The notes under the pieces are model-generated. The model saw nothing but the letters and a program-made list of their open reading frames with translations. It searched no databases and was not told the DNA's origin. A stretch of 64,000 bases of DNA from an uncultured Verrucomicrobiae bacterium (GTDB taxonomy: Bacteria; Verrucomicrobiota; Verrucomicrobiia; Chthoniobacterales; UBA10450), in the NCBI GenBank assembly GCA_963791565.1, contig CAWBSX010000004.1, positions 372,601 through 436,600 of the forward strand, read 5' to 3'. This document shows, in pieces, positions 1-64,000 of this stretch. A program made the position numbers and the translations under genes. Numbering within the stretch: position 1 is the first letter of the stretch; each line of letters opens with the position of its first letter.

Positions 1-2004
1 CGCAGCCAGGCTAATCGCGCCGACCAGCGCAGCGGCCAAGGCAACGATGCGCATGACATCTGTCACCGCCGCGAAATGTTCCTCGAGCGCTTTTCGAAAA
101 TCGCCGCGCGTTTGAATACTGCTGGAAACGAAGTGCGCATCGAGCAGCGCTTGATCGAGCGCGTTGGAAATCGAATCCGGTGCGTCCGCCGACGTCTTCA
201 CGCGCAGGAGCGTGTTGTTATCGCCCATCGCGGTAATCGCTTCGAATGTCTGATACGTGCCGTAGATAATCGGCGCGCCGATTTCTTCTACCACGCCGAC
301 CACACGCACGGTCTTGCGTCGATCGCGAAAATGAATTTCGAGTTCGCTGCCGACGCGCGCCCCGGCAACAGCTTCCTGCACCAAGCGGTTGATTACGATC
401 GTGTCCGATTCGCCGTTAAGTGGGAGACGTCCCTCTTTCACCGGCAGCTGGAACAAACGCGTCTCCGTCGGATAACCGAGGAGCGAAATCCGCGACGATT
501 CCTGTTGGTTGGTCGCGATGGTAATTGCCGCCGTCCGCCAGGCTTCGGCGATTTCAATCTCTGGAACTTGTCGCGCGACCGCCGTCAATTCGGCGGAAGT
601 CGCCGGGCGTTGCAACTGCACTTGAATGTCGTGAGCCTGATTGCCTAACGAGACGTCAACCACGCGCATCAGGCTTTCGTAAGTGTTGTCCGCAGTCAGC
701 AACATTGCGCCGCCGGCAGACAATGCCAGGAGCGTGATGGTCAGCCGACCGGGACGCCGAAAAGTATTTCGCAACGCAAAGGTCCAGCGGCGATTCCCGG
801 GCATCTTCACCCACCTTGCCGTCCTTCCCGGCGCGACAATTCCCGGTTCTTGAATCGCCTTGTGCGCCGTCATTCGCGCGGCGCGGGCGATTGGCACAAA
901 CATCGCGAGCAACGGAATGGCAAAAGTGAAAAGCAGTTCGAAACGCAGAAGCGAATTCGGCGGCGACCAATCGGCCACATCGATATTGAAAACCGTTTGA
1001 TAATAGCGGACCAGCGCGCGTCCAAGAAATGCGCCCAGGGGAAAAGCAATCGCATTCGCCGCCACGACGATCGGTGCGACCAATCCGAAATATTGTGCGG
1101 CCAGTTGATGCGAACGCGCCCCGAGCGTTTTCATGATTCCGACCTGGCGCACTTCGCGTTTCATCCAGATCGAAACCATGTAGAGGGCGAGCGACGCGCC
1201 GCAGACAAACGCAATCGCGGCGAAGGCCTGCAGCACGCGCAACATCGTGGCCATGAGCGAGGAATGCGGGTGTTGGTCGGGCAAGGCATCGGCGCGTAGC
1301 GGATTTTCGCCGGTCGCCTTAAGCGCATCGCGCAGTTCATGCGCGTAATCAGCCGTGTCGCTTAAGTCACTAGCATTTTTTAGCCTAACGAGTAGTTGAT
1401 CGAGATCTTCACTCTGTCCGATCACGTTCGCCGTCACGCGATTCACATAACCGTAGATCACACGATCCTGCGGGCTCGGCGCGACCGCCGGATCGTGCAC
1501 AAAACCCGCGAACGGAAGCGACGCCGTTCCGCCGCTCGGTTTTCGGATCTGCAACTCTTCGCCAGGTTGGGTCTCGAGCATTGATTGGCCGGATTGCTCG
1601 ATGAAAATTTCGCCGTCAGTTGGCGGCCAGGTTGCATCATGCTGGTGGATTTTGCTCAATCGCTGGCCATCGAAATTTCGCAGCACCGTCAGCCGCATGG
1701 GAAACCATTTTCCTCCTTTGCCAGCAACGCGGCTGAAGACCACACGCCGCGCGTCCACCTCGGCCACGCCTGGTTGCGCTCGAACTTTTTGCAGCAACGC
1801 GGAATTAACTTTGTCGAACCAAACGACGATGTTGGGCGATTCCGATCCGGCGAAACTGCGCGCGACTTCGCGTTGCAAAACGGCACGTGCATTCAAGGCC
1901 GCGACGACACCGGCGGCGCCGAGTGTCAGCACCAAACCGATCAACGCGATCTGCAATCGATGCGCCCGAAAATCGCCAAGAATCTTGCGCCACTGTGTGT
2001 TCAC
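1..2004 (-). CDS. ABC transporter permease, FtsX/MacB-like with two permease halves. The 3' end runs off the left edge of the window.
   Basis: It is absent from the ORF track because it is edge-truncated. Hand translation of the minus strand from GTG at 2004 is open down to position 1 (668 codons): [32 protein letters not shown]... It has an FtsX-type segment GIMKTLGARSHQLAAQYFGLV and a second half starting WTFALRNTFRRPGRLTITLLALSAGG. The GTG overlaps the TGA of the upstream ATPase (GTGA). Confidence 0.8.
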   Translation of the reverse strand, partial: MNTQWRKILGDFRAHRLQIALIGLVLTLGAAGVVAALNARAVLQREVARSFAGSESPNIVVWFDKVNSALLQKVRAQPGVAEVDARRVVFSRVAGKGGKWFPMRLTVLRNFDGQRLSKIHQHDATWPPTDGEIFIEQSGQSMLETQPGEELQIRKPSGGTASLPFAGFVHDPAVAPSPQDRVIYGYVNRVTANVIGQSEDLDQLLVRLKNASDLSDTADYAHELRDALKATGENPLRADALPDQHPHSSLMATMLRVLQAFAAIAFVCGASLALYMVSIWMKREVRQVGIMKTLGARSHQLAAQYFGLVAPIVVAANAIAFPLGAFLGRALVRYYQTVFNIDVADWSPPNSLLRFELLFTFAIPLLAMFVPIARAARMTAHKAIQEPGIVAPGRTARWVKMPGNRRWTFALRNTFRRPGRLTITLLALSAGGAMLLTADNTYESLMRVVDVSLGNQAHDIQVQLQRPATSAELTAVARQVPEIEIAEAWRTAAITIATNQQESSRISLLGYPTETRLFQLPVKEGRLPLNGESDTIVINRLVQEAVAGARVGSELEIHFRDRRKTVRVVGVVEEIGAPIIYGTYQTFEAITAMGDNNTLLRVKTSADAPDSISNALDQALLDAHFVSSSIQTRGDFRKALEEHFAAVTDVMRIVALAAALVGAISLAA

Positions 2005-2720
2005 GAAGGTGACGACCTGTCGGCGATAACGGCGCCGTCCTGTAATTCGATGACGCGATGCGCGCGGCGCGCCAAATTCGCGTCGTGCGTCACGATCATC
2101 AGCGTTTTGTTCTGCGCGATTAGTCCGTGAAAAAGTTCCGTCACGGCCGCGGCTGTTTCGGTGTCGAGATTGCCCGTTGGTTCGTCCGCGAGAACGACCG
2201 GCGGATCATTGGCCAGTGCGCGCGCGATCGCAGCGCGTTGCTGCTGGCCGCCCGATAATGCGGACGGCAATTTATTCGCCTGATCGCTCAGACCGACGAG
2301 CGCGAGCAATTCTTCCGCGCGAGTTCGTCGTTTTTCCGCGGGAATTTTCCCGACAAAGTCCATCGCGAGCAGAATGTTTTCTTCAACCGTGAGTGTCGGC
2401 AGCAGCTGAAAGAATTGGAAAACGATCCCGAGATTGCGGCCGCGCCAGAGCGCCATTTTTGATTCGGTCAATCGATTCAGGCTCTCGCCCGCCGCGCGCA
2501 CGTCGCCGGAGGTAACTCGATCGAGTCCGGCGATGAGATTGAGCAAAGTCGACTTGCCACTGCCGGATTTTCCCAGAACGGCGACGAACTCGCCGCGTGC
2601 CACTCGTAAGGAAACACCACGCAACGCGTGAAACTTGCGGCCGCCCGGTGAAGTATACGACTTCGTCGCAATGTCCAACTCCACGATCGCGGCCGGCCCG
2701 CCATTCGTTAGGCCAGACAT
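2001..2720 (-). CDS. ABC transporter ATP-binding protein (LolD/MacB-type)
   Basis: 239-aa ORF with Walker [13 protein letters not shown] signature LSGGQQQR and Walker B VVLADEPT. It is translationally coupled to the downstream permease. Confidence 0.9.
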
Positions 2721-2723
2721 CGC

Positions 2724-3215
2724 CTAAAAAAATCGGTGACGCTGCAGCGCGAAGAAATCGGTGCCGCTTAATTTGCCCTCCGCATCGAAGCGAAATGTTT
2801 TCGTTCTTGCCGGTCGATCGGCTGAGCGAAACTCGAGAGTGGCGACGCGCACATCGCCGTTGGTTTCAACCTTTGTCACAATTAACTCGTTAGGCGATTT
2901 CGCTTTCACCATCGCCTGCATGAGAAAATCCGTGGCGTTACTTCCTTCCGGCGCGCCTTCGACCGTAAACTTTTCCGAGACGCGCGGCTTCAACGCCGTG
3001 CCATCATGCACACGCATCGCTTCGGCAAAGGCGAGCATGAAATCCATGATCGGCTTGTCGGGCGCGACGTCGGCGGCGAACAAAACATTCGCGACTTTAG
3101 CGTCCGGCGGGCCGGGAGTGGCCGCTGGTTGAGTCCCGTGTATCCATTCTTTCAAACCGCCCTGCGCCCCGGCCATGGAAAAGAAAATGAGAATGAGGGT
3201 GAGTATTTTTTTCAT
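2724..3215 (-). CDS. Secreted hypothetical protein, first gene of the ABC operon
   Basis: 163-aa ORF with an N-terminal signal-like MKKILTLILIFFSMAGAQG. Its stop lies 4 nt upstream of the ATPase start. I recognise no family. Confidence 0.55.
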   Translation of the reverse strand: MKKILTLILIFFSMAGAQGGLKEWIHGTQPAATPGPPDAKVANVLFAADVAPDKPIMDFMLAFAEAMRVHDGTALKPRVSEKFTVEGAPEGSNATDFLMQAMVKAKSPNELIVTKVETNGDVRVATLEFRSADRPARTKTFRFDAEGKLSGTDFFALQRHRFF

Positions 3216-3313
3216 GGGGAGAACGTGATCTTCTCCGACAAGACTGCGTGCGCCAGCCGGCGGTTACAAAAGTCGTTAGGCGAAAAGCATAAAGTCCAGA
3301 AACATCGGAAGTC

Positions 3314-3343
3314 TGTAACCGAATCCTTGGCGAAACTGTCTTA
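3314..3343 (+). promoter_or_regulatory. Candidate ECF-type promoter (TGTAACC ... N17-18 ... TGTCTTA) upstream of the ECF sigma gene
   Basis: An AAC-containing -35-like element at 3314-3320 and a GTCT-containing -10-like element at 3337-3343 lie about 20 nt upstream of the sigma start. They resemble the generic GGAAC-N16-17-CGTCT ECF pattern. This is pattern match only. Confidence 0.3.
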
Positions 3344-3363
3344 TCGGACAGAGTGGAAACATT

Positions 3364-3960
3364 GTGGTGGGCATGGTTAACGATCTCGACGTCTCCGCAC
3401 TGGTGGCGGCTGCGCTACGAGACGACGATGAAGCTGCGCGAGCACTCGTGCGGCATCTCTACCCCTTTGTCGTCAAAATGGTTCGATCGCACCGACCGCA
3501 ACGCGCCGCCGAAGAGGACCTTTGCCAAATGATCTTCATCAAAATTTTTCAGAAGCTCGATCAATATTCCGGCGCGGTTCCGCTTGAGCACTGGGTCTCG
3601 CGCATCGCGATCAACACCTGCCTCAATCAGATCGCGGCGGAAAAAGCGCGGCCGGAATTGCGTCGAGCGGATTTGAGTGAAGAACAGGCCGCAGTAGTGG
3701 ATAATCTGGCGACGACTTCAGATGAACTTGCTCCCGGTCAACAACTCGCCTCGCGCGATCTCGTGGCACATTTGCTCGATAGGCTCAAGCCAGCCGAGCG
3801 TCTGGTGATGGATATGCTTTATCTGCAACAAAAGTCGGTGGAAGAAATTCGCAAGGCCACCGGCTGGAGCGCGGCCCTGGTAAAAGTGCGCGCATTTCGG
3901 GCGCGGCAAAAATTGAAAAGCCAGTTCGAGCGTTTGCAGCGAAAGGAAGACAATGTCTAA
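3364..3960 (+). CDS. ECF (sigma-70 family) RNA polymerase sigma factor
   Basis: 198 aa. There is a region-2-like LYPFVVKMVRSH...EEDLCQMIFIKIF and a region-4-like LKPAERLVMDMLYLQQKSVEEIRKATGWSAALVKVRAFRARQKL. The stop overlaps the next start (ATGTCTAA). Confidence 0.85.
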   Translation: MVGMVNDLDVSALVAAALRDDDEAARALVRHLYPFVVKMVRSHRPQRAAEEDLCQMIFIKIFQKLDQYSGAVPLEHWVSRIAINTCLNQIAAEKARPELRRADLSEEQAAVVDNLATTSDELAPGQQLASRDLVAHLLDRLKPAERLVMDMLYLQQKSVEEIRKATGWSAALVKVRAFRARQKLKSQFERLQRKEDNV

Positions 3961-4261
3961 CATCGACCGCCTTTTTCGCGCGGCTAGTGCTGCGCCTAAC
4001 GAATCGTTGCCGGAAGAAATGCCGTTCGGTTTCGACACACGCGTCTTGGCCAATTGGCGCGCATCACGTTCGAGCAATGGAAATGGTTCGCTGGAATTTG
4101 CGCGTTACTTCAAACGCATTGCCATGGCCGCAGTCGTGGTCGCGGCTTGTGCCGGCACGGGTGCCTTTTGGCAACTGCAGCAAAATGATGATCTCGACGA
4201 AGCGACCGGCGGCGCTTACGCCATGGCCGACAGCGCGATAGAAGCGAACACTTTGCAATGA
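3953..4261 (+). CDS. Putative anti-sigma factor (single-pass membrane protein)
   Basis: 102 aa with one hydrophobic helix, IAMAAVVVAACAGTGAFW. It overlaps the sigma gene stop and the next gene's start (ATGA). The function is inferred from position only. Confidence 0.5.
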   Translation: MSNIDRLFRAASAAPNESLPEEMPFGFDTRVLANWRASRSSNGNGSLEFARYFKRIAMAAVVVAACAGTGAFWQLQQNDDLDEATGGAYAMADSAIEANTLQ

Positions 4262-4668
4262 CCAAACACTGGAAATTATGGTTAGCGCTCGCGCTCCTTG
4301 TCGTCTTTTTGGCTGGCGGCGCGCTTGGTCTCTGCGCCGGCGTGATCCATGCGCGTCAGGTTTTTTTTGCGCGGCATGGTGGCTTTGCTGGCGGTCGCAT
4401 GCGGGAACATTTGCGCCGCAAATTAGAGCTCACGCCGGAGCAATACGACAAGGTCAGTCCGATCCTCGATCAGACCGAACGGCGTCTGGAAGAGATTCGG
4501 GCGGAGACTGGCCAGCGCGTGCGCGAAGCGATGAATCAATCGCACGATCAAATTGTTCCGCTGCTCAATCCGGACCAACGAAAGAAACTCGACGAAATGC
4601 GCGAACGTCATCGGCACATCATGCGCATGCACGGCGGCGACATGCCGCCCCCGCCCGACGGTCACTAA
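4258..4668 (+). CDS. Periplasmic Spy/CpxP-like (LTXXQ-type) protein
   Basis: 136 aa with an N-terminal hydrophobic helix, LELTPEQYDKV and LLNPDQRKKLDEM repeats typical of the LTXXQ/Spy family, and a His/Met-rich tail. Confidence 0.55.
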   Translation: MTKHWKLWLALALLVVFLAGGALGLCAGVIHARQVFFARHGGFAGGRMREHLRRKLELTPEQYDKVSPILDQTERRLEEIRAETGQRVREAMNQSHDQIVPLLNPDQRKKLDEMRERHRHIMRMHGGDMPPPPDGH

Positions 4669-4679
4669 TCGACCACTCG

Positions 4680-5672
4680 TTAGGCGAACTCGCGAAAAAT
4701 CTCCGCGCCAATTTCGAACGAGCGCAGCCGCGCCGCGTGATCGAAAATTTGTCCGGTGGCAATTATTTCGTCGGCGCCGGTTTCGTCCAGAATGGATTTT
4801 ACCCGCGTGCGAATGGTCGCGGGCGATCCGATGAGCGCATAACGCATTCGCTCGTCCACGGCCGCGCGCTCCAGCATATTCCACTCAACTTCCATGTCGT
4901 CGACGGGCGGCGGCAATTCGCCGGGCTGGCCGCGCACAAGATTCAAAAACATCAGCTGCGCGGAAGTGGCGATTCGCTGACCTTCTCGGTCGGTCTCCGC
5001 GCCAAAGAGTCCGGCGCCGATCATGACGTAAGGTTTCTGCAACTGCGCCGACGGTTTGAATTCGCTGCGATAAATCTTGAGAGCGACGTGCAGATATTCC
5101 GGCGCGAAATGTGAGGCGAAGGCGAAAGGCAGGCCGAGCTCCGCCGCGAGACGCGCGCTAAAATCGCTCGAGCCTAACAAGTAGAGCGGCACCTTTAAAC
5201 CCGCGCCCGGTACCGCACGCAACCTCTCGTTAGGCGCAGCCGGCTTGAAATAGGATTGCAGTTCGAGAAGGTCTTGCGGAAAAGTCTCGCCGCTGCTGCC
5301 GAGATAACGCCGCAAAGCGCGTGCAGTCAGCTGGTCGCTCCCCGGCGCGCGACCGAGGCCGAGATCGATCCGTCCGGGATAGAGCGATTCCAGCGTGCCG
5401 AACTGTTCCGCGATCACGAGCGGCGCGTGATTCGGCAGCATGATCCCGCCCGCGCCGACGCGAATCTTTTTCGTCGCGCCCGCGACATGACCGATAACGA
5501 TCGACGTCGCCGCGCTCGCGATTCCTGGAAGATTGTGATGCTCCGCTAGCCAGAAGCGATGATAACCCCACTCCTCCGCGTGCCGCGCCAGATCGGCCGT
5601 GTTGCGAAATGCCTGCGACGCGTCACCGCCTTCGACAATCGGTGACAGATCGAGAACGGAATAGAACTGCAT
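4680..5672 (-). CDS. LLM-class (luciferase-like) flavin-dependent oxidoreductase
   Basis: Start chosen at [12 protein letters not shown] (ATG at 5672, overlapping the TGA of the upstream gene). [26 protein letters not shown] is typical of this family. The TAA stop lies inside a motif copy. Confidence 0.8.
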
Positions 5673-6016
5673 CAGGTCCGAACGGACTGCACGATCAGCA
5701 GCACGATATCGAGCAAGGCCACAACGATGATGAAGGCGCCGAATTTCTTCTTGCTCCAATACGGAATGGTCTCGTTAGGCGAAAGCTCCTCTGTGCGCTT
5801 CATCCCGGTCGGCGTCATCTCGAATCGCCAACCGATGATGAGCGCCATGGGAAATCCCAGCGCGACGATGATGATGAAAAACTTGAGCAGACCCGGTGCA
5901 TCCATCATTGGAAAAAAGATCCAGGCGAGATCAATCGCCAGCCAGGCGAGCAACAGGTAAACGACCGTGACCTTGTGCACGTTGCGGCGTCGAAATTCGC
6001 GAAAGAAATTGGTCAT
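5672..6016 (-). CDS. Small integral membrane protein
   Basis: 114 aa with 3 hydrophobic helices. It is overlap-coupled on both sides (ATGA at 6013-6016 and TGATG at 5670-5674). Confidence 0.55.
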
Positions 6017-6903
6017 GCGCCGTGATATTTCCGCCAGTAGCGCACCGCGCCACTCACTGCCATGTAGCTTGGATCGGCCGCCTCGTAGTTGTCGACCTCA
6101 TCCTGCTTCGCGCCATGCTCGCGCAAATCGGTGTGTTCGTATTCAGCAAAAGGCGCAATGAGTTGCGGCTCCTCTTTGCCTTCGCGCAACCGATCGCGAA
6201 ACCATTCCGACCAGCGCCGCACACGCTCTTCCAGTTGGTCGAAATGCATCGCGATCGAATTTTCCACCAAACCAAAATGCGGAAGATAAAGTTTCGCCGG
6301 ATCGAGAACGCGCATCTTCGCGATCGATTCGAGCCACGATTCGACGTGCAATTCCGGCGGGACGAAGGGCGGGATCGGCGGACCGCTGCCAATTCGCACG
6401 CCAGCAATGTCGCCACCGAAAAGGATGTCGTCCCAATGGTAAACGTGATGATGACTGGCGTGACCGGGCGTGGCGATGGCGCGAATGCCTAATGAATCCA
6501 GTTTAACCACATCGCCATCCTGCAGGATCCTGATTTTGTCTTCCGGCACGGGCGCGATTTTTCCCCACAATCGTTCCATGTCGTCGCCAAAAATCCGCGT
6601 GGCGGAATCGACTAATTTTTTCGGATCGATCAGATGCGGCGCGCCGCGCGGGTGCACGTAAATCCTCGCGCCCAATTCCGCGAAGCGCCAGCCTGCCCCG
6701 GCATGATCAAAATGAATGTGACTAAGAAAAACGTGCCGAACCTCTTTTGCTTCCGCCCCAATCCGCCGGAGTTCGGCCACGACGTTCTCGAAAGTGGATT
6801 CGGGACCGGTGTCGAAGAGCGCGATACCGTCCTTCGTTTCGAGCGCCGTCGCCGCAATCACGCCCGGGCATCCCAGCTGTCGCGTATCGAGAACGTGCAT
6901 CAT
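6013..6903 (-). CDS. MBL-fold metallo-hydrolase
   Basis: 296 aa with an HxHxDH motif (SHIHFDHAG) and downstream TPGHASHH. Confidence 0.85.
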   Translation of the reverse strand: MMHVLDTRQLGCPGVIAATALETKDGIALFDTGPESTFENVVAELRRIGAEAKEVRHVFLSHIHFDHAGAGWRFAELGARIYVHPRGAPHLIDPKKLVDSATRIFGDDMERLWGKIAPVPEDKIRILQDGDVVKLDSLGIRAIATPGHASHHHVYHWDDILFGGDIAGVRIGSGPPIPPFVPPELHVESWLESIAKMRVLDPAKLYLPHFGLVENSIAMHFDQLEERVRRWSEWFRDRLREGKEEPQLIAPFAEYEHTDLREHGAKQDEVDNYEAADPSYMAVSGAVRYWRKYHGA

Positions 6904-6951
6904 CGGAAATTCGCGTTCGCACTCTCACGTCATTTGGTCGAAAAGAAAATC

Positions 6952-8022
6952 ATGAGTGCTCTTCGAATTCTCGCGGTTCTGCTCGCCTCGATTGCCATCT
7001 CGTTCGCGGCCGATTATCCGCAGCCGGCCGAAAGTGATTACATCATTAAGGACTTCAAGTTTGCGTCCGGTGAATCCTTGCCGGAATTGCGCATTCATTA
7101 TCGGACTATCGGTAAACCGGATACCGACGCGCACGGGGAAATTCATAACGCCGTGCTGATCACGCACGGCACCACCGGGAGCGGCGCACAATTCGTTAGG
7201 CCGGAATTTGCCGGCGAACTTTTCGGCGCGGGACAGCCGCTCGATGCCGCAAAATTTTTCATCATCCTGCCGGACGGAATCGGCCACGGAAAATCGAGCC
7301 GGCCGAGCGAAGGCTTGCACGCGAAGTTTCCGCGCTACGGCTATCGCGACATGGTCGAAGCGCAGTTCCGTTTGTTAACCGACGGCCTTGGCATCAAACA
7401 CGCGCGGCTCATCATGGGCACATCGATGGGCGGAATGCACACCTGGCTCTGGGGCGAAATGCATCCGGATTTCATGGACGCCCTCATGCCGCTGGCGAGT
7501 TTGCCGACGCAAATTTCCGGTCGCAATCGCGGGTGGCGCAAAACAGTCAGCGACGCTATCCGCAACGATCCCTCCTGGGAAAACGGCGATTACAAGACAC
7601 AGCCGCAGAGTTTGCGCACCGCGGCGGAGATGTTGTGGTTCATGAGCAGCAATCCGGTCTTGCGCCAAACGGAAGCCCCGACTTTGGAGAAGACGGATGA
7701 GGTGCTCGAAAAGTTCGTCGCTGATCATCTGAAAAATGACGACGCGAACGACGTGCTCTATGCAATCGAAGCATCGCGTGATTACGATCCCGGTCCGAAC
7801 CTGGAGAAAATTCGCGCTCCACTTCTCGCGATCAACTCCGCCGATGATCTGATCAATCCGCCTGAGCTCGGAATTCTGGAACGCGAAATCAAACGCGTCC
7901 CGCACGGACGCGCCATCGTTATTCCATTAAGCGACAAGACGCGCGGGCATGGCAGCCACACGCTGGCGGCGTTGTGGAAAGATGAGTTGGTAAAACTACT
8001 GGCCGAATCTACTACTCGTTAG
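6952..8022 (+). CDS. Secreted alpha/beta hydrolase (homoserine O-acetyltransferase-like fold)
   Basis: Start at MSALRILAVLLASIAISFA (signal-like). It has the nucleophile elbow GTSMGGM. The stop is the TAG inside the motif copy at 8015. It overlaps the convergent gene by 11 nt. Confidence 0.75.
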   Translation: MSALRILAVLLASIAISFAADYPQPAESDYIIKDFKFASGESLPELRIHYRTIGKPDTDAHGEIHNAVLITHGTTGSGAQFVRPEFAGELFGAGQPLDAAKFFIILPDGIGHGKSSRPSEGLHAKFPRYGYRDMVEAQFRLLTDGLGIKHARLIMGTSMGGMHTWLWGEMHPDFMDALMPLASLPTQISGRNRGWRKTVSDAIRNDPSWENGDYKTQPQSLRTAAEMLWFMSSNPVLRQTEAPTLEKTDEVLEKFVADHLKNDDANDVLYAIEASRDYDPGPNLEKIRAPLLAINSADDLINPPELGILEREIKRVPHGRAIVIPLSDKTRGHGSHTLAALWKDELVKLLAESTTR

Positions 8023-9103
8023 GCCGAATTCCGCGTTGCGTCACCAGATAGACCGCGAAACTGCCTAACCAGTGGCCACCTTCGTAATGTTCGCCGGTGA
8101 CGGCGGCTAACCCCGCGCGACGATGCGCCGCGGCCGCGGCTTGCAAAGCACCACGGCGCGAATCGTCTTTGGGCAAAACGGAAAGAATTCCTTCCAGCAT
8201 CCAGGCACGGCTTAGATTCAAGCCGTCGAGGTGCGCCAACTTTGGATCGCTCGGATCCGGCGAGACAGCTATTGGCAGCCAGTCGATCTTGGACTCGTTA
8301 GGCAATTGCGGCAGAAAATCCTTCAGCCATTTCGCAAAATCATCCGCTGGAAGAACGCGGCGCATGACGTCCGCTTCCGCCAAACAGGGCGAAAGAAAAT
8401 CTTCCCCGGAAGGTTCGTAAGCCAGGGGCGCGTTCTTGTCGGCGTCGAAAAATTGTCTGGCCTTTGCGCTCACCAGTTTCGCGAACTCTTCGTTCTTAAC
8501 CACGCGCGCGTAGTCCAGCATCAAGCCCAGGGAAAAGGCCGTTTGATTGTGTTCGCCGATGCGAATTGGGTGAGAAAGTTTCGGCAGCCAGTTCGTTAGG
8601 CGCTCAAGCGCGGCCGTTTCGACCGGCTGCAAGTTTGTCGATAATTCGCGTGCCTCCGGATCATCCCATTCGCGCAATTCGGCGCAGAGTTGCAGCAACC
8701 ATGCTAATCCATATGGCCGCTCGAAACTGGCGCGACCTTCGCCGCGCAAATAGGCCGCCTCCTGTTTGAGATTCTCCGCGCTCAAACTCTTGCGCAGTGC
8801 TTCGCGCGCCGCGGCCGCGAAAGGCGCATCGGGAAATGTTCTCGTCAGGCGAACGAGCAACCAATGGCCGTGCACGGAGGAATGCCAGTCGTAACAGCCG
8901 AAAAATGCCGGCGTCAGTTTGCGCGGCGGCGCGACATCGGCGTCGCTGTTCAAATTGTGGCTGATCTTGTTCGGATACTCTTTGGCGACGCAGGCGAGCG
9001 CCAGATCGGCGAAACGTTGCGCGGCTGCGACATCGAATTTCGGCGAAGATTCTTCCGCCATAACCACGAGCGGGAGCAAAAATAGAAATGCGCACGTTTT
9101 CAC
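8012..9103 (-). CDS. Secreted hypothetical protein (DUF2891-like)
   Basis: 363 aa with signal-like MKTCAFLFLLPLVVMA and CYDWHSSVHGHW, as I recall for DUF2891. The family assignment is from memory and unverified. Confidence 0.55.
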   Translation of the reverse strand: MKTCAFLFLLPLVVMAEESSPKFDVAAAQRFADLALACVAKEYPNKISHNLNSDADVAPPRKLTPAFFGCYDWHSSVHGHWLLVRLTRTFPDAPFAAAAREALRKSLSAENLKQEAAYLRGEGRASFERPYGLAWLLQLCAELREWDDPEARELSTNLQPVETAALERLTNWLPKLSHPIRIGEHNQTAFSLGLMLDYARVVKNEEFAKLVSAKARQFFDADKNAPLAYEPSGEDFLSPCLAEADVMRRVLPADDFAKWLKDFLPQLPNESKIDWLPIAVSPDPSDPKLAHLDGLNLSRAWMLEGILSVLPKDDSRRGALQAAAAAHRRAGLAAVTGEHYEGGHWLGSFAVYLVTQRGIRPNE

Positions 9104-9119
9104 TTGCGGTAGTTATGGT

Positions 9120-9749
9120 TTGAATTTGAAAACCAGAAAACCAGAAAGTTCTGATTTCACCAAAGCGGAGCTGCGCAAACTGCGGGCGTTGAAAACACCG
9201 CAAGGCATTCAACGCTTTCTCGATTCGTTGCCGTATCATCTGGCGACGACGGCCTGGTCGCCGCGGCGCGTTTTGCAGGAAGGCACGGCGCATTGTCTGG
9301 AAGGCGCGATTTTCGCCGCGGCTGCGCTGCGCGCGCTCGGATATGCGCCGCTTATTTTCGACTTGGAAGCGGAACAGGATACCGATCACGTCGTGGCGAT
9401 TTATCGGACGCGCGGACACTGGGGCGCGATCGCCAAATCGAACTTCTCAGGTTGCCGCGATCGCACGCCGGTTTATCCGACCTTGCGCGAATTGGCCCTG
9501 AGTTATTTTCACATCTATTTCAATCTGCGCGGCGAACGGACGTTGCGTCGCTATTCGCAACCGGTGAATCTCGCGCGTTTCGATAAACGCGATTGGATGA
9601 CAACGGACCAGGAGGTTTGGTTTATCGCCGATTATCTCTGCGAAATTCCGCATCGTCCGGTGGTCAAGCGGACCTTGTTAAAAAATGCGTACCGCATAGA
9701 CGCGCGCACGATGCAGGCCGAGATGGTCGGTCATCGAAAGAAGCACTAA
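9120..9749 (+). CDS. Transglutaminase-like putative cysteine peptidase
   Basis: There is a Cys motif GTAHCLEGAIFAAAALRALGY and a His motif DHVVAIYRTRGHWGAI. The start is uncertain (TTG at 9120 or 9126), because the upstream part of the track ORF is antisense to the neighbouring gene. Confidence 0.5.
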   Translation: MNLKTRKPESSDFTKAELRKLRALKTPQGIQRFLDSLPYHLATTAWSPRRVLQEGTAHCLEGAIFAAAALRALGYAPLIFDLEAEQDTDHVVAIYRTRGHWGAIAKSNFSGCRDRTPVYPTLRELALSYFHIYFNLRGERTLRRYSQPVNLARFDKRDWMTTDQEVWFIADYLCEIPHRPVVKRTLLKNAYRIDARTMQAEMVGHRKKH

Positions 9750-9758
9750 CCTGCGTTC

Positions 9759-10478
9759 GTGGAGACGAAGACACATATTCTAATCACCGGTTCGACGCGT
9801 GGCATCGGCGCCGTCACGCGCGACGAATTGAAGAAACAGGGCGCTCGTGTCATCGGTCACGGTTCGCGCGCAGCCGGAGCGGAAGAAATCCCCGCGGATC
9901 TCTCGCAGCCCAATGCAGCGGATGCACTGTGGCGCGAAGCGATCGAACGACTCGACGGCCGGATTGACGTCCTGATCAATAATGCCGGCATTTACGAACC
10001 TGTGTCCGTTGGAGAGAGCACGGAAGTTTGGGAAGCGCGCTGGAATCGCACCATGCAGATCAACCTCCAGGCCGCAGCGGATCTTTGCCGACTGGCCGTT
10101 TCGCATTTCCGATCGCGCGCCGGAGGCGGTCGCATCGTCAATGTCGCGAGTCGCGCGGCCCATCGCGGTGATTCGCCGGAGCACTGGCATTACGCGGCGT
10201 CGAAAGCGGGCTTGATCGCTGTGACAAAGTCGATCGCGCGTGGATTCGCGACCGAAGAAATCTACGCCTTTGCCGTCGCGCCCGGTTTCACCATGACTGG
10301 AATGGCGGAAGATTACCTAACGAGTCGTGGAGGTGACGCGATCCTGAAAGAGATACCATTACGTCGCGTGAATTCCGCGGAAGAAGTTGCCAACGCGATC
10401 GTTTATCTCGCTCTGCACGCTCCAGCCGCAATGACCGGCGCGGTGATTGATATCAATGGCGCGAGTTACGTGCGCTGA
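9759..10478 (+). CDS. SDR-family oxidoreductase
   Basis: 239 aa with TGSTRGIG cofactor motif, NNAG, and catalytic YAASKAG (YxxxK). Confidence 0.9.
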   Translation: METKTHILITGSTRGIGAVTRDELKKQGARVIGHGSRAAGAEEIPADLSQPNAADALWREAIERLDGRIDVLINNAGIYEPVSVGESTEVWEARWNRTMQINLQAAADLCRLAVSHFRSRAGGGRIVNVASRAAHRGDSPEHWHYAASKAGLIAVTKSIARGFATEEIYAFAVAPGFTMTGMAEDYLTSRGGDAILKEIPLRRVNSAEEVANAIVYLALHAPAAMTGAVIDINGASYVR

Positions 10479-10698
10479 TTTGCCTAACGAGTAGTTAATT
10501 CGCTGCTAAAACGCGGCTGTCCTACCGCGTTTCAACCGTTGTCCCAAAAGCGGAACGGTCACATCCCAAGCACGACACGTTTCCGATGGACTCGTAAAAT
10601 GATCCACATTCTCAAGTGGCTGATTTAATGGTATTTGTGACTTGTTTTTGGCGGTGGCATAGGCCTTGCAAATAGAAGCGGCCTAACCAAACAAACCA

Positions 10699-10947
10699 AT
10701 GAAAAACAAAAACACTTATTCGCTTCTCGTTCAGTCCCAGGAGAAGGGTCGCTCGATTTTCGAAGCTTCGATTTATGGCCTCGTGATTCTCTGCACCGTT
10801 TTCTCCGCCTGGTCGTTCGCGGCGCATTCGATCATGTTGCCCGGAATGAACCACGTGGACAAAAACGCGGGGACGGAAATGGCCGCGCAAGCAGCGGCGG
10901 AGAACCCTGTCGCCATCGCGAGCAACGCCGACGCCAACGCGCTGTAA
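10699..10947 (+). CDS. Small single-pass membrane protein preceding the permease array
   Basis: 82 aa with one helix, IYGLVILCTVFSAWSFAA. It is preceded by the most AT-rich intergenic stretch of this region. No homology recognised. Confidence 0.35.
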   Translation: MKNKNTYSLLVQSQEKGRSIFEASIYGLVILCTVFSAWSFAAHSIMLPGMNHVDKNAGTEMAAQAAAENPVAIASNADANAL

Positions 10948-10980
10948 TCGTGGCGTTGCTAAACGCCTAACGAGTCCTGC

Positions 10981-13443
10981 GTGAACACGTTCCTGAAGGA
11001 TCTGCAGTATGCCGCGCGCATGCTGCTGAAAAATCCTGGTTTCAGCGCCATCGCGGTCATCGCTTTGGCGCTCGGGATCGGTGCCAACACCGCGATCTTC
11101 AGCGTGGTCAGCGCAGTTCTGCTGCGTCCGCTGCCTTATCCGCAGCCGGAACAAATCGCCGCCGTCTGGGCGGCGGACAATACCAAAGGACACGCGAAGA
11201 CTTCGTTTTCGTTTCCGGATTTTGCGGACGTGCGCGCGCAGAACCAGGTCTTCAGCGCGATGGCGGCGTACGACGATTCCGACATGACCGCGACCGACCG
11301 CGGCGCGGATGCCGAGCACATGCACGGCCTGCTGGTGACGTCGGATCTTTTTCGTGTCTTAAACGTGAATCCGATTCTCGGACGCGGCTTCACTGCCGAT
11401 GACGACAAACCCGGCGTGCGCGTCGTCGTTTTGAGCTACGACCTTTGGCAACGCCGGTTCGGCGGTGATCGCAACGTTCTCGAAAAAACGATCACGTTGA
11501 ACGAAACGCCGCATCAAATCATCGGCGTCATGCCGCCGACGTTCCGTTTTCCAATCGAAAAAACGTCCGCCGTTTTCTGGACTTCCGCCGCAACGCAATT
11601 TGAAGCCGCGCCCGGCAGCACCGAGACCTCAGCTTCGCAGCGCGGCATGCACTTCTTGCACTCCATCGCACGCCTCAAACCGGGTGTGAGCGCGGCACAG
11701 GCGGAAGCGAACACGAAGACCATCATGGCTTCGCTGGCCACGCAATATCCCGATTCGAACAAGCGCTTCGATTCCTCGCGCGTCGTCGCGCTTCTCTCCG
11801 ATCTAACTACCGATGTCCGTCCCGCGCTCGTCGTTCTCCTCGCCGCCGCCGGCTGCGTCTTGCTGATCGCATGCGTGAACGTGGCCAACCTTCTTCTCGC
11901 CCGCGCCACTTCGCGCGAAAAGGAAATGGGAATTCGCGCCGCGCTCGGCGCGAGTCGGGCGAGAATTTTCCGGCAGCTCCTCACCGAAAGCGCCTTGCTC
12001 TCGTTAGGCGGTGGCGCCGCCGGGATGTTGCTGGCCGTTTGGGGAACAGCCGGCCTCGCCGCGTTGCTTCCGCAAAATTTTCCGCGCGCAGAGGAGATCG
12101 GACCCGACCTGCGCGTGCTCGCGTTTACCGCACTCGTTAGTCTTTTTACCGGCCTCCTTTTCGGACTCGCCCCGGCCTGGCGCGTTTCGCGGCCTGATGT
12201 TGTCAGCGCGCTCAATGAAAGCGCGCGCGGCTCGAGCGAAACCGCGCGCGGTCGCCGCCTGCGCGGAATTCTTGTCACCGCCGAAATGGTGCTCGCGTTT
12301 GTCTTGCTCGTCGGCGCCGGGCTCTTGATCCGCAGCTTTTGGCAATTGCAGAAAGTGCCGATCGGCTTTGATCCAAACCACGTCATGACCGCGAGTGTTT
12401 CGCTGCCCGAGGGCGACGGCGGACCGGAAATCACCAAGCGCGACGAACAATTTTACGTGCAGCTGATGGAACGGGCCAACGCCATTCCCGGCGTCCGTTC
12501 GGTCGCGGCGATCAGCCCATTGCCCTTGAGCGGCGCGGATTGGCGAACCGGGTTCGACATCGCCGGCCGTCCCACCGCGAAGTCCGATCGAGCGCTGAGC
12601 GCGGCGCGCGTCGTTACGCCGGGTTATTTCGGCACGATGGGAATTCCGCTGCGCAAAGGCCGCGATTTCGATCCGCGCGATAAGTTCGAATCGGCCGGCG
12701 TTGTCATCGTGAACGAATCACTCGTTAGGCAATATTTTCCTAACGAAGATCCAATCGGGAAAAGAATCACACCGCAAATTTCACTGGATGTGCGCGAACC
12801 GATCGAGCGCGAGATCATCGGCGTGGTCGGCGATGTGAAGGCGCGCAAGCTAACCGCGGAAAATATGGCCGAGTTGTATCTGCCGCACACGCAGGCGCCG
12901 AGCGGCAGCATGACGATTGTCGCGCGCACCCATATGGAACCGCAGGCGATCCTGCCTTCGCTGCGCGGCGCGGTTGAAAGTTTGAACAAAGATCTGCCGC
13001 TCTACGAAACGCGGACCATGCAGCAATATCTTGATCGCGCCGTCGCGCAGCCGCGCTTGAACATGACACTGCTCATCGTTTTCGCGGGTGTGGCCATCGT
13101 CCTCACCGCCGTCGGAATTTACGGCGTGATGGCTTACTCGGTCGCACAACGCACCCAGGAAATCGGCATTCGCATGGCGCTCGGCGCGCAACGTTTCGAT
13201 GTTCTGCGACTCATCGTCGGACAAGGCGCGCGCTTGGTTGCGCTCGCGATGGTCATCGGCGTCGGCGCTGCGTTCGCCATGACTCGATCAATCGCCAGTC
13301 TGCTCTACGGCGTCGGGGCGACAGATTTCCCCACACTTTTCTCGGTCGCGCTTCTTCTCGCACTCATCGCGCTCCTGGCTTGCTGGTTGCCGGCGCGCCG
13401 CGCGAGCGGGATTGATCCGATCACCGCGCTACGCACGGAATAA
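10981..13443 (+). CDS. ADOP-type (MacB-like, duplicated FtsX) orphan ABC permease, paralog 1
   Basis: 820 aa. N-terminus [36 protein letters not shown], two FtsX halves, and C-terminus [19 protein letters not shown]. Confidence 0.9.
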
Positions 13444-13503
13444 TTCGTATGCGAGAAGAAGCGCGGCGCGACACTCTGGGTAGCGCAAGCGTCTCGCGCG
13501 CCG

Positions 13504-13535
13504 GTTTCGGTGTCTCGCCGAAACGAACTTTTTTT
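13504..13535 (+). terminator. Candidate rho-independent terminator after paralog 1
   Basis: Stem GTTTCGG (13504-13510) pairs with CCGAAAC (13518-13524). After 4 nt there is a T7 run (13529-13535). Confidence 0.45.
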
Positions 13536-13575
13536 CGAGCAAAGTCCACATCGCCTAAGGAGAGGAGAAACTTCG

Positions 13576-15987
13576 ATGAATAATTTTCGCTACGCACTTC
13601 GCCAGTTGCGTAAGTCGCCCGGGTTCACTTTTGTCGCTGTACTAACGCTTGCGCTCGGCATCGGCGCGAACACCGCGATCTTCACTGTCGTTCACGCAGT
13701 TTTGCTTTCACCGCTGCCGTTCCCCGACGCCGATCGCATCGTCGCGGTGCAATCGCGCAACCTGCAGGAGAATCTCAAAGGGCTGGGCTTCGCGCCCGCC
13801 GGATTCCGCGATGTCGAGAAACAGGTCACCTCTTTCGAGGCCATCGCGGCTTATCGCTATAACTACGACAATCTCACGCGCGTGGAGAAACCAACTTCGG
13901 TCAGCGGAAGTCTTGTCACGCAAGATTACTTTCGCGTGCTCGGCGAGAAGGCGCTGATCGGGCGCACTTTCACGCCCGAAGACGCCGCGGCCAACGCAAA
14001 ACCGACCGTTCTTCTGAGCTATGATTTCTGGCAGAAACAATTCGGCGGCCGGCGCGATCTCGTCGGCCAAACGGTCACGCTCGATGACGTTCCGCACGAG
14101 GTCATCGGCGTCATGCCGCGCACTTTCAAAGATCCATTTGGCATCGCCGCCGAGTGGCGACTCTTTCCGAACGAAGGCGGCGAGAACTTCGTCGCCAATG
14201 CGCGTTTCTGGGCCGTCATCGGACACATGAAAGCTGACGTACCAATGTCCACTGTTCAGGCCGAGCTCGGTACAATCAGCGCGCGACTCGCGCAGAGCGA
14301 TGCGAAATTCTACAAAGGCTGGGACATCAATCTGAGTCCGTTGCGCGATCAGGTCGTCGGAAATTATCGCGAAGGTTTACTGCTGGTGGTGGGCGCCGCG
14401 CTGGTCGTGTTGCTTATCACCTGCGCCAATGTCGCGGGTCTGCAATTTGTTCGCGCCTCGACACGACAACGCGAAGTCGCGATTCGACTCGCTCTTGGCG
14501 CGAGTCGCGGGGCGGTCGCGCGCGGACATCTGATCGAATCGCTGTTGCTCGTCGCGGTCGGTGGACTCGGGGGTGTGTTGCTCGCGAGTTGGGGATTGGA
14601 TGTGCTTCTCGCGAGCCTGGCGCGCGATTGGATTCCGCGCAGCGATGAAATCGCGCTCAACACGACGGTGCTTTTGGTCACCGGCGTGACCGCATTAGTA
14701 ACCGGAATTCTCTTCGGACTTTTCCCCGCATGGCACGCCACGCGCATCGACGCGATCGATTCGTTGCGCGACGGCGGCAAAGGGGGCTCGGCCGGTCTGC
14801 AATCGGTGCGACTGCGCGGCGCGCTCGTCATCGCACAAATCGCGCTCACGCTCGTGCTGCTGGTTTGCGCGGGACTGGTCTGGAAGAGTTTCGCCGCGAT
14901 CACGCGCGTGAATCCCGGGATTCAAATCGAGAACACGCTCAGCATGGTCATCACGCTCGCGCCCACGCAATACGACACGGGTCCCAAACGCATCGACTAT
15001 TTTCGTCAGCTTCTCGAACGCACAAGTGTGATTCCGGGAGTGGAATCAGTCGCGTTCACTCAGACGATGCCGTTCACGTGGGGAATCCCGGCGACGTTTT
15101 CTGTTTACGGCTCTTCGAACGACGAAAACAAATTGCCACCGGCCATCTACGATTCCGTTAGTCCATCGTATTTTTCGACGATGCACATTCCGCTGCTGGC
15201 TGGCCGGGTATTTGCGGAAACCGACAACGCGCAATCGCCCGGTGTGATCATGATCAGCCAATCAACGGCGAAGAAATTTTTCCCGAATGAAGATCCGATT
15301 GGAAAGCGTCTGATTCTTCCGCCGGGCCGTCAGCAACCGAATCCCGTGCCGCTCGAAATCATCGGCGTGGTCGGCGATGTGCCGCGCGATGGACTCAACG
15401 CCGACACGCCATACCAGGTCTACGCGAGTTTGAATCAGCGTGCGTGGGCCTTCGCCACATTGCTTGTGCGCTCGCCGCTTCCAGTCGAAACACTCACGCA
15501 GACAGTTCAGCGCGCGATCTGGGCCTTCAATCCGGAGCAGACAATTTCCAACGTCGCGCCGGTGCGCACGCTGGTGAAACAAAGCCTGACGCAGCCGCAA
15601 CTTTATCTCACGCTCTTCAGTCTCTTCGCGCTCCTCGCATTGCTGCTCGCCAGCATCGGTCTTTACGGGCTCATCGCTTACAGCGTCGCGCAGCGCACGC
15701 GCGAATTCGGCATTCGCTTCGCACTCGGCGCGCAGATTGGCGATGTGCTGCGACTCGTTCTCGGACAAGGCGCGCGGCTGACCGCGCTTGGCCTTGTCCT
15801 TGGTTTGCTGGGCGCGGCGGGAGTCGCGCGTCTCATGCAAACACTTCTCTTTCATACCGCCGCTTACGACCCGCTGGTCTTCGGCGGTGTTGTGTTAGTA
15901 CTCGCGGTCATCGGCCTTCTCGCCGCGTTGTTGCCAGCGTTGCGCGCGACCAAGGCCGACCCAGTCGCCGCTCTCCGCACCGAATAG
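13576..15987 (+). CDS. ADOP-type orphan ABC permease, paralog 2
   Basis: Start at [38 protein letters not shown], preceded by AAGGAGAGGAG. About 803 aa with the same architecture as paralog 1. Confidence 0.9.
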
Positions 15988-15997
15988 GAACGCCAAC

Positions 15998-18430
15998 ATG
16001 AACACACTGCTTCAAGATTTTCGTTACGCACTGCGCAAGCTCGTGCAGCAGCCCGCCTACACCATCATCGCCGTGCTCACGCTCGCGCTCGGCATCGGCG
16101 CGAACACTGCGATCTTCAGTGTGGTCAACGCGGTGCTTTTACGCCCGCTGCCTTATCCGGAACCTGATCGCATCGTTTATCTCAGCGAAGTAAACGGCGG
16201 GACGAACAGCGCGATCGCATTTCCGGATTACATCGATTGGCGCAACGATGCGAAATCGTTCGAGCATCTCGCACTCTCGCGCACGGAATCGCGAAACCTC
16301 AGCGGCATTGCCGGTCGTGAACCGGAGCGCGTCTCGGTCTCGTTCGTCACTGCGAACTTCTTTCGCGTGATCGGCCTCAATCCACAAATCGGCCGCACCT
16401 TTACGGACGACGAAGACAAGCCGGGCGCGCCGGCGCTGGTCGTGCTGAGCGATCGTTTGTGGGACCGCGTCTTCAATCGCGACCCAAACATCATCGGTCG
16501 CGCGGTGACGTTTCACGGTCAGCCGTTCACGGTCACGGGCGTGATGCCGCGGGAAATGGATTCGCCGCATGGCGTGGACGCGTGGTTCTCGGTGATGCGA
16601 CGGAGCGCAAACGCCGCCTGGCAGAATCGCGCCAATCATCCAATGCTCTTCGCCTGGGGCCGGCTGAAGAAAGGTATCACGGTCGAGCAGGCGCGAAGCG
16701 AGATAAAAACCATCGCGGCGCGATTGGAAAAAACTTACCCGGAAACGAACGCGGGCACGAGCGGCGAAGTAAAACCGCTGCTCGATAACTTGTTAGGCAA
16801 CTACCGCACAAGTCTCACGCTGTTGCTTTGCGCGGTCGCGCTCGTCCTCCTCATCGCTTGCGCGAATCTCGCCAATCTTTTCGCCGCGCGCGGTGCTTCG
16901 CGTTCGCGTGAGTTTGCCATTCGCGCCGCTATTGGTGCATCGCGCTTAGGAGTCGTTAGGCAATTGCTCATTGAAAGTTTTTGTATCGCGCTGATCGGCG
17001 GCGCGCTCGGTTTGCTCTTTGCCATTTGGGGACGCGACGCTCTTGTCGCCTTCGCGCCGGGTAATGCGCCGCGCTTCGAAGGCATCGGCTTCGATGCGCG
17101 CGTGCTCGGTTTCACTTTTCTGCTGGCCAGCCTGACGACAATTCTTTTCGGCCTCTGGCCCGCATGGCAGGTCGCGCACGCCGACATTCAAACCGCACTT
17201 CAAGCCGGTTCATTCGGTAGTTCCGAAACAAAAACAGCGCGGCGTAGTCGCGATTGGCTGGTCATCGCCGAAGTCGCGCTCACACTTTTGTTGCTCAGCG
17301 CCGCCGGTCTTGTTTTGAAGAGCTTCGCCAAGATGCAATCGGTCGCGCTCGGTTTCGAGCCGCGCGGACTTCTCACCGCGCGCATCGATTTGCCCTACAC
17401 GAAATACACCGATCACGAAAAGGTCGCGAACTTCGACAACGCATTGCTCGACGGCGTGCGGCGCTTGCCCGGCGTGCAAAACGCAGCCGTTGGCGCGAAT
17501 CCTCCGATGCTGAGCGGATGGCAGCTGAATTTTTTACCCGAAGGCGCGCCGCCGACTGATCCGAGCCAGCAGCCATCCGCCGATTCGGAAGTGATCGCGG
17601 GTGATTACTTCGCTGCGCTGCAAACAACATTGATCCGCGGCCGCACCTTCAACGCCGGCGACACCAAAGATTCGCCGCCGGTCGTGATCATCGATCAAAC
17701 GTTGGCCGAGACAGCTTTCCCGAAACAGGATCCGTTAGGCAAACGTCTCGCCATCGGTGGTGCCGACGGGAACAGCGAGGACATCATTCTCTATGAAATC
17801 GTCGGCGTGGTCGCGCACATGAAACTGCGCGGATACGACGACGTGCCAGCGATACCGGCATTCTTTTTTGCCGAAACGCAAACGGCGCGAACGAATCAGG
17901 TATTACTCGTTAGGGCGAGCGGCAATGTGAAGTCGCTCGAGAGATCGATTCGCGAAGTCATCAATCGCGTCGATCCAACACAGCCGGTTTTCGACTTCCG
18001 CGCCATGGAAGAACGCGTGGCCGAAACCTGGTCGACGCAACGTCTGCTTTCATTTCTTCTCGCGATTTTTGCGGGTCTCGCGTTGCTCCTCGCCGCAGTC
18101 GGCTTGTATGGCGTGCTTTCTTACACTGCATTGCGACGCTTACGCGAAATGGCGGTGCGCATCGCATTCGGCGCGCGACCTGCGGACATCCGCGGTTTGG
18201 TTTTCGGTCACGGCTTCCGTTTGTTCGGCGTAGGAATCGCGCTCGGCGCAATCGGCGTTGCTGGCTCTGCGCCCGTCATCCGCAGTTTTCTTTTCGGGGT
18301 CGCAACCGCTGATCTGCAGATTTTTGCCGCTGTCGGTATTCTGCTCTCGTTAGTCACCGTGCTCGCCGCGTGGTTACCCGCGCAACGCGCCTGCCGCGTG
18401 AATCCGATCATTGCGCTGCGCGCAGAATAA
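15998..18430 (+). CDS. ADOP-type orphan ABC permease, paralog 3
   Basis: 810 aa. [42 protein letters not shown] ... [19 protein letters not shown]. Confidence 0.9.
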
Positions 18431-18448
18431 TTCGCCTAACGAGTCCTA

Positions 18449-20863
18449 ATGGAAACAACCCTTCGCGACATTCGCTATGGCTTGCGCACCCTGCGCAAAA
18501 ATCTCGGCTTCACCGCGGTGGCGGTGGTCGCCCTCATGCTCGGAATCGCGAGCACGACCGTCATCTTCAGCGTGATCAATGGCGTCCTGCTCCGCCCGCT
18601 GCCTTATCCGGACGCGGATCGGATCGTCACCATCTCGCAGACCATCGCCGCTTCGAATATTGCGCGCGGAGCGACAGCGCCGGCGAATTACGTCGATCTG
18701 GCGGCGCAGTCCGATGCCTTCGTCGCCATGGCTGCGTCGCGTGGCTGGCAGGGAAATCTCACCGAGGGCGACATGCCCGAACGTCTGCGCGTGACCATGA
18801 CGACGACGAACTTGTTTCAAGTTTTTGCGAGCGCGCCGATCCTCGGTCGCGGTTTGCAAGCGGCGGATGAACAGCCCGGTCGTTCGAATGTCGCCGTGCT
18901 TAGTCAGGGTTTGTGGGAACGGAAATTCGGGAGCGATCGCAACATCATCGGTCGCGAAATTCGTTTCGATGGCGAACCGCGCACCATCGTTGGCGTGATG
19001 CCGGCCAGTTTTTCACCGGATGATTACGGCGAACTTTGGGTGCCATCGCCTTTCGGTGTGCCAACGCATGCCTTGCGGCCGACGCAAGACCCGCGCCGAA
19101 TGCGCGACAGCAATTATCTCGATGTTTATGCGCGTCTGAAACCGGGCGTGACTTTGCAGCAGGCGCAAACGCAGTTGAGCGCGGTCATGGCGCGTTTGGA
19201 AAAAGATTACCCCGACGACAACATGGGCGAAGGCGTCGCCGTTACGCCGTTGCAGGAAGACAAAGCGGGCAGCATGCGGCCAGCGCTGCTCATGCTGGGC
19301 GCGGCGGTTGGATTTCTTCTTCTGATCGGTTGCGCGAACGTGGCGAACCTGCAGCTGGCGCGCGCGGCAGCGCGGTCACGCGAAGTTTCCATTCGCGCCG
19401 CGCTGGGCGCGGATCGCTCACGACTCGTTAGGCAACTTCTGACCGAAAGTATTTTGCTCGCGCTGATTGGCGGCGCGCTGGGAATTCTGGTCGCGGCCTG
19501 GGCCGTGCCGGTTTTGATGGCGATGGCGCCGCCCGCCTTGACAAGCTTCAAGGAAATTACACTCGATCGCGGCGTGCTCTTGTTCAGCCTGATCATTTCA
19601 TTACTAACTGGCGTGCTCTTCGGGCTGGCACCGGCTTTTCAAGCCTCATCGGCGAATCCGAACGACTCGTTAGGCGAAGGCGAACGCGGCAGCACGGCCA
19701 GTCACAGCCGCAGCCGGTCCGTTCTGATCGCGACGGAAGTTGGACTAACACTGGTCCTGCTCATCGGCGCGGGATTGCTCATCAGAAGTTTCGGGAAGGT
19801 CACCAAAGTCGATCCCGGTTTCACGCCGGAGAACTTACTTGTCTTTGACGTCGGCCTTCCGCCCGCGACGGACGACGCGCACAATCTCGCCTTTTATCAG
19901 CAGGTGGTGGAACGCGTGCAGGCTGTTCCCGGTGTGATGCGCGTCGGCGCGGTCAGCCGGTTGCCGTTCTCCGGCGGTAACAGCGGCCGCTCCTTCAATC
20001 TTCCCGGCAGCGACAAAAACTACGACGCCGACATTCGCGTGAGCACGCCGGATTATTTTCGCACGATGAACATTCCGCTTTTGCGCGGACGCGTCTTTAC
20101 TGAACAGGACACGAAAGATTCTGTGCGCGTTTGTGTGATCAACGACGCCACCGCGCGGATGGCGTTTCCCGGCGAAGATCCGGTCGGCAAATTCGTCGTC
20201 AATTTCGGACCGGACAGCGAGAAGCTGCAGATCATCGGCGTGGTCGGAAACATCCGGCATCTCGCGCTCGACACCGCGCCGCATCCGGAACTCTATCAAC
20301 CACTCGGCCAGGCAAAATGGCCGCGCATGTTCATCGCAATGCGAAGCGCCGTGGGAAATTCGCTCGCGTTATTACCGGCCGCGCAGAACGCGGTCTGGAG
20401 CGTCGATCGCAACGTCGCGCTCGGTAATGTACGCACGATGGAAGACACGATCGCGCGGACGTTGTTGAAGCGAAAATTCACCATGACGCTGCTGACAATT
20501 TTCGCCGGCATCGCCGTCGCGCTCGCCTCGATCGGTTTGTATGGTGTGATGTCGTATTCCGTTTCGCAACGCACGCGTGAGATCGGAATTCGCATGGCGC
20601 TCGGTGCGCAACGTGCGGATGTGCTGCGACTGGTCGTTAGGCAAGGGATGTTACTAACCGCGATTGGCGTCGGGCTTGGGCTGGCCGGTTCGCTTGGCCT
20701 AACGAGACTTATCTCGAGTTTGCTCTTTGGTATCAGCGCGACGGATGTCAGTACCTTCGGCGCGGTTTCGATTTTGCTGCTCGCGATCGCGTTACTGGCC
20801 TGCTGGCTGCCGGCGCGGCGCGCGAGTGGCGTCGATCCGATGGTGGCGCTACGAGCGGAGTAA
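18449..20863 (+). CDS. ADOP-type orphan ABC permease, paralog 4
   Basis: 804 aa. METTLRDIRYGLRTLRKNLGFTAVAVVALMLGIASTTVIFSV ... [19 protein letters not shown]. Confidence 0.9.
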   Translation: METTLRDIRYGLRTLRKNLGFTAVAVVALMLGIASTTVIFSVINGVLLRPLPYPDADRIVTISQTIAASNIARGATAPANYVDLAAQSDAFVAMAASRGWQGNLTEGDMPERLRVTMTTTNLFQVFASAPILGRGLQAADEQPGRSNVAVLSQGLWERKFGSDRNIIGREIRFDGEPRTIVGVMPASFSPDDYGELWVPSPFGVPTHALRPTQDPRRMRDSNYLDVYARLKPGVTLQQAQTQLSAVMARLEKDYPDDNMGEGVAVTPLQEDKAGSMRPALLMLGAAVGFLLLIGCANVANLQLARAAARSREVSIRAALGADRSRLVRQLLTESILLALIGGALGILVAAWAVPVLMAMAPPALTSFKEITLDRGVLLFSLIISLLTGVLFGLAPAFQASSANPNDSLGEGERGSTASHSRSRSVLIATEVGLTLVLLIGAGLLIRSFGKVTKVDPGFTPENLLVFDVGLPPATDDAHNLAFYQQVVERVQAVPGVMRVGAVSRLPFSGGNSGRSFNLPGSDKNYDADIRVSTPDYFRTMNIPLLRGRVFTEQDTKDSVRVCVINDATARMAFPGEDPVGKFVVNFGPDSEKLQIIGVVGNIRHLALDTAPHPELYQPLGQAKWPRMFIAMRSAVGNSLALLPAAQNAVWSVDRNVALGNVRTMEDTIARTLLKRKFTMTLLTIFAGIAVALASIGLYGVMSYSVSQRTREIGIRMALGAQRADVLRLVVRQGMLLTAIGVGLGLAGSLGLTRLISSLLFGISATDVSTFGAVSILLLAIALLACWLPARRASGVDPMVALRAE

Positions 20864-20880
20864 ACGTTCCAAGCGCTTGC

Positions 20881-20965
20881 GTTGTAGCGACGCCGCTCTG
20901 TCGGCGTAAGAACCTTTTGCCTGCAATCCGCGCGTGTGACGGCGATAGAGCGCCGTCGCTACAAC
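20881..20965. repeat. Long imperfect inverted repeat (stem-loop) between convergent genes
   Basis: The left arm 20881-20906 (GTTGTAGCGACGCCGCTCTGTCGGCG) matches the reverse complement of 20940-20965 at 23 of 26 positions, with the first 12 perfect. The loop is about 33 nt. A motif copy at 20970 follows immediately. Confidence 0.6.
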
Positions 20966-20971
20966 ATCTGC

Positions 20972-21424
20972 CTAACGAGTCAGTTGTAAACGCCAGTTGA
21001 GCTTGCCGTCGGCGGCGATGTCGAGATAAGCGACGCTGGCCGGCGCGCCACGATTCGGCCGCGTCACGCATCCGGGATTAAGGAATAAGACATCGTGAAC
21101 ACGCTCGTACCGCGGTACGTGCGTGTGACCATGCAGAACGACGTCGACATTTTTCGGCGAGTCGTCAGGCGGAATATGAACAAGGCGAAAGCAGAGTCCG
21201 TTTCGTTTCAGAAGAACAACGAGAGGCCACTCGGTCTCACTGTCGCAATTTCCCCGGACAAGCGTCAGCGGCGGCCCGGCAGCGCGAATTTCCTCAAGCA
21301 AGCTCGGCGCGCAGACATCGCCGAGATGCCAGATTTCATCCACGTCGTCGGCCAATCGATTGAAGTTCGGCGGCAGATGATTGTGCGTGTCGGCCATGAC
21401 CAGGACGCGAATCGATTTTCCCAT
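20972..21424 (-). CDS. Metallophosphoesterase (YfcE/MJ0936-like)
   Basis: 150 aa with MADTHNH, GDVC, GNCD and HGHTH motifs. The stop is the TAG of the motif copy at 20970. Confidence 0.85.
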   Translation of the reverse strand: MGKSIRVLVMADTHNHLPPNFNRLADDVDEIWHLGDVCAPSLLEEIRAAGPPLTLVRGNCDSETEWPLVVLLKRNGLCFRLVHIPPDDSPKNVDVVLHGHTHVPRYERVHDVLFLNPGCVTRPNRGAPASVAYLDIAADGKLNWRLQLTR

Positions 21425-21459
21425 GTGCGCAGTATCTGTATCGGCGTAAGCTTCGGCCA

Positions 21460-22677
21460 GTGTCTTTCCGTGATTTTGGCCTTTCTGATGAAGTCGTGCG
21501 CGGCACGCAAGCGATGGGATTTACTGATCCCACGCCGATCCAGCTGCGTGCGTTTCCCATCGTCCTCGCCGGTAAAGATTTGATCGGCACCGCGCAAACC
21601 GGCACGGGCAAGACGGCGGCGTTTGCCTTGCCCATTTTGACGAACCTTTCGCGACACGGTGCGTTTCGTTGTTTGGTTTTGGAACCGACGCGCGAATTGG
21701 CGGCACAAGTCGAGACGGCTTTTCGCGATTACGGACGCTTCACCAATTTGTTGGCCTCGTTAGTCCACGGCGGTGTCGGCTACGGCAAGCAACGCGAAGA
21801 AGCCGCGCGCGGCAGCGACATCGTGGTCGCGACGCCCGGCCGTCTGCTCGATCATTTACAGCAAGGCACGATGCGCCTCGACAAGGTAAATGTCCTCGTG
21901 CTCGACGAAGTCGATCGCATGCTCGACATGGGATTTCTGCCGGACGTACGCCGGATCGTGGAAAAGATTTCCACCGATCGACAGACGCTTTTGTTTTCCG
22001 CCACTCTGCCGCCAGAGATCGAACGCCTCGCTTCCTGGGTGCTACGCGATCCGGAGACGGTCGAGATCGGCGCACAGCGTTCGCCCGCGGAAACCGTGAC
22101 GCACGCAGTCTATCCCGTCGCAGCGGAACAGAAATTCGAACTGCTCATGGCGTTGCTCGAGCGAACGAATTTCGATAGCGCGCTGATTTTTTCGCGCACC
22201 AAACATGGCGCCGACAAGATCGCGGTGAAGCTGAAGGCGGGCCGGCATTCCGTAGCGGTGCTGCATTCGAATCGCACGCAGCGCGAACGCGTCGAAGCGC
22301 TCGACGGTTTTAAGAGCGGCAAATACGAAATCATGGTCGCGACCGACATCGCGGCCCGCGGCATTGACGTCGCCGGCGTGAGTCACGTGATCAATTACGA
22401 TGTGCCGGAGCATCCGGAAGATTACGTCCATCGGATCGGCCGAACCGGGCGCGCGCAAAAAGTGGGCGACGCATTCACGCTGATGAATGGTGAGGAAGTC
22501 GGATCGTTGCAGGCGATCGAGCGTTTCATCGGCGCGAAAATTCCGCGCCTGAAGCTGGACAATTTCGCCTATAAATATACGGCGCTTTTCGAGCCGGAAT
22601 CGATGAGCGGCGGCAAACGCGCCATCGGCGGGGGGCGCACCCACGGCGGATATTCCTACGGCCGGCGGCGACGATAG
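21460..22677 (+). CDS. DEAD-box ATP-dependent RNA helicase (RhlE-like)
   Basis: 405 aa with Q-motif/PTPIQ, AQTGTGKT, DEVD box, SAT, HRIGRTGRA and an Arg/Gly-rich tail. Confidence 0.9.
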   Translation: MSFRDFGLSDEVVRGTQAMGFTDPTPIQLRAFPIVLAGKDLIGTAQTGTGKTAAFALPILTNLSRHGAFRCLVLEPTRELAAQVETAFRDYGRFTNLLASLVHGGVGYGKQREEAARGSDIVVATPGRLLDHLQQGTMRLDKVNVLVLDEVDRMLDMGFLPDVRRIVEKISTDRQTLLFSATLPPEIERLASWVLRDPETVEIGAQRSPAETVTHAVYPVAAEQKFELLMALLERTNFDSALIFSRTKHGADKIAVKLKAGRHSVAVLHSNRTQRERVEALDGFKSGKYEIMVATDIAARGIDVAGVSHVINYDVPEHPEDYVHRIGRTGRAQKVGDAFTLMNGEEVGSLQAIERFIGAKIPRLKLDNFAYKYTALFEPESMSGGKRAIGGGRTHGGYSYGRRRR

Positions 22678-22734
22678 ACAGAAGCTTGCTCAAGACGCGC
22701 GCGTTTCATAAAGTCGACGCGGCGGACGCATCGC

Positions 22735-24126
22735 ATGTCACTCGTTTTCGAACGTTTTCAGACAGAAGGAATCGCAGAACTCTCTTACTTGTTAGGCGAT
22801 GACGATGAAGGCATCGCCGCTGTGTTTGATCCGACGCCGGATGTCGACAAGTACATAGAACTGGCGCGAGAGAAGGGCGTTTCGATCACGCACATTTTCG
22901 AAACGCACATTCACGCCGATTTGGTGAGCGGCGCGCGCGAGCTCTGCGCACGAGTGGATTCCGCAAAAATTTATGTGAGCCACGAAGCCGGCGCGAAATA
23001 CGGCTTTGAAACGGAGAAGCTGCACGACGGCGATTCGTTTTCATTTGGCGACACACTTGTGACCGTGCGTCACACACCAGGCCACACGCCCGAACATATC
23101 AGTTTCGAGATGGCGGAATCGGCAACGCCGGAGAAACCGTGGGGCGTGCTGACCGGCGATTCGCTTTTCGTTAACTCAGCAGGTCGGCCTGACTTGTTAG
23201 GCAATTCGATGACCAAACAACTGGCGGCGCAGCAATTCAAAACGTTGCGCGAATATTTTCTCGAGCTGGCCGATAGCGTCATGATTCATCCGGGACACGG
23301 CGCGGGTTCGCCTTGCGGCGCGGATATCGGCGATCGCTTGCAAAGCACGATCGGCTACGAGCGCCTAACGAATCCTTTTCTGCAATTCGATGACGTGGAG
23401 AAGTTCACCGACTTCGCAATCGAGACTGCGCCACCGGTTCCAACTTACTACCCGCGGATGAAAAAAGTGAACGCGGAGGGGCCGGAGATCATCGGAAATT
23501 TGCCGAAGGTCGCCGCGGTTCCAGCGAAGGCATTTAAGAAGGCGATCGAAGAGAAAAAAGGTGTGTTGGTCGATACGCGCTCGATGCTCGCCTTCGGCGG
23601 CGGACATATTCCGGGTGCGCTGAACATCGGCGGCTCGCCATCGCTTTCGATCTGGGCCGGCTGGCTGCTTGATCCGGCGCAGCCAATCCTGCTCGTACTG
23701 GATAAGAACAACGCGCTCGAAGATGTGTTGAAGCTTTTCATTCGCACCGGCTACACAAAATTCGCCGGTTATCTCGTCGGCGGAATTCAGGCCTGGGAAG
23801 CGGAGGGATTTCCGCTCGAGCAAATTCCGCAATTGAGCGTGCACGAGATTCAAAAAAACGGCCGCGGCCTGCAGCTTCTCGACGTGCGGGGTCCGGGCGA
23901 ATGGAAGAAAGGTCACATCCCCGGCGCGCAACATTTCTTCCTCCCGCAATTGCGCGAGAAAAGTTCCGCGCTCGATAAATCGAAGCCGACTGCGGTTTAT
24001 TGTGCAAGCGGTTATCGCGCGAGTCTCGCGGCCAGCATTTTGAAACAGGAAGGTTTCACCGACGTGCGCAACGTGCCCGGCAGCTGGCACGCGTGGAGGA
24101 AGGCCGGTTTCCCGGTCGAGAAGTAA
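22735..24126 (+). CDS. MBL-fold hydrolase fused to rhodanese domains (persulfide dioxygenase-sulfurtransferase-like)
   Basis: 463 aa with [19 protein letters not shown], and a C-terminal rhodanese domain with active-site CASGYRAS. Confidence 0.8.
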
Positions 24127-24163
24127 GCTTGCCGCGACGCGAAAGCGGATAGAACATTTCCGC

Positions 24164-25024
24164 ATGGCCACAAACTCCTACGCACATCCAGAAGCCTTGG
24201 TGGACGCGGACTGGCTTGAAAAACATCGCAACGACGAAGGGATCCGCATCGTCGAGTCCAACGAAGACATCCTCCTTTACGACAACGGTCACATTCCCGG
24301 CGCCGTGCATATTGATTGGCGGACCGATCTTCAAGATCCGATCATTCGCGATTACATCACACCCGATAAGTTCGCCGAGCTATGCAGTCGCAATGGCATT
24401 ACGCCCGACACGACGTGCATCTTTTACGGCGACAAAGCGAACTGGTGGGCCTGCTACGCGCTGTGGGCTTTCCGCTTGTTCGGTCACGAGAAGGTAAAAA
24501 TCCTCAACGGCGGCCGCGACAAATGGAAAGCGGAAGGCCGGGAGATGACGCGGGAAGTTCCGAAGTATGCGCGCGCAAATTATCCGGTGCCGAAGAAACG
24601 TTACGACAAAGAGATTCGCGCTTTCGCCGATGAAGCACTCGCGCAGAGCAAGGCGGGTAAGCCGATGATCGATGTGCGTTCGCCTGGCGAATTCAAGGGC
24701 GAGATCACGCACATGCCCGAGTATCCGCAGGAGGGCGTACTGCGCGGCGGTCACATTCCCGGCGCGAAAAGCGTGCCCTGGAAAACGGCGACGAACGACG
24801 ACAGCACATTCAAATCCGCCGCGGAGCTGGAGAAAATCTACAAAGAGAACTGCGGCGTATCGTCCGACAAAGAAACGATCGTCTATTGCCGAATCGGGGA
24901 ACGTTCGAGTCACACCTGGTTCGTCCTCACGTATCTGCTTGGGATTGATAACGTGCGGAATTACGACGGCTCGTGGACGGAGTGGGGCAATAAAGTCGGC
25001 GCGCCAATCGAACGGAGCGCGTAA
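24164..25024 (+). CDS. sseA: Thiosulfate/3-mercaptopyruvate sulfurtransferase (two-domain rhodanese)
   Basis: 286 aa with the active-site loop [11 protein letters not shown]. The symbol is assigned by family resemblance only. Confidence 0.8.
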
Positions 25025-25032
25025 GATTCTGC

Positions 25033-25488
25033 GTGTACCCGCCGAAACTCGATAAGATCATCCATCTCTTCGAAACGCTGCCGGAAGTGGAGCGGCGTGA
25101 GACGCTCGTTTCCTATGCCGACGGCGCGAAGAAGCAGGAACCGCGGCCTAACGAGAAGTTCGATCTCGAAGATATCCGCAAAGATGAGGAATGCGCCGAT
25201 ACCGTCGGCGTTTATTTACAGGTCGATGACGAAGGCAAAGCGCACTTCCGGATGTCGCTCGGACCGGAAGTGCAAACGCTGACACGCGCGATGACCTCGA
25301 TTCTTTGCAAAGGCCTCGACGGCGCGACGCCGCAGGAAGTTCTCGATCTGCCGAGCGATTTCGTTACGCGCATTGTCGGCGCCGAACTCGTGCGCGTGCG
25401 CAGCCAAACGACTTACTACATTCTCACCCGCATGAAGGGCATCTGTAAGGTTTATCTTGATCGGCAGCGCAAGATGGCCGCGGCTTAA
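25033..25488 (+). CDS. SufE-like sulfur-acceptor protein
   Basis: 151 aa with a GTG start. The SufE-family call rests on general sequence resemblance that I did not verify by search, and on genomic context next to the sulfurtransferases. Confidence 0.55.
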   Translation: MYPPKLDKIIHLFETLPEVERRETLVSYADGAKKQEPRPNEKFDLEDIRKDEECADTVGVYLQVDDEGKAHFRMSLGPEVQTLTRAMTSILCKGLDGATPQEVLDLPSDFVTRIVGAELVRVRSQTTYYILTRMKGICKVYLDRQRKMAAA

Positions 25489-25539
25489 TCGGCTTTCGCT
25501 CGTGACGCGCTGAGGTTTTCGCCTACAGTTCGCGCGCCC

Positions 25540-28500
25540 ATGCCGCGGAACAACGAGCTGCGAAAAATTCTCCTCATCGGCTCCGGCCCGATCGTGATCG
25601 GGCAGGGCTGCGAGTTCGATTATTCCGGCGTGCAGGCCTGCAAGGCTTTGCAGGAAGAGGGCTACGAGGTCGTGCTGGTGAACTCGAACCCGGCTACCAT
25701 CATGACCGATCCGGAATTCGCGGACCGCACTTACATCGAGCCGATCACGCCGGAAGTGATCGAAGCGATTCTCGAGCGCGAAAAGCCGGACGCGATTCTG
25801 CCAACAATGGGCGGCCAAACCGCGCTCAACGCCGCGATGGAATTGAATCGCAACGGCGCGCTCGCTAGGCACGGCGTGAAATTGATCGGCGCGAACGCGC
25901 AGGCCATCGCGAAAGGCGAAGATCGCCAGCTTTTCAAGGAAGCGATGTTGCGCATCGGTCTCGACGTTCCGCGCTCCGGCATCGCGCACAATCGCTCGCC
26001 GATGCGAACCGCGTCGCGGACACGATCGGAACTTTTCCGCTCATCATTCGACCCGCTTTCACGCTCGGCGGCACCGGCGGCGGCATCGCCTACAATCGCG
26101 AAGAGCTCGAGGAAATCGCCGAGCGCGGGCTCGCGCTTTCGCCGGTCACGCGAAGTCTTGATCGAGGAGTCGCTCGTCGGCTGGAAGGAATTCGAGATGG
26201 AAGTGATGCGCGACCACGCCGACAACTGCGTAGTCGTTTGCTCGATCGAAAACTTCGATCCGATGGGCGTGCACACCGGCGACTCGATCACTGTCGCGCC
26301 GGCGCAAACGCTGACCGATCGCGAATATCAATTGATGCGCGACGCGTCGTTCGCCGTGATTCGCGAGATCGGCGTGGAGACCGGCGGATCGAACATTCAG
26401 TTCGCCGTCAATCCGGACAACGGCCGCATGGTGGTGATCGAAATGAATCCGCGCGTCTCGCGTTCGAGCGCGCTCGCTTCGAAAGCCACCGGATTTCCCA
26501 TCGCGAAAATCGCCGCCAAACTCGCGGTCGGCTACACGCTCGACGAAATCAAGAACGACATCACGCGCGAAACGCCGGCGAGCTTCGAGCCAACGATCGA
26601 CTACTGCGTGGTCAAAGTTCCGCGCTTCACTTTCGAAAAATTTCCGCACGCCGACCCGACTCTAACGACGCAGATGAAGAGCGTCGGCGAAGCGATGGCG
26701 ATCGGCCGCACTTTCAAGGAGGCGCTGCAAAAAGCGCTGCGTTCACTCGAGATCAAGCGCTTCGGTCTGTGCGGCGACGGCGAAGGAAAAGCGCGTCGAT
26801 CCCGAAACATTGCGTCTCAAGCTCGCCATTCCGAATGCCGAGCGCATTTTCCATCTCGCGCAGGCGTTCCAGGACGGCATGCGATCGACGACGTCTTCGA
26901 GCTGACGAAAATCGACCGCTGGTTCCTGCACAATGTCGAGCAGATCGTGTAGGGCAGAACTGCACAGCTGGCAATCGATCGACTTGCGCCGAGCGAAGAA
27001 GCTCGGATTTTCCGATCGGCAACTGGCGATCGCGCACGGAACTTGAAAGAACAGACGATTCGCGCAACGGCGGAAAGCAGCAGAAAGTCATCCCCACTTA
27101 CCGACTGGTCGATACCTGCGCGGCGGAGTTCGAAGCGTTCACGCCGTATTACTATTCCACCTACGGGATCGAGAACGAGATGCGCCGCGACGCGAACGGC
27201 GCAAGATCATGATTCTCGGCGGCGGGCCGAATCGCATCGGGCAGGGAATTGAATTCGATTACTGCTGCGTGCACGCGGCTTTCGCGCTGCGCGAACTCGG
27301 ATTCGAAACCATCATGGTGAACTCGAATCCGGAAACGGTTTCGACCGATTACGACACGAGCGACAAACTCTATTTCGAGCCGCTCACGCTCGAAGACGTG
27401 CTCAATATTTACGATCAGGAAAAGCCGGAAGGTGTGATCGTGCAGTTCGGCGGACAAACGCCGCTGAATCTCGCGGCCGGTTTGCGCGCGGCCGGCGTTC
27501 CGATTCTCGGGACGCAACCGGAGAGCATCGAGATGGCGGAAGACCGCAAGCTTTTCGCCGCGATGCTGGACAAGCTCGGTTTGCGGCAAACGCCGAGCGG
27601 ATCGGCGGTGAGCGCCGACGGAAGCGATAGCGATCGCGGAACGAATCGGTTATCCAGTGCTCGTTAGGCCGTCGTTCGTCCTGGGCGGTCGCGCGATGGA
27701 ACTGGTTTACAACGACGACAGATCTCGAGCGTTACATGCAGAGCGCGATCGAGGTCAGCTCGGATCGGCCGGTCTTGGTCGATCGGTTTCTCGAAGACGC
27801 GATCGAGGTCGACGTCGATTGCATCGCTGATGGTGAGACTAGCCGTGATCGGCGCGATCATGGAGCACGTCGCAGCTCGCCGGCATTCATAGCGGGGACA
27901 GCGCCTGCGCCATCCCGACTTTTTCGCTCTCGACAAAACGTGCTCGACGGAAATCTCGCGCGCGACGAAGGCGATGGCGCGCGAGCTCGAACGTGCGCGG
28001 GCTGATGAATGTGCAATTCGCGGTGAAAGGCGACGACGTCTACGTGCTCGAAGTGAATCCGCGCGCCTCGCGCACCGCGCCGTTTGTCAGCAAAGCGATC
28101 GGCGTTCCGTTCGCAAAACTCGCCGCCAAAGTGATGACGGGAAAGACGTTGAGCGAACTCGGCTTCACCAAAGAAATTATTCCGAAACATTTTTCGGTGA
28201 AGGAACCGGTCTTTCCTTTCCTGCGTTATCAAGGAAGCGACACTGCGCCTGGGCCCGGAAATGAAATCTACCGGCGAAGTGATGGGCATCGATGCCGATC
28301 TCGGTCTTGCTTACGCCAAGGCGCAGATGGCCGCGCCGCCGCCCTGCCGAAGATCAGGAAATGTTTTCATCAGCGTGAAAGATTCGGACAAGGAAAGCGT
28401 CGTGCCATTGGCGCGTGATTACATCGCGCTCGGTTTCGGGATTATCGCGACCAGCGGAACGGCGGCGATGTTGGCCGCGGTCGGAATTCCAGTGCACCAG

Positions 28501-28750
28501 CGTTTTCAAATTACGCGAAGGCCGGCCGAACGTGCTCGATCGGATCAAGAACGGCGACATGCAGTTGATCATCAATACGCCGAGCGGAAAAATTCCACGC
28601 GAAGATGAAATCAAAATGCGCAGCGGCGCGCGCACATTGAAAATTCCGATCATCACGACGATGCGCGCGGCGCAGGCCAGCGTACACGGCATTGCTTCAC
28701 TGCAGAAAAGCAGTCTGCAGGTTAAGACGTTGCAGGAATATCACCTGTAA
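25540..28750 (+). pseudogene. carB: Carbamoyl-phosphate synthase large subunit, reading frame broken by about 17-19 single-base indels
   Basis: CarB sequence is recognisable end to end, but only by hopping frames. Examples are [30 protein letters not shown]..., [117 protein letters not shown] and REGRPNVLDRIKNGDMQLIINTPSG. Track ORFs 25540, 26238, 27209, 27736, 27993, 28261 and 28415 are fragments of this gene. Confidence 0.85.
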
Positions 28751-28954
28751 ACCCTACCATGCGCCGCCGCTGCAACCGCGCATGAGGACGAGCAAAATAA
28801 TCGTGCCGATAATTGAAACGACGATCGAGCCAAGACAGCCCATGCGGGAGGAAAAGAAAGCGAACATCGCCGCGGAAACGATGGTGGCGAGCGCATCAGC
28901 TGTGTGAAACGCAAAACGCGTGACACCGCGCGCGCTTCGTGTGACAGGTCTCGG

Positions 28955-29596
28955 ATGAAACTGACCTTGCTCGCTTGTCTCGCGACCGCGCTGGCCGCGA
29001 CGAACTTGTTTGGCCAAACCGAAACACCATCTGCTTCTCCGAACGCTTCTATGACTCCATCACCATCATCCAGTCCTGCCGCGAAAGAAGTCGCCGTCAT
29101 CAAAACAAGCGAAGGCGAAATGGTCGCCGAATTCTGGCCCGATGTCGCGCCGAACACGGTGGAGAATTTCAAGAAATTAGCGCGGCAGGGTTTCTACGAT
29201 GGCACTGCTTTTCATCGCATCATCAAAGGTTTCATGGCGCAGGGCGGCGATCCGCTGACCAAAGATCCCGCGAAAGAAAGCATGTGGGGCACCGGCGGTC
29301 CGGGTTACAAAGTGAAAGCCGAATTCAACAAAAAGCCGCATGAGCGCGGGGTTCTTTCCATGGCGCGCTCGAGCGATCCGGATTCGGCTGGTAGCCAGTT
29401 TTTTCTCTGCTTCGGCAAAGTCAGCCAGCTCGACGGGCAATACACGACCTTCGGCAAAATCATTAAAGGCGACGCCGTGCTCGACAAACTGGCCAACGTC
29501 GAAGTAACAACGAGCAACAGCGGCGAAAAAAGTAAGCCGGTCAATCGCGTCGGTCTTGAGAGCATCAAGATCGTGCCGGCGGACTCGGTGAAGTAA
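28955..29596 (+). CDS. Secreted cyclophilin-type peptidyl-prolyl cis-trans isomerase
   Basis: Start at MKLTLLACLATALAATNLFG (signal-like). It has FHRIIKGFMAQGGDP and SAGSQFFLCF. Confidence 0.9.
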   Translation: MKLTLLACLATALAATNLFGQTETPSASPNASMTPSPSSSPAAKEVAVIKTSEGEMVAEFWPDVAPNTVENFKKLARQGFYDGTAFHRIIKGFMAQGGDPLTKDPAKESMWGTGGPGYKVKAEFNKKPHERGVLSMARSSDPDSAGSQFFLCFGKVSQLDGQYTTFGKIIKGDAVLDKLANVEVTTSNSGEKSKPVNRVGLESIKIVPADSVK

Positions 29597-29598
29597 CA

Positions 29599-30483
29599 AT
29601 GTCGGAGGCGAGCACCAACGTCGCATTGGTGCAGATGCAATGCGGGACGGATCCCGCGGCGAATCTGGAAAAGGCGATCGGGTTCATCCGCGATGCGGCG
29701 AAGAGCGGCGCGCAGATAATCTGTCTGCCGGAGCTTTTTCGATCGCAGTATTTTTGCCAATCGGAAGATCACAAATACTTCGCGCTCGCGGAAGAAATTC
29801 CCGGGCCGACCACGGACTCGTTAGGCAAACTCGCGGGCGAGCTTAAGGTTGTCATCGTCGCGTCGCTTTTCGAAAAGCGCGCTGCCGGCGTTTATCACAA
29901 CACCGCCGCCATCATCGATGCCGATGGGAAATTTCTCGGAAAATATCGCAAGATGCACATCCCGGATGATCCATCGTTTTACGAAAAATTTTATTTCGCG
30001 CCGGGCGACTTGGGCTTCAAAAACTGGCCCACACAACGTGGGAATATTGGTGTCTGTGTTTGCTGGGACCAATGGTATCCGGAGGCAGCCCGCCTGACGG
30101 CATTGCGCGGTGCGCAGTTACTTTTTTATCCGACTGCGATCGGATGGCATCCTTCTGAGAAGGAAAAGTATGGTCGCGCGCAATATTCCGCTTGGGAAAC
30201 AATGCAACGCAGTCACGCCATTTCGAATGGTTGTTTCGTCGCAGCCGTGAATCGCGTCGGTTTCGAAAATCCCGCGGGCGGCGACGGCATCGAATTCTGG
30301 GGACAAAGTTTCATGGTCGCGCCGAGCGGCGAAATTCTCGCGAAAGGCAGCGTTGATCGCGAAGAAATCATCCTGGCCGACGTGGATTGGAAACGCGTCG
30401 ATGAACACCGCACGCATTGGCCATTCCTGCGCGATCGTCGCATCGACGCCTACGCAGGCCTCGAGCGGCGGATGATCGACTGA
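29599..30483 (+). CDS. Carbon-nitrogen hydrolase (N-carbamoylputrescine amidase-like)
   Basis: 294 aa with catalytic-Cys context GVCVCWDQWYPE, plus PELF and YRKMHIPD. Confidence 0.85.
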   Translation: MSEASTNVALVQMQCGTDPAANLEKAIGFIRDAAKSGAQIICLPELFRSQYFCQSEDHKYFALAEEIPGPTTDSLGKLAGELKVVIVASLFEKRAAGVYHNTAAIIDADGKFLGKYRKMHIPDDPSFYEKFYFAPGDLGFKNWPTQRGNIGVCVCWDQWYPEAARLTALRGAQLLFYPTAIGWHPSEKEKYGRAQYSAWETMQRSHAISNGCFVAAVNRVGFENPAGGDGIEFWGQSFMVAPSGEILAKGSVDREEIILADVDWKRVDEHRTHWPFLRDRRIDAYAGLERRMID

Positions 30484-30509
30484 ACATTCAAGCGGGTGTA
30501 GCGTACCGC

Positions 30510-31058
30510 ATGAAAATCAGCTCCTTCGTTTTTCTTTTCGCGCTCGTTGTTGGTATGAGTGCGCCGTTTGCGGTTGCGCAGGATGTGCAACAAGCAGTCG
30601 CCGTAGTTCAACCGACCGCCAACAGCAAAGTCACCGGCACGATCACGTTCACGAAATCAGCCGATGGTGTGAAAGTTGTCGGCGACATTAATGGCCTCAC
30701 ACCGGGCAAACATGGTTTCCATATCCACGAATTCGGTGATTGCTCTGCGCCCGACGCCACCTCGGCTGGCTCTCATTTCAATCCGAGCAAACACCAACAC
30801 GGTGCGCCGGATGCGAGCGATCGTCATGACGGCGACATGGGAAACATCGAAGCCGATGCTTCCGGCAAAGCACATGTCGATTACACAGATAAAATGATGA
30901 AACTGAGCGGCGCTGATTCCATCATCGGTCATGCGGTGATCGTGCACGAAAAAGCCGATGATTTGAAAACGCAGCCGACCGGCGATGCCGGCGGTCGTCT
31001 GGCGTGCGGTGTAATCGGAGTGGCAAACCCTAACATGTCTCTGCATAGCACTCGTTAG
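30510..31058 (+). CDS. sodC: Periplasmic Cu/Zn superoxide dismutase
   Basis: Start at MKISSFVFLFALVV. It has GFHIHEFGDC and GDAGGRLACGVIG. The stop is the TAG of the motif copy at 31051. Confidence 0.9.
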   Translation: MKISSFVFLFALVVGMSAPFAVAQDVQQAVAVVQPTANSKVTGTITFTKSADGVKVVGDINGLTPGKHGFHIHEFGDCSAPDATSAGSHFNPSKHQHGAPDASDRHDGDMGNIEADASGKAHVDYTDKMMKLSGADSIIGHAVIVHEKADDLKTQPTGDAGGRLACGVIGVANPNMSLHSTR

Positions 31059-31348
31059 GCGCCACTCAGACACCCCTGAACGCCGCTGTTCCGTAACTGT
31101 CTAATATCGCAGTTCTTTGTTAGTGCTGAGCGGATCCGCCTGGGGCGGATTCGACGGGGGACCCAAATTTCGCGCAAGCGATCGGGGCGCATGACGCTGC
31201 GGCGTCAGGAGCACTTGGTGGCTCTAGCCCGACAGCTAACTCCGTAAGCGAAACACCGAGAGCAGGGAGCGATTCCTGAGTCTCAAAAAAAGTTCGCCTT
31301 CCGCAAATAGTGCGAGCGCAAGCCGCAAGGCTTTAGAAGGAGATAGTC

Positions 31349-32653
31349 ATGAATGCCGTCAGGAAACTGGTGGTGTTTGTGGTGCTCGTGTCGGTCGCGA
31401 TTGCGATCGAGCGGGCGTGGTTAGGTGCAGTGCAGCCGCAAATCGCGACGCGGGTCGCGGTCGAGCAGCTCAATGGAAACGACAATGCGTTTCGGCAACT
31501 GCGTTTGTTCGAAGTGTTCAAGGACATCGCGGATGGCGTCGTGGTCATCGCAGCGATCGGACTCGCGTGGTGGCTTGTCGCCAAACCGGCCAGCACGCGG
31601 CGCGATTGGCCACGTTTGATATTGATCGGCGCGTTGCCGCTCCTGGCAATGAGCGGTTGCGTGCGGCCCTTCGACACGCCGGAATATGCGGAGATCAATA
31701 CCTCCGAGACGGGATTCCTTATTCCGCTCGAAGGCGACAGCACCGCGCAGGCAAAATTCCAATCGGAAGAATATCTGCGCGATTTGAAAGTCGCAGCCAA
31801 ACGCGTGCAGATCACGCATCGTTGGTCGCAGGAAGGACGGCTGCCGGGAAACGGCCGCTGGATTCCGACCGTGCGTTTGATCAAAGTGAATCGTTCGCCG
31901 ATCACGCGCGAATGGACAGCGGAAGCTACGACCGGCACGGCGGCGAAGAACCAGGCCATCTGGATCGAGAGCTCCGATAGCGTCGGATTCAGTATGGGAT
32001 TTACCTGCACTGCTTTCATTCCCGAAGAGCAGGCGGCGAAATTCCTGTATTGGTATCCGAGCGGCTCGCTCTCGGAAGTGATGGATGCCGAAGTGCGCGG
32101 CCGTATTCAACAAGTATCGGCTGAGATCGCGGCGAAATATCCGCTCGACGCCTTGCGTGCACGCAAACAGGAAATATCCGACGCGGTGAAGACTGACGTC
32201 ACGCAATTCTTCGCGCAACGCGGTGTTGTGATCACGACCGTCGGAATGTTCGGCGGCATGACCTACGAGAACGGCGAGATCCAGAAGGCGATCGACAACA
32301 CGATCATCGCACAACAGCTCAAAGTGGTGAACGAAGCGAAATGGGAAGCACAACAGCGCGATAACGATCGCGTAACGCTCGAGGCAAACGCAGTAGCGGA
32401 ACGGGCGCGGCGCATTGCCGCTGGCGAAGCGGATGCGAAAAAAATCGCGGCTGATGCCGAAGCACAGTCGATTCGCGAAGTCACGAAAGCTCTCGCGGAC
32501 GCCAAAGAGAATCCGTTGCTCTATCAACTGCGCGCGCTCGAAGTAGAACGCGCCCGAGTCGAACACTGGAACGGTCAATACCCAAGCTGGTTCATGGGCA
32601 CCGCGGCGAGTTCGCCGAATCTGATGCTGCAAATGCCCGCGCCCCCGCGCTAA
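31349..32653 (+). CDS. SPFH/band-7 domain membrane protein
   Basis: 434 aa with AGGAG 7 nt upstream, N-terminal helices, and a coiled Ala/Glu-rich region (AERARRIAAGEADAKKIAADAEAQSIREV) typical of SPFH proteins. Confidence 0.6.
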   Translation: MNAVRKLVVFVVLVSVAIAIERAWLGAVQPQIATRVAVEQLNGNDNAFRQLRLFEVFKDIADGVVVIAAIGLAWWLVAKPASTRRDWPRLILIGALPLLAMSGCVRPFDTPEYAEINTSETGFLIPLEGDSTAQAKFQSEEYLRDLKVAAKRVQITHRWSQEGRLPGNGRWIPTVRLIKVNRSPITREWTAEATTGTAAKNQAIWIESSDSVGFSMGFTCTAFIPEEQAAKFLYWYPSGSLSEVMDAEVRGRIQQVSAEIAAKYPLDALRARKQEISDAVKTDVTQFFAQRGVVITTVGMFGGMTYENGEIQKAIDNTIIAQQLKVVNEAKWEAQQRDNDRVTLEANAVAERARRIAAGEADAKKIAADAEAQSIREVTKALADAKENPLLYQLRALEVERARVEHWNGQYPSWFMGTAASSPNLMLQMPAPPR

Positions 32654-32662
32654 GTTGTCGAT

Positions 32663-33688
32663 GTGGAATTGTTGACCATCGGCGAAATCAGGCGACGCGC
32701 GCAGAACGGTTTCGTTACTGCGCGCGTTCATGTGCAGATCAGTGCGGCAGAAGCGAAGGCAACCCGCGAAGGAAAACCCTACTGCGAAATGACGCTGGCC
32801 GATGCGCGCGATCGCATGACCTTGCGCGTCTGGAGCGATCATCCGGAATATCGCGCCTGCGAAACATTACAAGCTTCCGAGTTCATCGAGATCAGCGGAG
32901 AATTTGCGCAGCACCAGCAATTCGGACTCGAGGCGAAGCAGTGGAACGTTCGTCGCCTAACGAGTGATGAAATCGCCGACCTGCTGGCCGGCCCGCCGGA
33001 GTTGCGCGCGAAACAAACCGCGGACTGGAGTCTGATTACGGAACGAATCAAAACGATCGGCGATCCTCGTCTGCGCGCGTTATGCGAAGCGTTCATCACG
33101 GAATTCGGCGAACGATTTCGCCGTACCGCGGGCGCGCGCAGTTATCATCACGCGCGCCGCGGCGGATTAGTCGAGCACGTCGCGCAGATGTTGCGCACGG
33201 CCGATGCGCTCGCGCCGCTTTATCCGCAATTGAATCTCGATCTCCTCATCGCCGGAATTGTTTTTCACGATTCCGGAAAACTTTGGGAAAACCATCTGCC
33301 GGAAGATGGCTTTACCATGGGTTTCGACGAGCGCGGCGAATTGATGGGGCACATTTCGATCGGGATTGAGCTGGTCAATTCGCTCTGGCGCAAAGTGAAT
33401 TTGCCTAACGAGTGGAATGGCCTGTCGCCCGCGGCTGAAGATGTGCGGCTGCATCTTTTGCATTTGATCGGCGCGCATCATGGCGAGCCGCAATTTGGTT
33501 CGCCGGTTAGTCCGAAAACTCCGGAGGCGATGGCGCTCAACTACATCGACAACCTCGACGCTCGTCTGGAGATGTTCGCCGCGGGATATCTCGTGGCGAA
33601 ACCAATCGCCGATCGAATTTTTGATCGCGTCCGGCCTTTGCCCGGAAATTTGGTCAAGCCACTGGAAAAATTTTCGCCGGCGAACTAA
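32663..33688 (+). CDS. OB-fold plus HD-domain phosphohydrolase (YhaM-like 3'-5' exoribonuclease family)
   Basis: 341 aa. The N-terminus has an OB-like segment (KATREGKPYCEMTLADARDRMTLRVW). The HD domain shows HHARRGGLVEHV and FHDSGK. Confidence 0.65.
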   Translation: MELLTIGEIRRRAQNGFVTARVHVQISAAEAKATREGKPYCEMTLADARDRMTLRVWSDHPEYRACETLQASEFIEISGEFAQHQQFGLEAKQWNVRRLTSDEIADLLAGPPELRAKQTADWSLITERIKTIGDPRLRALCEAFITEFGERFRRTAGARSYHHARRGGLVEHVAQMLRTADALAPLYPQLNLDLLIAGIVFHDSGKLWENHLPEDGFTMGFDERGELMGHISIGIELVNSLWRKVNLPNEWNGLSPAAEDVRLHLLHLIGAHHGEPQFGSPVSPKTPEAMALNYIDNLDARLEMFAAGYLVAKPIADRIFDRVRPLPGNLVKPLEKFSPAN

Positions 33689-34413
33689 TTGCCCGGCGGG
33701 CCCTGCGTGGCAATGACCATTTGATTGCCCTGCAGGGTGATCGTCTTCACGTTCGGCCAAAACGTGTGCTGATTATTTTTTCGCAAGCTCTCCCCGAATC
33801 CAGTGGTGAAGCTACGACCGAAAGTTGACGCGAATGCGCGTAGGAACCCCCCCGTGATTTGATGACCATTCGCTTCGATCCATTCCGGATCGAAATAAAA
33901 ATTGTTATCGTCGTAACTGAATCGGAGGCGGGTACTGCCGTTGAACCAACGCTGTTTCATCGAGGGTAGCGGAGCGGCATTTAGCGGCACACTCACTTCC
34001 AGTGTCGCCATCGAATCCGCGAGGGCGACGTGCATTCTGTTTTTGCGACTCGCGAAATCCGGATGGCGTGCAATCAGCGCGTTCAGGTCATCGGCGGTGA
34101 AAGCAACCGTGCTTGCTTGATTGGTGGCGAGCGCGTTTTTCAGCTGCGCGAACTTGGCGCTGGCCGCGTTGAATTCGCCATCAGTCGGCATCGTAATCTT
34201 AGTGTCGATCGGATCAGCCGTGGTTAGTTTTTTGACCGCTCCCAGGTAAAGAAACCAACATGCGCAAACGAGAATGATGCAGCCGACAAACGCCGCAAAG
34301 AGGACGCTGAGGCAGCCGCCCGCGAAACAACCGCAACCAGAAGGCTTGGGCGGCGGAAGAACGACTTGCTGTTGCGGAGCTGCGGGCGCGGGAACTGGCG
34401 GCGGCGTGTCCAT
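33685..34413 (-). CDS. Membrane-anchored hypothetical protein
   Basis: 242 aa with a Pro-rich N-terminus and a Cys-rich hydrophobic helix (GCGCFAGGCLSVLFAAFVGCIILVCACWFLYL). No family recognised. Confidence 0.5.
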   Translation of the reverse strand: MDTPPPVPAPAAPQQQVVLPPPKPSGCGCFAGGCLSVLFAAFVGCIILVCACWFLYLGAVKKLTTADPIDTKITMPTDGEFNAASAKFAQLKNALATNQASTVAFTADDLNALIARHPDFASRKNRMHVALADSMATLEVSVPLNAAPLPSMKQRWFNGSTRLRFSYDDNNFYFDPEWIEANGHQITGGFLRAFASTFGRSFTTGFGESLRKNNQHTFWPNVKTITLQGNQMVIATQGPPGN

Positions 34414-34468
34414 CCGTCCCGTTTAACTGCTCGTTAGGCGCGAAGAAAGCTCTTTTGTTGGCGTGGCG

Positions 34469-34503
34469 AATAAAGAAAAAGCGGCGGTCAATTCGACCGC
34501 CGC
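34469..34503 (-). terminator. Rho-independent terminator of rpoA-rplQ (palindromic, potentially bidirectional)
   Basis: A 9-bp GC-rich stem pairs GCGGCGGTC (34481-34489) with GACCGCCGC (34495-34503). On the minus strand it is followed by TTTTTCTTTATT (plus-strand 34469-34480). Confidence 0.8.
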
Positions 34504-34537
34504 TTTTCTGAACATTCTGCCTAACGAATGGTTACAA

Positions 34538-35011
34538 CTACTCGTTAGTCTCTTTCGATTTCTTGCTCTTCGGCGCAGGCTTCGAATCGGCCGCGCTCTT
34601 CTTGGATTTCGCCTTCTTGGTTGTTTCTGCCGTTTCCGGCTCATCGACAACGACTGCGGCATCGACCCATTCAATGAACGCAACCGAAGCAGAGTCGCTC
34701 TTGCGTTGACCGAGCCGGACGATGCGGGTGTAGCCGCCTTTGCGATCAGCCGAGCGCGGAGCGATGTCGTCGAACAGTTTCTTCACCGCATCCGCCTGAC
34801 GCAACGTGGCGAGCGCAGTGCGTCGCGCGTGCAGCGAGCCTTTCTTTCCCAGCGTCACCATTTTTTCCGCGAGCGGGCGAACCGCTTTCGCTTTGGCGAG
34901 CGTCGTCTTGATGCGGTGATGTTCGATCAAGCTGCAAACCTGATTGGCCAGCAGCGCTTTTCGATGCGCGGCGGTCAGGCCGAGCTTCAAGGTTTTCTTC
35001 TGGTGTCTCAT
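34538..35011 (-). CDS. rplQ: 50S ribosomal protein L17
   Basis: 157 aa. MRHQKKTLKLGLTAAHRKALLANQVCSLIEHHRIKTTLAKAKAVRPLAEKMVTLGK, with a Lys-rich tail. Confidence 0.95.
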   Translation of the reverse strand: MRHQKKTLKLGLTAAHRKALLANQVCSLIEHHRIKTTLAKAKAVRPLAEKMVTLGKKGSLHARRTALATLRQADAVKKLFDDIAPRSADRKGGYTRIVRLGQRKSDSASVAFIEWVDAAVVVDEPETAETTKKAKSKKSAADSKPAPKSKKSKETNE

Positions 35012-35031
35012 GATGATTCGCCTAACGAGTG

Positions 35032-36072
35032 CTATTCGTGATCAGCCGAGCCATTCATGCTCGCGCCGTCCACACCGACCGGGACTTCCACCAAACCTGG
35101 ATCGAATTTCATCCCAAGACCAAGGCCGAGCTGTTGCAGCTTGTCCTTGATTTCGTTGAGCGATTTTTTGCCGAAGTTGCGATACTTCAGCATCTCAGCT
35201 TCGGATTTTCTGCGCGAGCTGGCCAACCGTGGTGATATTGGCGTTGTTCAAGCAATTGGCGGCGCGGACACTGAGTTCGATTTCGTTCACGCTCATATTG
35301 AGAAGCTTCTTCAGCTTCATGTTTTCCTCGGAAACACCGGCAGGCGTTTCGTCGAACTCGATCACGTCTTCGTTGAAATTCACGAAAACATCGAGGTGAT
35401 GGCGCAGGATCGCCGAGGCCTGGAGCAACGCATCATCTGGCGTGAGACGACCGTCCGTCCAGACTTCGAGGACGAGCTTGTCGTAATCGGTCCGCTGACC
35501 GACGCGGGTGTTTTCCACCGCATATTTCACGCGCGTAACTGGCGAGAAAATGGAATCAATTGGAATAAGACCAATCGGTTGGTCGGCACGCTTGTTCTCG
35601 TCGCCCGTGGCAAAACCGCGGCCGACGCGCACTTCCAGTTCGGCATGTCGAACTTGTGCTTCTTGTCGAGAGTGCAGATGAGCTGCTTCGGATTCAAAAC
35701 CTCGAACCCTTGCGCGAGCTGAATGTCGTGCGCGGTGACTTCGCCTTCTTTGTTGACCGCGAGCGAGAGTTTGCGCGGCTCGTGTTCCGCGGCCTTGAAT
35801 TTGATCCGCTTCAGGTTGAGCACGATGTCGGTCACGTCTTCGACCACGCCGGGCAGAGTAGCGAATTCATGTTGCGCCCCGGTGATTTTCACCGCGGTGA
35901 TGGCGGCGCCTTCGAGCGACGAAAGCAAAACTCGGCGGAGCGAATTTCCGACCGTGTGACCGTAACCGGCTTCAAACGGCTCGGCGACGAACTTGGCGTA
36001 GGTTTCTGTGGAGCCGTCCTCAACTTTGGTGAGGGTCTTCGGCATTTCAAAACGACCGTATCTTACTGGCAT
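35032..36072 (-). pseudogene. rpoA: DNA-directed RNA polymerase alpha subunit with two single-base frameshifts in this sequence
   Basis: The gene is covered by three track ORFs (35527-36072, 35195-35632, 35032-35226). The N-terminal domain reads GHTVGNSLRRVLLSSLEGAAIT. The middle reads ELEVRVGRGFATGDENK. The C-terminal domain reads [20 protein letters not shown] then [23 protein letters not shown]. The frame breaks lie at about 35641-35643 and in the T4 run at 35206-35209. Confidence 0.9.
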
Positions 36073-36228
36073 AGTGTGCCTTTTCCTTTTTCTGACGCGC
36101 CGGGTTACCCCTGACGAGTGCGGCTTACATCTGATGACGTAAACCCAGGGACCAACGGCGCAGCTTCTACAAACTCGCTGCGGGACGTGGAATCAACACT
36201 ACTCCCGCTTTTTTGCAAGCGGCGGATT

Positions 36229-36666
36229 CTATTCCTCGATAATCGTGTTGGGCAGCTCGTCTTTATCGGTCGCCTGCCGCGGAAAAAATCGCCCGAGCAA
36301 ATCGCCCGCATTCTCGATTCCGTGAATCAACGCTTCGGTGAAATTCTCTTTCTTGAAGTGCGTCTGCATTTCATCGACCAACCGTTGCCAGAATTCATCG
36401 CCGCATTTTTGATGAACGGCTTCGTCACCCACGACCGCGAATTTCCGCGCGCGCGGCGCCACGAAAATGAGAATGCTATTGCGGCCAGCCGTCTGGTGCA
36501 TTTTCAGTTCCTGAAATTTTTTCTGCGCCACCGGCAACGGATCGCCCGCGATTTCACCGCGCTGAATATAGAGTCGGATCTCGCCGGATGTTTTCGCCTC
36601 CGCCGCTGCGATCGCGGAGACGATCCGGTCATGACTCAGACGAGTGAGAAATTCCTTCGAGCGCAT
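36229..36666 (-). CDS. TPM-domain protein (TLP18.3/Psb32/MOLO-1 family)
   Basis: Start at MRSKEFLTRL. It has SGEIRLYI, NSILIFVAPRARKFAVVGD and the standard TPM layout. Confidence 0.7.
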   Translation of the reverse strand: MRSKEFLTRLSHDRIVSAIAAAEAKTSGEIRLYIQRGEIAGDPLPVAQKKFQELKMHQTAGRNSILIFVAPRARKFAVVGDEAVHQKCGDEFWQRLVDEMQTHFKKENFTEALIHGIENAGDLLGRFFPRQATDKDELPNTIIEE

Positions 36667-36673
36667 TTCGATT

Positions 36674-37450
36674 TTACCAACTCGAGCCCGCCCCGCCGCC
36701 GCCGAAGCTACCACCGCCGCCGCTGAAACCACTAAAGCCTCCGCCGCCTGAGGAACCGCCCGACCAGCCGCCGCCACCACCACCCCACCCGCCGATGAAC
36801 GGTCCGCCCATTCCAGTATAACCCCAACCGCGCCGCTGCGATCGTCGCGCGATCATAATTAGAATGATGAGAAAGATTACAAACGGCAAAAACGGAATGA
36901 CGCCTGTCGCGATCGACCCGCCTTTGTCGTCCGCCACGGTTTTGCCGGTGCCTTTGTATTCGCCGCGAATCGCCTTGCCGATCAGGTCGATGCCAGTGGC
37001 CAGTCCGCCTTCATAATCCGCCGTGCGAAATTTCGGTTTGATGTGGCGCTCGGTAATATCGAAAGCCGTCGCATCCGGGAGCGCGCCTTCCAAACCGTAG
37101 CCGACCTGAATGAACATTTTGCGATCGTCCTTGAAGACGAAAAGCACGGCGCCGTTGCGCCGATCTTTTTGTCCCACGCCCCAGGATTGCGCGATGCGCT
37201 GCGTGTAATCCGCGATGTCCGAATCGGTCTGCATCTTCGGATAAATGGCGACCAACACTTGGTTGGAAGTGTCGCGTTCGAACTGCGCGAGCTGTTCGTT
37301 GAAACGCGCCGCCGCATCTCGGGAAACAACGCCAGCATAGTCGTTGAAATAACGATCCGGCTTCGGCGGCATGACTTCCGCCGCCCGTAGCCTAACGAGT
37401 GCTGCAAAAACGAGCAGCGCAGCGCCGGCGAAATTCCTGATCGGATGCAA
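36674..37450 (-). CDS. TPM-domain membrane protein (YgcG-like) with Gly-rich tail
   Basis: 258 aa with a signal-like N-terminus, DYAGVVS...QVLVAIYP...NGAVLFVFKDDRKMFIQVGYGLEG, a TM helix, and a GGGGGWSGGSSGGGG tail. Confidence 0.75.
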   Translation of the reverse strand: MHPIRNFAGAALLVFAALVRLRAAEVMPPKPDRYFNDYAGVVSRDAAARFNEQLAQFERDTSNQVLVAIYPKMQTDSDIADYTQRIAQSWGVGQKDRRNGAVLFVFKDDRKMFIQVGYGLEGALPDATAFDITERHIKPKFRTADYEGGLATGIDLIGKAIRGEYKGTGKTVADDKGGSIATGVIPFLPFVIFLIILIMIARRSQRRGWGYTGMGGPFIGGWGGGGGGWSGGSSGGGGFSGFSGGGGSFGGGGAGSSW

Positions 37451-37462
37451 TGAAGCTCGTTA

Positions 37463-38134
37463 CTACGGCGTCGGCACAGGTGTGGCGGCCGGCTTCGTCA
37501 TTGTAGGTGGCACCGAAGGCGCGTTGCCGAAGTTTCCGAAATTCACCGCGGGCGCTCTTTCTGATCCAGGCTGCGCGTTGAAAAATGGTTTCGGCTGAAA
37601 ACCAAACATCTTGTTCAGCATGTTTGTCGGGAAAGTTCCGAGGGCCGTGTTGTAATCTTGCACCGCGCCGTTGAAATTATTTCGCTCCACCGAGATGCGG
37701 TTCTCCGTTCCTTCGAGTTGAACTTGCAGATCTTGGAAGCCCTTCGTCGCCGTCAGCTGCGGATAATTTTCGCTCACGACTAGCAAACGCGAGAGAGCGT
37801 TGCTCAATTGCCCCTGCGCTTCCTGGAATTGCTGCAATTGCGCTGCGTCTGTCGGCGCCTTGTTCGGATCAAGCTGCACACGGCCCACACTGGCGCGCGC
37901 GTTCGTCACCTCGGTCAGCGTCGATTTTTCGAAATTCGCCTCGCCTTGTACGGTGTTGACCAGATTCGGAATCAAATCCGCGCGGCGTTGATAGACCGAC
38001 TGCACGTCGGCCCATTTCTTGTTCACGTTTTGTTCGAGAGCGACGAGCCGGTTGTAGGTCCCGCAACCGGTCAGTCCGTGAAGCGCAACCAGCGCGATTA
38101 ATAACCCTCCGCATCTCGACGCGAATGTTTTCAT
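37463..38134 (-). CDS. lemA: LemA family protein
   Basis: 223 aa. NVNKKWADVQSVYQRRADLIPNLVNTVQG...YPQLTATKGFQDLQVQLEGTENRISVERNNFN. Confidence 0.85.
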   Translation of the reverse strand: MKTFASRCGGLLIALVALHGLTGCGTYNRLVALEQNVNKKWADVQSVYQRRADLIPNLVNTVQGEANFEKSTLTEVTNARASVGRVQLDPNKAPTDAAQLQQFQEAQGQLSNALSRLLVVSENYPQLTATKGFQDLQVQLEGTENRISVERNNFNGAVQDYNTALGTFPTNMLNKMFGFQPKPFFNAQPGSERAPAVNFGNFGNAPSVPPTMTKPAATPVPTP

Positions 38135-38222
38135 AGTTGCGAGACGTTCGCGAATCGCTCCGGCAAGTCAATGCGCGTGGCGCGCCGGCAGGTTTCGCGG
38201 TAGTTTGCGCGGCGAAATTTCC

Positions 38223-39242
38223 ATGCAACGTCCCGTCGCAATTTCCTACGCAGTCTTCGCCCTGCTCTTGATTTTGGTCGCCGCCCTGGGCTTGGGGACG
38301 CCGTTTATCGCCGCCCTTTTTTGTTATTTGGCGCTGAAAAAATTTGCCTTCACCGGGCGCCGCTGGATCGCGCTTACCTTATTCCTCATTCTCTTCGCCG
38401 CTGTTTTCGCCGGCTCCGTTATTTTCATCACCAAGGGCGCGCGCGCGTTTCCCGAAATTGCCGAGCAATCCATCCCACGCGTGGTGAAATTCACCCAGGA
38501 TCACGGGATCGAGCCGCCTTTCACCGACATGGAAAGTCTCAAGGCCCTCACGCTCGACAGCGTGCGCGATGCGTTCGGTCAGCTGAGCAAATATGTGCGG
38601 GTCGCGACCAAGGAATTTGTCTTTCTGATCATCGGCATCGTGGTGGCGATTGGGATTTTCCTGAATCCAGATTTTGAATCGAAGCGACCAGGGCGCGCCG
38701 GCCCGCTCGATTTGTATTCCTATTACACCGGGCGGATCAAAGAACGGTTTGCGTCGTTTTTCGCCAGCTTCGAAACGGTCATCGGCGCGCAGATTATTAT
38801 CTCTGCCATCAACACCGCGTTCACGGCCGTGTTCCTTTACTTTTCCGGTCTGCGTTACGCCACGCTGGTGTTGATTCTCACTTTCATTTGCGGACTTCTG
38901 CCGATCGTCGGCAACGTCATCAGCAACACCATCATTGTCTGCATCGCCTTCATCGCCTCGCCGAAACTCGCCGGGGCCGCGCTCATCTTTCTCGTCCTCG
39001 TGCACAAGTTTGAATATTTTCTCAACAGCCGAATCATCGGCGGTCGCATTCAAAATCCGATGTGGCTGACTTTGCTCGCGTTGCTCATCGGCGAACAACT
39101 CATGGGAATTCCGGGAATGATTCTCGCGCCGGTGGTTTTGAGCTTCATCAAGATCGAGATGAAGAAAATCGGGATGGACGATTCCGATTTCGAACGGCCG
39201 ACGACGGAGACATTGCCGCGCCGCGAACTAACGCGTGTCTAG
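38223..39242 (+). CDS. AI-2E family (PerM-like) transporter
   Basis: ATG at 38223 is preferred over the track's TTG at 38205. It has multiple TM helices and a conserved C-terminal part, GLLPIVGNVISNTIIV...MGIPGMILAPVV. Confidence 0.8.
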   Translation: MQRPVAISYAVFALLLILVAALGLGTPFIAALFCYLALKKFAFTGRRWIALTLFLILFAAVFAGSVIFITKGARAFPEIAEQSIPRVVKFTQDHGIEPPFTDMESLKALTLDSVRDAFGQLSKYVRVATKEFVFLIIGIVVAIGIFLNPDFESKRPGRAGPLDLYSYYTGRIKERFASFFASFETVIGAQIIISAINTAFTAVFLYFSGLRYATLVLILTFICGLLPIVGNVISNTIIVCIAFIASPKLAGAALIFLVLVHKFEYFLNSRIIGGRIQNPMWLTLLALLIGEQLMGIPGMILAPVVLSFIKIEMKKIGMDDSDFERPTTETLPRRELTRV

Positions 39243-39871
39243 CTCTCGTCAGGCGGAACCAGCTCCGGCGTCTCAACAACTGGCGCCGGCTCTGGTTTGG
39301 GCGCGGTCGGTAGATAACGCTTTCGCAGTTCGTCCGCGTTCGGCAATTCGTCGAGATTACGCAGGCCAAAATGCTCCAGGAAAAACTGAGTCGTTTCGTA
39401 GAGTAACGGACGCCCCGGCACTTCGGCGCGACCAGCGATTCTGACAAGGCCGCGCTCCATCAGATTTTGTAGCACGCCATCGACTGCTACGCCGCGTACG
39501 GCTTCAACATCGGCGCGCGTAATCGGCTGGCGATAAGCAATAATCGCCAGCGTCTCCAACGACGGCGGCGTGAGACGCTGCGGTTTCGGCGCGGGAAAAA
39601 GCTGGCGAACCCATTGCGCGTAAGCCGGCTCACTTGCCAGCTGCCAGCCTTCCGCTTTTTCCACTAATTGAAATGCATGTTGCTGCTCGATGTATTCGAC
39701 TTTCAACTGCTCGAGCGCGGCGGAAATGTTGGCCTCGGTCACTTTCGCGAACTCGTTAGGCAAAAGTTCGTCCGCATCGCCCGCGCCTTTAATTGCATCT
39801 TTCAACTCGCGCGTGGTCAGCGGTTTTTGCGCGCTGAAAAGCAAAGCCTCGACTACTTGAACGAGTGTCAT
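39239..39871 (-). CDS. scpB: Segregation and condensation protein B
   Basis: Start at MTLVQVVEALLFSAQKPLTTRELK, where the ATG overlaps the glmM stop (ATGA). It also has ETLAIIAYRQPITRADVEAVRGV. Confidence 0.85.
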   Translation of the reverse strand: MTLVQVVEALLFSAQKPLTTRELKDAIKGAGDADELLPNEFAKVTEANISAALEQLKVEYIEQQHAFQLVEKAEGWQLASEPAYAQWVRQLFPAPKPQRLTPPSLETLAIIAYRQPITRADVEAVRGVAVDGVLQNLMERGLVRIAGRAEVPGRPLLYETTQFFLEHFGLRNLDELPNADELRKRYLPTAPKPEPAPVVETPELVPPDES

Positions 39872-41256
39872 GAGTTGAGCCCGATCGCTGATTGAATCGC
39901 GTCCGCAATGCGATCGGCCTGGCGATCGATCTGCGACAGCTCGCGTCCTTCGATGAGTAAACGGATTTTCGGCTCCGTGCCGGAGTAGCGCAGCAAGACG
40001 CGTCCTTTGCCGTTCAGTTCTTTCTCGGCATCGCCGACCAGCTTCATTACGTCGGGCAATTTTTCCAGCGGCGGTTTTTCTTTCACCTTCAGATTCCGCT
40101 GCGCTTGCGGATATTTCGACAAGCAACGCTTCAATTCGCTGAGCGGTTTGCCGGTCGATTTCATGATGCGCAGAATTTGCAGTGCGCAGACGATGCCGTC
40201 GCCCGTCGTGCCGAAGTCGCGAAAAATCATATGGCCGCTTTGTTCGCCGCCGACATTCAGATCGCGCTTCACCATTTCTTCGATGACGTAACGATCACCG
40301 ACTTTCGTGCGCAGCACTTTTCCACCGGCCGCGTTGATCGCTTCGTCGAGTCCGAAGTTGCTCATAACCGTCGCGACCAGCGTATTTTCACGCAAACGTC
40401 CCGCACCTAACAAGTCCGTCGCAGCGATCGCGAGAATCTCGTCGCCATCAACAATTTCGCCATTCTCATCGCAAAGGAGAACGCGATCGGCATCGCCGTC
40501 ATGGGTGATGCCGACTTCTACGCCGGTCGCTTTGACGATGCGCTGAATTTCCTGCGGATGAGTGCTACCGCAATCGGCGTTGATGTTGGTTCCGTTCGGT
40601 TCGTTGTGCGCGACGATGAGATCCGCGCCGAGCTCTCGCAGAATGCACGGCGTCGATTTGTAAGCAGCCCCGTTCGCGACATCGACGGCGATGCGCATCT
40701 TCTCCAATGACATGCCGCGCGGAAAACTCGCTTTGGCAAATTCGACATATCGACCGAGCGCATCATCGATGCGTCGCGCGCGACCAATTTTTTTGGCAGT
40801 TGGTCGAATCGCATCAATCTCGCCAGAGAAAACCAGCTGCTCGATTTGTTCTTCGATTTGATCGTCGAGTTTGTAGCCGTCGTGCCGGAAAAATTTGATG
40901 CCGTTGTCTTCGTAGGAATTGTGCGAAGCTGAGAGAACGATGCCGGCGTCGGCCCGAAGCGAACGCGTGATGTAGGCGACGCCTGGCGTCGGCAACGGAC
41001 CAATGACGAGAACATCGACCCCTAACGAAGTGATGCCGGCGACGAGCGCGTTCTCCAACATGTAGCCGGAAAGGCGCGTGTCTTTGCCCAGGACAATTTT
41101 CGGGCGAGTGCCGGCCGGCAGTGTGCGGGGATTCAGTTGAGTGAAAACGTGCGCAGCAGCGCGCCCGAGCTTGAGCGCCGTTTCCGCGGTCACCGGTTCG
41201 ACGTTCGCCACACCGCGAACCCCGTCCGTGCCGAAAAGTTTATTCCGCTGCGTCAC
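39868..41256 (-). CDS. glmM: Phosphoglucosamine mutase
   Basis: Start at GTG 41256 (MTQRNKLFGTDGVRGVAN). It has the phospho-Ser loop SASHNSYEDNGIKFF. The longer N-terminal extension in the track looks spurious. Confidence 0.9.
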   Translation of the reverse strand: MTQRNKLFGTDGVRGVANVEPVTAETALKLGRAAAHVFTQLNPRTLPAGTRPKIVLGKDTRLSGYMLENALVAGITSLGVDVLVIGPLPTPGVAYITRSLRADAGIVLSASHNSYEDNGIKFFRHDGYKLDDQIEEQIEQLVFSGEIDAIRPTAKKIGRARRIDDALGRYVEFAKASFPRGMSLEKMRIAVDVANGAAYKSTPCILRELGADLIVAHNEPNGTNINADCGSTHPQEIQRIVKATGVEVGITHDGDADRVLLCDENGEIVDGDEILAIAATDLLGAGRLRENTLVATVMSNFGLDEAINAAGGKVLRTKVGDRYVIEEMVKRDLNVGGEQSGHMIFRDFGTTGDGIVCALQILRIMKSTGKPLSELKRCLSKYPQAQRNLKVKEKPPLEKLPDVMKLVGDAEKELNGKGRVLLRYSGTEPKIRLLIEGRELSQIDRQADRIADAIQSAIGLNS

Positions 41257-41279
41257 GAAGAAGATTGAACCGCGCTTCG

Positions 41280-41855
41280 TTAGGTTCGTAAACCGATTTT
41301 CCGCGCGGGCACGCCGCCCCAGATTTCGTGGGCGGGTATGTTTTCCCTCACCACCGCGCCAGCGGCGACGATCGCGCCGGCACGGATCCTGACATTTTTC
41401 AGGACAACAACGTTCGCGCCTAACCAGACATCGGATTCGAGAACGATCGCTCCTTCCGCACCGTCGAGTTGTTGATTCATCGGTAAATCGCGGCGCGCGT
41501 TTCCGTGATCGTGATCGATGAATTTGCAGCCGGACCCGATCAAACAATCGACGCCGATTTCCACGCGTCGGCGCACATTGAATTCACAGCCAAAGCCGAT
41601 GAAGACGCGATCGCCGATAATGATCGACGGGCCGGGCGCGTAGATGCCGTCGAATTTGAAATAGATGTCATGCTCAAGCCGGCAATTTTTGCCTAACGAG
41701 ACCTGATGCGGCCAGGTCACGTGAACTCGCGGAAGCAAAGTTCCTTGGCCGATCTGCATTCCCAGCACGCGCCACCACAAAGTGCGCATCTCGGCGACGA
41801 CCGCGGCGCAATTGGCCCGCAGACGAAACATCGCGCGGCCAGCCGTCGCGCTCAT
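41280..41855 (-). CDS. Hexapeptide-repeat (LbH) acetyltransferase
   Basis: 191 aa. DVWLGANVVVLKNVRIRAGAIVAAGAVVRENIPAHEIWGGVPARKI. Confidence 0.85.
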   Translation of the reverse strand: MSATAGRAMFRLRANCAAVVAEMRTLWWRVLGMQIGQGTLLPRVHVTWPHQVSLGKNCRLEHDIYFKFDGIYAPGPSIIIGDRVFIGFGCEFNVRRRVEIGVDCLIGSGCKFIDHDHGNARRDLPMNQQLDGAEGAIVLESDVWLGANVVVLKNVRIRAGAIVAAGAVVRENIPAHEIWGGVPARKIGLRT

Positions 41856-41862
41856 CGAAATT

Positions 41863-43593
41863 CTACGGCACCGCGATGCGTTGCCGGTCGTGATCGGAGA
41901 AGAAGACGCATTCGTTTTCCAACCCGAGAAGCGTGGCCCATTTCAACGGGAATTTTTGCAGGTCGATATTGCGCGTAATCACGCCGGCCCAATCCTTGTA
42001 TTCGCCTTTCAAAATATCTCCGAGCCTATTCTGACTGCCGCTGATCGGCGTGAGATAAAGGCCGTTCACCGGCGCGCCGAAGGTGTTGTAATCGTTAAAT
42101 TCGGTAAAGGCATGGATGGTGTCGGGCAGCCAAAGCGATTTGCGATCGGCATACCACGAGATGGCCCATGGCATGTCGGAAGCGATCACTTCATTCGGCT
42201 TCATCCACGCGTTCAGCACGGAAATGTAAGGCGGAACATAGGGCGGCCAGCGAATGGTGCGCGTGGTCGGGGTTAAAAAAGTGAAGGCGATCGGCACGGA
42301 ACAAATGAGGAAGAGCAAGGTGAGAAATCCGATGCGCGCGAGGCGCCATTCGATTTCCAGCCGGTTCCATTGCACCAACAGGTAGGCGAGTCCGTAACAG
42401 GTCATGATCGGAATGAAGAGGAGATGCAACTGGTTCGCCGCTACGTCCATCTCTTCGCTCAGCCCGTAGATCGACATCCCGATAAATGCGAAGCCCCACA
42501 TGCACAAAACCAGCCAGCGCATCGCGGCCGTTTCGGGTTTCCGAAAAATGTGAAGCAAGCCGGTGAAAAACATCAGCGCGACAAAACTCCACCCGAAATA
42601 TTCCAGCCCGCGTCCGATCTGCAAAACGACATTGCCGGTAAACTTATTCTTGAAATGGCCGAGGCCGACGTCTGCCAGATCGAGATCGACCCGGCGCATG
42701 TGTCCCGCCTCGGGATGATTGATGGTATCCAGCACCGAATAGATCGCGACGCCGCCGGGATTGCCGCACACGGCATAGTTCCGCACCAGCCATGGCGAAT
42801 AGATGATCGCGAAGGCCGCCAGCATGATAACCGCCGCCCAGAAGCGCGGCCGGAAATGGAAAATGCAAAAAATGAATGCGCCGAGAAAAATCCAGATCGT
42901 CAGCGCGTGTGAGAGCGCGAGCAGTCCGAAACCGACGCCGGCCAGCGCGAGCCAAAGACCAACCCGACCGCCGCCCGTTTGCGCCAACATCGCGCGCACG
43001 AGGACGTAAAGCGTCCCGTTGAAAAGAAACAGCATGAGCATCTGCGGCAAGCCGGAAATCGAGTAACGCCAGAGCGCGTCGCATAACAAAACAAGCCAGG
43101 CCGCGAGCACGGCCAGTCGATCATCGAAGAGAAGCTTCGCGAGAAAATAAAGAATGACGACCGAGCCGAGCAAGAGGAGCACCTGCAATCCGACGAGAAT
43201 CTTCTCGGCCGGATACGTGATGTCCTTCGGCGTCATGGCCCAGCTGGATTTGAATGGCTTGAGCGCAATGGCATCAACCAGCGGTGGCAACGGCGCGTTG
43301 TAGGTATCGAACCAAATTTTCTCCGCCACATTCTTGCCGTGCGCTTCCAACTGCCCGACCGCAAGTGGCCGGATCATTTGCGTCCGAAAACCTTCGCCGC
43401 GCGCGAGATTGCGGCCGATCTGCGCCTGATCCATCCCTTGGGAAGCGGCGAATCCCTTGAACTCGTGCACCAGATAAAAAACGCTCAGCGCCAGAATGGC
43501 GAAAACCGTGAGTGCGATCTTGACCCACTTCGCGCCGACCCCCTCTTCGAGACCGTGGATAGTGCGTTGGATGAAATCAGCGGCGCCGGGCAT
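41863..43593 (-). CDS. Polytopic membrane protein, GT39/ArnT-like glycosyltransferase candidate
   Basis: 576 aa with 10 or more hydrophobic helices followed by a soluble C-terminal domain. The family call rests on architecture only. Confidence 0.5.
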   Translation of the reverse strand: MPGAADFIQRTIHGLEEGVGAKWVKIALTVFAILALSVFYLVHEFKGFAASQGMDQAQIGRNLARGEGFRTQMIRPLAVGQLEAHGKNVAEKIWFDTYNAPLPPLVDAIALKPFKSSWAMTPKDITYPAEKILVGLQVLLLLGSVVILYFLAKLLFDDRLAVLAAWLVLLCDALWRYSISGLPQMLMLFLFNGTLYVLVRAMLAQTGGGRVGLWLALAGVGFGLLALSHALTIWIFLGAFIFCIFHFRPRFWAAVIMLAAFAIIYSPWLVRNYAVCGNPGGVAIYSVLDTINHPEAGHMRRVDLDLADVGLGHFKNKFTGNVVLQIGRGLEYFGWSFVALMFFTGLLHIFRKPETAAMRWLVLCMWGFAFIGMSIYGLSEEMDVAANQLHLLFIPIMTCYGLAYLLVQWNRLEIEWRLARIGFLTLLFLICSVPIAFTFLTPTTRTIRWPPYVPPYISVLNAWMKPNEVIASDMPWAISWYADRKSLWLPDTIHAFTEFNDYNTFGAPVNGLYLTPISGSQNRLGDILKGEYKDWAGVITRNIDLQKFPLKWATLLGLENECVFFSDHDRQRIAVP

Positions 43594-43621
43594 AAGAAAA
43601 AGTTAGCGGGTGAACGAAAAG

Positions 43622-45061
43622 CTACTCGGGACGAAGTTGGGGAGTTTCTCGTTCAAGCGACGGGCTGTCCAGTTCCTTTGCTTTCTCCGCATTCATCTCG
43701 TTGATCTTGCGGTGCAGGGTGCGTCGGCTAATCCCGAGCCGTTTCGCGGCCGCGGTGACGTTGCCGTTGGTGCTGGCCAACGCTTGCATAATCAAACGCC
43801 GCTCAGTGTCGTGCAGATCGAGTGGACTGGATTTTTCGCCCCACGCTTTTGCCGGCGTGACACCGCCCGGCAAATTCCGCGGCGCATTTTGCCGCACGCT
43901 GGCCGGTAACTCGCGCACCGTAATTTTCGGACCGTTGGCCATGACCACGCCGTGTTCGATGGCGGTCCGCAGCTCGCGCACGTTTCCCGGCCAATCATAA
44001 TTCAGCAGCAGATTCATGGCGTCGGAAGTCAGTTCGAGGAGCGGTTTCTCGTTCACCTTGCAAAAATGTTTCAGGAAAGTTCGCACGAGCAGCGGGATGT
44101 CTTCCTTCCGCTCACGCAACGGCGGCATGGTGATGTGCACGACGTTCAACCGGAAGTAGAGATCGTCGCGAAATTTTCCTTCGCGGACTAACGAGTCCAA
44201 ATTCTTGTTCGTGGCCGCGATCAATCGCACATCGGCTTTCAGCAATTGATTGCCGCCGACGCGTTCAAAAGCGCGTTCCTCGCTGATCACGCGTAGCAAT
44301 TTAACCTGCGTGCTCGGATCGATCTCGCCGATTTCATCCAGGAAAATCGTTCCGCCGTTGGCTTGTTCGAAACGTCCGATGCGGCGCTCGTGCGCCCCGG
44401 TGAAAGAGCCGCGTTCATGCCCGAAGAGTTCGCTCTCCAGCAATGTCGGCGAAAGTGCCGCGCAGTGAACCGTGACGAATTTCGCTTTGCTGCGTCGGCT
44501 CAGATTATGAATAGCGTGCGCGACCAATTCTTTGCCGGTTCCACTTTCGCCGTCGATCAAGACGTTGGCGTTCGATGGCGCGACCTGACGAATGGTGTCG
44601 AGCACTTCGTGTAACGACGGCGATTCGCCGATGATATTTTCCAGCCCGTAACGCTCATCCACCTGCTGACGGAGCGTGCGATTTTCCTGCTCCAGTCGGC
44701 GCGAAGACAGAGCGCGCGCGATCAACATCTCGACCTTGTCGAGATTGAGCGGCTTGGTCACGAAATCGTAGGCGCCCCGTTTCATCGCTTCGACCGCGGT
44801 ATCGACTGAGCCGTAGGCCGTCATCATGATGCAGATCGGCGGCCGCGACATTTTTAAGGCGCGCTCAATCAAGGTCATGCCGTCTTCGCCGCTGAGCCGC
44901 AGATCAGTGATGAGCACATCGACCTGTTCACGTTCGAGCACATCCATCGCTCCCGCGATATCGGCCGCGACGTAAACGTCATACTCATCTTCCAACAAAC
45001 GGCGCATCCCATCGCGGGTATGCTTTTCGTCATCGACGATCAGTATCGTGCCCTTTGTCAT
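43622..45061 (-). CDS. Sigma-54-dependent response regulator (NtrC family)
   Basis: 479 aa with a receiver domain (DVLITDLRLSGEDG), an AAA+ domain (GESGTGKE, ERGSFTGA) and a C-terminal HTH (AAKRLGISRRTLHRKI). No adjacent histidine kinase. Confidence 0.9.
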   Translation of the reverse strand: MTKGTILIVDDEKHTRDGMRRLLEDEYDVYVAADIAGAMDVLEREQVDVLITDLRLSGEDGMTLIERALKMSRPPICIMMTAYGSVDTAVEAMKRGAYDFVTKPLNLDKVEMLIARALSSRRLEQENRTLRQQVDERYGLENIIGESPSLHEVLDTIRQVAPSNANVLIDGESGTGKELVAHAIHNLSRRSKAKFVTVHCAALSPTLLESELFGHERGSFTGAHERRIGRFEQANGGTIFLDEIGEIDPSTQVKLLRVISEERAFERVGGNQLLKADVRLIAATNKNLDSLVREGKFRDDLYFRLNVVHITMPPLRERKEDIPLLVRTFLKHFCKVNEKPLLELTSDAMNLLLNYDWPGNVRELRTAIEHGVVMANGPKITVRELPASVRQNAPRNLPGGVTPAKAWGEKSSPLDLHDTERRLIMQALASTNGNVTAAAKRLGISRRTLHRKINEMNAEKAKELDSPSLERETPQLRPE

Positions 45062-45075
45062 TTCAAATCAGCGCC

Positions 45076-47022
45076 TCAATTTTCTTTCCCCCAAAGAAAC
45101 GCATCCTCAAACGTCACCCAAGCCGCGACGCGTTGCCGCAAGTTTTTTGCGCGCTCGGTTTCGTTAGCCAGCACATCGTGTTGTTCGGTCGGATCGGTTG
45201 CGAGATTGAAGAACGATTCGTGTGCGCTGGTCACGTCGTAGATGTATTTCCAATCGTCTTCGCGCACCCCGAAAATATCGCCACCCGCGATCGCCATGAA
45301 GAAAGCGCGGTTCGGTTTCGCAGGATCGAACAAACTATAACCCTGCCACTCCGGATCGGGTTCCATGCCTAACAAGTCCACGATCGTAGGATTGAGATCG
45401 ACGTGGCCACCGATTATTTGCGCGCGGCCGCCATTTGGAAACAGTCGCGGACTCCAAAACATCAGCGGCACATGCGTTTCCTCTTCAAAGACCGACCAGG
45501 CGTGGCCGCGTTGCTCGTGCGGATCGGCGAAGGCTTCACCGTGATCGCCGGTGACGACCACGAGCGTGTCATCCGCCAGTCCGCGCGCGCGCAAAGCGTC
45601 GAACATTTCGCCGAGATGCTTATCGGTTTCGTGCACGACGTTGAGATAGGCGGACAAATCTTTTGCCAGGGGCGGCGCGGGTTTTCCGGCGAAGAAATCG
45701 ATCGTCGTCATGCCGGGACTGGCGGGATAAGGATCGTGCGTTTGATCTGTCCAACAAATGGCGAAGAACGACTCGTTAGGCTTTTCGTCGATCCAGCGGA
45801 TGAGACGATCGAAGACGCACCGGTCTTCTGTTCCCCAGGAACTAAGCGGCGGACAACCGACCGTGGAATAATCGTCTAACGAGTCGAAGGCACCGCTTTT
45901 TTCCAAAAGCCAATGTTCGTCTTCCCAATAAAGATTGCCGTTATTGATGTAGGCGGTGCGACATCCGCGTCCGCGCATTTTGGCGGCGAGAGTCGCGGGA
46001 AACGCGCGCGCATCGCCCAGCGCCGCATAATGCCACGGCAAACCCGGGTAGATGGAAAAATTCAGCGTGCGAAAGGAGCAGTAAGTGAAACTGGCATGCG
46101 CGTAAATGTTATCGAAGACGAGCGCGTGAGCCGCTTCCGCTTCAAAGCGCGGCATGGCGTCGTGGATGTATTTCGTTCCGATCGATTCGAGCACGATAAT
46201 GATGACGTTCTTCGGTCGCGCGATGCCGGCCGGCACCCCGAAATACGAACTACTCGTTAGGCCACGCGCCTTGAAGGTGCGAAACTCGTTGGCGTATTCC
46301 GGCGGAAAATCCTTCGGAAACGATGGACGTTGCCCACCTTTCAGACGCAGCGCCGTCGTGCGCAGCAATTCGAAATGTGGACTCAGCCAAAGATGTGTCA
46401 GCTGCTGTTCCTTCCATAAATTTCGTTGCAAAACGTAGCCGGCTGGCCACCAAACGATCGTAAAGACGAGAAGTCCGCGCGTTAGTCTCGGCCAGCGCTG
46501 AGTTCGGATCGCGATGATGAGATAGACTATCGGCACGAGCAGAAGTGCCAGAGCCATTCCAATTCCAAGCCGATCGAAGATGGACGAACGGACCGCCGAT
46601 GCGTTCCCGATCATTGCGAAAAGTTCGAAGGTGATTGGCCGGTTGAAGTAGCGAAATAATCCGATCGAACCAACGCCGTAGAGAGCGCAGAGCGCGAAAA
46701 ACCCGAGGAAGATTCCGCGCGCGATCGCAGCGGCGCGCAGCAAATTTCGCAGAACGAAAACGATCATCGCGCCGATCGCGCCGCAGACGAGCGCGAAAAA
46801 CACATCGGTCCATGAGGACATCAGCAACCCGAGCGAACGCTCGAAGAAATGTCCGAACCATGGCTTATCCCACGTCGCTGCCTTGGTCGCGATGAGGAGA
46901 AGCGCAAGCCACGCGCTGGCGCCGAGCAAAGAAACGCCGGCCTTCCTTCGCGCGTTTTCGGACTCCAGGTATAATCCTTCGATCACGAGCAAGGCTACTA
47001 GCTCGCGCAGTGCGCCGCGCAA
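45076..47022 (-). CDS. LTA-synthase/sulfatase-family membrane enzyme (alkaline-phosphatase superfamily transferase)
   Basis: 648 aa with N-terminal TM helices and a sulfatase domain (VIIIVLESIG, TGDHGEAF). Confidence 0.8.
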   Translation of the reverse strand: MRGALRELVALLVIEGLYLESENARRKAGVSLLGASAWLALLLIATKAATWDKPWFGHFFERSLGLLMSSWTDVFFALVCGAIGAMIVFVLRNLLRAAAIARGIFLGFFALCALYGVGSIGLFRYFNRPITFELFAMIGNASAVRSSIFDRLGIGMALALLLVPIVYLIIAIRTQRWPRLTRGLLVFTIVWWPAGYVLQRNLWKEQQLTHLWLSPHFELLRTTALRLKGGQRPSFPKDFPPEYANEFRTFKARGLTSSSYFGVPAGIARPKNVIIIVLESIGTKYIHDAMPRFEAEAAHALVFDNIYAHASFTYCSFRTLNFSIYPGLPWHYAALGDARAFPATLAAKMRGRGCRTAYINNGNLYWEDEHWLLEKSGAFDSLDDYSTVGCPPLSSWGTEDRCVFDRLIRWIDEKPNESFFAICWTDQTHDPYPASPGMTTIDFFAGKPAPPLAKDLSAYLNVVHETDKHLGEMFDALRARGLADDTLVVVTGDHGEAFADPHEQRGHAWSVFEEETHVPLMFWSPRLFPNGGRAQIIGGHVDLNPTIVDLLGMEPDPEWQGYSLFDPAKPNRAFFMAIAGGDIFGVREDDWKYIYDVTSAHESFFNLATDPTEQHDVLANETERAKNLRQRVAAWVTFEDAFLWGKEN

Positions 47023-47071
47023 CTTTCCTTTTTTCTGGTCTCGTTAGGCGCGCACTGCCACTCTCCGCCGC

Positions 47072-47587
47072 ATGAAGATTTTCCTCGGGATTGTTATCGC
47101 CCTGCTGGTCCTCGCTGGTGGCGCTTATTTCTACGCCTCGTCGTTGCCGGAACAGACCACGCACACGCGCAGCATCACGCTCCAGCAATCGCCCGCCGCC
47201 GTCTTCGCCTTACTCACCGACATGGAGAACATGCCGAAGTGGAATCGCAACATGGAGAAAATCGAAATACTTCCGCCGATCGACGGCAAAGAAGCGACGC
47301 GTCAATACTTCAAGGGCAACATGCAGATGACCATCATCACCAGCGAGAGCACACCGCCGTCGCATCTCGTGCGCACCCTGGGCGACGCGGGCGGCCCGTT
47401 CTCCGGTTCGTGGACTTACGAAATCAAACCGACGAACGGCGGCAGCGACGTCGTGCTGACGGAAGATTCCCACATGAAGAATCCGCTCTTTCGTTTGATG
47501 ACGAAGATTTTCGGCGAAACGAAATATCTCGACGAACATCTCGCAGACATGGCCAAGCACTTCGGCGAAACGGCTACTATTCGTTAG
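47072..47587 (+). CDS. SRPBCC (START/polyketide-cyclase-like) family protein
   Basis: 171 aa with an N-terminal helix. LLTDMENMPKWNRNMEKIE is typical of the SRPBCC/CoxG-like fold. Confidence 0.55.
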   Translation: MKIFLGIVIALLVLAGGAYFYASSLPEQTTHTRSITLQQSPAAVFALLTDMENMPKWNRNMEKIEILPPIDGKEATRQYFKGNMQMTIITSESTPPSHLVRTLGDAGGPFSGSWTYEIKPTNGGSDVVLTEDSHMKNPLFRLMTKIFGETKYLDEHLADMAKHFGETATIR

Positions 47588-47601
47588 GCAGCTACTTCGC
47601 T

Positions 47602-49684
47602 TTACACCACTGGTCGACCCACTCGTTCACGGTCTGGTACCACAAAACCGGAATTCTGTGGCTTCAGGACCCAATGCCCTTCGTCGGGGAAGTAGAGGAA
47701 CTTGGACGGCACTTTGAGACGCTGCAGCGTGGTGAAAAGCTGCATGCCTTCCGCGACATCGAGCCGGTAATCGAGCTGACCGTGCACGACCAGCGTGGGC
47801 GTTTTGAATTTGTCCGCGAACAAGTGCGGCGAAAATTTCCGGTAAAGCTCGCGCTGTTTCCACGGCGGGCCTTTGAATTCCCATTCGTTAAACCAAAGTT
47901 CCTCCGTCTCGCCGTAGGCCGACTCGGTATTGAAGACGCCGTCATGCGAAACGATGCACTTGAAGCGATCGGTGTGGCCTAACAACCAGTTGGCCATGTA
48001 GCCGCCGTAGCTCGCGCCCATCGCCGCTTCGCGCGTTTTGTCGATGAACGGATAAGTCTTTTCCACGTAATCGAGACCCTTCATCAAATCTTCATACGGC
48101 TTGCCGCCCCAATCGCCGCTGATCGCGTCGCAAAATTTCTGTCCGTAACCGGTCGAGCCGTGGAAGTTGATCATGACCACTACATAACTGCCGGTTGCCG
48201 CGAAAAGTTCGGCGTTCCAGCGATACGTCCACGAATTTCCCCACGCGCCTTGCGGACCGCCATGAAGCAAAAACTTCAGCGGATATTTTTTCGACGCATC
48301 AAACCCCGGCGGCTTGATGATGAAGCCCTGCACATCATCGTTATTCGCGCCTTTGAAGGTGAACGACTCTATCGGCGGCATGTCGATTTGTGACAAGAGC
48401 GCATCGTTTACATGCGTAACCTCTGTGACCGCGGGATTCGTTCCGCTCGGCGTCAGTGGAGAAGCTGTTGCGAACCATCGGCGAACTTTCAGGCTTACAA
48501 TCTCATTCGGCACCTCGATCTGAGATATGCTCAAGTACAGACTGTCGGCATCTCCGCCAAAGGCGAGATCATCCGCGTGGCCCATTCGCACAAGCTCAAG
48601 CGCTTTGTTTGTCGCGAGCGATAAAACATAAATCGGCGACATGCCGTGATCCTCGGCGCTGAAGAAAATCGTCTGCGAATCCGGTGCCCAAGCAAAACTG
48701 CCTAACGAACGGTCGAAATCCGCCGTTGCATTTCGCATTTGTGCGGACTGCCGCTGATAAACGATGAGCGATTGCTTATCTGCTTCGAAACCGGCGCGCG
48801 CCATTGATCGCCAGGCGATGTGGTTTCCATCCGGCGAATAGCGCGGCGTGTTGTCGTTACCGGGGCTGGTGGAAATTTTCTTGGGCGACCCGCCGGTGAT
48901 CGGGACGAGAAAGATGTCGTTGTTCGTGCTGGTCGCGCCGACTTCATCGATGTTGCTGGTGTAGGCAACTTCCTGTCCGTCGGGGGAAATGGCGTACATA
49001 TCCGCACCGCCGAGATTGAATGGCGGCACATCGTGATCGCCCGGCGTGATGTCGCGCACAGTCCCCGCGCCGCCGGTGCTAATTACGAAAAGATGGCTGC
49101 GTTTGAAATTCAGTGAACGAAGTCCAATGACGATAAAGCAGTGAGGTGAAGATTTTTGCCTTCACTTTGCTTTTCTCGATTTTCTCGTCGCGGTCCTTGT
49201 TGCAGGCGTCGTCTTTGCAATCGGGAAAAACGGAGGAAACAAAGACGATATTTTTCCCGTCCGGCGACCAGATACCGCCGTCCGCGCCGGTGGAAATATT
49301 CGTGACCTGATGCGGTTCGCCGTCGAGTCCGCCGCTTTCCGGCGTAAAATTGCACATCCAGATTTGCGTCGGATCGGTTGCCTTCGAAGTCCAGATCAAC
49401 TTGGTGCCGTCGGGCGAAAAGCGCGGCCGTTCCTCCTGGTTCTCCGTTTGATTCAAGCGCCGCGCGTCGCCGCCGCTGGCCGGCACAATCCAGAGATGTG
49501 TCTTCTTCGTGTTCGCCGCCAGATCCACATCGACCGCGTCGAAGACAACCCATTTCCCATCGGGCGAGGGCGCCAATCCACCGACGCGTTTCAATTTCAT
49601 CATGTCTTCGAAGGTGAACGGGCGCGTTTGCGCAAAAGACGTGGCGACGAAAAGGAAAACGAGCGTGGGAATTCGGAAGTGCAT
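47602..49684 (-). pseudogene. S9-family serine peptidase (beta-propeller plus alpha/beta hydrolase), one frameshift
   Basis: Track ORFs 49079-49684 (signal peptide plus propeller) and 47602-49059 (GASYGGYMANW, HGQLDYRLD, FPDEGHWV) join if 1 nt is removed near 49104: ...HWTSFTEF / KRSHLFVISTGGAGTVRDITPGDHD. Confidence 0.85.
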
Positions 49685-49761
49685 AGGTTCGCGGCACGCT
49701 CTGGCGGAAGCGGTCGCGATGCAACTTAGGCGCGGCAGGAATTCTGCTTACTCACGTGCCG

Positions 49762-50538
49762 ATGAAAAAAAGTGCCCGCGGTACGCTTCTCCTGTTGCTC
49801 TTCTGCTTTTCCGGAACGCTTGAGGCCTTCCCGCCAGAGATCCAAATGAATTGGGGCGTCGGCGCGCAAAATATTTCCGGAGACAGTGATGTCGCGACGG
49901 ACGGCACCCTGGTGGATGCTTTCGTTTTTGGTGATAACACCGTCGCTGACGTGACGGTCAACGGCGTGACTTTCCGCGCATTCAACGTCCCGAGCGACGG
50001 CTCCACGCAATTTGGAGCGGTCGGAAATTACACTCTGAGCACGACCTCGACTCCGCTCGTCGCTTACAGCAACCTCAGCAGTCAGGAAGCGCCTTACGGC
50101 CTGCTCTCGAACGGCTATCAAACCATGCTCGGCCAGGCGGGCAGCACCAGTTCGCCAGGCATGCTCGTTCTAAGCATCGATGGCCTGACGGTTGGCCAGC
50201 AGTATCTCTTTCAATTTTGGACTTCGAACTCTCCGCTGACGACAGCGAGCCCGTCGGGGAATCGTTTTTCCACCATCGGGACCGCGGTCAACTCCATCAA
50301 TCTGGTCGATAACATGCCCAATACCGACGGCGGAATCGGACAGTTCGCCATCGGCACTTTTACCGCCACGGCTTCTTCAGAATTCATGAGCTTCTCGGGG
50401 ATCGACGGCAGCAACGATCCCGCCATCAACGCCTTTCAATTGCGCGCTTTGGCCGTGCCGGAACCGGGCAGCAGTGTCCTGCTCGGTTTGGGATTGCTCA
50501 TGGGCAGTTTTGTTTTTCGGCGCCGCCGTCCTGCCTAA
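49762..50538 (+). CDS. PEP-CTERM sorting-domain secreted protein
   Basis: It has the signal MKKSARGTLLLLLFCFSGTLEA and a C-terminal VPEPGSSVLLGLGLLMGSFVFRRRRPA (PEP motif, TM helix, Arg cluster). The TAA stop lies inside the motif copy at 50533. Confidence 0.85.
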   Translation: MKKSARGTLLLLLFCFSGTLEAFPPEIQMNWGVGAQNISGDSDVATDGTLVDAFVFGDNTVADVTVNGVTFRAFNVPSDGSTQFGAVGNYTLSTTSTPLVAYSNLSSQEAPYGLLSNGYQTMLGQAGSTSSPGMLVLSIDGLTVGQQYLFQFWTSNSPLTTASPSGNRFSTIGTAVNSINLVDNMPNTDGGIGQFAIGTFTATASSEFMSFSGIDGSNDPAINAFQLRALAVPEPGSSVLLGLGLLMGSFVFRRRRPA

Positions 50539-50563
50539 CGAGTGCCTAACAAGTCCTTCTGAA

Positions 50564-50599
50564 AAGCCGGGAGAGCAATCTTCCGGCTTTCGTTTTTCT
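50564..50599 (+). terminator. Candidate rho-independent terminator after the PEP-CTERM gene
   Basis: Stem AAGCCGG (50564-50570) pairs with CCGGCTT (50583-50589), followed by TCGTTTTTCT. Confidence 0.6.
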
Positions 50600-50690
50600 G
50601 CGGCGCCGTGACCTTCGATCACTCTTTGTTTGCCATTGATCTTCGCTTTTTTCCGATCAGAATCGTCTTCCCCAAACGGAAGGACATTTT

Positions 50691-53600
50691 ATGGTTTTCC
50701 GATCCCCCCGCGCTGGCTGGAAAGCGCGGTCGATCATTGCCGGTGGCTTTTTTCTTTTCTCACTCGGCTCCGCCTGCGCGGCGCCAGATTACAGCAGGGA
50801 CATCGCAGTGTACGATCGATTCCTCGCCCAGGTAAAATCGGACGACGAAATTGTGCGCTTTGGCGATGTGGGACTTACGCCAGCGCAGCTACGCACCTTT
50901 CGAGAACGACTCGTTAGGCTACAAGGCGCCGCCGAAAAAGGCGCCGCGATCGAACCGGACGTGGTCACGCCCGCCGGCACAACCTTCAAGTGGCCGAGCG
51001 GAAATGTTTTCTACCGTTTCGATCCGTCGCAGGTCACGGCCGGGACCATTACCTCGGCGAAGATGCAGGCATTTCGCGATGGCATCGCGGAATGGGCCGC
51101 GTTCGCTAATTTGCATTTCAACGAATTTACCGGGACGCCGCCGGCGAATTACATCACCGTCCAGCAAAACACCACGGGCAACGAAGGCGGCTTCTCCTCA
51201 TCGGTAGGAATGGCGGGTGGCGAACAGTTTGTGCAGTTCGGTCCGAACAGTTGGAATCGCGGCACGGTTTGCCACGAAGTCGGTCACGCCATCGGCCTCT
51301 GGCACGAACAACAGCGCCCCGATCGCGACACTTATGTCACGATCAACTTCAGCAACATCGATCCCGCGCAGCAGGGCAACTTCACCATTGTCGCAGGCGG
51401 GCAGACCTTCAGCACCGCTTACGATTTTTACTCGGTGATGCATTACCGGCGCGCTGACCTGACCAACAAAATGGGCACGCCCAATCCGAACGCGCCCGAT
51501 CCAACCATCGACACCGTGGATCCGAACGCGCCCTATCTGTTTTTCCTAAACATCATGGGCAACGTCTATGATCGGACCTTGAGCAAATCCGATCGCGCCG
51601 GCATGGCGGCGATCTACGGAAATCCGTCACCGCTGCCGGGTGCCGTGGTCACTAATACAAACGACAGCGGCCCGGGAAGTTTGCGCAGCGCGATCTATTA
51701 CGCCTTCGATCGCTCGACCGACGCAGTGCCGACCCCGACGACGGTGACATTTCACATTCCGACCAGCGATCCGAACTACAACGCCAGCACCGGTGTCTTC
51801 ACCATCAAGCCGACATTCCTGCTCGTGGCGCTCGGTGCTGGCACGACCATCGATGGCTCTTCGCAAACTGCATTTACTGGCGACACGAATACGAGCGGAC
51901 CCGAGATCGCGCTCGATGGATCGCAAATTGCCGGGCAAGGACTCGGCCTCTTCGCCTCCGGGATTCCCATTCATGACAGCAATTGCACGATCAAGAATTT
52001 GATCATTAACGGATTCAATCAGAATGGCATCGTCCTCGACGGCACCCGCGCCGCGCTCTTTGGTACTTCGGCGAACGGGAACGTCATCACCGGTTGTTAC
52101 ATTGGAACAGATCGGACCGGCACAGTCGGCGTGGCCAACACATTTCCCGGCATCGAACTTCTCGGCGGCGCATCGAACAATACCATCGGCGGCCTAACGA
52201 GTACTTTGCGCAACATTATTTCCGGCAACGCCAGTTACGGCATATCGATGCACGACGCCGGCACGAGCAATAATTTGATTGAAGGAAATTACATTGGGAC
52301 AAACGCCGCCGGCGCCGGCGCAGTCTCGAACGCGGCCGCGGGCATAGGAATTTTCAACGGCGCAAACCACAACACCATCGGCGGAACCACCAGCACCGCG
52401 CGCAATCTCATTTCCGGCAACAAGGGGCAGGGCGTCCAGATTTTGGATTCCGGCTCCAACGCCAACGTCATCGCTGGAAATTACATCGGCGTAAACGTGA
52501 GCGGAAACAGCGCCCTGGCCAATGGCTTCTTCGATCCGCCTAACGAGTCGTTTTCTTCCGGCGTCGATATCTTCAACGGCGCGCAAAACAATGTGATCGG
52601 CGGCACCGCACTCGGTTCGGGCAACGTCATCTCCGGCAACGCCGCTTACGGCGTCGGCATTTCCAATTCCGGCACCAATGGCAACATCGTCCGTGGAAAT
52701 CTTATCGGCGTTGGCGCCAACGGCACGACCGCCATTCCAAACGGCAACGCCGATCCCGGCCATATGCCGTTTCCGGTTTTGTTCGCGGGCGTGGGAATCT
52801 TCGGCGGCGCCTCGAACAACATCATCGGCAGCGCCGGTTCCGGTAATGTCATCTCCGGCAACGCTGCGCAAGGTGTCGTCGTCTCCAATAGCGGCACGAA
52901 TGGCAACGTTATTTCTGGAAATATTATCGGTCTGAATGCGTTCGGAAACAGCGCGCTGGCCAACGGCTTTTCCGGCATCGGAATCTTCGGCGGCGCACAA
53001 AACAACACCATCGGCGGCCTAACGAGTAATGCCGGCAACATTATTTCGGGCAACAGCAATCAGGGGATCGCCATCAGCAACAGCGGCACCAACGGCAACG
53101 TTGTGCAGGGAAATTTCATCGGGGTGAACAGCGGCGGCGGAACGGCTTTCCCGAATGCCTTCGAAGGCGTGGCTATTTTCGGCGGCGCCTCCAATAACAC
53201 GATCGGTGGCCTAACGAGTAGTGCGCGCAACATTATTTCCGGCAACACCGGCGCGGGAATTTCCATCGGCAACAGCGGCACCAACGGAAATTCGGTGCAG
53301 GGAAATTACATCGGCACCGATGCCAACGTGTACCACTGCGGTCGGCAATGTTCCCGAAGGCGTGAGTATTTATAACGGCGCTCAGAACAACGTCATCGGT
53401 GGCGGTGCCGGTGCGCGTAATGTCATCTCCGGCAATGGCGCGCGCGGCGTGGGAATTTTCGACGCTGCGACAATGAACAACACCGTGCAGGGAAATTACA
53501 TCGGGCTAAATACGAACGGGAACGCGGCCATTCCGAATAATTTTTCCGGCGTGGAAATTTATCTCGGCTCCAACAACACCATCGGCGGCACGACCGGCAG

Positions 53601-54678
53601 TACGCGCAATTTTATTTCCGGCAACAACGATCGCGGCGTGCTTATCGACGGCGCCAACGCGAGCGGAAATGTCGTGCAAGGAAACACCATCGGCCTTGAT
53701 ATTACCGGCACCGCGCGACCGAATGGAAATACCGGCGTGGAATTCTTCACCGGTTCCCACGCGAACACGATCGGCGGCAGCGCGTTTGGCGCGAGCAATC
53801 AAATCGCGAGCAACACGAACGATGGTATTCGGGTTTACGACAGCGGCACCGACGGCACCAACATGATGGCGCTCCTTGGGAATTCCATTTTCAACAACAG
53901 CGCTCTCGGAATCGATTTGCTCTACGGCAATAGCGGTCCGCAGCATCCGAACAATCAGCAGGCCGCGCCGACCTTGAGTTCCGCGGTGCTCGGCTCCGCC
54001 AGTAACATCAGTGGCACCGATGTCAGCGGCACGTTGAACAGCACGGCCAGCACAACTTTCCGCATCGAATTTTTCGCCAGCCCGGGCGGGACGAGTCAGG
54101 GGAAAAATTTTATCGGTTCAACTAGTGTGACCACGAACGGTTCTGGTTCCGCTTCGTTTGCTTCGCTGCATCTCGCCGCCGCCGTTCCGATCGCGCCCGT
54201 GCAAAGTGGCGGCAGCGTGATCACGGCGACCGCGACTGATCCAAGCAACAATACGTCGCAATTTTCCGCACCGGTTGCGGTAACTGCGACCGATAGCGGT
54301 GGCGCGGGAATTCCCGATAACTGGATGGTTGCACACTTTGGCCCCACTTGGCAGACGAACCCGAGCGCAGCGCCGAATGCGGATCCGGACGGTGACGGCC
54401 TAACGAATGCTCAGGAATTTCTCGCCGGAACCGATCCAAAATCAGGTGGCAATTCGCTGCACATCACGGCCATCGCGCGCAGCGGCATAGACCGGCTCGT
54501 CGCCTTCGCTTCCGTGACCGGAAAAACTTATCGCGTCGATTACAAAGATGATCTGCTCAGCGCGAATTGGATTCTGCTGCAAGATCAACTCAACGCCACA
54601 GGCAACAGCACACAAATCACCGACACTGGCGCGGGAAATCTCGCCCGCCGTTTTTATCGCATCGCGCTCGATCAGTAG
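50691..54678 (+). pseudogene. Giant secreted astacin-like (M12) metalloprotease fused to a long parallel beta-helix repeat region, one frameshift
   Basis: It has the signal-like MVFRSPRAGWKARSIIAGGFFLFSLGSACA, the zinc site HEVGHAIGLWHEQQRPDRD and the Met-turn SVMHY. More than 25 repeats of the type NNTIGG(L)TS.ARN.ISGN...G..I...GT.GN.V.GN.IG follow. There is a DPDGDGLTNAQEF Ca-binding-like segment. The two track ORFs join if the T at about 53329 is removed (GTDANG TTAVGNVPEG). Confidence 0.8.
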
Positions 54679-54729
54679 GTTGTAGCAAGCGCATTGACGA
54701 TCCCGAGCACGCTGCGCGACACTGCGCCG

Positions 54730-55813
54730 ATGGAGTGCCCGTTTAATGGCGAACGGCCGGTGCAGTATTACGGCGATTATCTCGGGTCGAAAAACTCCTC
54801 GAGCTACAGAAGCCGCTCAGCCTCAAAGAAGGCAAGCTCATCGCCCACGATGAAATGCTCTTCATCATCATCCACCAGGCCTACGAACTCTGGTTCAAAC
54901 AAATCCTGCACGAGTTGATGGCGTGCGGCGAAGTTCTCGAGAAACCGGCGGCGGACGATGACGGCCCGGACATGAACGTCGTCGTGCATCGTTTGAAACG
55001 GACCGTGGAAATTTGGAAACTTTCAACCATCAGGTAGACGTCCTGGAAACAATGACGCCACTCGATTTTCTGGAGTTCCGTCGAAAGCCTCCAAGGCGCC
55101 TCGGGTTTTCAAAGCACCCAATTCCGCCAGATCGAAGCGACTCTCGGCTTGCGGATGGAGAACGTTTCCGGCCGGATTACTACAAGCACACCGAGATGGG
55201 TGGCTTTAACGAGGCGGACTACCAGAGATTGTCGAGTGCGGAAAAGGGCGAGTCCTGTTGCGAATGGTGGAACGGTGGTTGGCCCGCATGCCATTCTTCG
55301 ACGAATCCTTCTGGCAAAAGTGGGATGGCGAAGAACGGACCGGCCAACCCGGTAACGGCCAAATTTTGGAACCACTACCGAAAACTTTACGAGCAAAGTC
55401 TTTCCGAACGCGATGAAAAAAACGACTTTTAGGCAAATTCGACGCATGTTTTTCGAGGAAGGGCCCGGGCGATTTCTCCGCCGCCCGCTTTGCGGGCCGC
55501 GCTTTTCATCATGCTCTATCGCGACGAGCCGCTCTTTCGTTTGCCCTTCGCTCTGCTTAACAGCTTGATCGAGATCGACGAACAGCTGGCCAACTTCCGT
55601 TATCGCCATCTGCAGATGGTGCGGCGCATGATCGGCACAAGGGTCGGGACTGGTGGAAGCAGCGGCGAGCAATACCTGCAAGGCGCGGTAAATAAAAACT
55701 ACGTCTACAAAGAACTGGCCGGCGTCATCACGTTCCTGATCGAGCGACGAAATCTGCCCGCGCTGCCCGCGCGTTTGCATAAGGCGCTCCGTTTCAGTTT
55801 CGCGGAAGTCTAA
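54730..55813 (+). pseudogene. kynA: Tryptophan 2,3-dioxygenase, reading frame broken about 10 times
   Basis: TDO sequence is recovered only by frame hopping. Segments are YYGDYLG / EKLLELQKPLSLKEGKLIAHDEMLFIIIHQAYELWFKQILHEL / VDVLETMTPLDFLEFR / GASGFQSTQFRQIEATLGL / RPDYYKHTEMGGFNEADYQRL / LLRMVERWLARMPFF / ALRAALFIMLYRDEPLFRLPFALLNSLIEIDEQLANFRYRHLQMVRRMIGTRVGTGGSSG. Confidence 0.75.
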
Positions 55814-55828
55814 CGAGTAGTCGAATCC

Positions 55829-56641
55829 ATGGCCGAAACAGATTACGTCCTCGGCACGCACGATGAAGAAGTCGCGCGGCTCGGCCTGCAACATCGCGTC
55901 TGGCGACCGGTCGTGACCGAATGCTGGCAGCGCGCCGGCATTACCGACGGCTGGCGCGTCATCGACATCGGCGCAGGACCGGGTTACGCCACCGCTGACC
56001 TCGCGGAAATTGTCGGACCGACCGGCGCTGTTCTCGGCATCGAACGCTCGGCGCGTTTTCTCGAAGCCGCACGCGATCGTTGCGCGCGTCGCGGCCTGAC
56101 GAATGTCAAATTCCGCGAGAGCGACCTGATGGAGCTCTCGTTAGGCAATCTCAATTACGACGCCAGCTGGTGTCGCTGGGTCGCGTCATTTGTTTCATCG
56201 CCGAAACTCCTGGTCGAAAAAATTGCCGGCGCCTTGCGCAAAGGCGGCATCGCCATTTTTCACGAGTACAGCGACTACGAAACGTTTTGCTTCATGCCGC
56301 TTCGTCCGGCGATCGAAAACTTCCGGCGCGAGGTCGCATCGAGCTGGCGCGCCAGTGGCGGCGAACCCGATGTCGCGCGTCAGTTGCCGGGACTGCTGCG
56401 CGACGCGGGAATGCGCGTGCGCGAAATCCGGCCGCGCGTCATCACCATTTCACCGCACGATTATGCCTGGCAATGGCCGGCGAGCTTCATCGAGATTAAC
56501 GTCCTGCGTTTACAGGAGCTCGGTCGCCTAACGAGTGAACAAGGCGCGGAGGCCTTGCGCGAATTTCACGAAGCCAATGCTGATCCCGAGTCCTGGTTCA
56601 CCACGCCGATGTTTCTCGAAATCGTGGCGGAGAAAAAATGA
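55829..56641 (+). CDS. Class I SAM-dependent methyltransferase
   Basis: 270 aa with motif I VIDIGAGPGYAT. The stop overlaps the next start (ATGA). Confidence 0.8.
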   Translation: MAETDYVLGTHDEEVARLGLQHRVWRPVVTECWQRAGITDGWRVIDIGAGPGYATADLAEIVGPTGAVLGIERSARFLEAARDRCARRGLTNVKFRESDLMELSLGNLNYDASWCRWVASFVSSPKLLVEKIAGALRKGGIAIFHEYSDYETFCFMPLRPAIENFRREVASSWRASGGEPDVARQLPGLLRDAGMRVREIRPRVITISPHDYAWQWPASFIEINVLRLQELGRLTSEQGAEALREFHEANADPESWFTTPMFLEIVAEKK

Positions 56642-57893
56642 AACGACTGCTCGTTTCGTTTTTGTTGTTCACTGCGATCGCTCGCGCCGACCAGCCTATC
56701 CTGTTGAAACCAGCCGCCGTTTTCGACGGACAGGAAATGCATCCCGGTTGGTCGGTCTTGATAAATGGAGACAAAATTTCTGCGGTCGGGCAGCGGATGT
56801 CTCCGCGCCGGCGGACGCGCGCACGATCGAGTTGCCTAACGAGACCTTGATGCCGGGAATGATCGAAGGTCATTCGCACATGTTCCTTCACCCGTACAAC
56901 GAGACGAGTTGGAACGAGCAGGTGACTAACGAATCGTTGGCCTTGCGCACTGCGCGCGCCACTGTGCATGCGCGCAAAACTTTGGAAGCTGGTTTCACCA
57001 CCGCGCGCGATCTCGGGACGGAAGGCGCCGGTTATGCCGATGTCGGACTGAAGCAGGCGATCGATAGCGGAATTATTCCCGGTCCGCGTCTCATCGTGGT
57101 TACGCGCGCGATCGTCGCGACGAAAAGTTACGGGCCGAAATACGCGAGCGAACTCGACGTTCCGCAAGGCGCGCAGGAATGCAGCGCCGTCGATGAATGT
57201 ACCCGCGTGACGCGCGAGCAAATCGGCAAAGGCGCGGACTGGGTGAAGGTCTACGCCGATTATCGCTGGACGCCTAACGAGTCATCGCGCCCGACATTTT
57301 CGCAGGAAGAATTAAATGCGATCGTGCAGACAGCTCGTTCTGCGGGTCGGCCGACTGTGGCGCACGCCACAACCGCGGAAGGAATGCGTCGCGCGATTAA
57401 CGCCGGCGTGGACTCCATTGAGCACGGCGATGAAGGAACCGCGGAAGTGTTCCGTTTAATGAAACAAAAAAACGTCGCGTTTTGCCCGACGGTCGCTGCG
57501 GGCGATGCCGTCTCCCGTTATCACGGCTGGAAAAAAGGAACGGATCCGGATCCACCGCGCATCGCGCAAAAACGCGCGAGCATGAAAGCCGCGCGCGAAG
57601 CCGGCGTGACCTTTGCGATGGGCGGCGATGTCGGCGTTTTCACTCATGGCGAGAACGCGCTCGAAATGGAATTGCTCGTGCACGAGTACGGCTTCACGCC
57701 TCTGGAAGTGTTGCGCCAGGCGACGAGCGGCAACGCCGCCGTGTTCCATCTCACCGACCGAGGACTCGTTAGGCCAAATTTGCTCGCCGATCTCGTGGGT
57801 GTGGAAGGCGATCCGACGCGCGACATCGATCTTGTGCGCAAAGTAAAGTTCGTCATGAAAGGCGGGACAGTCGTGCCTTTGCCTAACGAGTGA
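56638..57893 (+). pseudogene. Secreted amidohydrolase (metal-dependent, imidazolonepropionase/Xaa-Pro dipeptidase-like), one frameshift
   Basis: The true N-terminus is MKRLLVSFLLFTAIARADQPILLKPAAVFDG...INGDKISAVG (track ORF 56638). It continues as ADVSAPADARTIELPNETLMPGMIEGHSHMF in the frame of track ORF 56535, with 1 nt missing near 56791-56793. Confidence 0.8.
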
Positions 57894-58727
57894 TGGAAAC
57901 ACCCGACGCTCTCCCGCCAAAACCAAAACGTTGGCCGGTCGCGCTGCTGGTCGGCTTCATCAGTGCGATCATCGGCGCGGCGATCTCCGCGCCCGTCTCC
58001 GACTGGGCGATGCAGATGCATCACGTTTCCGCGCGCGAAGGCGAACGCGGGTATGCGGTCATGTGCCTCTGGATACCGCTTGCGTTTGTCATCTGTTTCG
58101 TCGCTGGATTTGTCGTTAGTCTGCTAATCAAGCGCAGCGGTTTCGTCGGTTATTTGCTGCGCCAAGGTGCGGCGCTCGCCATTGTTCTATTTTGGTCGGC
58201 GATCGGGCGCCGTTGGTTACGCCACCGCCGATCATCCGCCGTTGGTCGATGGAAAAAATCTCGCGCTCGAAATCGAAGTGCGCGTGCCACGCAAAGGTCG
58301 ATCCATCGAAGATTTGAAAAAAGCCGATTTCAGTGTTGCGCTCGTCGTCTCAAATTCCGATCGCAGTTATTCCGACATGCGTTGGACGGAAGCGAGCGAG
58401 TCTAACGAAACCATCACTATTCCCGCCTGGGCCAATTTGAATTCGCGCAACGCTGGCCGCGAAATCACCGCCGGCATAAAAGATGAGAACCGGCAAATCT
58501 TTAACGTCATGCGTCGCGCCTCGCCTGCGATCGATGAAGCCTGGTCGGAATGGGAACCGCCGCGCGAGCGGTTCGATGGCAGCAAGCCGGCGCCGGGAGA
58601 TCAATATCAGGTTCGCTATCGCGTGCGTTTCGCGGGCGAATACTCACCGACCCCGCGACCGACGCTTACTTACGAGCCATCGACCCCGGAAGAAACGGCG
58701 TCGCCTAACGAGTCGTCGTCGCCATAG
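57890..58727 (+). pseudogene. Membrane protein with C-terminal soluble domain, probable single frameshift
   Basis: Track ORFs 57890 and 58167 join at about 58208, where there is an extra C. The third TM helix is then complete across the junction (GAALAIVLFWSAIG/AVGYATADHPP). No family recognised. Confidence 0.5.
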
Positions 58728-60163
58728 TGCGCGATCGTCGCATCGAGTTCATTCTGGTCCTGTGCGCCGCCGTCATGATTGGCGCGCGGATTTTTGGACC
58801 AAGCGCGTTGCAGCGACAGGATCAACCCCGCACTGCTTCCTACACGGCCGACATCGCGGCGAATGATCGTTGGCTGCTACCGCGCGACATGCTCGGCAAC
58901 ACCGCCACGAAACCGCCGCTGGTGAATTGGTTGGCCGCGCCACTGCTTAAGCTGGGTTTCTGGACGGAATTCGCGGTGAAATTACCAATGCTGCTCGCCA
59001 GCCTCGCGACACTCGCGCTCACAATCTGGTTCGCCAACCATTCGTTAGGCAATCGCGATCTCGCCTACCTCGCCGGCATCGTCTGGCTGGTGAATCCCGC
59101 GAACATCAACATGATTTACCATTGCCGGCCCGATCCGGTGCTGATCGCGTTTCTCACCGCCGCGTGGATTCTCGCGACGCGAATCATTCGCGACGAAAAT
59201 CCGGCGCGTGGAATCGTCGCCGGTTTTTGGATTTGCGTCGGACTAGCCGGCCTAACGAAAGGTCCAGCCGCACTCGTTGCGGTCATTTATCTTCCACTGG
59301 CGGCGCGTTTGATCGGCGGGCGTTGGTCAACCGCCAATCGCAGCCAGTGGTGGTGGGGCCTTCCGCTGGCCGCGGCAATTTTCTGCGCGTGGGCCATTCC
59401 GTGCGCCCTTCGTTATCCGGACGCCTTCTACAAAACGCTCGTCGGTCACGAGCTGCTCGCGCACTCCTTAGGCCTCGGCCAGCAATTCGGTAACAATCAT
59501 CTCACGAGCGAAGGACCAATCGCCGCGTTGAAATTGATCTGGCAGAATCCGGTCTGGTTCGTCACGCGATTTGCGCCGTGGTCATTAGCTACCGTGGCCG
59601 CACTCATCGTCATCGGCGCGCGCCAGTGGTTCCGTCATGAACTCGCGCCGGCCATTCTTTGGTTGCTCGTCGTTCTGTGTTTCTTCGCGCTCTCCGCGCA
59701 CAAAACGGCCGATTACATTCAGCCTGCATTTCCGGCCGCCGCTATTCTCGCCGCCTGGTTCTTTCAATATCTTCGCGTTCCGTTACGCATCGTCGCGATC
59801 GCATCACTTCTCTTTGCCATCGGACTCGCGCTGCATTTCGTTTTCCTCAGCAATTTCTCGCGCGATCGGCGCGGCGAAGATGTAAAAGCCTTCGCGCGTG
59901 ATGTGAGTGCCATCGTCCACGACGATCCGGTTGTTTTCGCCGGCACCGGCTACAACACGCTCGAATTATTTCTGCGTCGTTGTCAGCCGAGCATGTTGCC
60001 GTCGGCGGAAGAAAAGGCGCGGGCGAAATGGATGGTGGCGCCGTTGTTGCCGGGAATTCCGGCGGAAATTGTTTCGAAGCGATTACCAACCGCGCCGATT
60101 TCGCGCAGTGTTATTCTCGGTTTGTATCCGATGGATCGGGTGCGAGATCGCATCGAGAAATGA
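58727..60163 (+). CDS. GT39/ArnT-like polytopic glycosyltransferase candidate
   Basis: 478 aa with many TM helices. KPPLVNWL and GLTKGPAALV are reminiscent of ArnT/PMT-type enzymes. The call rests on architecture only. Confidence 0.5.
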   Translation: MRDRRIEFILVLCAAVMIGARIFGPSALQRQDQPRTASYTADIAANDRWLLPRDMLGNTATKPPLVNWLAAPLLKLGFWTEFAVKLPMLLASLATLALTIWFANHSLGNRDLAYLAGIVWLVNPANINMIYHCRPDPVLIAFLTAAWILATRIIRDENPARGIVAGFWICVGLAGLTKGPAALVAVIYLPLAARLIGGRWSTANRSQWWWGLPLAAAIFCAWAIPCALRYPDAFYKTLVGHELLAHSLGLGQQFGNNHLTSEGPIAALKLIWQNPVWFVTRFAPWSLATVAALIVIGARQWFRHELAPAILWLLVVLCFFALSAHKTADYIQPAFPAAAILAAWFFQYLRVPLRIVAIASLLFAIGLALHFVFLSNFSRDRRGEDVKAFARDVSAIVHDDPVVFAGTGYNTLELFLRRCQPSMLPSAEEKARAKWMVAPLLPGIPAEIVSKRLPTAPISRSVILGLYPMDRVRDRIEK

Positions 60164-62970
60164 CTTCGATCGAAAAGAAATTGCGGACCGCAGATTGCGA
60201 TGTCGCCTTCGACAATCTTACGCGCCAACTCTTCGCCAGCGATGCCTCCTTATATCAAATCGAACCGCTCGGCGTCGCATATCCGCGCAGTCCGCAGCAG
60301 GCGCGCTCGATCATAACTACCGCGGCCGAGGCCGGCATCTCCGTCATTCCGCGCGGCGCCGGCAGCGGACTTTCTGGCGGCGCGATTGGCGATGGATTGA
60401 TCGTCGATTTCTCGCGCTTCAATCGCGAGATCAGTGCGTTTGATTTGGAGAAACGAACGGTGCGCATCGGTGCCGGCGTCGTGCTCGATCAACTCAACGC
60501 CTTCTTGAAGCCACACGGCTTTTGTTTTGGTCCGGACGTAGCGACGAGTTCGCGCGCCACGCTCGGCGGCATGATCGCGAACAATTCTTCCGGCGCGCGT
60601 GTGCCGGTTTACGGCACGACGGCTGATCATGTCGTCGCGCTCGAAGTGGTCCTGGCTGATGGCCGGATTGAAAACATTTCGACGAACAACCACTCGTTAG
60701 GCGCGGAACACCAATTCATCGCGCAGCTCGTGCAGCGTCACGCCGCTGACATCGCGGAATGGATGCCGCCGGGAATGTTGAAACGCTGGAGCGGCTATGG
60801 GCTCGCGCGTTTTCTTAATGAGCCGAACGACTTAACGGAGATCTTTTCGGCGAGTGAAGGAACGCTCGGCGCGATTTGTTCTGCCGAACTCAACATCGTG
60901 CCACTGCCGCGGGAAAAAGGTTTGGGCCTGGTGTTTTTCGCGTCGGTCGCCGAGGCGATGCAAGCGACGGTCGAATTGCTGGACCTCAAGCCATCGGCCA
61001 TCGAGCACATCGACAAGCCACTCTTCGATCAGACGAAGGGTCAGCTTCTTTTCCAGGCCGCGCGCGATTTGATGGAGCTCGATACGAAACCGTGCGAAGC
61101 GATCTTGATCGTCGAATTCTACGAAGATGTCGCCGCGTGCCTAACGACACTCGCATCGAAACAGCTCGGGCTTCGCACCTTGATCTGCAAAAACGCGGCG
61201 GAGATGAATCTCATCTGGGCGATGCGCAAAGCCGGATTGTCGCTCCTGACCGGCCGGGTCGGTCCCGCGAAGCCGGTGGCTTTCATCGAAGATGCCGCCA
61301 TTCCACCGCACAAGCTGCCGGAATACGTCGCGGGCTTGAGATCGCTCATGGATCCGCTCGGTCTCGAGGTTTGTTATTACGGCCACGCCGCCACCGGACT
61401 ATTACACGTGCGGCCGGTGCTCGATCTGCGGCGAGCAGATGACCTGCGGAAGTATCGGCAAATCGCCGACGGAGTTTCAGCACTCGTTAGGCAATTCAAA
61501 GGCTCGCTCGCCGGTGAGCACGGCGTGGGCATCGCGCGGACTGAATACATGCGCGCACAAGTGGGCGACGAATTGTTCGGTGTCATGCGCGAGATCAAGC
61601 GCCTCTTCGATCCGAAGAATCTTTTTAATCCGGGGAAATTGATCGGCGACGGCGAATTCAAAGTCGATTCGCATTTGCGCAGCACCTACACCTCGCATCC
61701 GACGCTGCCGTTTGAACCACGCCTCGCGTTCGCGTTTAAAGATGGTTCGTTCATCGGCAATCTCGAGCAGTGCAATGGCTGCGGCGGGTGTCGCAAAGAT
61801 GCGCCGACGATGTGTCCAACTTTCCTCGCTACCGGTGAGGAATACATGTCGACGCGCGGTCGCGCCAATGCCATCCGCGCCGCGCTGGAATTGCGCACGG
61901 ACAATCATGATCCCCTGCGCGCGCATGAGTTGGAAAAAGCGCTGAGCAACTGTCTTTCGTGCAAAGCTTGCACGACGGAGTGTCCGTCGAACGTCAATCT
62001 GGCATTGCTCAAGGCCGAGCTGCTTTATGCGCGCCACCGACGCGATGGTTTGCCGCTGCGCGAACGAATGCTGAGTGCGGTGGACTTGTTAAGCAAGCTC
62101 GGTTGTCTCGCTCCGCGTCTGGCCAACGCCACGCTGGAAAATCGATTCGTGCGCGGGTTGATGCAGAACTCGTTAGGCATTTCGGCGAAACGACCCTTGC
62201 CGCATTATGCGCGGGAGCGTTTCGATAAATGGTTCGTGAAACATTCGCCGACGAAAACGACGCGAGGGCGTGTGATTCTTTGGGATGACACCTTCGTCCG
62301 CTATCATGAACCGAACATCGGCATCGCCGCCGTAACGGTTCTGGAGTCGTTAGGCTTCGAAGTTGCGCTGGCGAAGAATCGGAAATGCTGCGGACGTCCG
62401 GCGTTCAGTCAGGGAAACATCGATGAAGCCAAACGGCTCGGTCAGCATAATCTCGCGCTGCTGAAGGGATCCGACGCACCGATTCTGTTTCTGGAACCTT
62501 CGTGTTACTCAATGTTCGCGGAAGATTATCGCGAGATGAATTTGACCGACGCGGTGGCCGTTGCGCCACGCGCATTTCTCTTCGAACGATTCGTCGAAGA
62601 CATTCTCGAACGCGAACCGAATGCGTTGCACCTCAAGCAAACCGCGGGACACGTCGCAATCCATGCGCATTGTCACGCCAAAGCGCTGATGAAGCCCGAC
62701 TTTATGAAGCAGCTCGCGCAACGTTTGCCCGGCAGAAAGGTGGAGCTACTCGACACCGGCTGCTGCGGAATGGCGGGCGCATTTGGCGCGCTGGAATCAA
62801 AATACGAATTATCGCTACAAGTGGCGGAACCACTCGTTAGGCAAGTTGAGGCGCAACCGAACGAGACGACAATCGTCGCCTCTGGCACGAGTTGCCGTCA
62901 TCAAATCGAACATCTCACGACCGCCAAGCCGCAGCACATGGCAGAGTTACTGGCCGATGCCTTAGTCTGA
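60160..62970 (+). CDS. FAD-binding (GlcD-like) dehydrogenase fused to a 4Fe-4S / CCG-domain module (YdiJ-like)
   Basis: Start at MTSIEKKL, where the ATG overlaps the upstream TGA. It has an FAD PCMH domain (PRGAGSGLSGGAIG), Fe-S motifs CNGCGGCRKDAPTMCP and CLSCKACTTECP, and CCG motifs CCGRPA and CCGMAG. About 936 aa. Confidence 0.85.
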   Translation: MTSIEKKLRTADCDVAFDNLTRQLFASDASLYQIEPLGVAYPRSPQQARSIITTAAEAGISVIPRGAGSGLSGGAIGDGLIVDFSRFNREISAFDLEKRTVRIGAGVVLDQLNAFLKPHGFCFGPDVATSSRATLGGMIANNSSGARVPVYGTTADHVVALEVVLADGRIENISTNNHSLGAEHQFIAQLVQRHAADIAEWMPPGMLKRWSGYGLARFLNEPNDLTEIFSASEGTLGAICSAELNIVPLPREKGLGLVFFASVAEAMQATVELLDLKPSAIEHIDKPLFDQTKGQLLFQAARDLMELDTKPCEAILIVEFYEDVAACLTTLASKQLGLRTLICKNAAEMNLIWAMRKAGLSLLTGRVGPAKPVAFIEDAAIPPHKLPEYVAGLRSLMDPLGLEVCYYGHAATGLLHVRPVLDLRRADDLRKYRQIADGVSALVRQFKGSLAGEHGVGIARTEYMRAQVGDELFGVMREIKRLFDPKNLFNPGKLIGDGEFKVDSHLRSTYTSHPTLPFEPRLAFAFKDGSFIGNLEQCNGCGGCRKDAPTMCPTFLATGEEYMSTRGRANAIRAALELRTDNHDPLRAHELEKALSNCLSCKACTTECPSNVNLALLKAELLYARHRRDGLPLRERMLSAVDLLSKLGCLAPRLANATLENRFVRGLMQNSLGISAKRPLPHYARERFDKWFVKHSPTKTTRGRVILWDDTFVRYHEPNIGIAAVTVLESLGFEVALAKNRKCCGRPAFSQGNIDEAKRLGQHNLALLKGSDAPILFLEPSCYSMFAEDYREMNLTDAVAVAPRAFLFERFVEDILEREPNALHLKQTAGHVAIHAHCHAKALMKPDFMKQLAQRLPGRKVELLDTGCCGMAGAFGALESKYELSLQVAEPLVRQVEAQPNETTIVASGTSCRHQIEHLTTAKPQHMAELLADALV

Positions 62971-62995
62971 CAATTGTCATCGCCTAACGAGTGAT

Positions 62996-64000
62996 TCAGA
63001 ACGGAATTTTTATTCCGAGATTCTTAACCAGGAACGAAAGTTGATCGGTCACATCTTCGATCACTTTCGAAGTCGGCTTGCCCGCACCATGTCCGGCGCG
63101 TGTTTCGATGCGAATCAAAACCGGGGCTGGTCCGGCTTGATCGGCTTGCAGCGTGGCAGCGAACTTGAAGCTGTGTCCGGGAAAAACGCGGTCGTCGTGA
63201 TCGGCGGTCGAGACCAGAGTGGGCGGATATTTCGTTCCCGGTTTGATGTTATGCAGCGGCGAATATTTGTAGATCGCCTTGAATTGCTCCGGATCATCCG
63301 ACGAGCCGTAGTCGCTCGCCCACGCCCAGCCGATGGTGAATTTCTGGAAACGCAGCATGTCCATCACGCCGACGGCTGGTAACGTCGCGCCCCAGAGATC
63401 GGGACGTTGCGTAAGCGCGGCACCGACCAGCAAACCACCATTGCTGCGTCCGCTGATCGCGAGCTTCGGCGTGGAAGTATATTTGTTCGCGATCAGCCAT
63501 TCGCCGGCGGCGATGAAATCATCGAAGACATTTTGCTTTTGCAATTTCGTTCCAGCGAGATGCCATTCCTCGCCGTACTCGCCGCCGCCGCGCAAATTCG
63601 CGACTGCATAAATACCGCCCATATCGAGCCAGGTGGCCGCGTAGGGTGAGAATGTCGGCACGCTGGAAAGATCGAATCCGCCGTAGCCGTAAAGGATGGT
63701 TGGATTGTTGCCGTTTTTCTTCAGATCTTTGCGATGGGTCAGGAACATCGGCACGCGCGTGCCGTCTTTGCTTTTGTAGAAAACCTGTTCGGTCGTGTAG
63801 TCGTCCGATTTGAAATCGATCTTCGGTTGAAACAGGACGCTGCTCTTACCACTCGTTAGGTCGCAGCGGAAAATCGTCGGCGGCTGCGTGTAGCTGACAT
63901 AACTGTAGAAGGTCTCCTTGTCCTTGCGCTTGCCCGTGAGTCCGCCGGCGGTGCCGAGACCGGGCAAGGCGATTTCGCCCGCGGGTTTGCCCGTGAGATC
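62996..64000 (-). CDS. Prolyl oligopeptidase (S9A), C-terminal catalytic part. The N-terminus lies beyond the right edge.
   Basis: It has GRSNGGLLVGA (nucleophile), DHDDRV and RAGHGAGKP. The frame stays open from the track's TTG at 63967 up to position 64000. Confidence 0.9.
   Translation of the reverse strand, partial: DLTGKPAGEIALPGLGTAGGLTGKRKDKETFYSYVSYTQPPTIFRCDLTSGKSSVLFQPKIDFKSDDYTTEQVFYKSKDGTRVPMFLTHRKDLKKNGNNPTILYGYGGFDLSSVPTFSPYAATWLDMGGIYAVANLRGGGEYGEEWHLAGTKLQKQNVFDDFIAAGEWLIANKYTSTPKLAISGRSNGGLLVGAALTQRPDLWGATLPAVGVMDMLRFQKFTIGWAWASDYGSSDDPEQFKAIYKYSPLHNIKPGTKYPPTLVSTADHDDRVFPGHSFKFAATLQADQAGPAPVLIRIETRAGHGAGKPTSKVIEDVTDQLSFLVKNLGIKIPF

Follow-up and report, generated by a model that had tools for sequence, protein, structure and literature searches.

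A hyper-abundant, strand-symmetric word in the DNA of uncultured Chthoniobacterales with features of a DNA uptake signal

The 64-kb stretch of DNA analyzed here (the window) carries a 10- to 11-base word, GCCTAACGAG(T), about once per 1.3 kb (0.77 per kb) on both strands. Its over-representation was confirmed, and the only known precedent for its pattern so far is the set of uptake tags in relatives of Neisseria and Haemophilus. Judging from the sequence, we give about even odds (a probability of roughly 0.5) that GCCTAACGAG(T) serves as a self-DNA tag specific to its lineage, one that would accumulate via biased uptake and recombination, as DUS and USS do. No description of GCCTAACGAG was found in the searchable literature. 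The initial annotation, which named ADOP permeases, implied an acidobacterial frame; the lineage is instead Chthoniobacterales (Verrucomicrobiota).

That annotation listed 49 exact copies, 24 on the plus and 25 on the minus strand, with T following about three quarters of them, and at least 30 one-mismatch variants. All of the exact coordinates were verified (643 to 62991; Table 1), T occupies base 11 in 37/49 copies, and every listed mismatch position was correct, the total being 40. Approximately 0.03–0.07 exact copies would be expected, and the excess survives both of the null models that had been proposed as checks. Dinucleotide shuffling gave an expectation of 0.07 and a maximum of 1, and Markov models of order 0–4 gave 0.04–0.37. 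Shuffling synonymous codons within coding DNA left approximately 8 copies, 7 of them intergenic and kept by construction; consequently, at most about one copy internal to a coding sequence (CDS) would be expected, against 37 observed. One-mismatch copies form a halo around the exact word (40 vs. approximately 2.1 expected in the window), the most frequent being GCCTAACGAA (11 copies), GCCTAACAAG (6), GCCTAACGAC (5), and GACTAACGAG (5), with word positions 3, 4, and 9 invariant throughout the halo. There was no excess in the window of two-mismatch (39 vs. 41 expected) or three-mismatch copies (351 vs. 393 expected).

The 37 CDS-internal copies use all four stop-free frames on either coding strand, with 21 sense and 16 antisense relative to their genes. 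They are read as xPNE (14), (G/R)LT(S/R) (7), xSLG (8), or LVR(Q/L/P) (8), and the two stop-containing frames are used only where GCCTAACGAG provides the stop codon (five cases). Copies that are not CDS-internal make up 12/49, compared with 9.5% non-coding DNA (p = 0.0017), and the word is enriched 2.5-fold at gene ends. This is the distribution first described, with copies inside genes on either strand, in intergenic DNA, and at gene ends. The word forces rare codons on its hosts: 8 of 33 AGG, 14 of 71 CCT, 7 of 57 CTA, and 8 of 106 TTA codons fall in copies. In the claim that density is uneven, the run of seven exact copies stands, although it starts at 56137 rather than 56147 and ends at 58712, as does the absence of copies from 13576–15987. 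Spacing is near-random (CV 0.93 vs. 0.97 for random placement), and this 3.2-kb gap is thus not significant.

Table 1. Copies of GCCTAACGAG in the 64-kb window. All rows except the last are exact copies. L001, L003, L006, L012, and L051 are relatives.
Position	Strand	Context	Peptide	Relatives
643..652	+	antisense in FtsX-type permease gene (1-2004 -)	VSLG	
1383..1392	+	antisense in FtsX-type permease gene (1-2004 -)	LVRL	
2886..2895	-	sense in CDS 2724-3215 (-)	SPNE	
4676..4685	-	TAA is stop of luciferase-like monooxygenase gene (4680-5672 -)		
5226..5235	-	sense in luciferase-like monooxygenase gene (4680-5672 -)	APNE	
5771..5780	-	sense in CDS 5672-6016 (-)	SPNE	
8015..8024	-	sense in DUF2891 gene (8012-9103 -), stop 3 nt on	RPNE	
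8294..8303	-	sense in DUF2891 gene (8012-9103 -)	LPNE	
10482..10491	+	intergenic, stop of SDR gene 9759-10478 3 nt before		
10965..10974	+	intergenic, 6 nt upstream of MacB-like permease paralog 1		kept in L051
12000..12009	-	antisense in MacB-like paralog 1	LSLG	same-length diverged sequence in L051, L006
12721..12730	-	antisense in MacB-like paralog 1; degenerate inverted partner 12738	LVRQ	kept in L051, L006
18434..18443	+	18-nt spacer between MacB-like paralogs 3 and 4		
19424..19433	-	antisense in MacB-like paralog 4	LVRQ	
19666..19675	-	antisense in MacB-like paralog 4	DSLG	
20697..20706	+	sense in MacB-like paralog 4	GLTR	
20970..20979	+	antisense TAG is stop of metallophosphoesterase gene 20972-21424 (-); adjoins hairpin 20881-20965		
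25146..25155	+	sense in SufE-like gene	RPNE	
27660..27669	-	in fragmented carB; TAG closes ORF 27209-27667		kept in L003
29817..29826	-	antisense in CN-hydrolase gene	DSLG	kept in L001
31051..31060	-	antisense TAG is stop of Cu/Zn superoxide dismutase gene 30510-31058		
32955..32964	+	sense in HD-domain gene	RLTS	kept in L001
33403..33412	+	sense in HD-domain gene	LPNE	kept in L001
34430..34439	-	intergenic, rplQ / gene 33685-34413		kept in L001
35020..35029	+	intergenic, rpoA/rplQ		exact or one-mismatch in L001, L051, L006, L012 despite flanking indels
37390..37399	+	antisense in TPM-domain gene	LVRL	kept in L001, L051
39752..39761	-	sense in scpB	LPNE	kept in L001, L051, L006, L003, L012
41691..41700	+	antisense in hexapeptide-transferase gene	VSLG	kept in L001, L051, L003, L012
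45772..45781	-	sense in sulfatase gene	KPNE	kept in L001, L006
46253..46262	-	sense in sulfatase gene	GLTS	kept in L001, diverged in L006
47040..47049	-	intergenic, divergent gene pair		kept in L001, L051
50533..50542	+	TAA is stop of PEP-CTERM protein gene 49756-50538; tandem one-mismatch copy 50544		
50910..50919	-	antisense in astacin/beta-helix gene	LVRL	
52192..52201	+	sense in astacin/beta-helix gene, internal repeat unit	GLTS	absent in L051
52538..52547	+	sense, same gene as copy 52192	PPNE	
53017..53026	+	sense, unit of internal protein repeat	GLTS	
53209..53218	+	sense, unit of internal protein repeat	GLTS	
56137..56146	-	antisense in methyltransferase gene	LSLG	
56526..56535	+	sense in methyltransferase gene	RLTS	
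56834..56843	+	sense in amidohydrolase gene	LPNE	
57272..57281	+	sense in amidohydrolase gene	TPNE	
57765..57774	-	antisense in amidohydrolase gene	LVRP	
57881..57890	+	sense in amidohydrolase gene, stop 3 nt on	LPNE	
58703..58712	+	sense in CDS 58182-58727, stop 15 nt on	SPNE	
60693..60702	-	antisense in FAD-oxidase/CCG gene	HSLG	
61483..61492	-	antisense in FAD-oxidase/CCG gene	LVRQ	
62169..62178	-	antisense in FAD-oxidase/CCG gene	NSLG	
62833..62842	-	antisense in FAD-oxidase/CCG gene	LVRQ	
62982..62991	+	25-nt spacer between two convergent gene ends		
2704..63861	17 +, 23 -	40 one-mismatch copies, spread across the window		

The enrichment extends well beyond the window. GCCTAACGAG is restricted to the window's own clade of uncultured Chthoniobacterales, where it is enriched in sibling species, including independently assembled MAGs of other studies. 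On a 1.87-Mb contig of a clade-mate, a 21-kb region 800 kb away has 4 copies of the full word and 10 of the 9-mer, and seeded metagenome contigs yielded 27 extra copies where approximately 1.3 would be expected, most of them on contigs with no relation to the window. The word is also kept at orthologous sites: 10 of 11 in L001 (identical-10-mer background 0.34), 6 of 11 in L051 (0.13), 5 of 7 in L006 (0.12), and 3 of 4 in each of L003 and L012, with backgrounds of 0.09–0.34 over all five relatives. Across 45 site pairs, identity was 88% in the core and 73% in the ±20-nt flanks. Siblings without the word show diverged sequence of the same length; therefore, copies arise by substitution and not by insertion.

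Neighboring lineages differ in which word they carry. In a sister clade, the hyper-abundant word is a different and unrelated one, AAGATCGACA(A), at 0.2–1.5 per kb on both strands; it includes GATC and TCGA and is kept at 13 of 16 sites between L034 and L047 (p = 1e-9), with near-matches at those sites in non-carriers. Both words are present in two genomes, and neither was found in the Chthoniobacter outgroup or in MAGs labeled Ca. Udaeobacter. Other lineages contain a shorter core, (G)(C)CTAACGA.

The density of GCCTAACGAG is similar to published DUS and USS densities. The likeness proposed in the initial annotation goes further: like those tags, GCCTAACGAG is a non-palindromic word within the 9–12-mer range, present at approximately 0.8 per kb equally on both strands, found within genes in each of the stop-free frames and more often than expected outside them, with an embedded stop codon tolerated only at gene ends. 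A single-mismatch halo, stable orthologous positions, origin by point mutation, and lineage-specific words are likewise shared. In DUS and USS, approximately half of all copies are located in terminators, often as inverted pairs (bioRxiv 10.1101/2025.10.24.684340), and this link is absent here: the window has only two loose inverted pairs (34519/34541 and 12721/12738), and no overlap of GCCTAACGAG with terminator-like hairpins was found in 1–20 kb. Other observations also stand against an uptake signal. The sister word is unrelated to GCCTAACGAG rather than a graded dialect differing by 1–3 nt, and some genomes hold two words, which is not the classical picture; density differs 15-fold between close relatives, and spacing is random rather than even. 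GCCTAACGAG also differs from DUS and USS in its sequence, which is unrelated, and in the phylum of its hosts, uncultured soil bacteria of the Verrucomicrobiota; no equivalent of the ComP or ComN receptor was identified.

From this pattern, we infer an uptake bias, a receptor, and natural competence in these bacteria. A surface or periplasmic receptor, most plausibly a component of a type IV pilus or pseudopilus, would prefer double-stranded DNA with GCCTAACGAG. After import, SSB and DprA would load this DNA, and RecA would recombine it at the homologous locus. Alleles carrying the word would enter more often than those lacking it, and mutations that create or perfect it would be fixed while those that destroy it would be reverted. 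Such molecular drive could act wherever the protein tolerates the change, and at gene ends. The competence machinery suggested as a check was recovered in part: ssb-dprA is encoded on the motif-bearing clade-mate contig, with a pseudopilin cassette adjoining, but nothing beyond DprA and SSB was demonstrated, and no PilT/PilB or ComEC was seen in the approximately 2.2 Mb of DNA searched, which comprises partial genomes. DprA and SSB are near-universal, and their presence consequently discriminates little.

Only two families, both proteobacterial, are known to have sequence-specific uptake tags (bioRxiv 10.1101/2025.10.24.684340). If the uptake reading is correct, GCCTAACGAG would add an independent third case, from uncultured soil Verrucomicrobia related to Ca. 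Udaeobacter; self-preferring transformation would not be peculiar to host-associated Proteobacteria, and kin-biased gene exchange would be active in a dominant, uncultivable soil lineage. Neighboring clades with one word, an unrelated word, both, or neither provide a natural experiment, and comparing them could reveal the receptor and put to the test the idea that molecular drive suffices to generate words of this kind. Both words can serve as diagnostic k-mers when these lineages are binned, and adding them to DNA constructs offers a testable path to genetic access.

Should GCCTAACGAG not be an uptake signal, it would represent a new type of genome-wide signal that awaits explanation. It is possible, and we suggest this tentatively, that it is an intracellular genome-wide self tag serving recombination, repair, chromosome handling, or defense against foreign DNA, whose recognition system could switch to an unrelated word between sister lineages, hold two words, or be lost. 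One of the most common soil bacterial groups would then have a chromosomal signal of a new class. A rival reading, in which a lineage-specific chromosomal protein (nucleoid-associated, condensin-loading, or marking self for defense or repair) binds the word and each site is kept by selection, is rather unlikely. Conservation of sites beyond background and their own flanks, a length and specificity sufficient for a protein site, a layout free of orientation that suits non-polar binding, and the presence of scpB in the window all agree with it. However, per-site selection poorly explains the halo, the random spacing, and the replacement by an unrelated word in the sister clade. The parS, NBS, SBS, and matS systems have tens of sites, and we know of no chromosomal protein with thousands of exact intragenic 10- to 11-mers maintained at the cost of rare codons.

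We regard as improbable a product of biased repair or gene conversion, in which a methyltransferase, mismatch endonuclease, or nicking enzyme converts near-matches without uptake. Typical methyltransferase or Vsr-type sites are shorter than GCCTAACGAG. An analogous process has been proposed for HIP1 (GCGATCGC), likewise a hyper-abundant short word in coding DNA that is conserved by selection across species (PMC5861425, PMC4390886) and that has lately been tied to transformation efficiency (PMC5861425; bioRxiv 10.1101/2024.09.10.611283). The origin of copies from near-matches by point substitution and the GATC and TCGA within AAGATCGACA are consistent with such conversion. However, the cyanobacterial HIP1 is an 8-mer palindrome overlapping target sites of two orphan methyltransferases, whereas GCCTAACGAG is a non-palindromic 10- to 11-mer. 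Very-short-patch repair makes its substrate variants rarer, but the one-mismatch variants of GCCTAACGAG are in excess, and no candidate enzyme was found.

Chi, KOPS, and AIMS are the other classic over-represented chromosomal oligomers, conserved as GCCTAACGAG is and read by a DNA-processing machine, but a recombination or translocation signal of this kind, read directionally by RecBCD/AddAB or FtsK, is very improbable. Such signals are shorter words at lower density and show strong co-orientation with replication, whereas GCCTAACGAG has no polarity: its orientations are interleaved along the 64 kb at 24:25, the balance already cited against a polar function, and stand at 70:77 across relatives. 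Compared with Chi, GCCTAACGAG also has more bases and a several-fold higher density.

A miniature mobile element or REP-like repeat, or an assembly or sequencing artifact, is scarcely credible: three exact copies (52192, 53017, and 53209) do lie within units of one internal protein repeat, and frameshift-type indels in rpoA and carB suggest error-prone assembly, but the word occupies orthologous sites across species, is enriched in MAGs that were assembled independently, and belongs to no longer repeat family. Flanks are unrelated, as first noted, apart from 1–4 bases with a weak preference, and no larger repeating unit was found around GCCTAACGAG in the window. REP, BIME, and MITE families were rejected, given that conservation ends at approximately 14 nt, that 37/49 copies are intragenic, and that sequence of the same length fills the sites where a copy is absent.

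The initial annotation had counted 49 exact copies of the 10-mer GCCTAACGAG in the 64 kb window, divided 24:25 between the + and - strands, and had listed examples with one mismatch; every one of them was found in place. Dinucleotide-preserving shuffles gave a mean of 0.07 copies and a maximum of 1, and Markov models of orders 0–4, trained with the word masked, predicted 0.04–0.37. When synonymous codons were shuffled inside our own gene models, approximately eight copies remained; because the shuffle cannot alter seven of these, which are intergenic, no more than about one coding copy would be expected, versus the 37 observed. One-mismatch copies were also enriched (40 vs. approximately 2.1 expected), while copies with two (39 vs. 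41) or three mismatches (351 vs. 393) were not enriched in the window. Positions 10, 8, and 2 take most of the mismatches in the variants, the most frequent change being G>A at the first two of these, and positions 3, 4, and 9 are invariant across the one-mismatch copies. Across the 49 exact copies, the consensus extends to T at -2 (31/49), a pyrimidine at -1 (36/49), T at +11 (37/49, the three quarters noted in the annotation), G or C at +12 (36/49) and +13 (39/49), and T at +14 (38/49), with random flanks outside -2 to +14. No 12–16-mer in the window rose above the word plus chance flanks, and a repeat finder detected no longer unit around it.

The spacing of copies was not even but that of random placement (CV 0.93 vs. 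0.97). The density had been described as uneven, and the 3.2 kb motif-free stretch at the second permease paralog is real, but a gap of this size is a chance outcome for about 89 sites. An astacin/beta-helix gene in the window contains internal repeats of about 192–219 nt, and copies 52192, 53017, and 53209 occupy the same place in three of its six 65-nt repeat cores. The other three cores have unrelated sequence there, and the ortholog in L051, a locus from a related genome, lacks the word at the internal-repeat sites. Since these three copies share one gene's internal repeat, at most two could stem from duplication.

Our gene models were trained on codon usage and span 90.5% of the window. 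They place 37 copies inside genes, 5 across a gene end, and 7 in intergenic DNA, although a small number of frames may be misassigned because the models are our own and the window contains frameshift-type indels. Intragenic copies occupy all four frames that are free of the word's embedded stops, read as xPNE (14 copies) or (G/R)LT(S/R) (7) in sense and as xSLG (8) or LVR(Q/L/P) (8) in antisense, without a gene-strand bias in the window (21 sense vs. 16 antisense). The copies force the use of rare codons and hold part of the window's total of each (AGG 8/33, CCT 14/71, CTA 7/57, and TTA 8/106), so the constraint acts on DNA rather than on a protein motif. The embedded stops are TAA in the word and TAG in its complement, and the five edge copies (4676, 20970, 27660, 31051, and 50533) are exactly those in which one of them serves as the stop codon; several more copies lie 3–17 nt from a stop. 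Copies not internal to genes are 2.5-fold over-represented (12/49 vs. 9.5% non-coding DNA, p = 0.0017). The word showed no association with terminator-like hairpins, which were compared over 1–20 kb of the window, and loose inverted pairs number just one or two, 34519/34541 at the rplQ stop and 12721/12738. The former consists of one-mismatch copies, GCCTAACGAA ... CTCGTTAGTC, that make a potential hairpin across the rplQ stop; no other gene end in the window has a DUS-like (DNA uptake sequence-like) inverted pair.

Conservation was assessed in blastn alignments with sibling species, with arbitrary 10-mers of the same alignments as background. Copies were identical far more often than this background in loci from five relatives: 10/11 in L001 (background 0.34), 6/11 in L051 (0.13), 5/7 in L006 (0.12), 3/4 in L003 (0.13), and 3/4 in L012 (0.09), with binomial p between 1e-4 and 7e-3 for each. 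Pooled over 45 site pairs, identity was 88% in the core vs. 73% in the 20 nt on either side. In relatives without enrichment (L008, L014, L015, and L010), the sites were not conserved. Where a relative lacked the word, the aligned sequence was of equal length and differed at 4–7 positions (e.g., GACGATGGAG opposite copy 12000), which implies that copies come and go by substitution rather than by insertion of an element. This, together with the lack of a longer unit, upholds the earlier view that the flanks are unrelated and the copies are not a MITE or REP family.

To place the word among 80 relatives, we relied on a neighbour-joining tree of one protein, phosphoglucomutase. The full word was limited to the window's clade, at 0.05–0.6 per kb vs. 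0.77 in the window, the densities in relatives coming from 4–21 kb samples of a largely shared region. A shorter form, (G)(C)CTAACGA with a variable tenth base, was enriched in five lineages outside the clade (L034, L047, L021, L042, and L022). The sister clade carries an unrelated word, AAGATCGACA(A), at 0.2–1.5 per kb, with 27 copies in 21 kb of L034; L034 and L047 carry it across whole loci, and L030, L056, L062, L073, L048, and others carry it as well. As the shorter form coexists with it in L034 and L047, these are two-word genomes. The 9-mer core of the second word, AGATCGACA, lies on both strands (106:85). The word contains GATC and TCGA, and 13/16 of its sites are conserved between L034 and L047, whose DNA is 77% identical (p = 1e-9). 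Genomes without it have near-matches such as CAGATCGATC or CCGATCGACA at those sites. There were no separate dialects of the second word, just a weaker preference at one position. Neither word was found in the Chthoniobacter-like outgroup or in MAGs labelled Ca. Udaeobacter, and no other convincing hyper-abundant word emerged from the 4–21 kb samples of low-density and outgroup loci.

Enrichment of the first word extends to several species whose assemblies come, independently, from other studies. A DprA met by chance on a metagenome contig led to the DprA encoded on the 1.87 Mb contig CAVULI010000003.1, which also holds L051; in this DprA region, 800 kb from L051, 21 kb contain the exact word 4 times and the 9-mer GCCTAACGA 10 times. 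In L222, a second clade member, the corresponding region has 4 and 8 copies, respectively, and in L221, from a genome outside the clade, it has none. Partial genome-wide evidence came from metagenomes scanned with the extended 16-mer TTGCCTAACGAGTSST, which matched at least 120 contigs. Among the matches listed, 18 contigs, most of them unrelated to the window, bear 1–3 further exact copies (27 in total vs. approximately 1.3 expected); contigs among the matches listed are mostly single-copy, and these are chance or low-density lineages. The same scan of IMG/VR viral contigs gave 19 single matches, equal to background. Density varies between regions and between genomes. Taken together, the independent species, the region 800 kb away, and the metagenome contigs argue against a local oddity of the window, a concern raised in the initial annotation.

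Regex and heuristic screens of the sampled loci for PilT/PilB, prepilins, RecA, DprA, and ComEC returned one DprA and one RecA only. The competence-related genes seen in a motif-bearing genome were limited to the near-universal ssb-dprA, part of a conserved prs-rplY-pth-rpsF-ssb-dprA-topA cluster. In two motif-clade genomes (L220 and L222), a divergent operon adjoins this cluster and encodes two prepilin-type proteins, a protein of approximately 640 amino acids (641/623), a secreted protein of 187–189 amino acids, and PEP-CTERM proteins. L221, L224, and L225 lack this operon at the corresponding position. The larger protein has a pilin-like hydrophobic N-terminus and weak similarity to HpsA, with no sequence relative in the PDB. 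The cassette is possibly a pilus-tip set. We considered it as a receptor for the word, but its identity between the two genomes is just 42–44% despite the shared word, which argues against that role.

A tag for the uptake of self-DNA, like the DUS and USS of Neisseriaceae and Pasteurellaceae, is in our estimation the most likely mechanism, with a probability of about one half, because the properties of the word fit this class and the predictions of molecular drive. Biased uptake and subsequent homologous recombination would, on this account, favour word-creating alleles. The likeness proposed in the initial annotation holds for a non-palindromic 10–11-mer at about 0.8 per kb, with strand symmetry, frame indifference, a rare-codon cost, a one-mismatch halo, positional stability, substitutional origin, and lineage specificity. 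It fails in other respects that count against uptake. Terminators contain about half of all DUS/USS copies, frequently in inverted pairs (bioRxiv 10.1101/2025.10.24.684340), and the word here lacks this feature. The word of the sister clade is not a close dialect of the first but unrelated to it, and both occur together in two genomes. The near-universal ssb-dprA was the sole machinery seen in a motif-bearing genome of this uncultured lineage. Uptake sequences are presented as a trait of Neisseriaceae and Pasteurellaceae in a 2025 comparative survey (bioRxiv 10.1101/2025.10.24.684340). Consistent with the annotation, which knew of no described equivalent for a lineage with such gene content, our literature search found nothing relevant on uptake sequences or competence in Verrucomicrobia, Chthoniobacterales, or Udaeobacter, and published full text held either word only in unrelated contexts, such as primers. 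We rate the word as one of the hyper-abundant genomic signature words of DUS/USS type, with a putative role in uptake.

An intracellular binding site or self-marker would account for the conservation of sites but is unlikely, given the halo, the random spacing, and a scale of thousands of exact sites. Somewhat less likely still is a product of biased repair or methylation resembling HIP1, which shares hyper-abundance and selection with our word (PMC5861425, PMC4390886); the word is not a palindrome, its length is not that of a methyltransferase site, and near-variants of it are enriched, not depleted. A polar signal of Chi or KOPS type, already doubted in the annotation, is contradicted by the interleaved 24:25 orientations. 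Mobile elements or artefacts are contradicted by orthologous sites, same-length replacements, and independent assemblies.

Coordinates of features in the window and in two related loci
Feature	Locus	Coordinates	Strand	Remark
FtsX-type permease gene and adjacent ABC ATPase gene	window	1-2720		further to the four paralogs
Four tandem MacB/FtsX-type permeases	window	10981-20863	+	800-aa paralogs; "ADOP" genes of the initial annotation
Inverted repeat	window	20881-20965		27 nt, 89% complementary, 31-nt spacer
carB	window	25540-28750	+	split
c-di-AMP riboswitch	window	31114-31265	+	Rfam RF00379, 53.7 bits
SPFH/Band-7 domain gene	window	31349-32653		downstream of riboswitch
Inverted one-mismatch pair	window	34519-34550		rplQ stop
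rpoA	window	35032-36072	-	split
Astacin/beta-helix gene	window	52149-53629	+	internal repeats
Divergent pseudopilin operon	L220	1912-6762	-	
Divergent pseudopilin operon	L222	632-6825	-	

The window's genes, as assigned by Pfam, are ordinary housekeeping and envelope genes, including rplQ-rpoA, carB, scpB, phosphoglucomutase, PEP-CTERM proteins, and the tandem permeases. The permease family had led the initial annotation toward Acidobacteria, but here it sits in a verrucomicrobial genome: the closest relatives of the phosphoglucomutase, with amino-acid identities of up to 97%, come from MAGs that bear a Chthoniobacterales or Verrucomicrobiota label, not from Acidobacteria, and the nearest DNA match to the window is L001 (88% identity across 19 kb). 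Both rpoA and carB are split over two or three frames by 1–2 nt indels relative to L001 and L003, which have intact genes. Since rpoA is essential, the splits suggest an error-prone assembly, probably of long reads, and not genuine pseudogenes. A c-di-AMP riboswitch lies upstream of an SPFH/Band-7 domain gene. Finally, the inverted repeat between two convergent genes directly precedes copy 20970, which supplies a stop codon, and is likely a bidirectional terminator.

Follow-up and report, generated by a model that had tools for sequence, protein, structure and literature searches.

A strand-symmetric, hyperabundant DNA word in Chthoniobacterales and its association with stop codons

The uptake sequences DUS of Neisseriaceae (GCCGTCTGAA) and USS of Pasteurellaceae (AAGTGCGGT), for both of which a molecular drive by uptake has been proposed, are words of 9-12 bases that occur about once per kb and equally on both strands, with flanks weaker than the conserved core and numerous one-mismatch variants. 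Their copies fall mostly within genes, in frames that are tolerated, and mark the proteome, and the words are clade-specific. Uptake sequences gather where the genome is permissive, keep out of stop frames and favour gene termini (PMC2346458; 10.1101/2025.10.24.684340), and about half of the DUS and USS copies have been reported in predicted terminators (10.1101/2025.10.24.684340). The word described here, GCCTAACGAG, is like DUS and USS in length, density, strand balance, core and flanks, variants, frame usage, proteome imprint, location toward gene termini and clade specificity. It differs in being another sequence from another phylum with mainly uncultured members; in that inverted terminator pairs are not enriched; in holding a stop codon in both orientations, so that ~6-8% of genes (6.3% in short-read MAGs alone) end in a copy; and in that its 8-base core, GCCTAACG, is enriched also in some Gemmatimonadaceae, a different phylum, in which the core-only form is found.

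Other repeated elements are more distant. HIP1 of cyanobacteria (GCGATCGC) is likewise a hyperabundant short word of coding and non-coding DNA, of unknown function and possibly subject to a DNA-level drive, but it is an 8-base palindrome, whereas GCCTAACGAG is asymmetric, 10 bases long and stop-containing. REP/BIME elements and MITEs are also numerous and often lie next to gene ends; however, they are imperfect palindromes of 20-150 nt with conserved flanks that are confined to intergenic DNA, whereas GCCTAACGAG has ~14 informative bases and most of its copies lie wholly inside genes. A separate REP-like palindrome is present in relatives. Chi and KOPS-type words are over-represented short words recognised on DNA as well, but they are strongly co-oriented with replication and 5-50 times rarer, in contrast to the strand balance of GCCTAACGAG.

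In the window (the whole 64-kb stretch of DNA analysed), we counted 49 exact copies of GCCTAACGAG, or ~1 copy per 1.3 kb, where 0.07 would be expected, with 25 on the plus strand and 24 on the minus strand. When one mismatch is allowed the count rises to 89 against 3 expected, and the 40 one-mismatch copies deviate mostly in the last base. The extended form is tYGCCTAACGAGTnnT; its flanks are T-rich but weak (T at -2 in 31, at +1 in 37 and at +4 in 38 of the 49 copies), and the information content is zero beyond -2 and +4. The reverse complement is CTCGTTAGGC, and the word is therefore not palindromic. Spacing between copies is random (CV 0.94) and orientation has no local persistence, as 118 non-seed copies were oriented as their seeds and 109 were opposite in stretches of 8-64 kb. 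The motif as given in the preliminary description, and every coordinate in it, proved correct when checked against the letters of the window. The window itself belongs to Chthoniobacterales (Verrucomicrobiota) and not to Acidobacteria; beyond it, more than 40 MAGs of this order, from uncultured soil bacteria, carry the word at high density. Once seed copies are removed, the density of the word is 0.32 per kb in 92 other loci; it is 0.5-0.9 per kb in syntenic relatives, and it ranges among lineages from 0 (L121) to 0.86 per kb (L118).

Most copies are carried by genes. In 767 kb of pooled sequence, 347 of 460 copies (~75%) lie wholly inside genes, where they occupy all four stop-free frames (PNE, LT, LVR and SLG) on both strands. 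The tally in the window is PNE 14, LT 7, LVR 8 (9 with the copy at 27660) and SLG 8, and it includes the copies at 8015 (PNE in DUF2891) and 57881. This usage has marked the proteome: PNE ranks first for over-representation among 3,913 tripeptides (7.2-fold) and is encoded by CCTAACGAG in 72% of cases, and for SLG the share encoded by TCGTTAGGC, with its rare codon TTA, is 68%. Coding copies are also conserved between species, with seven of eight identical at orthologous sites of the relative L116 although their flanks are just 77-91% identical; L117 and L118 show a comparable degree of conservation.

We propose, as the reading that we judge somewhat favoured, that GCCTAACGAG is a clade-wide, strand-symmetric, hyperabundant Chthoniobacterales word spread by an uptake-sequence-like drive at the DNA level, and that its stop codons are a by-product. 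Some process that recognises the sequence in double-stranded DNA would spread and maintain the word, most likely through a putative preferential uptake and recombination of word-bearing DNA, and purifying selection would decide which copies survive. In the four stop-free frames copies could build up inside genes at the cost of small protein changes, whereas in the two remaining frames, which hold TAA or TAG, a copy would be lethal within a gene and would persist only where a stop is wanted. Neither the window nor the gene tables read for other loci showed a ComP/ComN-type minor pilin or a competence gene.

It is possible, though we think it unlikely, that another DNA-level process is responsible, either a methyltransferase-linked short-patch repair bias, as has been proposed for the HIP1 palindrome, or a sequence-specific chromosome-binding protein, in which case the bias to gene ends would be the same by-product. 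The strand symmetry, frame usage, proteome imprint and conservation would fit such a process equally well, as would the lack of an excess of inverted pairs: among 900 copies, 23 adjacent pairs within 60 nt were inverted and 20 direct, fewer than the ~61 that we estimate for random spacing. Single copies predominate, as the preliminary description held. The presence of the core in two phyla would be readily accounted for by a mobile enzyme or binding protein common to both; as known uptake sequences offer no parallel, this sharing may indicate a process of a different kind. On the other hand, the window shows no hint of such an enzyme, and no repair-driven or binding-site word is known to reach ~1 copy per kb with an asymmetric specificity of 10 bases.

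The preliminary description also held that the word is placed at gene boundaries beyond what a stop-containing word would show. We examined this against the null that it had itself named, in which stop-containing frames are excluded in genes; the gene models came from our own simple caller, and many of the loci are draft MAGs. In the pooled sequence, 44 of the 460 copies supply a stop codon where 0.55 would be expected, and the association of GCCTAACGAG with stop codons is real. It recurs in independent sets, namely short-read MAGs with seeds excluded (12 of 133 copies), nanopore MAGs (8 of 92) and protein-fetched loci (3 of 51), against 0.06-0.15 expected in each, and in the window (6 against 0.06, a count that includes the two artefacts at 27660 and 31051). 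Both orientations contribute, as had been claimed, with 24 TAA and 23 TAG stops inside copies. The excess is large against the frame null but shrinks when it is normalised per trinucleotide: copies contain 11.3% of stop TAA and 4.7% of intergenic TAA, and 9.8% of stop TAG and 5.6% of intergenic TAG, which leaves only a 1.8-2.6-fold excess. Immediately after stops, within 15 nt, 17 intergenic copies were found in the pooled sequence against 4.6 expected, and PNE-stop endings number 4 against ~0.25 by our arithmetic. The association with gene ends thus holds, but the idea that copies are placed at boundaries is not supported, since most are in-gene and the fully intergenic copies (~15% of the pooled total) are not enriched overall (68 versus 81 expected).

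Table 1. Copies of the word and neighbouring features in the window
Position	Strand	Feature	Context
643..62842	both	Other 35 exact copies	34 in-gene, in stop-free frames; 1 intergenic
4676..4685	-	Exact copy	TAA 4682-4680 ends the luciferase-like monooxygenase (LLM) gene, ...REFA-stop; 8 nt from the stop of convergent gene 4258-4668
8015..8024	-	Exact copy common to two convergent genes	Genes overlap by 11 nt; alpha/beta hydrolase ends ...TTR-TAG (8020-8022), DUF2891 ends ...RPNE-TAG (8014-8012)
10482..10491	+	Exact copy	4 nt (3 bases between) after TGA of short-chain dehydrogenase gene
10965..10974	+	Exact copy	Ends 6 nt before GTG (10981) of ADOP permease paralogue 1; Shine-Dalgarno position
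13553..13562	+	One-mismatch variant GCCTAAGGAG, then AGGAG	Upstream of ATG (13577) of ADOP paralogue 2
18434..18443	+	Exact copy	18-nt spacer between ADOP paralogues 3 and 4; begins 4 nt after TAA (3 bases between), ends 5 nt before ATG
20970..20979	+	Exact copy	TAG of reverse complement (20974-20972) is the metallophosphoesterase stop, ...LTR-stop
27660..27669	-	Exact copy inside carB	Encodes LVR of GYPVLVRPS
31051..31060	-	Exact copy	~18 nt downstream of probable true sodC stop (TAA 31031-31033)
34430-34439		Intergenic exact copy	Precedes the start of gene 33685-34413 by 17 nt
34476..34508	-	Canonical intrinsic terminator after rplQ	15-bp stem, then T tract; not built from motif copies
34519..34550		Two one-mismatch copies, inverted	Around rplQ stop (34540-34538)
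35020..35029	+	Exact copy	20-nt spacer, rpoA stop to rplQ start
47040..47049	-	Exact copy	Between divergent start codons 47022 and 47072
47580..47589	-	Variant GCCTAACGAA	Reverse-complement TAG (47585-47587) is the SRPBCC stop, ...TIR-stop
50533..50553	+	Exact copy	TAA 50536-50538 is the PEP-CTERM gene stop, ...RRRPA-stop; second, variant copy (50544-50553) one base past the exact copy
55808..55817	+	Variant GTCTAACGAG	TAA 55811-55813 ends ORF 55490-55813, presumably a tryptophan dioxygenase fragment (read by eye); absent from the list of the preliminary description
57881..57893	+	Exact copy as PNE	Followed directly by TGA stop (57891-57893) of amidohydrolase gene
62982..62991	+	Exact copy	25-nt spacer between convergent stops 62970 and 62996

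Among the individual cases put forward earlier, the TAA stops of the LLM and PEP-CTERM genes, the TAG stops of the hydrolase, metallophosphoesterase and SRPBCC genes, the PNE-stop endings of the DUF2891 and amidohydrolase genes and the copy serving two convergent, overlapping genes were all found at their coordinates (Table 1). Comparison with relatives indicates that such ends vary. The LLM gene ends in ...REK-TGA, ...REFATARL-TAG or ...AEL-TGA in other genomes, L118 carries the variant TTCGTTAGGC at the metallophosphoesterase stop, and motif-ended C-terminal tails in general differ in length and sequence. For these genes of the window, Pfam profiles stop 3-50 residues short of the protein ends, so no protein looks truncated.

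The alternative that the word has a local function at gene ends, as a fail-safe stop in several frames, a signal for pausing or termination, an element of mRNA 3' ends or, in short junctions, a weak ribosome-binding site, appears improbable to us, more so than another DNA-level process. The residual excess at stops after trinucleotide normalisation, the copies that closely follow stops and the PNE-stop endings would all suit it. So would the retention of the boundary copies at 8015, 10482 and 10965 in three species (those of the window, L117 and L118), the first with its 11-nt overlap kept exactly, and the independent gain of the word, oppositely oriented, at the DUF2891 end of a distant lineage with only 3 copies in 21 kb. 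Against this, the in-gene majority is conserved equally well, the equal use of both orientations argues against an RNA signal, and the boundary copies at 31051, 34430 and 35020 are not conserved in L116, which at the last site reads GCCTAAC followed by an inserted hairpin.

TAACGAG is one mismatch off the Shine-Dalgarno sequence TAAGGAG and lies 5-6 nt before two ADOP starts, and the variant at 13553 matches TAAGGAG perfectly and by itself makes a strong Shine-Dalgarno site; relatives have GCCTAACAAG at the 18434 site. A ribosome-binding position, noted earlier for 10965 and 18434, fits the location of these two copies, but a general rule is not supported, as copies within 15 nt upstream of starts are not enriched in the pooled sequence (7 versus 5.5 expected). 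Single copies have no hairpin partner. The inverted variant copies at the rplQ stop lie where they had been described and could pair in a 9-bp stem, but a role as terminator was rejected: the region of the pair, without a T tail, folds no better than shuffles (z = -0.33), and a separate terminator lies just downstream, at 34508-34476.

The assembly of the window is noisy, with carB, rpoA, an S9 peptidase, a beta-helix protein and sodC broken. The sodC homologues end in ...CGVIGVAKP-stop or within one residue of it in 120 of 120 cases, and the end in the window reads GCAAACCCTAAC, one A fewer than GCA AAA CCC TAA; the true sodC stop is therefore very probably at 31031-31033. The TAG of the copy (31056-31058), previously taken as the sodC stop, is reached only through this 1-base homopolymer frameshift, and that claim falls. 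Similarly, the copy at 27660, which L116 keeps at the corresponding site, appears as a stop solely through an upstream frameshift that disrupts carB in the assembly. Such frameshifts account for two of the six copies that seem to supply stops in the window, but the wider reading that frameshifted or spurious ORFs simply run on to the next stop, often a motif copy, is very improbable and largely refuted by the same fraction in short-read MAGs (22 of 257 copies, or 12 of 133 with seeds excluded), by the Pfam profiles that end shortly before the ends of the other proteins, by the identical hydrolase/DUF2891 arrangement in a short-read relative and by the same SRPBCC protein on an independent short-read contig (L001).

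For a word spread by a DNA-level drive, the pattern is explained better by tolerance and a head start than by a gene-end function. Where a TAA or TAG is already present, 3 of the 10 bases would be in place, and these are rare ones in a genome of 58% GC; in addition, the last residues of a protein and the first bases after its stop would be only weakly constrained. Gene ends would gather copies for these two reasons, and the supply of stop codons to the genes of Chthoniobacterales would then be a by-product of the spread of GCCTAACGAG rather than its purpose.

The association between gene stops and the word GCCTAACGAG, an asymmetric, hyperabundant 10-mer that carries TAA and whose reverse complement carries TAG, is genuine and a general feature of this clade. 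Genes were called with our own three-periodic Markov and interval-scheduling caller in the window and 92 further loci (767 kb, 728 genes), and every copy and every possible position was classified against a null of uniform positions in which the stop of the word never lies in frame inside a gene. The preliminary description had placed the word preferentially at gene boundaries, and for stop codons this is borne out under that null, as 44 of 460 copies form a gene stop, whereas 0.12% (0.55 copies) would be expected. Because the genome scan that picked the loci by pairs of copies (seed copies) was biased towards rpsA, the statistics were repeated without seed copies and on loci fetched by protein. 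Stops are supplied by 12 of 133 copies in short-read MAGs and 8 of 92 in nanopore MAGs (seed copies excluded from both), by 3 of 51 in five loci retrieved through their proteins and not through the motif, and by 6 of 49 in the window, two of which (27660 and sodC) are artefacts; the expectation is 0.06–0.15 per subset. One-mismatch variants behave alike (6 of 82). Counted by gene, 24 of 380 stops (6.3%) in short-read MAGs lie within a copy (TAA, 12/126; TAG, 12/131), and 6–8% of genes, about one in fifteen, stop in the word. Stop usage is itself nearly even in Chthoniobacterales loci (TAA 126, TAG 131 and TGA 123 in the short-read loci; TAG 54, TAA 51 and TGA 36 in the window and L116–L120, its compared relatives); TAG is more frequent than is usual at 58% GC, and the motif explains only about 9–10% of TAG stops.

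Because a stop codon already provides three of the ten bases, which are rare ones at 58% GC, copies were also counted per trinucleotide. Full copies contain 11.3% of TAA stop codons, 4.7% of intergenic TAA and 5.3% of out-of-frame TAA within genes; the corresponding values for TAG are 9.8, 5.6 and 7.5%. The odds ratios of stop codons against intergenic trinucleotides are 2.6 (P = 3e-4) for TAA and 1.8 (P = 0.03) for TAG, and this normalization may over-correct, because the motif itself makes about 5% of non-stop TAA and TAG. The positions that these trinucleotides already occupy thus account for most of the excess of roughly 80-fold, and a modest excess remains. Fully intergenic copies show no overall enrichment (68 observed, about 81 expected); those within 15 nt after a stop number 17 against 4.6 expected (P = 2e-6). 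Enrichment just before start codons is absent (7 copies within 15 nt upstream versus 5.5 expected). The ribosome-binding site of ADOP paralogue 2 (13553–13567) reads GCCTAAGGAGAGGAG, which is both a one-mismatch variant of the word and a perfect Shine-Dalgarno sequence. As TAACGAG is one base off TAAGGAG, new copies may arise from Shine-Dalgarno sites that act as near-cognate seeds.

All coordinates of the preliminary description proved correct. Pfam profiles stop 3–50 residues short of the ends of the proteins concerned, and thus none of these looks truncated. The window assembly is noisy, and frameshifts break many conserved genes. As carB and rpoA are intact in the syntenic relative L116, and many motif-rich relatives are nanopore MAGs, the broken genes look like homopolymer errors of a long-read MAG rather than pseudogenization. 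These errors matter because a shifted ORF continues to the next stop, which is often a motif copy; frameshifted ORFs in noisy long-read MAGs can in this way imitate the real effect. Copy 27660 is such a frameshift artefact, as it encodes LVR of the carB signature GYPVLVRPS. Nor does the stop that had been ascribed to a copy in sodC survive, since 120 of 120 homologues (68–90% identical) end CGVIGVAKP-stop or within one residue of it; in the window the translation ends ...VANPNMSLHSTR-stop, and the DNA there, GCAAACCCTAAC, lacks one A of GCA AAA CCC TAA.

Gene ends at copies of the word and genes disrupted by frameshifts in the window
Feature	Position	Stop codon	Remark
Luciferase-like monooxygenase, stop	4680–4682	TAA of the word	...REFA-stop
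Alpha/beta hydrolase, stop	8020–8022	TAG of the reverse complement	...TTR-stop
Shared copy	8015–8024		Common to two convergent genes, 11-nt overlap
Metallophosphoesterase, stop	20972–20974	TAG of the reverse complement	...LTR-stop
SRPBCC protein, stop	47585–47587	TAG of a variant copy	...TIR-stop
PEP-CTERM protein, stop	50536–50538	TAA of the word	...RRPA-stop
DUF2891 protein and amidohydrolase			Both end ...PNE-stop
carB	25540–28750		Split into at least five frames
sodC frameshift	31024–31033		
rpoA	35032–36072		Split into three frames
S9 peptidase	47602–49684		Looks broken; read by eye from translations
Beta-helix protein	50691–54678		Looks broken; read by eye from translations
Probable tryptophan dioxygenase	54700–55813		Looks broken; read by eye from translations

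About 75% of the copies lie within genes, where all four stop-free frames (reading PNE, LT, LVR and SLG) are used with a modest strand bias (141 sense to 206 antisense). The imprint on the proteome was measured in 163 kb of sequence chosen without regard to the motif. Among 3,913 tripeptides, PNE shows the strongest over-representation (7.2-fold), and CCTAACGAG encodes 72% of its occurrences; LVR is enriched 2.1-fold, and TCG-TTA-GGC, which includes a rare codon, accounts for 68% of SLG. Copies in stop-free frames showed no gradient towards gene ends, except at the exact PNE-stop position (4 cases against about 0.25 expected by our arithmetic).

Three loci from two other species (L116, L117 and L118) are syntenic with window positions 1–43,600, with about 77–91% DNA identity around the copies. 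The coding copies at 21.4–43.6 kb are strikingly conserved, with 7 of 8 identical at the orthologous site. Among the boundary copies, 8015 (including the 11-nt gene overlap), 10482 and 10965 (before ADOP paralogue 1) have identical counterparts in both L117 and L118, one-mismatch variants stand in place of 18434 and 20970, and L116 lacks 31051, 34430 and 35020 at the orthologous sites; 4676 does occur in L118, where it adjoins the stop of the neighbouring gene and the end of the monooxygenase is 165 nt away. The protein tails ended by the word differ between relatives: the monooxygenase ends in REFA, REK, REFATARL or AEL, the hydrolase in ESTTR with the word and ESGESNK without it, and the DUF2891 protein continues for 2 to more than 10 residues after YLVTxRG, the PNE end occurring only in its five closest homologues. 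In the distant lineage L120 (GC 0.65), which has just three copies in 21 kb, an antisense copy provides the TAG that ends the DUF2891 gene there (...SSTR-stop); the word has thus captured this gene end independently and in the opposite orientation.

The association with stops is most readily understood as a by-product. The word would be spread by a drive acting at the level of DNA, for which an uptake-sequence system is the likeliest candidate, selection would purge those copies in which TAA or TAG cuts a protein short, and gene ends would provide a pre-existing stop triplet together with unconstrained adjacent bases. Less probably, the word may have a local function at some gene ends, to which the residual twofold excess at stops and the conserved copies 8015, 10482 and 10965 would point. 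A signal acting at the RNA level is argued against by the equal use of both orientations and by the fact that most copies, equally conserved, are inside genes. A role as terminator is rejected for single copies and for the pair at rplQ. The terminator of rplQ is of the ordinary kind, a 15-bp hairpin followed by a T tail, and the pair of variant copies that lies upstream shows no better folding than shuffled sequence. Pairs of copies within 60 nt are inverted in 23 cases and direct in 20, so inverted pairs are not commoner, and they fall below the random-spacing prediction. Tight inverted pairs (CGTTAGGC, 5–8 A/T-rich bases, GCCTAACG; for example, L015 3585–3612, L085 6396–6423 and L099 3694–3721) could form hairpins and are too few to amount to an enrichment. 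At the rpoA-rplQ junction of L116 (12099–12309), the ortholog of 35020, GCCTAAC is followed by an inserted hairpin, CCCCGAAAGCTTTCGGGG; the window copy is intact. A separate REP-like palindrome, GGGGAGCGCACGCTTGCAGCGTGCTGG, stands just after gene ends in relatives (L118 2837–2858 and 14382–14403; L119 16455–16476) and is absent from the window.

The window holds 49 copies (25 on the plus and 24 on the minus strand) against 0.07 expected from dinucleotide-preserving shuffles, or 89 against 3.1 when one mismatch is allowed, the variants differing mostly at the last base. The 49 aligned copies show T at -2 (31/49), a pyrimidine at -1, and T at +1 (37/49) and +4 (38/49), with no flank conservation beyond -2 and +4; with about 14 informative bases, the repeat is thus a word and no mobile element, and this logo together with the coding locations rules out a MITE or REP element. 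The copies at 52192, 53017 and 53209 in the beta-helix gene have similar flanks (NTIGGLTS repeats), being paralogous within one gene and not independent. A Chi- or KOPS-like word skewed with replication is discounted by orientation without local persistence (118 versus 109), even spacing by a coefficient of variation of 0.94, indistinguishable from random, and phage carriage by a viral_contigs scan with two matches, which is chance level.

When 185,579 species genomes were scanned for pairs of copies 240–270 nt apart, at least 114 loci matched, and among the matches listed about 92 lie in MAGs, more than 40 in number, of Chthoniobacterales, 'Spartobacteria' or Verrucomicrobiae. The scan is biased towards rpsA, in which ISLG of successive S1 domains is encoded ATC-TCG-TTA-GGC and copies recur every 261 nt (L096 4369–6168 and many seed loci); this inflates the SLG class and adds matches from a few phyla that are unrelated. 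An acidobacterial affinity, at which the ADOP permeases and the PEP-CTERM gene hinted, is rejected, as motif-rich genomes and close homologues are Chthoniobacterales; all close homologues of window proteins with a taxon label in the protein hits or contig records are assigned to Chthoniobacterales or Verrucomicrobiota, bar one protein of a Blastocatellia-labelled MAG (79% identity). Gemmatimonadaceae loci were also compared (L008, L011, L024, L059, L087, L090, L095–L097 and L124–L127). Nine scanned loci from six MAGs (GC 0.62–0.69), among the matches listed, contain the 8-base core GCCTAACG 82 times in 58.7 kb, with positions 9–10 relaxed. Mis-binning does not account for this, because ribosomal protein S1 of one locus is 86–97% identical to Gemmatimonadaceae-named proteins. 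A locus fetched by protein has the core 13 times in 21.8 kb (about 0.8 expected, estimated from base composition), and another species (L127) has it twice, without enrichment. Uptake sequences are not known to have a core in common between two phyla, and mechanisms other than uptake may therefore be at work.

Uptake sequences accumulate in permissive regions, shun stop-codon frames and are biased to gene termini, and Neisseriaceae and Pasteurellaceae are the only families known to have them (PMC2346458; 10.1101/2025.10.24.684340). The word matches their known behaviour in distribution, frames, orientation and spacing; it differs in that terminator pairs, common there, are not enriched here. 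In the literature searched, the literal word or its complement matched only primers and unrelated sequences, and for Verrucomicrobia, Chthoniobacter or Udaeobacter nothing on competence or uptake sequences was found. It is quite possible, if somewhat short of probable, that the word represents the first sequence-specific DNA-uptake signal outside Proteobacteria, in abundant uncultured soil Verrucomicrobiota, with its core shared with some Gemmatimonadaceae. If so, self-preferring DNA uptake would exist well beyond the two proteobacterial families, and the two phyla would be linked by a horizontally transferable DNA receptor, or else by an unknown DNA-level drive. With a stop codon in both orientations, such a drive would visibly remodel gene ends, and convergent genes can share a copy. 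Soil Chthoniobacterales are nearly all known from MAGs only, and an uptake signal would offer a ready-made tag for the design of transforming DNA in organisms that so far cannot be manipulated. Whatever the driver, the word provides a clean case of a DNA-level drive reshaping proteins and gene ends, marked by the top over-represented tripeptide, by about one gene in fifteen ending in the word and by a gene end captured independently in both orientations.

Follow-up and report, generated by a model that had tools for sequence, protein, structure and literature searches.

A frequent non-palindromic DNA word imprints the proteins of an uncultured soil Chthoniobacterales bacterium and resembles an uptake sequence

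A conserved peptide of carB in this sequence is encoded by a short DNA word that recurs in many other genes, which raises the question of what maintains the word. The initial annotation had proposed that selection or drive acts on the DNA word itself, and that the encoded proteins carry its imprint. We examined this proposal in the window, by which we mean the whole 64-kb stretch of DNA that was analysed, and in related sequences. The host is an uncultured soil bacterium of the order Chthoniobacterales (Verrucomicrobiota), relatives of Candidatus Udaeobacter that rank among the most abundant soil bacteria.

The 9-mer CTCGTTAGG occurs in 52 exact copies in the window, 28 on the plus strand and 24 on the minus strand, compared with 0.18 on average and never more than 2 in dinucleotide-preserving shuffles. 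It is a 5' extension of the core TCGTTAGGC, which has 65 copies in the window and lies in the logo A-S-S-A-C-TCGTTAGGC-V-A; no conservation was found around the copies past about 16 nt. The word ranks first among the 8-, 9- and 10-mers of the window. The 10-mer CTCGTTAGGC has 49 perfect copies, and its one-mismatch copies number 40 versus 4.4 expected, the commonest variants being C-to-T at positions 1 and 3. The density is about one copy per kb over both strands, and the spacing between copies is exponential (CV 0.93). A motif-free gap of 5.2 kb over two ADOP paralogues was considered as a foreign island and rejected, because such a gap is expected about once among 51 exponentially spaced gaps, as estimated from the mean gap.

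Short length and high copy number would also suit a Chi- or KOPS-like polar signal for recombination or segregation, since these octamers are likewise frequent words kept by selection on DNA. Such signals are strongly skewed to one replication strand, whereas the word has no orientation bias within the 64-kb window (28:24), its orientations are interleaved along the window, and its copies are independent of gene strand (18 sense, 22 antisense). We therefore disfavour this reading and consider it very improbable.

With respect to genes, 40 of the 52 copies are in-frame within genes, five form the stop codon of a gene and seven are intergenic. The earlier claim that every intragenic copy is read in one of four stop-free frames is true, and it is tautological, since each of the remaining frames has a TAG or TAA. 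What is not trivial is that these two stop-bearing frames serve as genuine stop codons. These are the TAA of the luciferase-like monooxygenase gene 4680-5759 (-), at 4676-4684 (+) between convergent genes; the TAG of the alpha/beta-hydrolase gene 6634-8022 (+), at 8015-8023 (+); the TAG of gene 20972-21424 (-), at 20971-20979 (-); the TAG of ORF 30417-31058 (+), at 31051-31059 (+), with a c-di-AMP riboswitch 54 nt downstream of the copy; and the TAA of gene 49756-50538 (+), at 50534-50542 (-), directly followed by a one-mismatch copy at 50544.

The intergenic copies lie 5 nt past the stop of gene 9759-10478 (10483-10491, -), 7 nt before position 10981, where the first ADOP-type permease starts (10966-10974, -), between two tandem permease genes (18435-18443, -), at 34430-34438 (+), where the copy is conserved in the related locus L002, between divergent genes (47040-47048, +) and between convergent genes (62983-62991, -). 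The copy at 35021-35029 (-) is ambiguous: it is intergenic unless a doubtful ORF that would end there is real. No terminator-like hairpin was found at the copies within the 1-20 kb scanned, where hairpin counts were at chance level, and a promoter scan of the same 20 kb likewise stayed at chance level, with no prediction coinciding with a copy. A single inverted pair was seen, made of imperfect copies (34519/34541), and Rfam and tRNA scans had no match at motif copies.

The in-frame copies are spread evenly over the four stop-free frames, with a ratio of 10:8:13:9 for L-V-R, S-L-G, P-N-E and L-T-S/R (chi-square P 0.71). Besides the copy in carB (27660-27668, +), L-V-R is encoded at 1384-1392 (-; QLLVRLK) in the FtsX-type permease gene 1-2004 (-), and in three ADOP-type permeases, at 12721-12729 (+; ESLVRQY) in 10981-13443, at 17906-17914 (+; VLLVRAS, 10th base G) in 15998-18430 and at 19424-19432 (+; SRLVRQL) in 18449-20863. 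Further copies lie at 37391-37399 (-; AALVRLR) in gene 36674-37450 (-), common to L002, at 50910-50918 (+; ERLVRLQ) in the astacin/beta-helix protein 50691-53375, and at 57765-57773 (+; RGLVRPN) in an amidohydrolase, in a segment that is variable among orthologues. The copy at 61483-61491 (+) lies in the ALVRQ of an FAD-oxidase, a peptide present in 109 of 120 homologues and special here in its coding only, and that at 62833-62841 (+) gives EPLVRQV where 63 of 120 homologues have PLVQQ. S-L-G is encoded in the same FtsX-type gene at 644-652 (-; VDVSLGNQ), in the first ADOP-type permease at 12000-12008 (+; LLSLGGG), at 19666-19674 (+; NDSLGEG), a copy common to L001 with near-copies in L002 and L003, and in a C-N hydrolase at 29817-29825 (+; TDSLGKL), where motif-poor relatives have A-L-G, E-L-E or R-L-E. 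The remaining S-L-G copies are at 41692-41700 (-; QVSLGKN) in ORF 41280-41942 (-), common to L002; at 56137-56145 (+; ELSLGNL) in a methyltransferase gene; at 60693-60701 (+; NHSLGAE) in the FAD-oxidase/Fe-S protein, where orthologues have [ED]TLRA; and at 62169-62177 (+; QNSLGIS), where orthologues have K[TA]LGL.

P-N-E is encoded at 2886-2894 (+; KSPNELI) in gene 2724-3215 (-), at 5226-5234 (+; AAPNERL) in the luciferase-like monooxygenase gene, at 5771-5779 (+; LSPNETI) in ORF 5672-6016 (-), at 8294-8302 (+; QLPNESK) in the DUF2891 gene 8012-9103 (-) and at 25147-25155 (-; PRPNEKF) in gene 25033-25488. In an HD-domain gene, the copy at 33404-33412 (-; NLPNEWN) stands where other orthologues have a longer variable segment. 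Additional copies are found at 39752-39760 (+; LLPNEFA) in an ORF on the minus strand, common to L002, at 45772-45780 (+; EKPNESF) in the sulfatase gene 45076-47022 (-), at 52539-52547 (-; DPPNESF) in the astacin/beta-helix protein and at 58704-58712 (-; ASPNESS) in gene 58167-58727 (+). The amidohydrolase carries three: 56835-56843 (-; ELPNETL, orthologues LPGTT), 57273-57281 (-; WTPNESS, orthologues GPNGE) and 57882-57890 (-), which encodes its final three residues and is followed by TGA. L-T-S is encoded at 10316-10324 (-; DYLTSRG, 10th base T instead of C) in gene 9759-10478 (+), at 32956-32964 (-; RRLTSDE) in the HD-domain gene, at 46253-46261 (+; RGLTSSS) in the sulfatase gene, at 56527-56535 (-; GRLTSEQ) in the methyltransferase gene and at 63852-63860 (+; CDLTSGK, 10th base T) in the S9 peptidase gene 62996-64000 (-), and a copy common to L002 at 20698-20706 (-; LGLTRLI) gives L-T-R. 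Three more L-T-S copies (52193-52201, 53018-53026 and 53210-53218, all -) occupy the beta-helix repeat unit NNTIGGLTS of the astacin/beta-helix protein. The initial annotation had listed real copies in their correct frames, except that its 56147 is really 56137 and its minus-orientation positions are one base early, which is harmless; its listing lacked 1384, 17906 and 37391 (L-V-R), 644 and 41692 (S-L-G), 57882 (P-N-E), and 10316 and 63852 (L-T-S).

To evaluate the codons, we took the usage of 40 confident genes (16.4k codons), leaving out motif codons. Arginine is written CGC in 54%, CGT in 15%, CGG in 15% and AGG in 2% of cases, and leucine CTC in 32%, CTG in 27%, TTG in 22%, TTA in 5% and CTA in 3%, in agreement with the earlier impression of which arginine and leucine codons prevail. 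CCT makes up 6% of proline codons. The suggestion that the motif codons are under-used thus holds for AGG, TTA and CTA, which are rare, and does not hold in the same way for GTT, which provides 19% of valine codons and is therefore only mildly under-used. Every in-frame reading requires one very rare codon, AGG, TTA, CCT or CTA, and within the 40 genes the motif copies alone hold 30% of all AGG, 19% of all CCT, 15% of all CTA and 7% of all TTA codons.

The tripeptides themselves are written with the motif codons far more often than codon frequencies predict. Motif codons encode 9 of 23 LVR, 8 of 14 SLG, 12 of 18 PNE and 7 of 10 LTS, where codon fractions predict 0.026, 0.12, 0.20 and 0.014, respectively, an excess of 60- to 500-fold (binomial P 1e-13 to about 1e-21). 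The finding of the initial annotation is therefore not refuted by the codon test that it had set itself. PNE is also 10-fold more frequent than expected from amino-acid composition (18 versus 1.7), and LVR 3-fold (23 versus 7.7). This surplus comes mostly from the motif-coded copies: without them SLG and LTS drop to the amino-acid expectation, whereas non-motif LVR (14 versus 7.7) and PNE (6 versus 1.7) still exceed it about 2- to 3.5-fold.

These counts bear on the reading of the word as a side effect of protein repeats or codon bias, or as a mobile-element footprint or terminus. The three copies in paralogous NNTIGGLTS units possibly have one origin and would suit such a reading; there, a motif-less paralogous unit at 52365 has GGA ACC ACC AGC (GTTS) against the GGC CTA ACG AGT of the motif units and is an internal control for motif coding. 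The word as a whole, however, is written in the rarest codons, contrary to what codon bias would give, and it appears in four frames, on two strands, across unrelated proteins and between genes. REP and MITE elements are intergenic, longer than about 20 nt and bear hairpins or terminal repeats, unlike a word that is mostly in-frame within genes, has nothing conserved past 16 nt and arose without length change at 11 of 12 sites compared among orthologues. A scan of viral contigs for the extended word gave 68 single, chance-level matches and one 8-kb contig with 3 to 4 copies; there was no sign of a phage carrier in the viral contigs scanned. Apart from the three repeat-unit copies, the side-effect or mobile-element reading is refuted, and almost no probability attaches to it.

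The same 12 sites, each compared in depth with a deep orthologue set, address whether the tripeptides are ancestral or novel. Both kinds were found, and most are novel. At two sites an invariant peptide was recoded synonymously (PVLVRPS in carB and ALVRQ in the FAD-oxidase), and at ten there were amino-acid replacements, at variable positions. The word was accommodated by synonymous recoding where the ancestral peptide was already compatible and, more often, by replacements at tolerant positions. A metagenome search with the amidohydrolase, aimed at conspecific strains, had a best match of only 73 to 75% identity, and its loci were used for three orthologue sites. At 25147, the motif outside the window is found in L003 only and is absent from 34 other mapped orthologues, including the closest relatives; 33 of these 34 read x-G-E, and the copy is a recent gain with a G-to-N replacement. 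The 32956 copy is confined to the window, L001 and L002; the remaining orthologues have R-[PAH]-L-[TN]-x.

The carB copy does sit in the conserved LVRP, as had been claimed, and the peptide PVLVRPS is invariant across orthologues. The identical 9-mer occupies this site in 24 of 50 relatives, motif-poor lineages among them; therefore, it offers no evidence of recent drive, and its conservation in word-poor lineages would not be expected from a purely lineage-specific drive. As assembled, carB carries some 17 to 20 single-base insertions that disrupt it, with frameshifts 42 nt upstream and 59 nt downstream of the copy. The copy that opened the question is the weakest and least diagnostic example of the imprint.

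Among close relatives the word is conserved above background and also turns over. In the nearest relative 9 of 13 motif sites (69%) but 32% of control 9-mers are conserved (P 0.006); in the other of the two closest relatives the figures are 5 of 8 and 20% (P 0.01). Gains and losses are seen on both sides of the comparison. The rare codons, the tripeptide excess, the orthologues and this conservation together support the proposal of selection or drive on the DNA word, and we conclude that a DNA-level force almost certainly upholds it and leaves the imprint on the proteome.

Across the order the word is unevenly distributed. At least three clusters of Chthoniobacterales loci have the core TCGTTAGGC at a density of 0.5 to 1.4 per kb; it is scarce in others, and even in the poor lineages it is 12- to 24-fold enriched. 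The base 5' of the core differs among relatives, being C, G or T, so that dialects can be distinguished, and in a sister clade the frequent word is AAGATCGACA(T/A), which is unrelated and reaches 0.7 per kb. An abundant chromosomal protein that binds the word, such as a nucleoid organiser or a protein reading it as a "self" mark in defence or repair, could maintain it by ordinary selection with no role in uptake. Such a binding function predicts the abundance, strand symmetry, conservation and proteome imprint equally well, and an old one fits the order-wide low-level enrichment and the deeply conserved carB copy. However, known architectural sites are rare (tens per genome) or strand-polar, none being known at about one per kb with such specificity; the fast turnover, the dialects and the unrelated sister word would demand repeated co-evolution of a protein with thousands of sites; and no candidate protein was identified. 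We consider this explanation fairly unlikely.

The same sequences also over-represent GCGATCGC (17 versus 1.65 expected) and CGATCG (120 versus 20), and the sister-clade word contains GATC; methylation-linked words may therefore be active in the Chthoniobacterales. The word could accordingly be a by-product of a sequence-specific methyltransferase and very-short-patch-type repair that turns near-matches into matches, a mechanism reportedly discussed for HIP1, the cyanobacterial palindrome GCGATCGC. HIP1 resembles the word in being a hyper-abundant octamer-scale sequence, at up to about one per kb, that sits in genes, shapes codon and peptide usage and is lineage-specific, and its own enrichment is present here as well. 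Unlike HIP1, TCGTTAGGC is not palindromic (its reverse complement is GCCTAACGA), and neither strand holds GATC, CGATCG or another known common methylation site. Its 9 to 11 fully specified bases exceed typical methyltransferase sites, and T:G-correcting repair should deplete C-to-T variants, yet those at positions 1 and 3 are the commonest. On this evidence the methylation account is distinctly improbable.

The remaining reading, and the one we favour, is drive of the kind proposed to maintain uptake sequences. The USS core of Pasteurellaceae is AAGTGCGGT and the DUS of Neisseriaceae is GCCGTCTGAA; in these systems copies are often inverted pairs in terminators, with about half of all copies there. 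Uptake sequences are 9 to 10 nt long, have hundreds to thousands of copies and dialects, and can take up as much as about 2% of a chromosome (bioRxiv 10.1101/2025.10.24.684340). The tripeptides that USS and DUS encode are doubled, and the copies sit where residues are poorly conserved (Findlay and Redfield 2009, PMC2817400). The word shares with them a non-palindromic core of 9 to 10 nt with a few weaker flanking positions, a density near one per kb (some 1 to 1.6% of all DNA) that is equal on both strands, many one-mismatch copies, copies within and between genes, dialects by lineage with gain and loss between close relatives, and over-represented tripeptides mostly at poorly conserved residues. 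The parallel with the USS and DUS protein imprint that the initial annotation drew is thus borne out as a likeness of pattern. By this likeness, a competence system would have a DNA receptor at the cell surface with a preference for fragments that bear the word, homologous recombination of such fragments would spread new copies and restore decayed ones as a molecular drive, and selection would purge copies that damage proteins.

Several observations stand against uptake or set the word apart from the known systems. In the 20 kb scanned, terminator-like hairpins and copies did not coincide, and the single inverted pair is imperfect, unlike in USS and DUS, where inverted terminator pairs are common and not strictly defining. 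The four frames are used equally despite very rare codons, whereas known uptake sequences prefer frames with preferred or cheap codons (PMC2817400). In-frame genic copies make up 77% here versus 35 to 65% in known systems, five copies act as stop codons, and sister lineages have an unrelated word instead of a dialect. No competence or type IV pilus protein, and no word-specific receptor such as a ComP-type minor pilin or ComN, was found among 20 window proteins scanned against Pfam. A ComEC survey makes no mention of the Verrucomicrobia phylum, and literature searches returned nothing relevant on the word itself, on Verrucomicrobia uptake sequences or on Udaeobacter competence. Uptake sequences have been documented so far in only two proteobacterial families (bioRxiv 10.1101/2025.10.24.684340), and here the host is a verrucomicrobial lineage. 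An uptake-sequence mechanism is therefore a tentative assignment that we place somewhat short of an even chance, and the joint statement of a DNA-level force with uptake-type drive is likewise a little below an even chance.

What is new here is a USS/DUS-like word in a phylum where none was known. Uptake sequences are the clearest known bacterial device that limits genetic exchange to a cell's own kind, and a signature with dialects and an unrelated sister word would carry the phenomenon to another phylum and to a dominant soil lineage. The word would give a culture-independent handle on recombination barriers and species boundaries in uncultivable organisms, and it can serve as a marker when these genomes are binned or checked for foreign DNA. 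Whatever the mechanism, the data cleanly show that a force at the level of DNA can prevail over codon preference and alter amino acids across a proteome. We suggest, with doubt outweighing confidence, that Chthoniobacterales use lineage-specific uptake sequences, TCGTTAGGC and its dialects in some lineages and the unrelated AAGATCGACA in the sister clade. If so, this would be the first uptake-sequence system outside the Proteobacteria, and natural transformation in bulk soil would be self-selective, paid for in rare codons and proteome-wide amino-acid replacements.

The 64 kb window contains 52 copies of the word CTCGTTAGG, 28 of them on the plus strand and 24 on the minus strand, against a mean of 0.18 and a maximum of 2 copies in dinucleotide-preserving shuffles. 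In the alignment of the window copies, the flanking bases were A at −4 in 41 of 52, A or T at −1 in 50 and C immediately 3′ of the 9-mer in 49. When the copies of the window and its two closest relatives were pooled (99 copies), the logo read A-S-S-A-C-TCGTTAGGC-V-A, with no conservation past about 16 nt. The core TCGTTAGGC is the top 9-mer of the window (65 copies), and the 10-mer form CTCGTTAGGC was found in 49 perfect and 40 one-mismatch copies, the latter expected only 4.4 times; these variants chiefly replace the first-base C with T or G. Spacing between copies is exponential (CV 0.93, KS P 0.65). A polar signal of the Chi/KOPS type is disfavoured by the balanced orientation. At 34517-34550, two one-mismatch copies lie inverted to each other (GCCTAACGAA ... 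CTCGTTAGTC, with 12 nt separating the 10-mers) and form the sole hairpin-capable pair seen in the window; a tandem pair at 50534-50553, made of a perfect copy and CTTGTTAGGC, lies at the end of the gene at 49756-50538.

Across the whole window, GCGATCGC (17 copies versus 1.65 expected), CGATCG (120 versus 20) and GATC (523 versus 238) show an enrichment like that of HIP1, the cyanobacterial iterated palindrome. This concurrent enrichment lends some colour to the idea that the word is a by-product of a methyltransferase and repair, as discussed for HIP1. However, the word is non-palindromic and shows a mismatch spectrum at odds with such an origin, which we consider unlikely.

Gene calls were obtained from a codon-usage model, and each copy was then checked against ORF structure and translation. 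Forty copies lie in frame inside genes and are read as L-V-R (10), S-L-G (8), P-N-E (13) and L-T-S or L-T-R (9), a frame use indistinguishable from an even split (chi-square P 0.71). The initial annotation held that every intragenic copy is read in one of four stop-free frames. This is forced, because the other two frames hold TAG or TAA, and five copies (4676, 8015, 20971, 31051 and 50534) do use those frames, furnishing the stop codon of a gene. Its coordinates were all right, save 56147, a typing error for 56137, and the in-frame copies that it listed are real, but eight had been overlooked. Seven of the 52 copies are intergenic. Stop-supplying and intergenic copies together (12 of 52) exceed the approximately 11% non-coding fraction of the window (P 0.01), whereas strictly intergenic copies by themselves show no excess over that fraction. 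A c-di-AMP riboswitch (RF00379, 31114-31265 on the plus strand, 53.7 bits versus a threshold of 38) is followed 3′ by an SPFH/Band_7-domain gene (31349-32653) and has a word copy 54 nt upstream. Four tandem paralogues of ADOP-type MacB_PCD/FtsX permeases lie within 10981-20863; a fifth (1-2004), cut by the window start, matched FtsX only. Copies are at non-homologous positions in different permease paralogues, which indicates independent origins.

Codon usage was counted over the 16.4k codons of 40 genes called with confidence, after exclusion of the motif codons. Arginine is encoded by CGC (54%), CGT (15%), CGG (15%) and AGG (2%), and leucine by CTC (32%), CTG (27%), TTG (22%), TTA (5%) and CTA (3%); CCT makes up 6% of proline and GTT 19% of valine codons. 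The earlier impression that AGG, TTA and CTA are rare was thus borne out, although it holds only weakly for GTT, and CCT, which had not been listed, is rare as well. Each of the four in-frame readings needs precisely one very rare codon, and the word copies contain 30% of all AGG, 19% of all CCT, 15% of all CTA and 7% of all TTA codons in these genes. Motif coding was used in 9 of 23 LVR tripeptides (0.026 expected from codon fractions), 8 of 14 SLG (0.12), 12 of 18 PNE (0.20) and 7 of 10 LTS (0.014), so that the claim of motif-forming codons beyond what codon frequencies predict withstood the comparison (P 1e-13 to 2e-21). The totals compare with composition expectations of 7.7 for LVR, 7.9 for SLG, 1.7 for PNE and 5.6 for LTS. 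Without the motif-coded copies, SLG (6 versus 7.9) and LTS (3 versus 5.6) fall to the composition expectation, whereas LVR (14 versus 7.7) and PNE (6 versus 1.7) remain in excess by factors of about 2 and 3.5; part of the residual PNE consists of one-mismatch relics such as CCT AAC GAA and CCG AAC GAG. Motif copies therefore account for most, not all, of the tripeptide excess, and these peptides have entered the proteome through the word. PNE, the frame used most, has the lowest composition expectation of the four, so that peptides already present do not set where copies arise.

Sites were located on orthologues by a tblastn search of the fetched loci, and 120 homologues were aligned for the FAD oxidase. 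The question of whether the tripeptides are ancestral or novel received both answers: two sites have invariant peptides with special coding, and ten have replacements at variable positions. In carB, PVLVRPS (27660) is invariant in 50 of 50 loci, and ALVRQ of the FAD oxidase is present in 109 of the 120 homologues; at both, the coding alone is special. At 25147, other orthologues have x-G-E where the window has P-N-E, and this ancestral state is also found in the two closest relatives, so that the word was gained recently by the window and a third relative, L003. The window likewise has S-L-G in place of A-L-G or E-L-E at 29817, R-R-L-T-S in place of R-[PAH]-L-[TN]-x at 32956, P-N-E in place of a longer variable loop at 33404, LPNET in place of LPGTT at 56835, TPNES in place of GPNGE at 57273, GLVRP within an otherwise variable segment at 57765, HSLGA in place of [ED]TLRA at 60693, NSLGI in place of K[TA]LGL at 62169 and PLVRQ in place of PLVQQ at 62833.

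The astacin/beta-helix protein (50691-53375) encodes G-L-T-S as GGC CTA ACG AGT in three of six repeat units, while a paralogous unit reads GGA ACC ACC AGC (G-T-T-S) and is an internal control for the word coding. These three repeat copies may have a single origin. For every word copy but three, an origin in repeated protein units, biased codon use or the footprint of a mobile element is excluded. The protein has an out-of-pattern tail at its end and is overlapped by an ORF (53215-54675, bacterial TSP3 repeat) that continues in another frame, probably reflecting a frameshift near 53.3 kb (53200-53400).

The carB copy leaves the peptide undisturbed, as originally proposed, since the local frame at 27660 reads through the conserved peptide. 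It is nevertheless a poor witness for drive, because the identical 9-mer is widespread at this site and the gene is interrupted by insertions. CTC GTT AGG, with its rare AGG, encodes the invariant LVR in 24 of 50 relatives, including word-poor lineages and lineages rich in another word, whereas identity at synonymous sites elsewhere has fallen to about 75%. Relative to L001, L002 (the two closest relatives) and L003, carB (25900-28500) carries approximately 17 to 20 uncompensated single-base insertions outside homopolymers, 11 of them within 27-28 kb, whereas neighbouring genes have balanced indels only. The pattern resembles a local error of assembly or consensus, or else a pseudogene.

In the comparison with L002, which shares 86.5% nucleotide identity with the window over 20.4 kb, the word was intact at 9 of 13 window sites, whereas control 9-mers were intact in 31.9% of cases (P 0.006). 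In L001, 5 of 8 window copies and 19.8% of the controls were intact (P 0.01). There are also four copies in L002 and five in L001 that lack an intact window counterpart; one window site, 25861, carries the one-mismatch relic CTCGCTAGG, whereas L001, L002 and L003 have the intact word there. The word is thus better preserved than the sequence around it, even though copies come and go between close relatives.

An exact-match search with a window protein found no entry. The C-N hydrolase of the window was then used to scan one genome of each species and gave 80 loci (best match 94% protein identity), of which 79 have titles naming soil Chthoniobacterales, Verrucomicrobiota, Spartobacteria or Candidatus Udaeobacter MAGs and one (L063) is labelled Alphaproteobacteria. 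Microflora Danica nanopore MAGs are among the relatives, and long contigs of word-rich relatives include CAVULI010000003.1 (1.87 Mb) and JBBRYT010000002.1. Word density varies sharply among them. Twenty core-rich loci, forming at least three clusters in a single-gene tree, have 0.45 to 1.4 copies per kb (297 in 360 kb versus 3 to 5 expected); the remaining 60 have 92 core copies in 924 kb, 12- to 24-fold over expectation. The base 5′ of the core is C in the group of the window and variable elsewhere, being most commonly G in L027 and T in L041 and showing no preference in several other core-rich loci. A sister clade of ten loci (L036, L048, L049, L053, L055, L058, L059, L061, L072 and L076) is instead marked by AAGATCGACA(T/A), a non-palindromic word unrelated to the core, which was counted 101 times in 142 kb, peaks at 1.3 per kb in L058, is oriented 63:38 relative to the locus and does not occur in the 64 kb window. 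Alongside the HIP1-like enrichment, CGCGATCGC ranks with the top 9-mers in L006, L008, L011, L018, L024 and L046. Other locally frequent words are GCGGCTACAG, with 6 to 7 copies per approximately 20 kb in L010 and L016; CTGGAAGCC, with 7 copies in 9.8 kb of L022; and TCTCGTTAG, the main word in a shifted form, in L029 and L055. Among the viral-collection contigs, just one, L176 (IMGVR_UViG_3300000559_000086, 8.2 kb, GC 53%), has several word copies (3 to 4 in 8 kb); it may be a prophage or a misfiled Chthoniobacterales genome fragment.

Overall, the data show that a force acts on the DNA word, overriding codon preference, altering amino acids at tolerant positions and preserving copies. That the word is a selected binding site of an abundant DNA-binding protein seems doubtful. 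Uptake sequences are 9 to 10 nt long, have hundreds to thousands of copies and dialects, and occupy up to about 2% of the chromosome (bioRxiv 10.1101/2025.10.24.684340), a description that fits the word. In the uptake signal sequences (USS) of Pasteurellaceae and the DNA uptake sequences (DUS) of Neisseriaceae, tripeptide frequencies are doubled and copies lie at poorly conserved residues (Findlay and Redfield, PMC2817400); the pattern agrees with this report point for point, in tripeptides and in poorly conserved residues. The initial annotation had drawn a parallel with the USS and DUS imprint on proteins. We therefore tentatively favour, with less than even confidence, a molecular drive of the uptake-sequence type that would maintain the word. 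Our confidence is lowered by the old carB copy in word-poor lineages, by a Pfam scan of 20 window proteins that gave no competence or type IV pilus protein, and by two differences from known uptake sequences: about half of their copies sit in terminators, whereas a 20 kb scan of the window placed no word copy at a terminator-like hairpin and the single inverted pair is imperfect, and the word uses its frames evenly though each needs a rare codon.

Our literature search found no mention of the word, of uptake sequences in Verrucomicrobia or of competence in Udaeobacter. The part consulted of a meadow-soil population study of 19 species including Verrucomicrobia describes recombination as widespread in abundant soil bacteria and reports ComEC loci in them, the ComEC result not being tied there to Verrucomicrobia (PMC7305173); this is compatible background, not evidence. 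Uptake sequences have been reported only from Neisseriaceae and Pasteurellaceae (bioRxiv 10.1101/2025.10.24.684340). What is new here is a hyper-abundant word resembling USS and DUS, with an imprint on the proteome and a putative role in DNA uptake, in another phylum.

Follow-up and report, generated by a model that had tools for sequence, protein, structure and literature searches.

Clustered one- and two-base indels in a soil Chthoniobacterales carB gene are likely errors of a long-read consensus

The carB gene, which encodes the large subunit of carbamoyl-phosphate synthase, lies at positions 25540 to 28750 (+) of the stretch of 64,000 nucleotides analyzed here (the window), which comes from an uncultured Verrucomicrobiae bacterium. 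According to the ORF listing, it is divided into about ten ORF pieces that are distributed over all three frames. Is this a gene in decay, a gene whose message is recoded, or a product of assembly? The evidence favors an assembly or consensus error over a decaying or recoded gene, and the finding is for that reason an ordinary one. Judging from sequence comparisons, we put at about 0.9 the probability that this soil Chthoniobacterales has an ordinary carB of about 1063 codons and that the approximately 20 indels are consensus errors of a long-read metagenome.

To place the events in carB we used frameshift-aware protein-to-DNA alignment, with L003, a related Chthoniobacterales MAG whose CarB is intact, as the reference, and nucleotide alignments to intact relatives. 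The alignments revealed about 18 frame changes and one compensated pair, or about 20 one- or two-base indels. An earlier sequence-only reading had claimed 17–19 indels, and each of its break coordinates fell within about 10 nt of an aligned site (a change that it called −1 being +2 in our terms). The indels sum to +19, which is +1 modulo 3. This agrees with the deposited length of 3211 nt, as compared with about 3192 nt (1063 codons and a stop) after removal of the surplus bases, and with the earlier bookkeeping, in which the gene starts in frame 1 and ends in frame 2. As deposited, carB does not form a single uninterrupted frame of about 1060–1080 codons. The repaired frame contained no stop codons, and its product was 88% identical to that of L003 over 1046 codons. 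Residues 1–1063 of the repaired protein matched positions 1–1058 of the 1058-position NCBIfam model PRK05294 with a score of 1668 bits (cut-off 599), and the score against TIGR01369 was 1493 bits (cut-off 1027). Pfam recognized two copies of CPSase_L_D1, two of CPSase_L_D2, CPSase_L_D3, and MGS. The protein thus has the domain order of CarB, in which two halves, each composed of a pre-ATP-grasp and an ATP-grasp domain, are followed by an oligomerization domain and a C-terminal MGS-like domain. That the sequence between the breaks is conserved CarB without in-frame stops, as the earlier reading had held, is borne out by this end-to-end match.

The neighbors of carB are whole, as had been noted for SufE and cyclophilin:

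24164–25024: rhodanese ORF, whole
25033–25488: SufE ORF, whole
28904–29596: cyclophilin ORF, whole
29599–30483: nitrilase-like ORF, whole

When compared with relatives by blastn, carB exhibited 32–38 gap openings, whereas the adjoining rhodanese and SufE genes exhibited none. The clustering of indels in carB is far beyond chance.

The individual events are given below. Several of their columns are also disrupted in what we call Flye-style contigs, which are named in the manner "contig_N" under ENA accessions of the series ERZ250395xx and whose assembly type we read from that style of name.

25990–25991 (+): +2, AA following GCGCAC; Flye-style L082 and L083 independently have +1 at this column
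26149–26150 (+): +1; the window has A-C-G-C and relatives ACC or AGC, so that both alleles are present
26782 (+): +1, G following GGC; relatives have GGC or GGG, and the extra G is also in L082
26881–26882 (+): −1, T of ATG-TCG absent; the sole clear single-base deletion in carB
26947–26974 (+): net +1 at about 26950, in the length-variable linker joining the two CarB halves
27044–27046 (+): net +2 (equivalent to −1); the old frame gains TGA at 27045–27047
27068 (+): +1, C; column polymorphic in relatives
27082–27084 (+): +1, A; the adjacent column is A or G in relatives
27185–27191 (+): +2, AC; L083 and L081 have +1 at this column
27619–27620 (+): +1; the window has GA-C-G-GAA and relatives GAC, GAG, or GAT
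27719 (+): +1; the window has GA-C-A-GAT and relatives GAC, GAA, or GAG
27842 (+): +1; the window has A-G-C-C and relatives AGC or ACC
27873 (+): +1, C; the sole single-base insertion off a polymorphic column
27934 (+): +1, C; an extra base at this column is also in L083, L081p, and L081m
27945–27949 (+): +1 (GA-C-G-GAA); the third codon position here is polymorphic
27988 (+): +1; the window has CT-C-G-AA, and relatives have C, G, or A as the next base
28251–28254 (+): +1 within GCGCCTGGGCCC; an extra A at this column is in both L081 copies
28343–28352 (+): compensated pair, −1 at about 28343 and +1 at about 28352, from alignment to relatives
28495 (+): +1; the window has GTG-C-A-CC, and the next codon of relatives begins with A, C, or G

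Two of these events call for comment. The net gain of one base at about 26950 produces an in-frame TAG (26950–26952); the exact inserted base could not be placed because the linker varies in length among relatives. In the compensated pair, CCG-CTG lacks one G at about 28343 and a surplus G follows at about 28352 (AA-G-A-TC, relatives having AAG or AAA), with the result that the sequence CRRS stands where relatives have LPKS, and the L-to-C and P-to-R replacements are unique to the window.

The inserted bases themselves appear to carry the signature of an artefact, namely an extra base that represents the alternative allele at a place where relatives are polymorphic. For 12 of the 13 insertions of a single base, the base gained was the alternative allele at the adjacent column in the five closest intact relatives (expected, 0.26; binomial P = 1e-6); the figure from a second alignment was 11 of 13 (P = 2e-5). 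The same presence of both alleles was seen in independent Flye-style contigs (5/6 in L083, 8/10 in L081p, 5/7 in L081m, and 3/6 in L082). As to direction, carB displays 16 insertion groups versus one deletion. Homopolymers, the classical nanopore context, are extended by just two to four of the 13 single-base insertions. The sequence-only reading had correctly described the inserted bases as mostly non-homopolymer and had weighed this against an artefact; that step fails, in that the signature is that of a different artefact, other genes are affected as well, and breakage follows the type of assembly. An assembly or consensus artefact had, however, been among the outcomes that it listed, and it is this outcome that our results support.

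Indeed, among relatives the breakage of carB tracks assembly type and not phylogeny. The gene was a single ORF in each of the nine close relatives whose contigs bear short-read-style names (L001–L006, L009, L012, and L013), whereas it was broken in all five Flye-style copies, which are found on four contigs (L081, with two copies, L082, L083, and L164). The broken and intact sequences interleave in a tree made from a block free of indels. The broken sequences L081m, L081p, and L164 are 94%–97% identical to each other, yet they differ by 34–44 mostly single-base indels in 6.4 kb. Break sites mostly differed among the broken contigs and were in this sense non-reproducible. Columns broken in more than one contig included those at amino acids 150/151 (the window, L082, and L083), 413 (the window and L082), and 896 (the window and both L081 copies); contigs that shared a column differed in the bases inserted and in the sites downstream at which the frame was restored. 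L007 and L011, which had been candidates for further broken copies, were dropped when tblastn showed only the N-terminal half of the gene at the locus. No intact carB of the same species was found in short-read data, the best match anywhere having 96% amino-acid identity.

Apart from its indels, carB has the appearance of a gene under purifying selection. Its dN/dS relative to L003 was 0.107 overall and 0.076 away from the events (range 0.08–0.11). At columns that are invariant in 11 relatives, the window has five replacements of its own, as compared with zero to five in intact relatives. Three of the five are explained by frameshift sites, one adjoining a frameshift mark and two lying within the compensated pair. 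These values uphold the earlier statement that no other decay is visible. The sequence-only reading had also proposed that substitutions be counted against indels in an alignment with relatives, and the count is about 20 indels versus at most two unexplained replacements at constrained sites. In a pseudogene, dN/dS should move toward 1 and invariant residues should be replaced, and neither is seen in carB; nor do deletions predominate or substitutions outnumber indels, as would also be expected. An old pseudogene is rejected on the strength of the dN/dS values and the small number of replacements at invariant residues.

The carB gene is not the only frameshifted gene in the window. The two others are:

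35035–36072 (−): rpoA, an essential gene, in three frames, with two shifts, at about 35643 (+2, CC) and at about 35206 (+1, in a run of A)
54730–55813 (+): tryptophan 2,3-dioxygenase gene, with eight indels (six deletions and two insertions) relative to 12 intact relatives

The Pfam domains RNA_pol_A_bac and RNA_pol_A_CTD are each cut at an rpoA frame junction. In the dioxygenase gene deletions predominate, an error mode unlike that of carB; four of five deletions were at polymorphic columns (P = 0.18, a sample of five having no power). Among the approximately 30 ORF pieces elsewhere in the window that were screened with Pfam, these were the only split genes.

How might such errors have come about? 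The consensus was most likely built from mixed long reads, as far as can be judged from the sequence. The carB gene would be sufficiently conserved for one contig to collect reads of several strains or species that occur together. Where the templates differ, the consensus caller would retain both alleles in tandem, giving rise to an inserted base, and now and then it would retain neither; every base retained or lost in this way would shift the reading frame. We infer both the origin of the window in a long-read assembly of this type and the exact algorithmic route. It is known that Nanopore-only assemblies polished once with Medaka keep frameshift-causing indels (PMC12313526, PMC9262707) and that Flye collapses close strains and species to one consensus (PMC8302730). 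Mixed templates in a consensus so collapsed would account for extra bases that represent alternative alleles; we found no paper that explicitly describes a failure in which both alleles are retained. No clear donor mosaic was detected in carB: a sliding 200-nt nearest-neighbor scan against the available relatives showed no sharp donor switches. Conservation alone falls short of explaining why carB is affected, because the rhodanese and SufE genes are 80%–83% identical in nucleotide sequence to those of the closest relative, which is about the level of carB, yet are clean.

The known artefacts of error-prone or Nanopore-only assemblies, which are recognized by truncated proteins ("IDEEL"), have in common with carB the 1–2-nt indels and the conserved translation (PMC9262707, PMC12313526), as well as the tie to assembly type and the lack of reproducibility between near-identical genomes. 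Classical errors of this kind, however, are changes in homopolymer length, are mostly deletions, and occur genome-wide, whereas those of the window are mostly non-homopolymer insertions, affect few genes, and fall at sites that are polymorphic among relatives. The same considerations bear on an unlikely variant of the artefact, in which generic long-read noise is responsible: very few reads, or an unpolished region, would have let random indels survive, and mixed templates would have played no part. The density of about six indels per kb in carB lies within the indel rates usual for raw nanopore reads and would fit such noise. So would the local clustering of the errors in three genes (carB, rpoA, and the dioxygenase gene), with other ORFs that were checked elsewhere in the window looking whole, the predominance of deletions in the dioxygenase cluster, some of them within short runs, and the additional A in an A run at one rpoA junction. 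But random errors should not match the alternative allele at polymorphic columns, as was the case for all but one of the 13 single-base insertions, and should not recur at amino acids 150/151, 413, and 896 in independent contigs. Substitutions at invariant residues, which noise should also have introduced, are absent. Finally, raw nanopore errors favor deletions and homopolymers, which is not the pattern of carB, with its great excess of insertion groups, few of them in homopolymers.

If the indels were instead real, carB could be a very recent pseudogene, and the organism would depend on a second carB or on an outside supply of arginine and pyrimidines. We consider this highly improbable. In its favor, the deposited ORF is truly disrupted, and dN relative to L003 is about double that of an intact pair. 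Genuine pseudogenes, such as those of Mycobacterium leprae and of recent symbionts, likewise include conserved housekeeping genes with multiple frameshifts, but in them selection is relaxed, each indel is accompanied by many substitutions, and deletions are favored, none of which was seen in carB. Some 20 indels accompanied by essentially no surplus of replacements at invariant sites is the reverse of the natural mutation spectrum, and whereas bacterial pseudogenes typically show deletion bias, the bias here is toward insertions, with inserted bases that mirror the alleles of other lineages. Moreover, frameshifts also disrupt rpoA, an essential gene of the same window, near-identical contigs disagree on the positions of the breaks, and at least four independent inactivations would be required in lineages with intact sisters.

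Recoding, in which genuine frameshifts would be overcome during expression by programmed ribosomal frameshifting, transcriptional slippage, or RNA editing, has in our judgment next to no likelihood. In favor of such a mechanism, the correct frame is stop-free and strongly conserved across every break, and contigs that have diverged share some of the break columns. Programmed frameshifting in prfB and dnaX and transcriptional slippage in endosymbionts also yield a functional protein across a frame change, but there each gene has a single site, marked by a conserved slippery motif or by a long poly(A) run. The carB gene has about 20 heterogeneous sites of mixed sign (+1, +2, and −1) with no common slippery motif or context, all of them absent in the close, intact relatives with short-read-style contig names, and contigs that share a column differ in their inserted bases and restoring sites. 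We know of no bacterial system that corrects this many frameshift sites. A broader version of the idea, to which we assign only a very slight chance, is that the extra bases are real in several soil Chthoniobacterales, which would then have an unknown correction mechanism or would have become auxotrophs by recent parallel loss of carB; its sole basis is that diverged contigs are in part broken at the same columns. A naturally split carB, which is also encoded by more than one ORF, was considered and set aside, the pieces in the window being contiguous, overlapping in different frames, and devoid of starts of their own, and hence not separate genes.

A consensus error remains our explanation, and the carB frameshifts are without biological importance, the organism almost certainly having a normal carB. 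Their importance is for those who use public data. Auxotrophy, pseudogene load, and marker-gene completeness inferred from MAGs of this kind would be misleading, and the retention of an alternative allele as an insertion could serve as a simple, read-free test by which such regions might be flagged. When a 210-amino-acid CarB segment was searched against a library of 5.8 billion protein clusters, the best 120 matches were all fragments, of 207–368 amino acids. Contig ends do not account for these fragments, because many of the source contigs span 17–413 kb. Among the source contigs that we inspected, all four from ENA were Flye-style with a frameshifted carB, and such errors therefore feed truncated versions of a core gene into public protein sets. 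The fifth source inspected was an NCBI draft genome, in which many genes are fragmented.

The broken gene is unmistakably carB, which encodes the large subunit of carbamoyl-phosphate synthase. In the ORF map and the sequence it lies in about ten pieces, and its neighbors are whole:

24164-25024, rhodanese gene, whole ORF
25033-25488, SufE gene, whole ORF
25540-28750, plus strand, carB, about ten pieces over three frames
28904-29596, cyclophilin gene, whole ORF
29599-30483, nitrilase-like gene, whole ORF

We placed the events in carB with a frameshift-aware dynamic programme that aligned the intact CarB of a relative (L003) with the window DNA, and again by nucleotide alignment to intact relatives. 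Relatives were retrieved with a clean 210-amino-acid piece of the gene as query, and the nearest genomes were MAGs of the Chthoniobacterales (Verrucomicrobiota). The two alignments agree on about 18 frame-changing events and one compensated pair, and the frame changes listed in the sequence-only reading coincide with both to about 10 nt. The net surplus of 19 nt, or +1 modulo 3, is consistent with a gene of 3211 nt and with that reading's frame bookkeeping, and its description of the SufE and cyclophilin flanks as intact is borne out by the ORF map. After repair, the frame contains no stop codon, and its product shares 88% identity with L003 across 1046 codons, matches the NCBIfam equivalog PRK05294 from the first through the last model position, and has the full Pfam architecture. 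The placement of the events, the stop-free repaired frame, and the CarB model matches thus confirm that carB is disrupted in the window.

The indels comprise 13 single and three double insertions versus one deletion, and of the 13 single ones only two to four lengthen a homopolymer. Where relatives have ACC or AGC, for example, the window has ACGC; where they have AGC or ACC, it has AGCC; and where they have GAC, GAA, or GAG followed by GAT, it has GACAGAT. We scored an inserted base as an alternative allele when it was found at the adjacent column in the five closest intact relatives and differed from the window's own base. By this measure 12 of the 13 single-base insertions hold the alternative allele (random expectation 26%, P = 1e-6), as do 11 of 13 in the second alignment (P = 2e-5). 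This pattern, in which both alleles are retained, provides a test for this class of error that requires no reads.

For repaired carB versus L003, dN/dS is 0.107 overall and 0.076 for codons more than 10 codons from any event. Five replacements at columns invariant in eleven relatives are unique to the window (intact relatives have zero to five at such columns), of which one adjoins a frameshift mark and two lie within the compensated indel pair. Constrained sites thus hold no more than two replacements without an explanation, against twenty indels in the gene, a balance that is the reverse of a natural mutation spectrum and unlike that of a decaying gene. The earlier remark that carB shows no other visible decay therefore holds.

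The best 120 protein matches in a large library were all fragments (207-368 amino acids), many of them on contigs of 17-413 kb; truncated core genes are present in public protein sets, which is a practical warning. Five such contigs were inspected. On four (L081, L082, L083, and L164, all from ENA ERZ250395xx with Flye-style names of the form contig_N) carB is in pieces, whereas it is a single ORF in nine relatives with short-read-style contig names (L001-L006, L009, L012, and L013). In a tree based on an indel-free 630-nt block, broken and intact copies interleave (L082 with L002, L083 with L005, and L081/L164 with L004), and therefore breakage tracks assembly type, not descent. The fifth contig, L165 (GCA_001313125.1, BBFG01000007.1), is from an NCBI draft genome of a cultured strain in which many genes around carB are fragmented (MlaE, carB pieces); it appears to be another error-rich assembly that supplies fragments to protein databases.

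The lesions are not reproducible across near-identical copies. The two L081 copies and one L164 copy are 94-97% identical, yet they differ from one another at 34-44 indels, mostly of a single base, across 6.4 kb. L164 encodes the latter half of carB in one 513-amino-acid ORF, whereas that half needs seven frame changes in the minus-strand copy of L081. The both-allele signature recurs in these contigs (L083, 5/6; L081 plus strand, 8/10; L081 minus strand, 5/7; L082, 3/6). Break columns common to several contigs (amino acids 150/151, 413, and 896) are to be expected if breaks form where the group is polymorphic. On L081 (17 kb, ERZ25039579 contig_82000), rhodanese-SufE-carB occurs twice in inverted orientation, at 1296-5575 (minus strand) and 8016-12765 (plus strand); the copies are about 94% identical, each with its own set of frameshifts, and this double locus is probably a fold-back or a chimeric assembly of two strains.

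A coding-potential map and Pfam scans of window ORFs revealed two further broken genes:

36072-35035, minus strand, rpoA, in three frames; each of its two Pfam models, RNA_pol_A_bac and RNA_pol_A_CTD, is interrupted exactly where the frame changes
54730-55813, plus strand, tryptophan 2,3-dioxygenase gene, with eight indels (six deletions, two insertions) when compared with the intact gene in twelve relatives from JGI soil metagenomes

At the rpoA junctions there are two surplus bases, CC, near 35643 and one surplus A near 35206, within a run of A (AAAA); the adjoining rplQ (34541-35002) is whole. Damage to the dioxygenase gene, unlike that to carB, consists mostly of deletions. Beyond these three genes no split ORF was found among the window ORFs screened with Pfam. 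Some 30 indels are thus concentrated in about 5 kb of the 64-kb window, and one damaged gene, rpoA, is essential. Gap openings relative to relatives (blastn) number 32-38 within carB and zero in the adjoining rhodanese and SufE genes.

The carB frameshifts are not biological and not a real feature. Recent inactivation of the gene is contradicted by the bias toward insertions, the absence of substitutional decay, the breakage of rpoA in the same window, and the presence of other lineages' alleles in the insertions; it would also require that at least four lineages had lost the gene in parallel. Recoding across the frameshifts is likewise contradicted: the roughly 20 sites are heterogeneous and share no motif, and no relative with short-read-style contig names carries any of them. 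L007 and L011, which lie close by in the tree, may have a naturally split carB, with only the CarB N-terminal half at the locus (5362-6852 in each; 70% amino-acid identity), but these look quite different from the window gene.

Most likely the window, whose origin we infer, comes from a long-read metagenome assembly in which mixed templates went into the carB consensus. At a site where templates differ, the consensus would keep both alleles and so gain one base; a consensus model in which read deletions are cheap would favor carrying both alleles over charging half of the reads with a substitution. Flye is known to merge related strains and species in a single consensus (PMC8302730). Soil assemblies from Nanopore reads alone, built with Flye --meta and polished once with Medaka, still contain indels (PMC12313526), and such residual indels produce frameshifts in gene calls (PMC9262707). 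Three observations fit a template mixture poorly: a donor mosaic sought along carB was not visible, the flanking genes are clean though their similarity to the nearest relative is about that of carB, and the dioxygenase gene is rich in deletions. Because of these points, part of the damage possibly stems from plain thin coverage. Whether by template mixture or by thin coverage, the carB lesions are artefacts.

Two intact relatives, L002 and L004, carry carB as single uninterrupted ORFs of 1364 and 1339 amino acids. Each has, in the linker joining the two CarB halves, an in-frame segment of about 260-290 amino acids with an IS200-like Y1 transposase domain (PF01797; L002 6834-7627, L004 approximately 6435-7273), an odd find within a core enzyme. 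The two inserts are 51% identical to each other, and that of L004 is bordered by a repeated Gly/Pro-rich peptide. Elsewhere in the window, four consecutive paralogous ORFs of 804-825 amino acids, all intact, lie in tandem at 10981-20863 (plus strand), and another FtsX-type permease ORF is found with an ABC ATPase gene at 4-2714 (minus strand).
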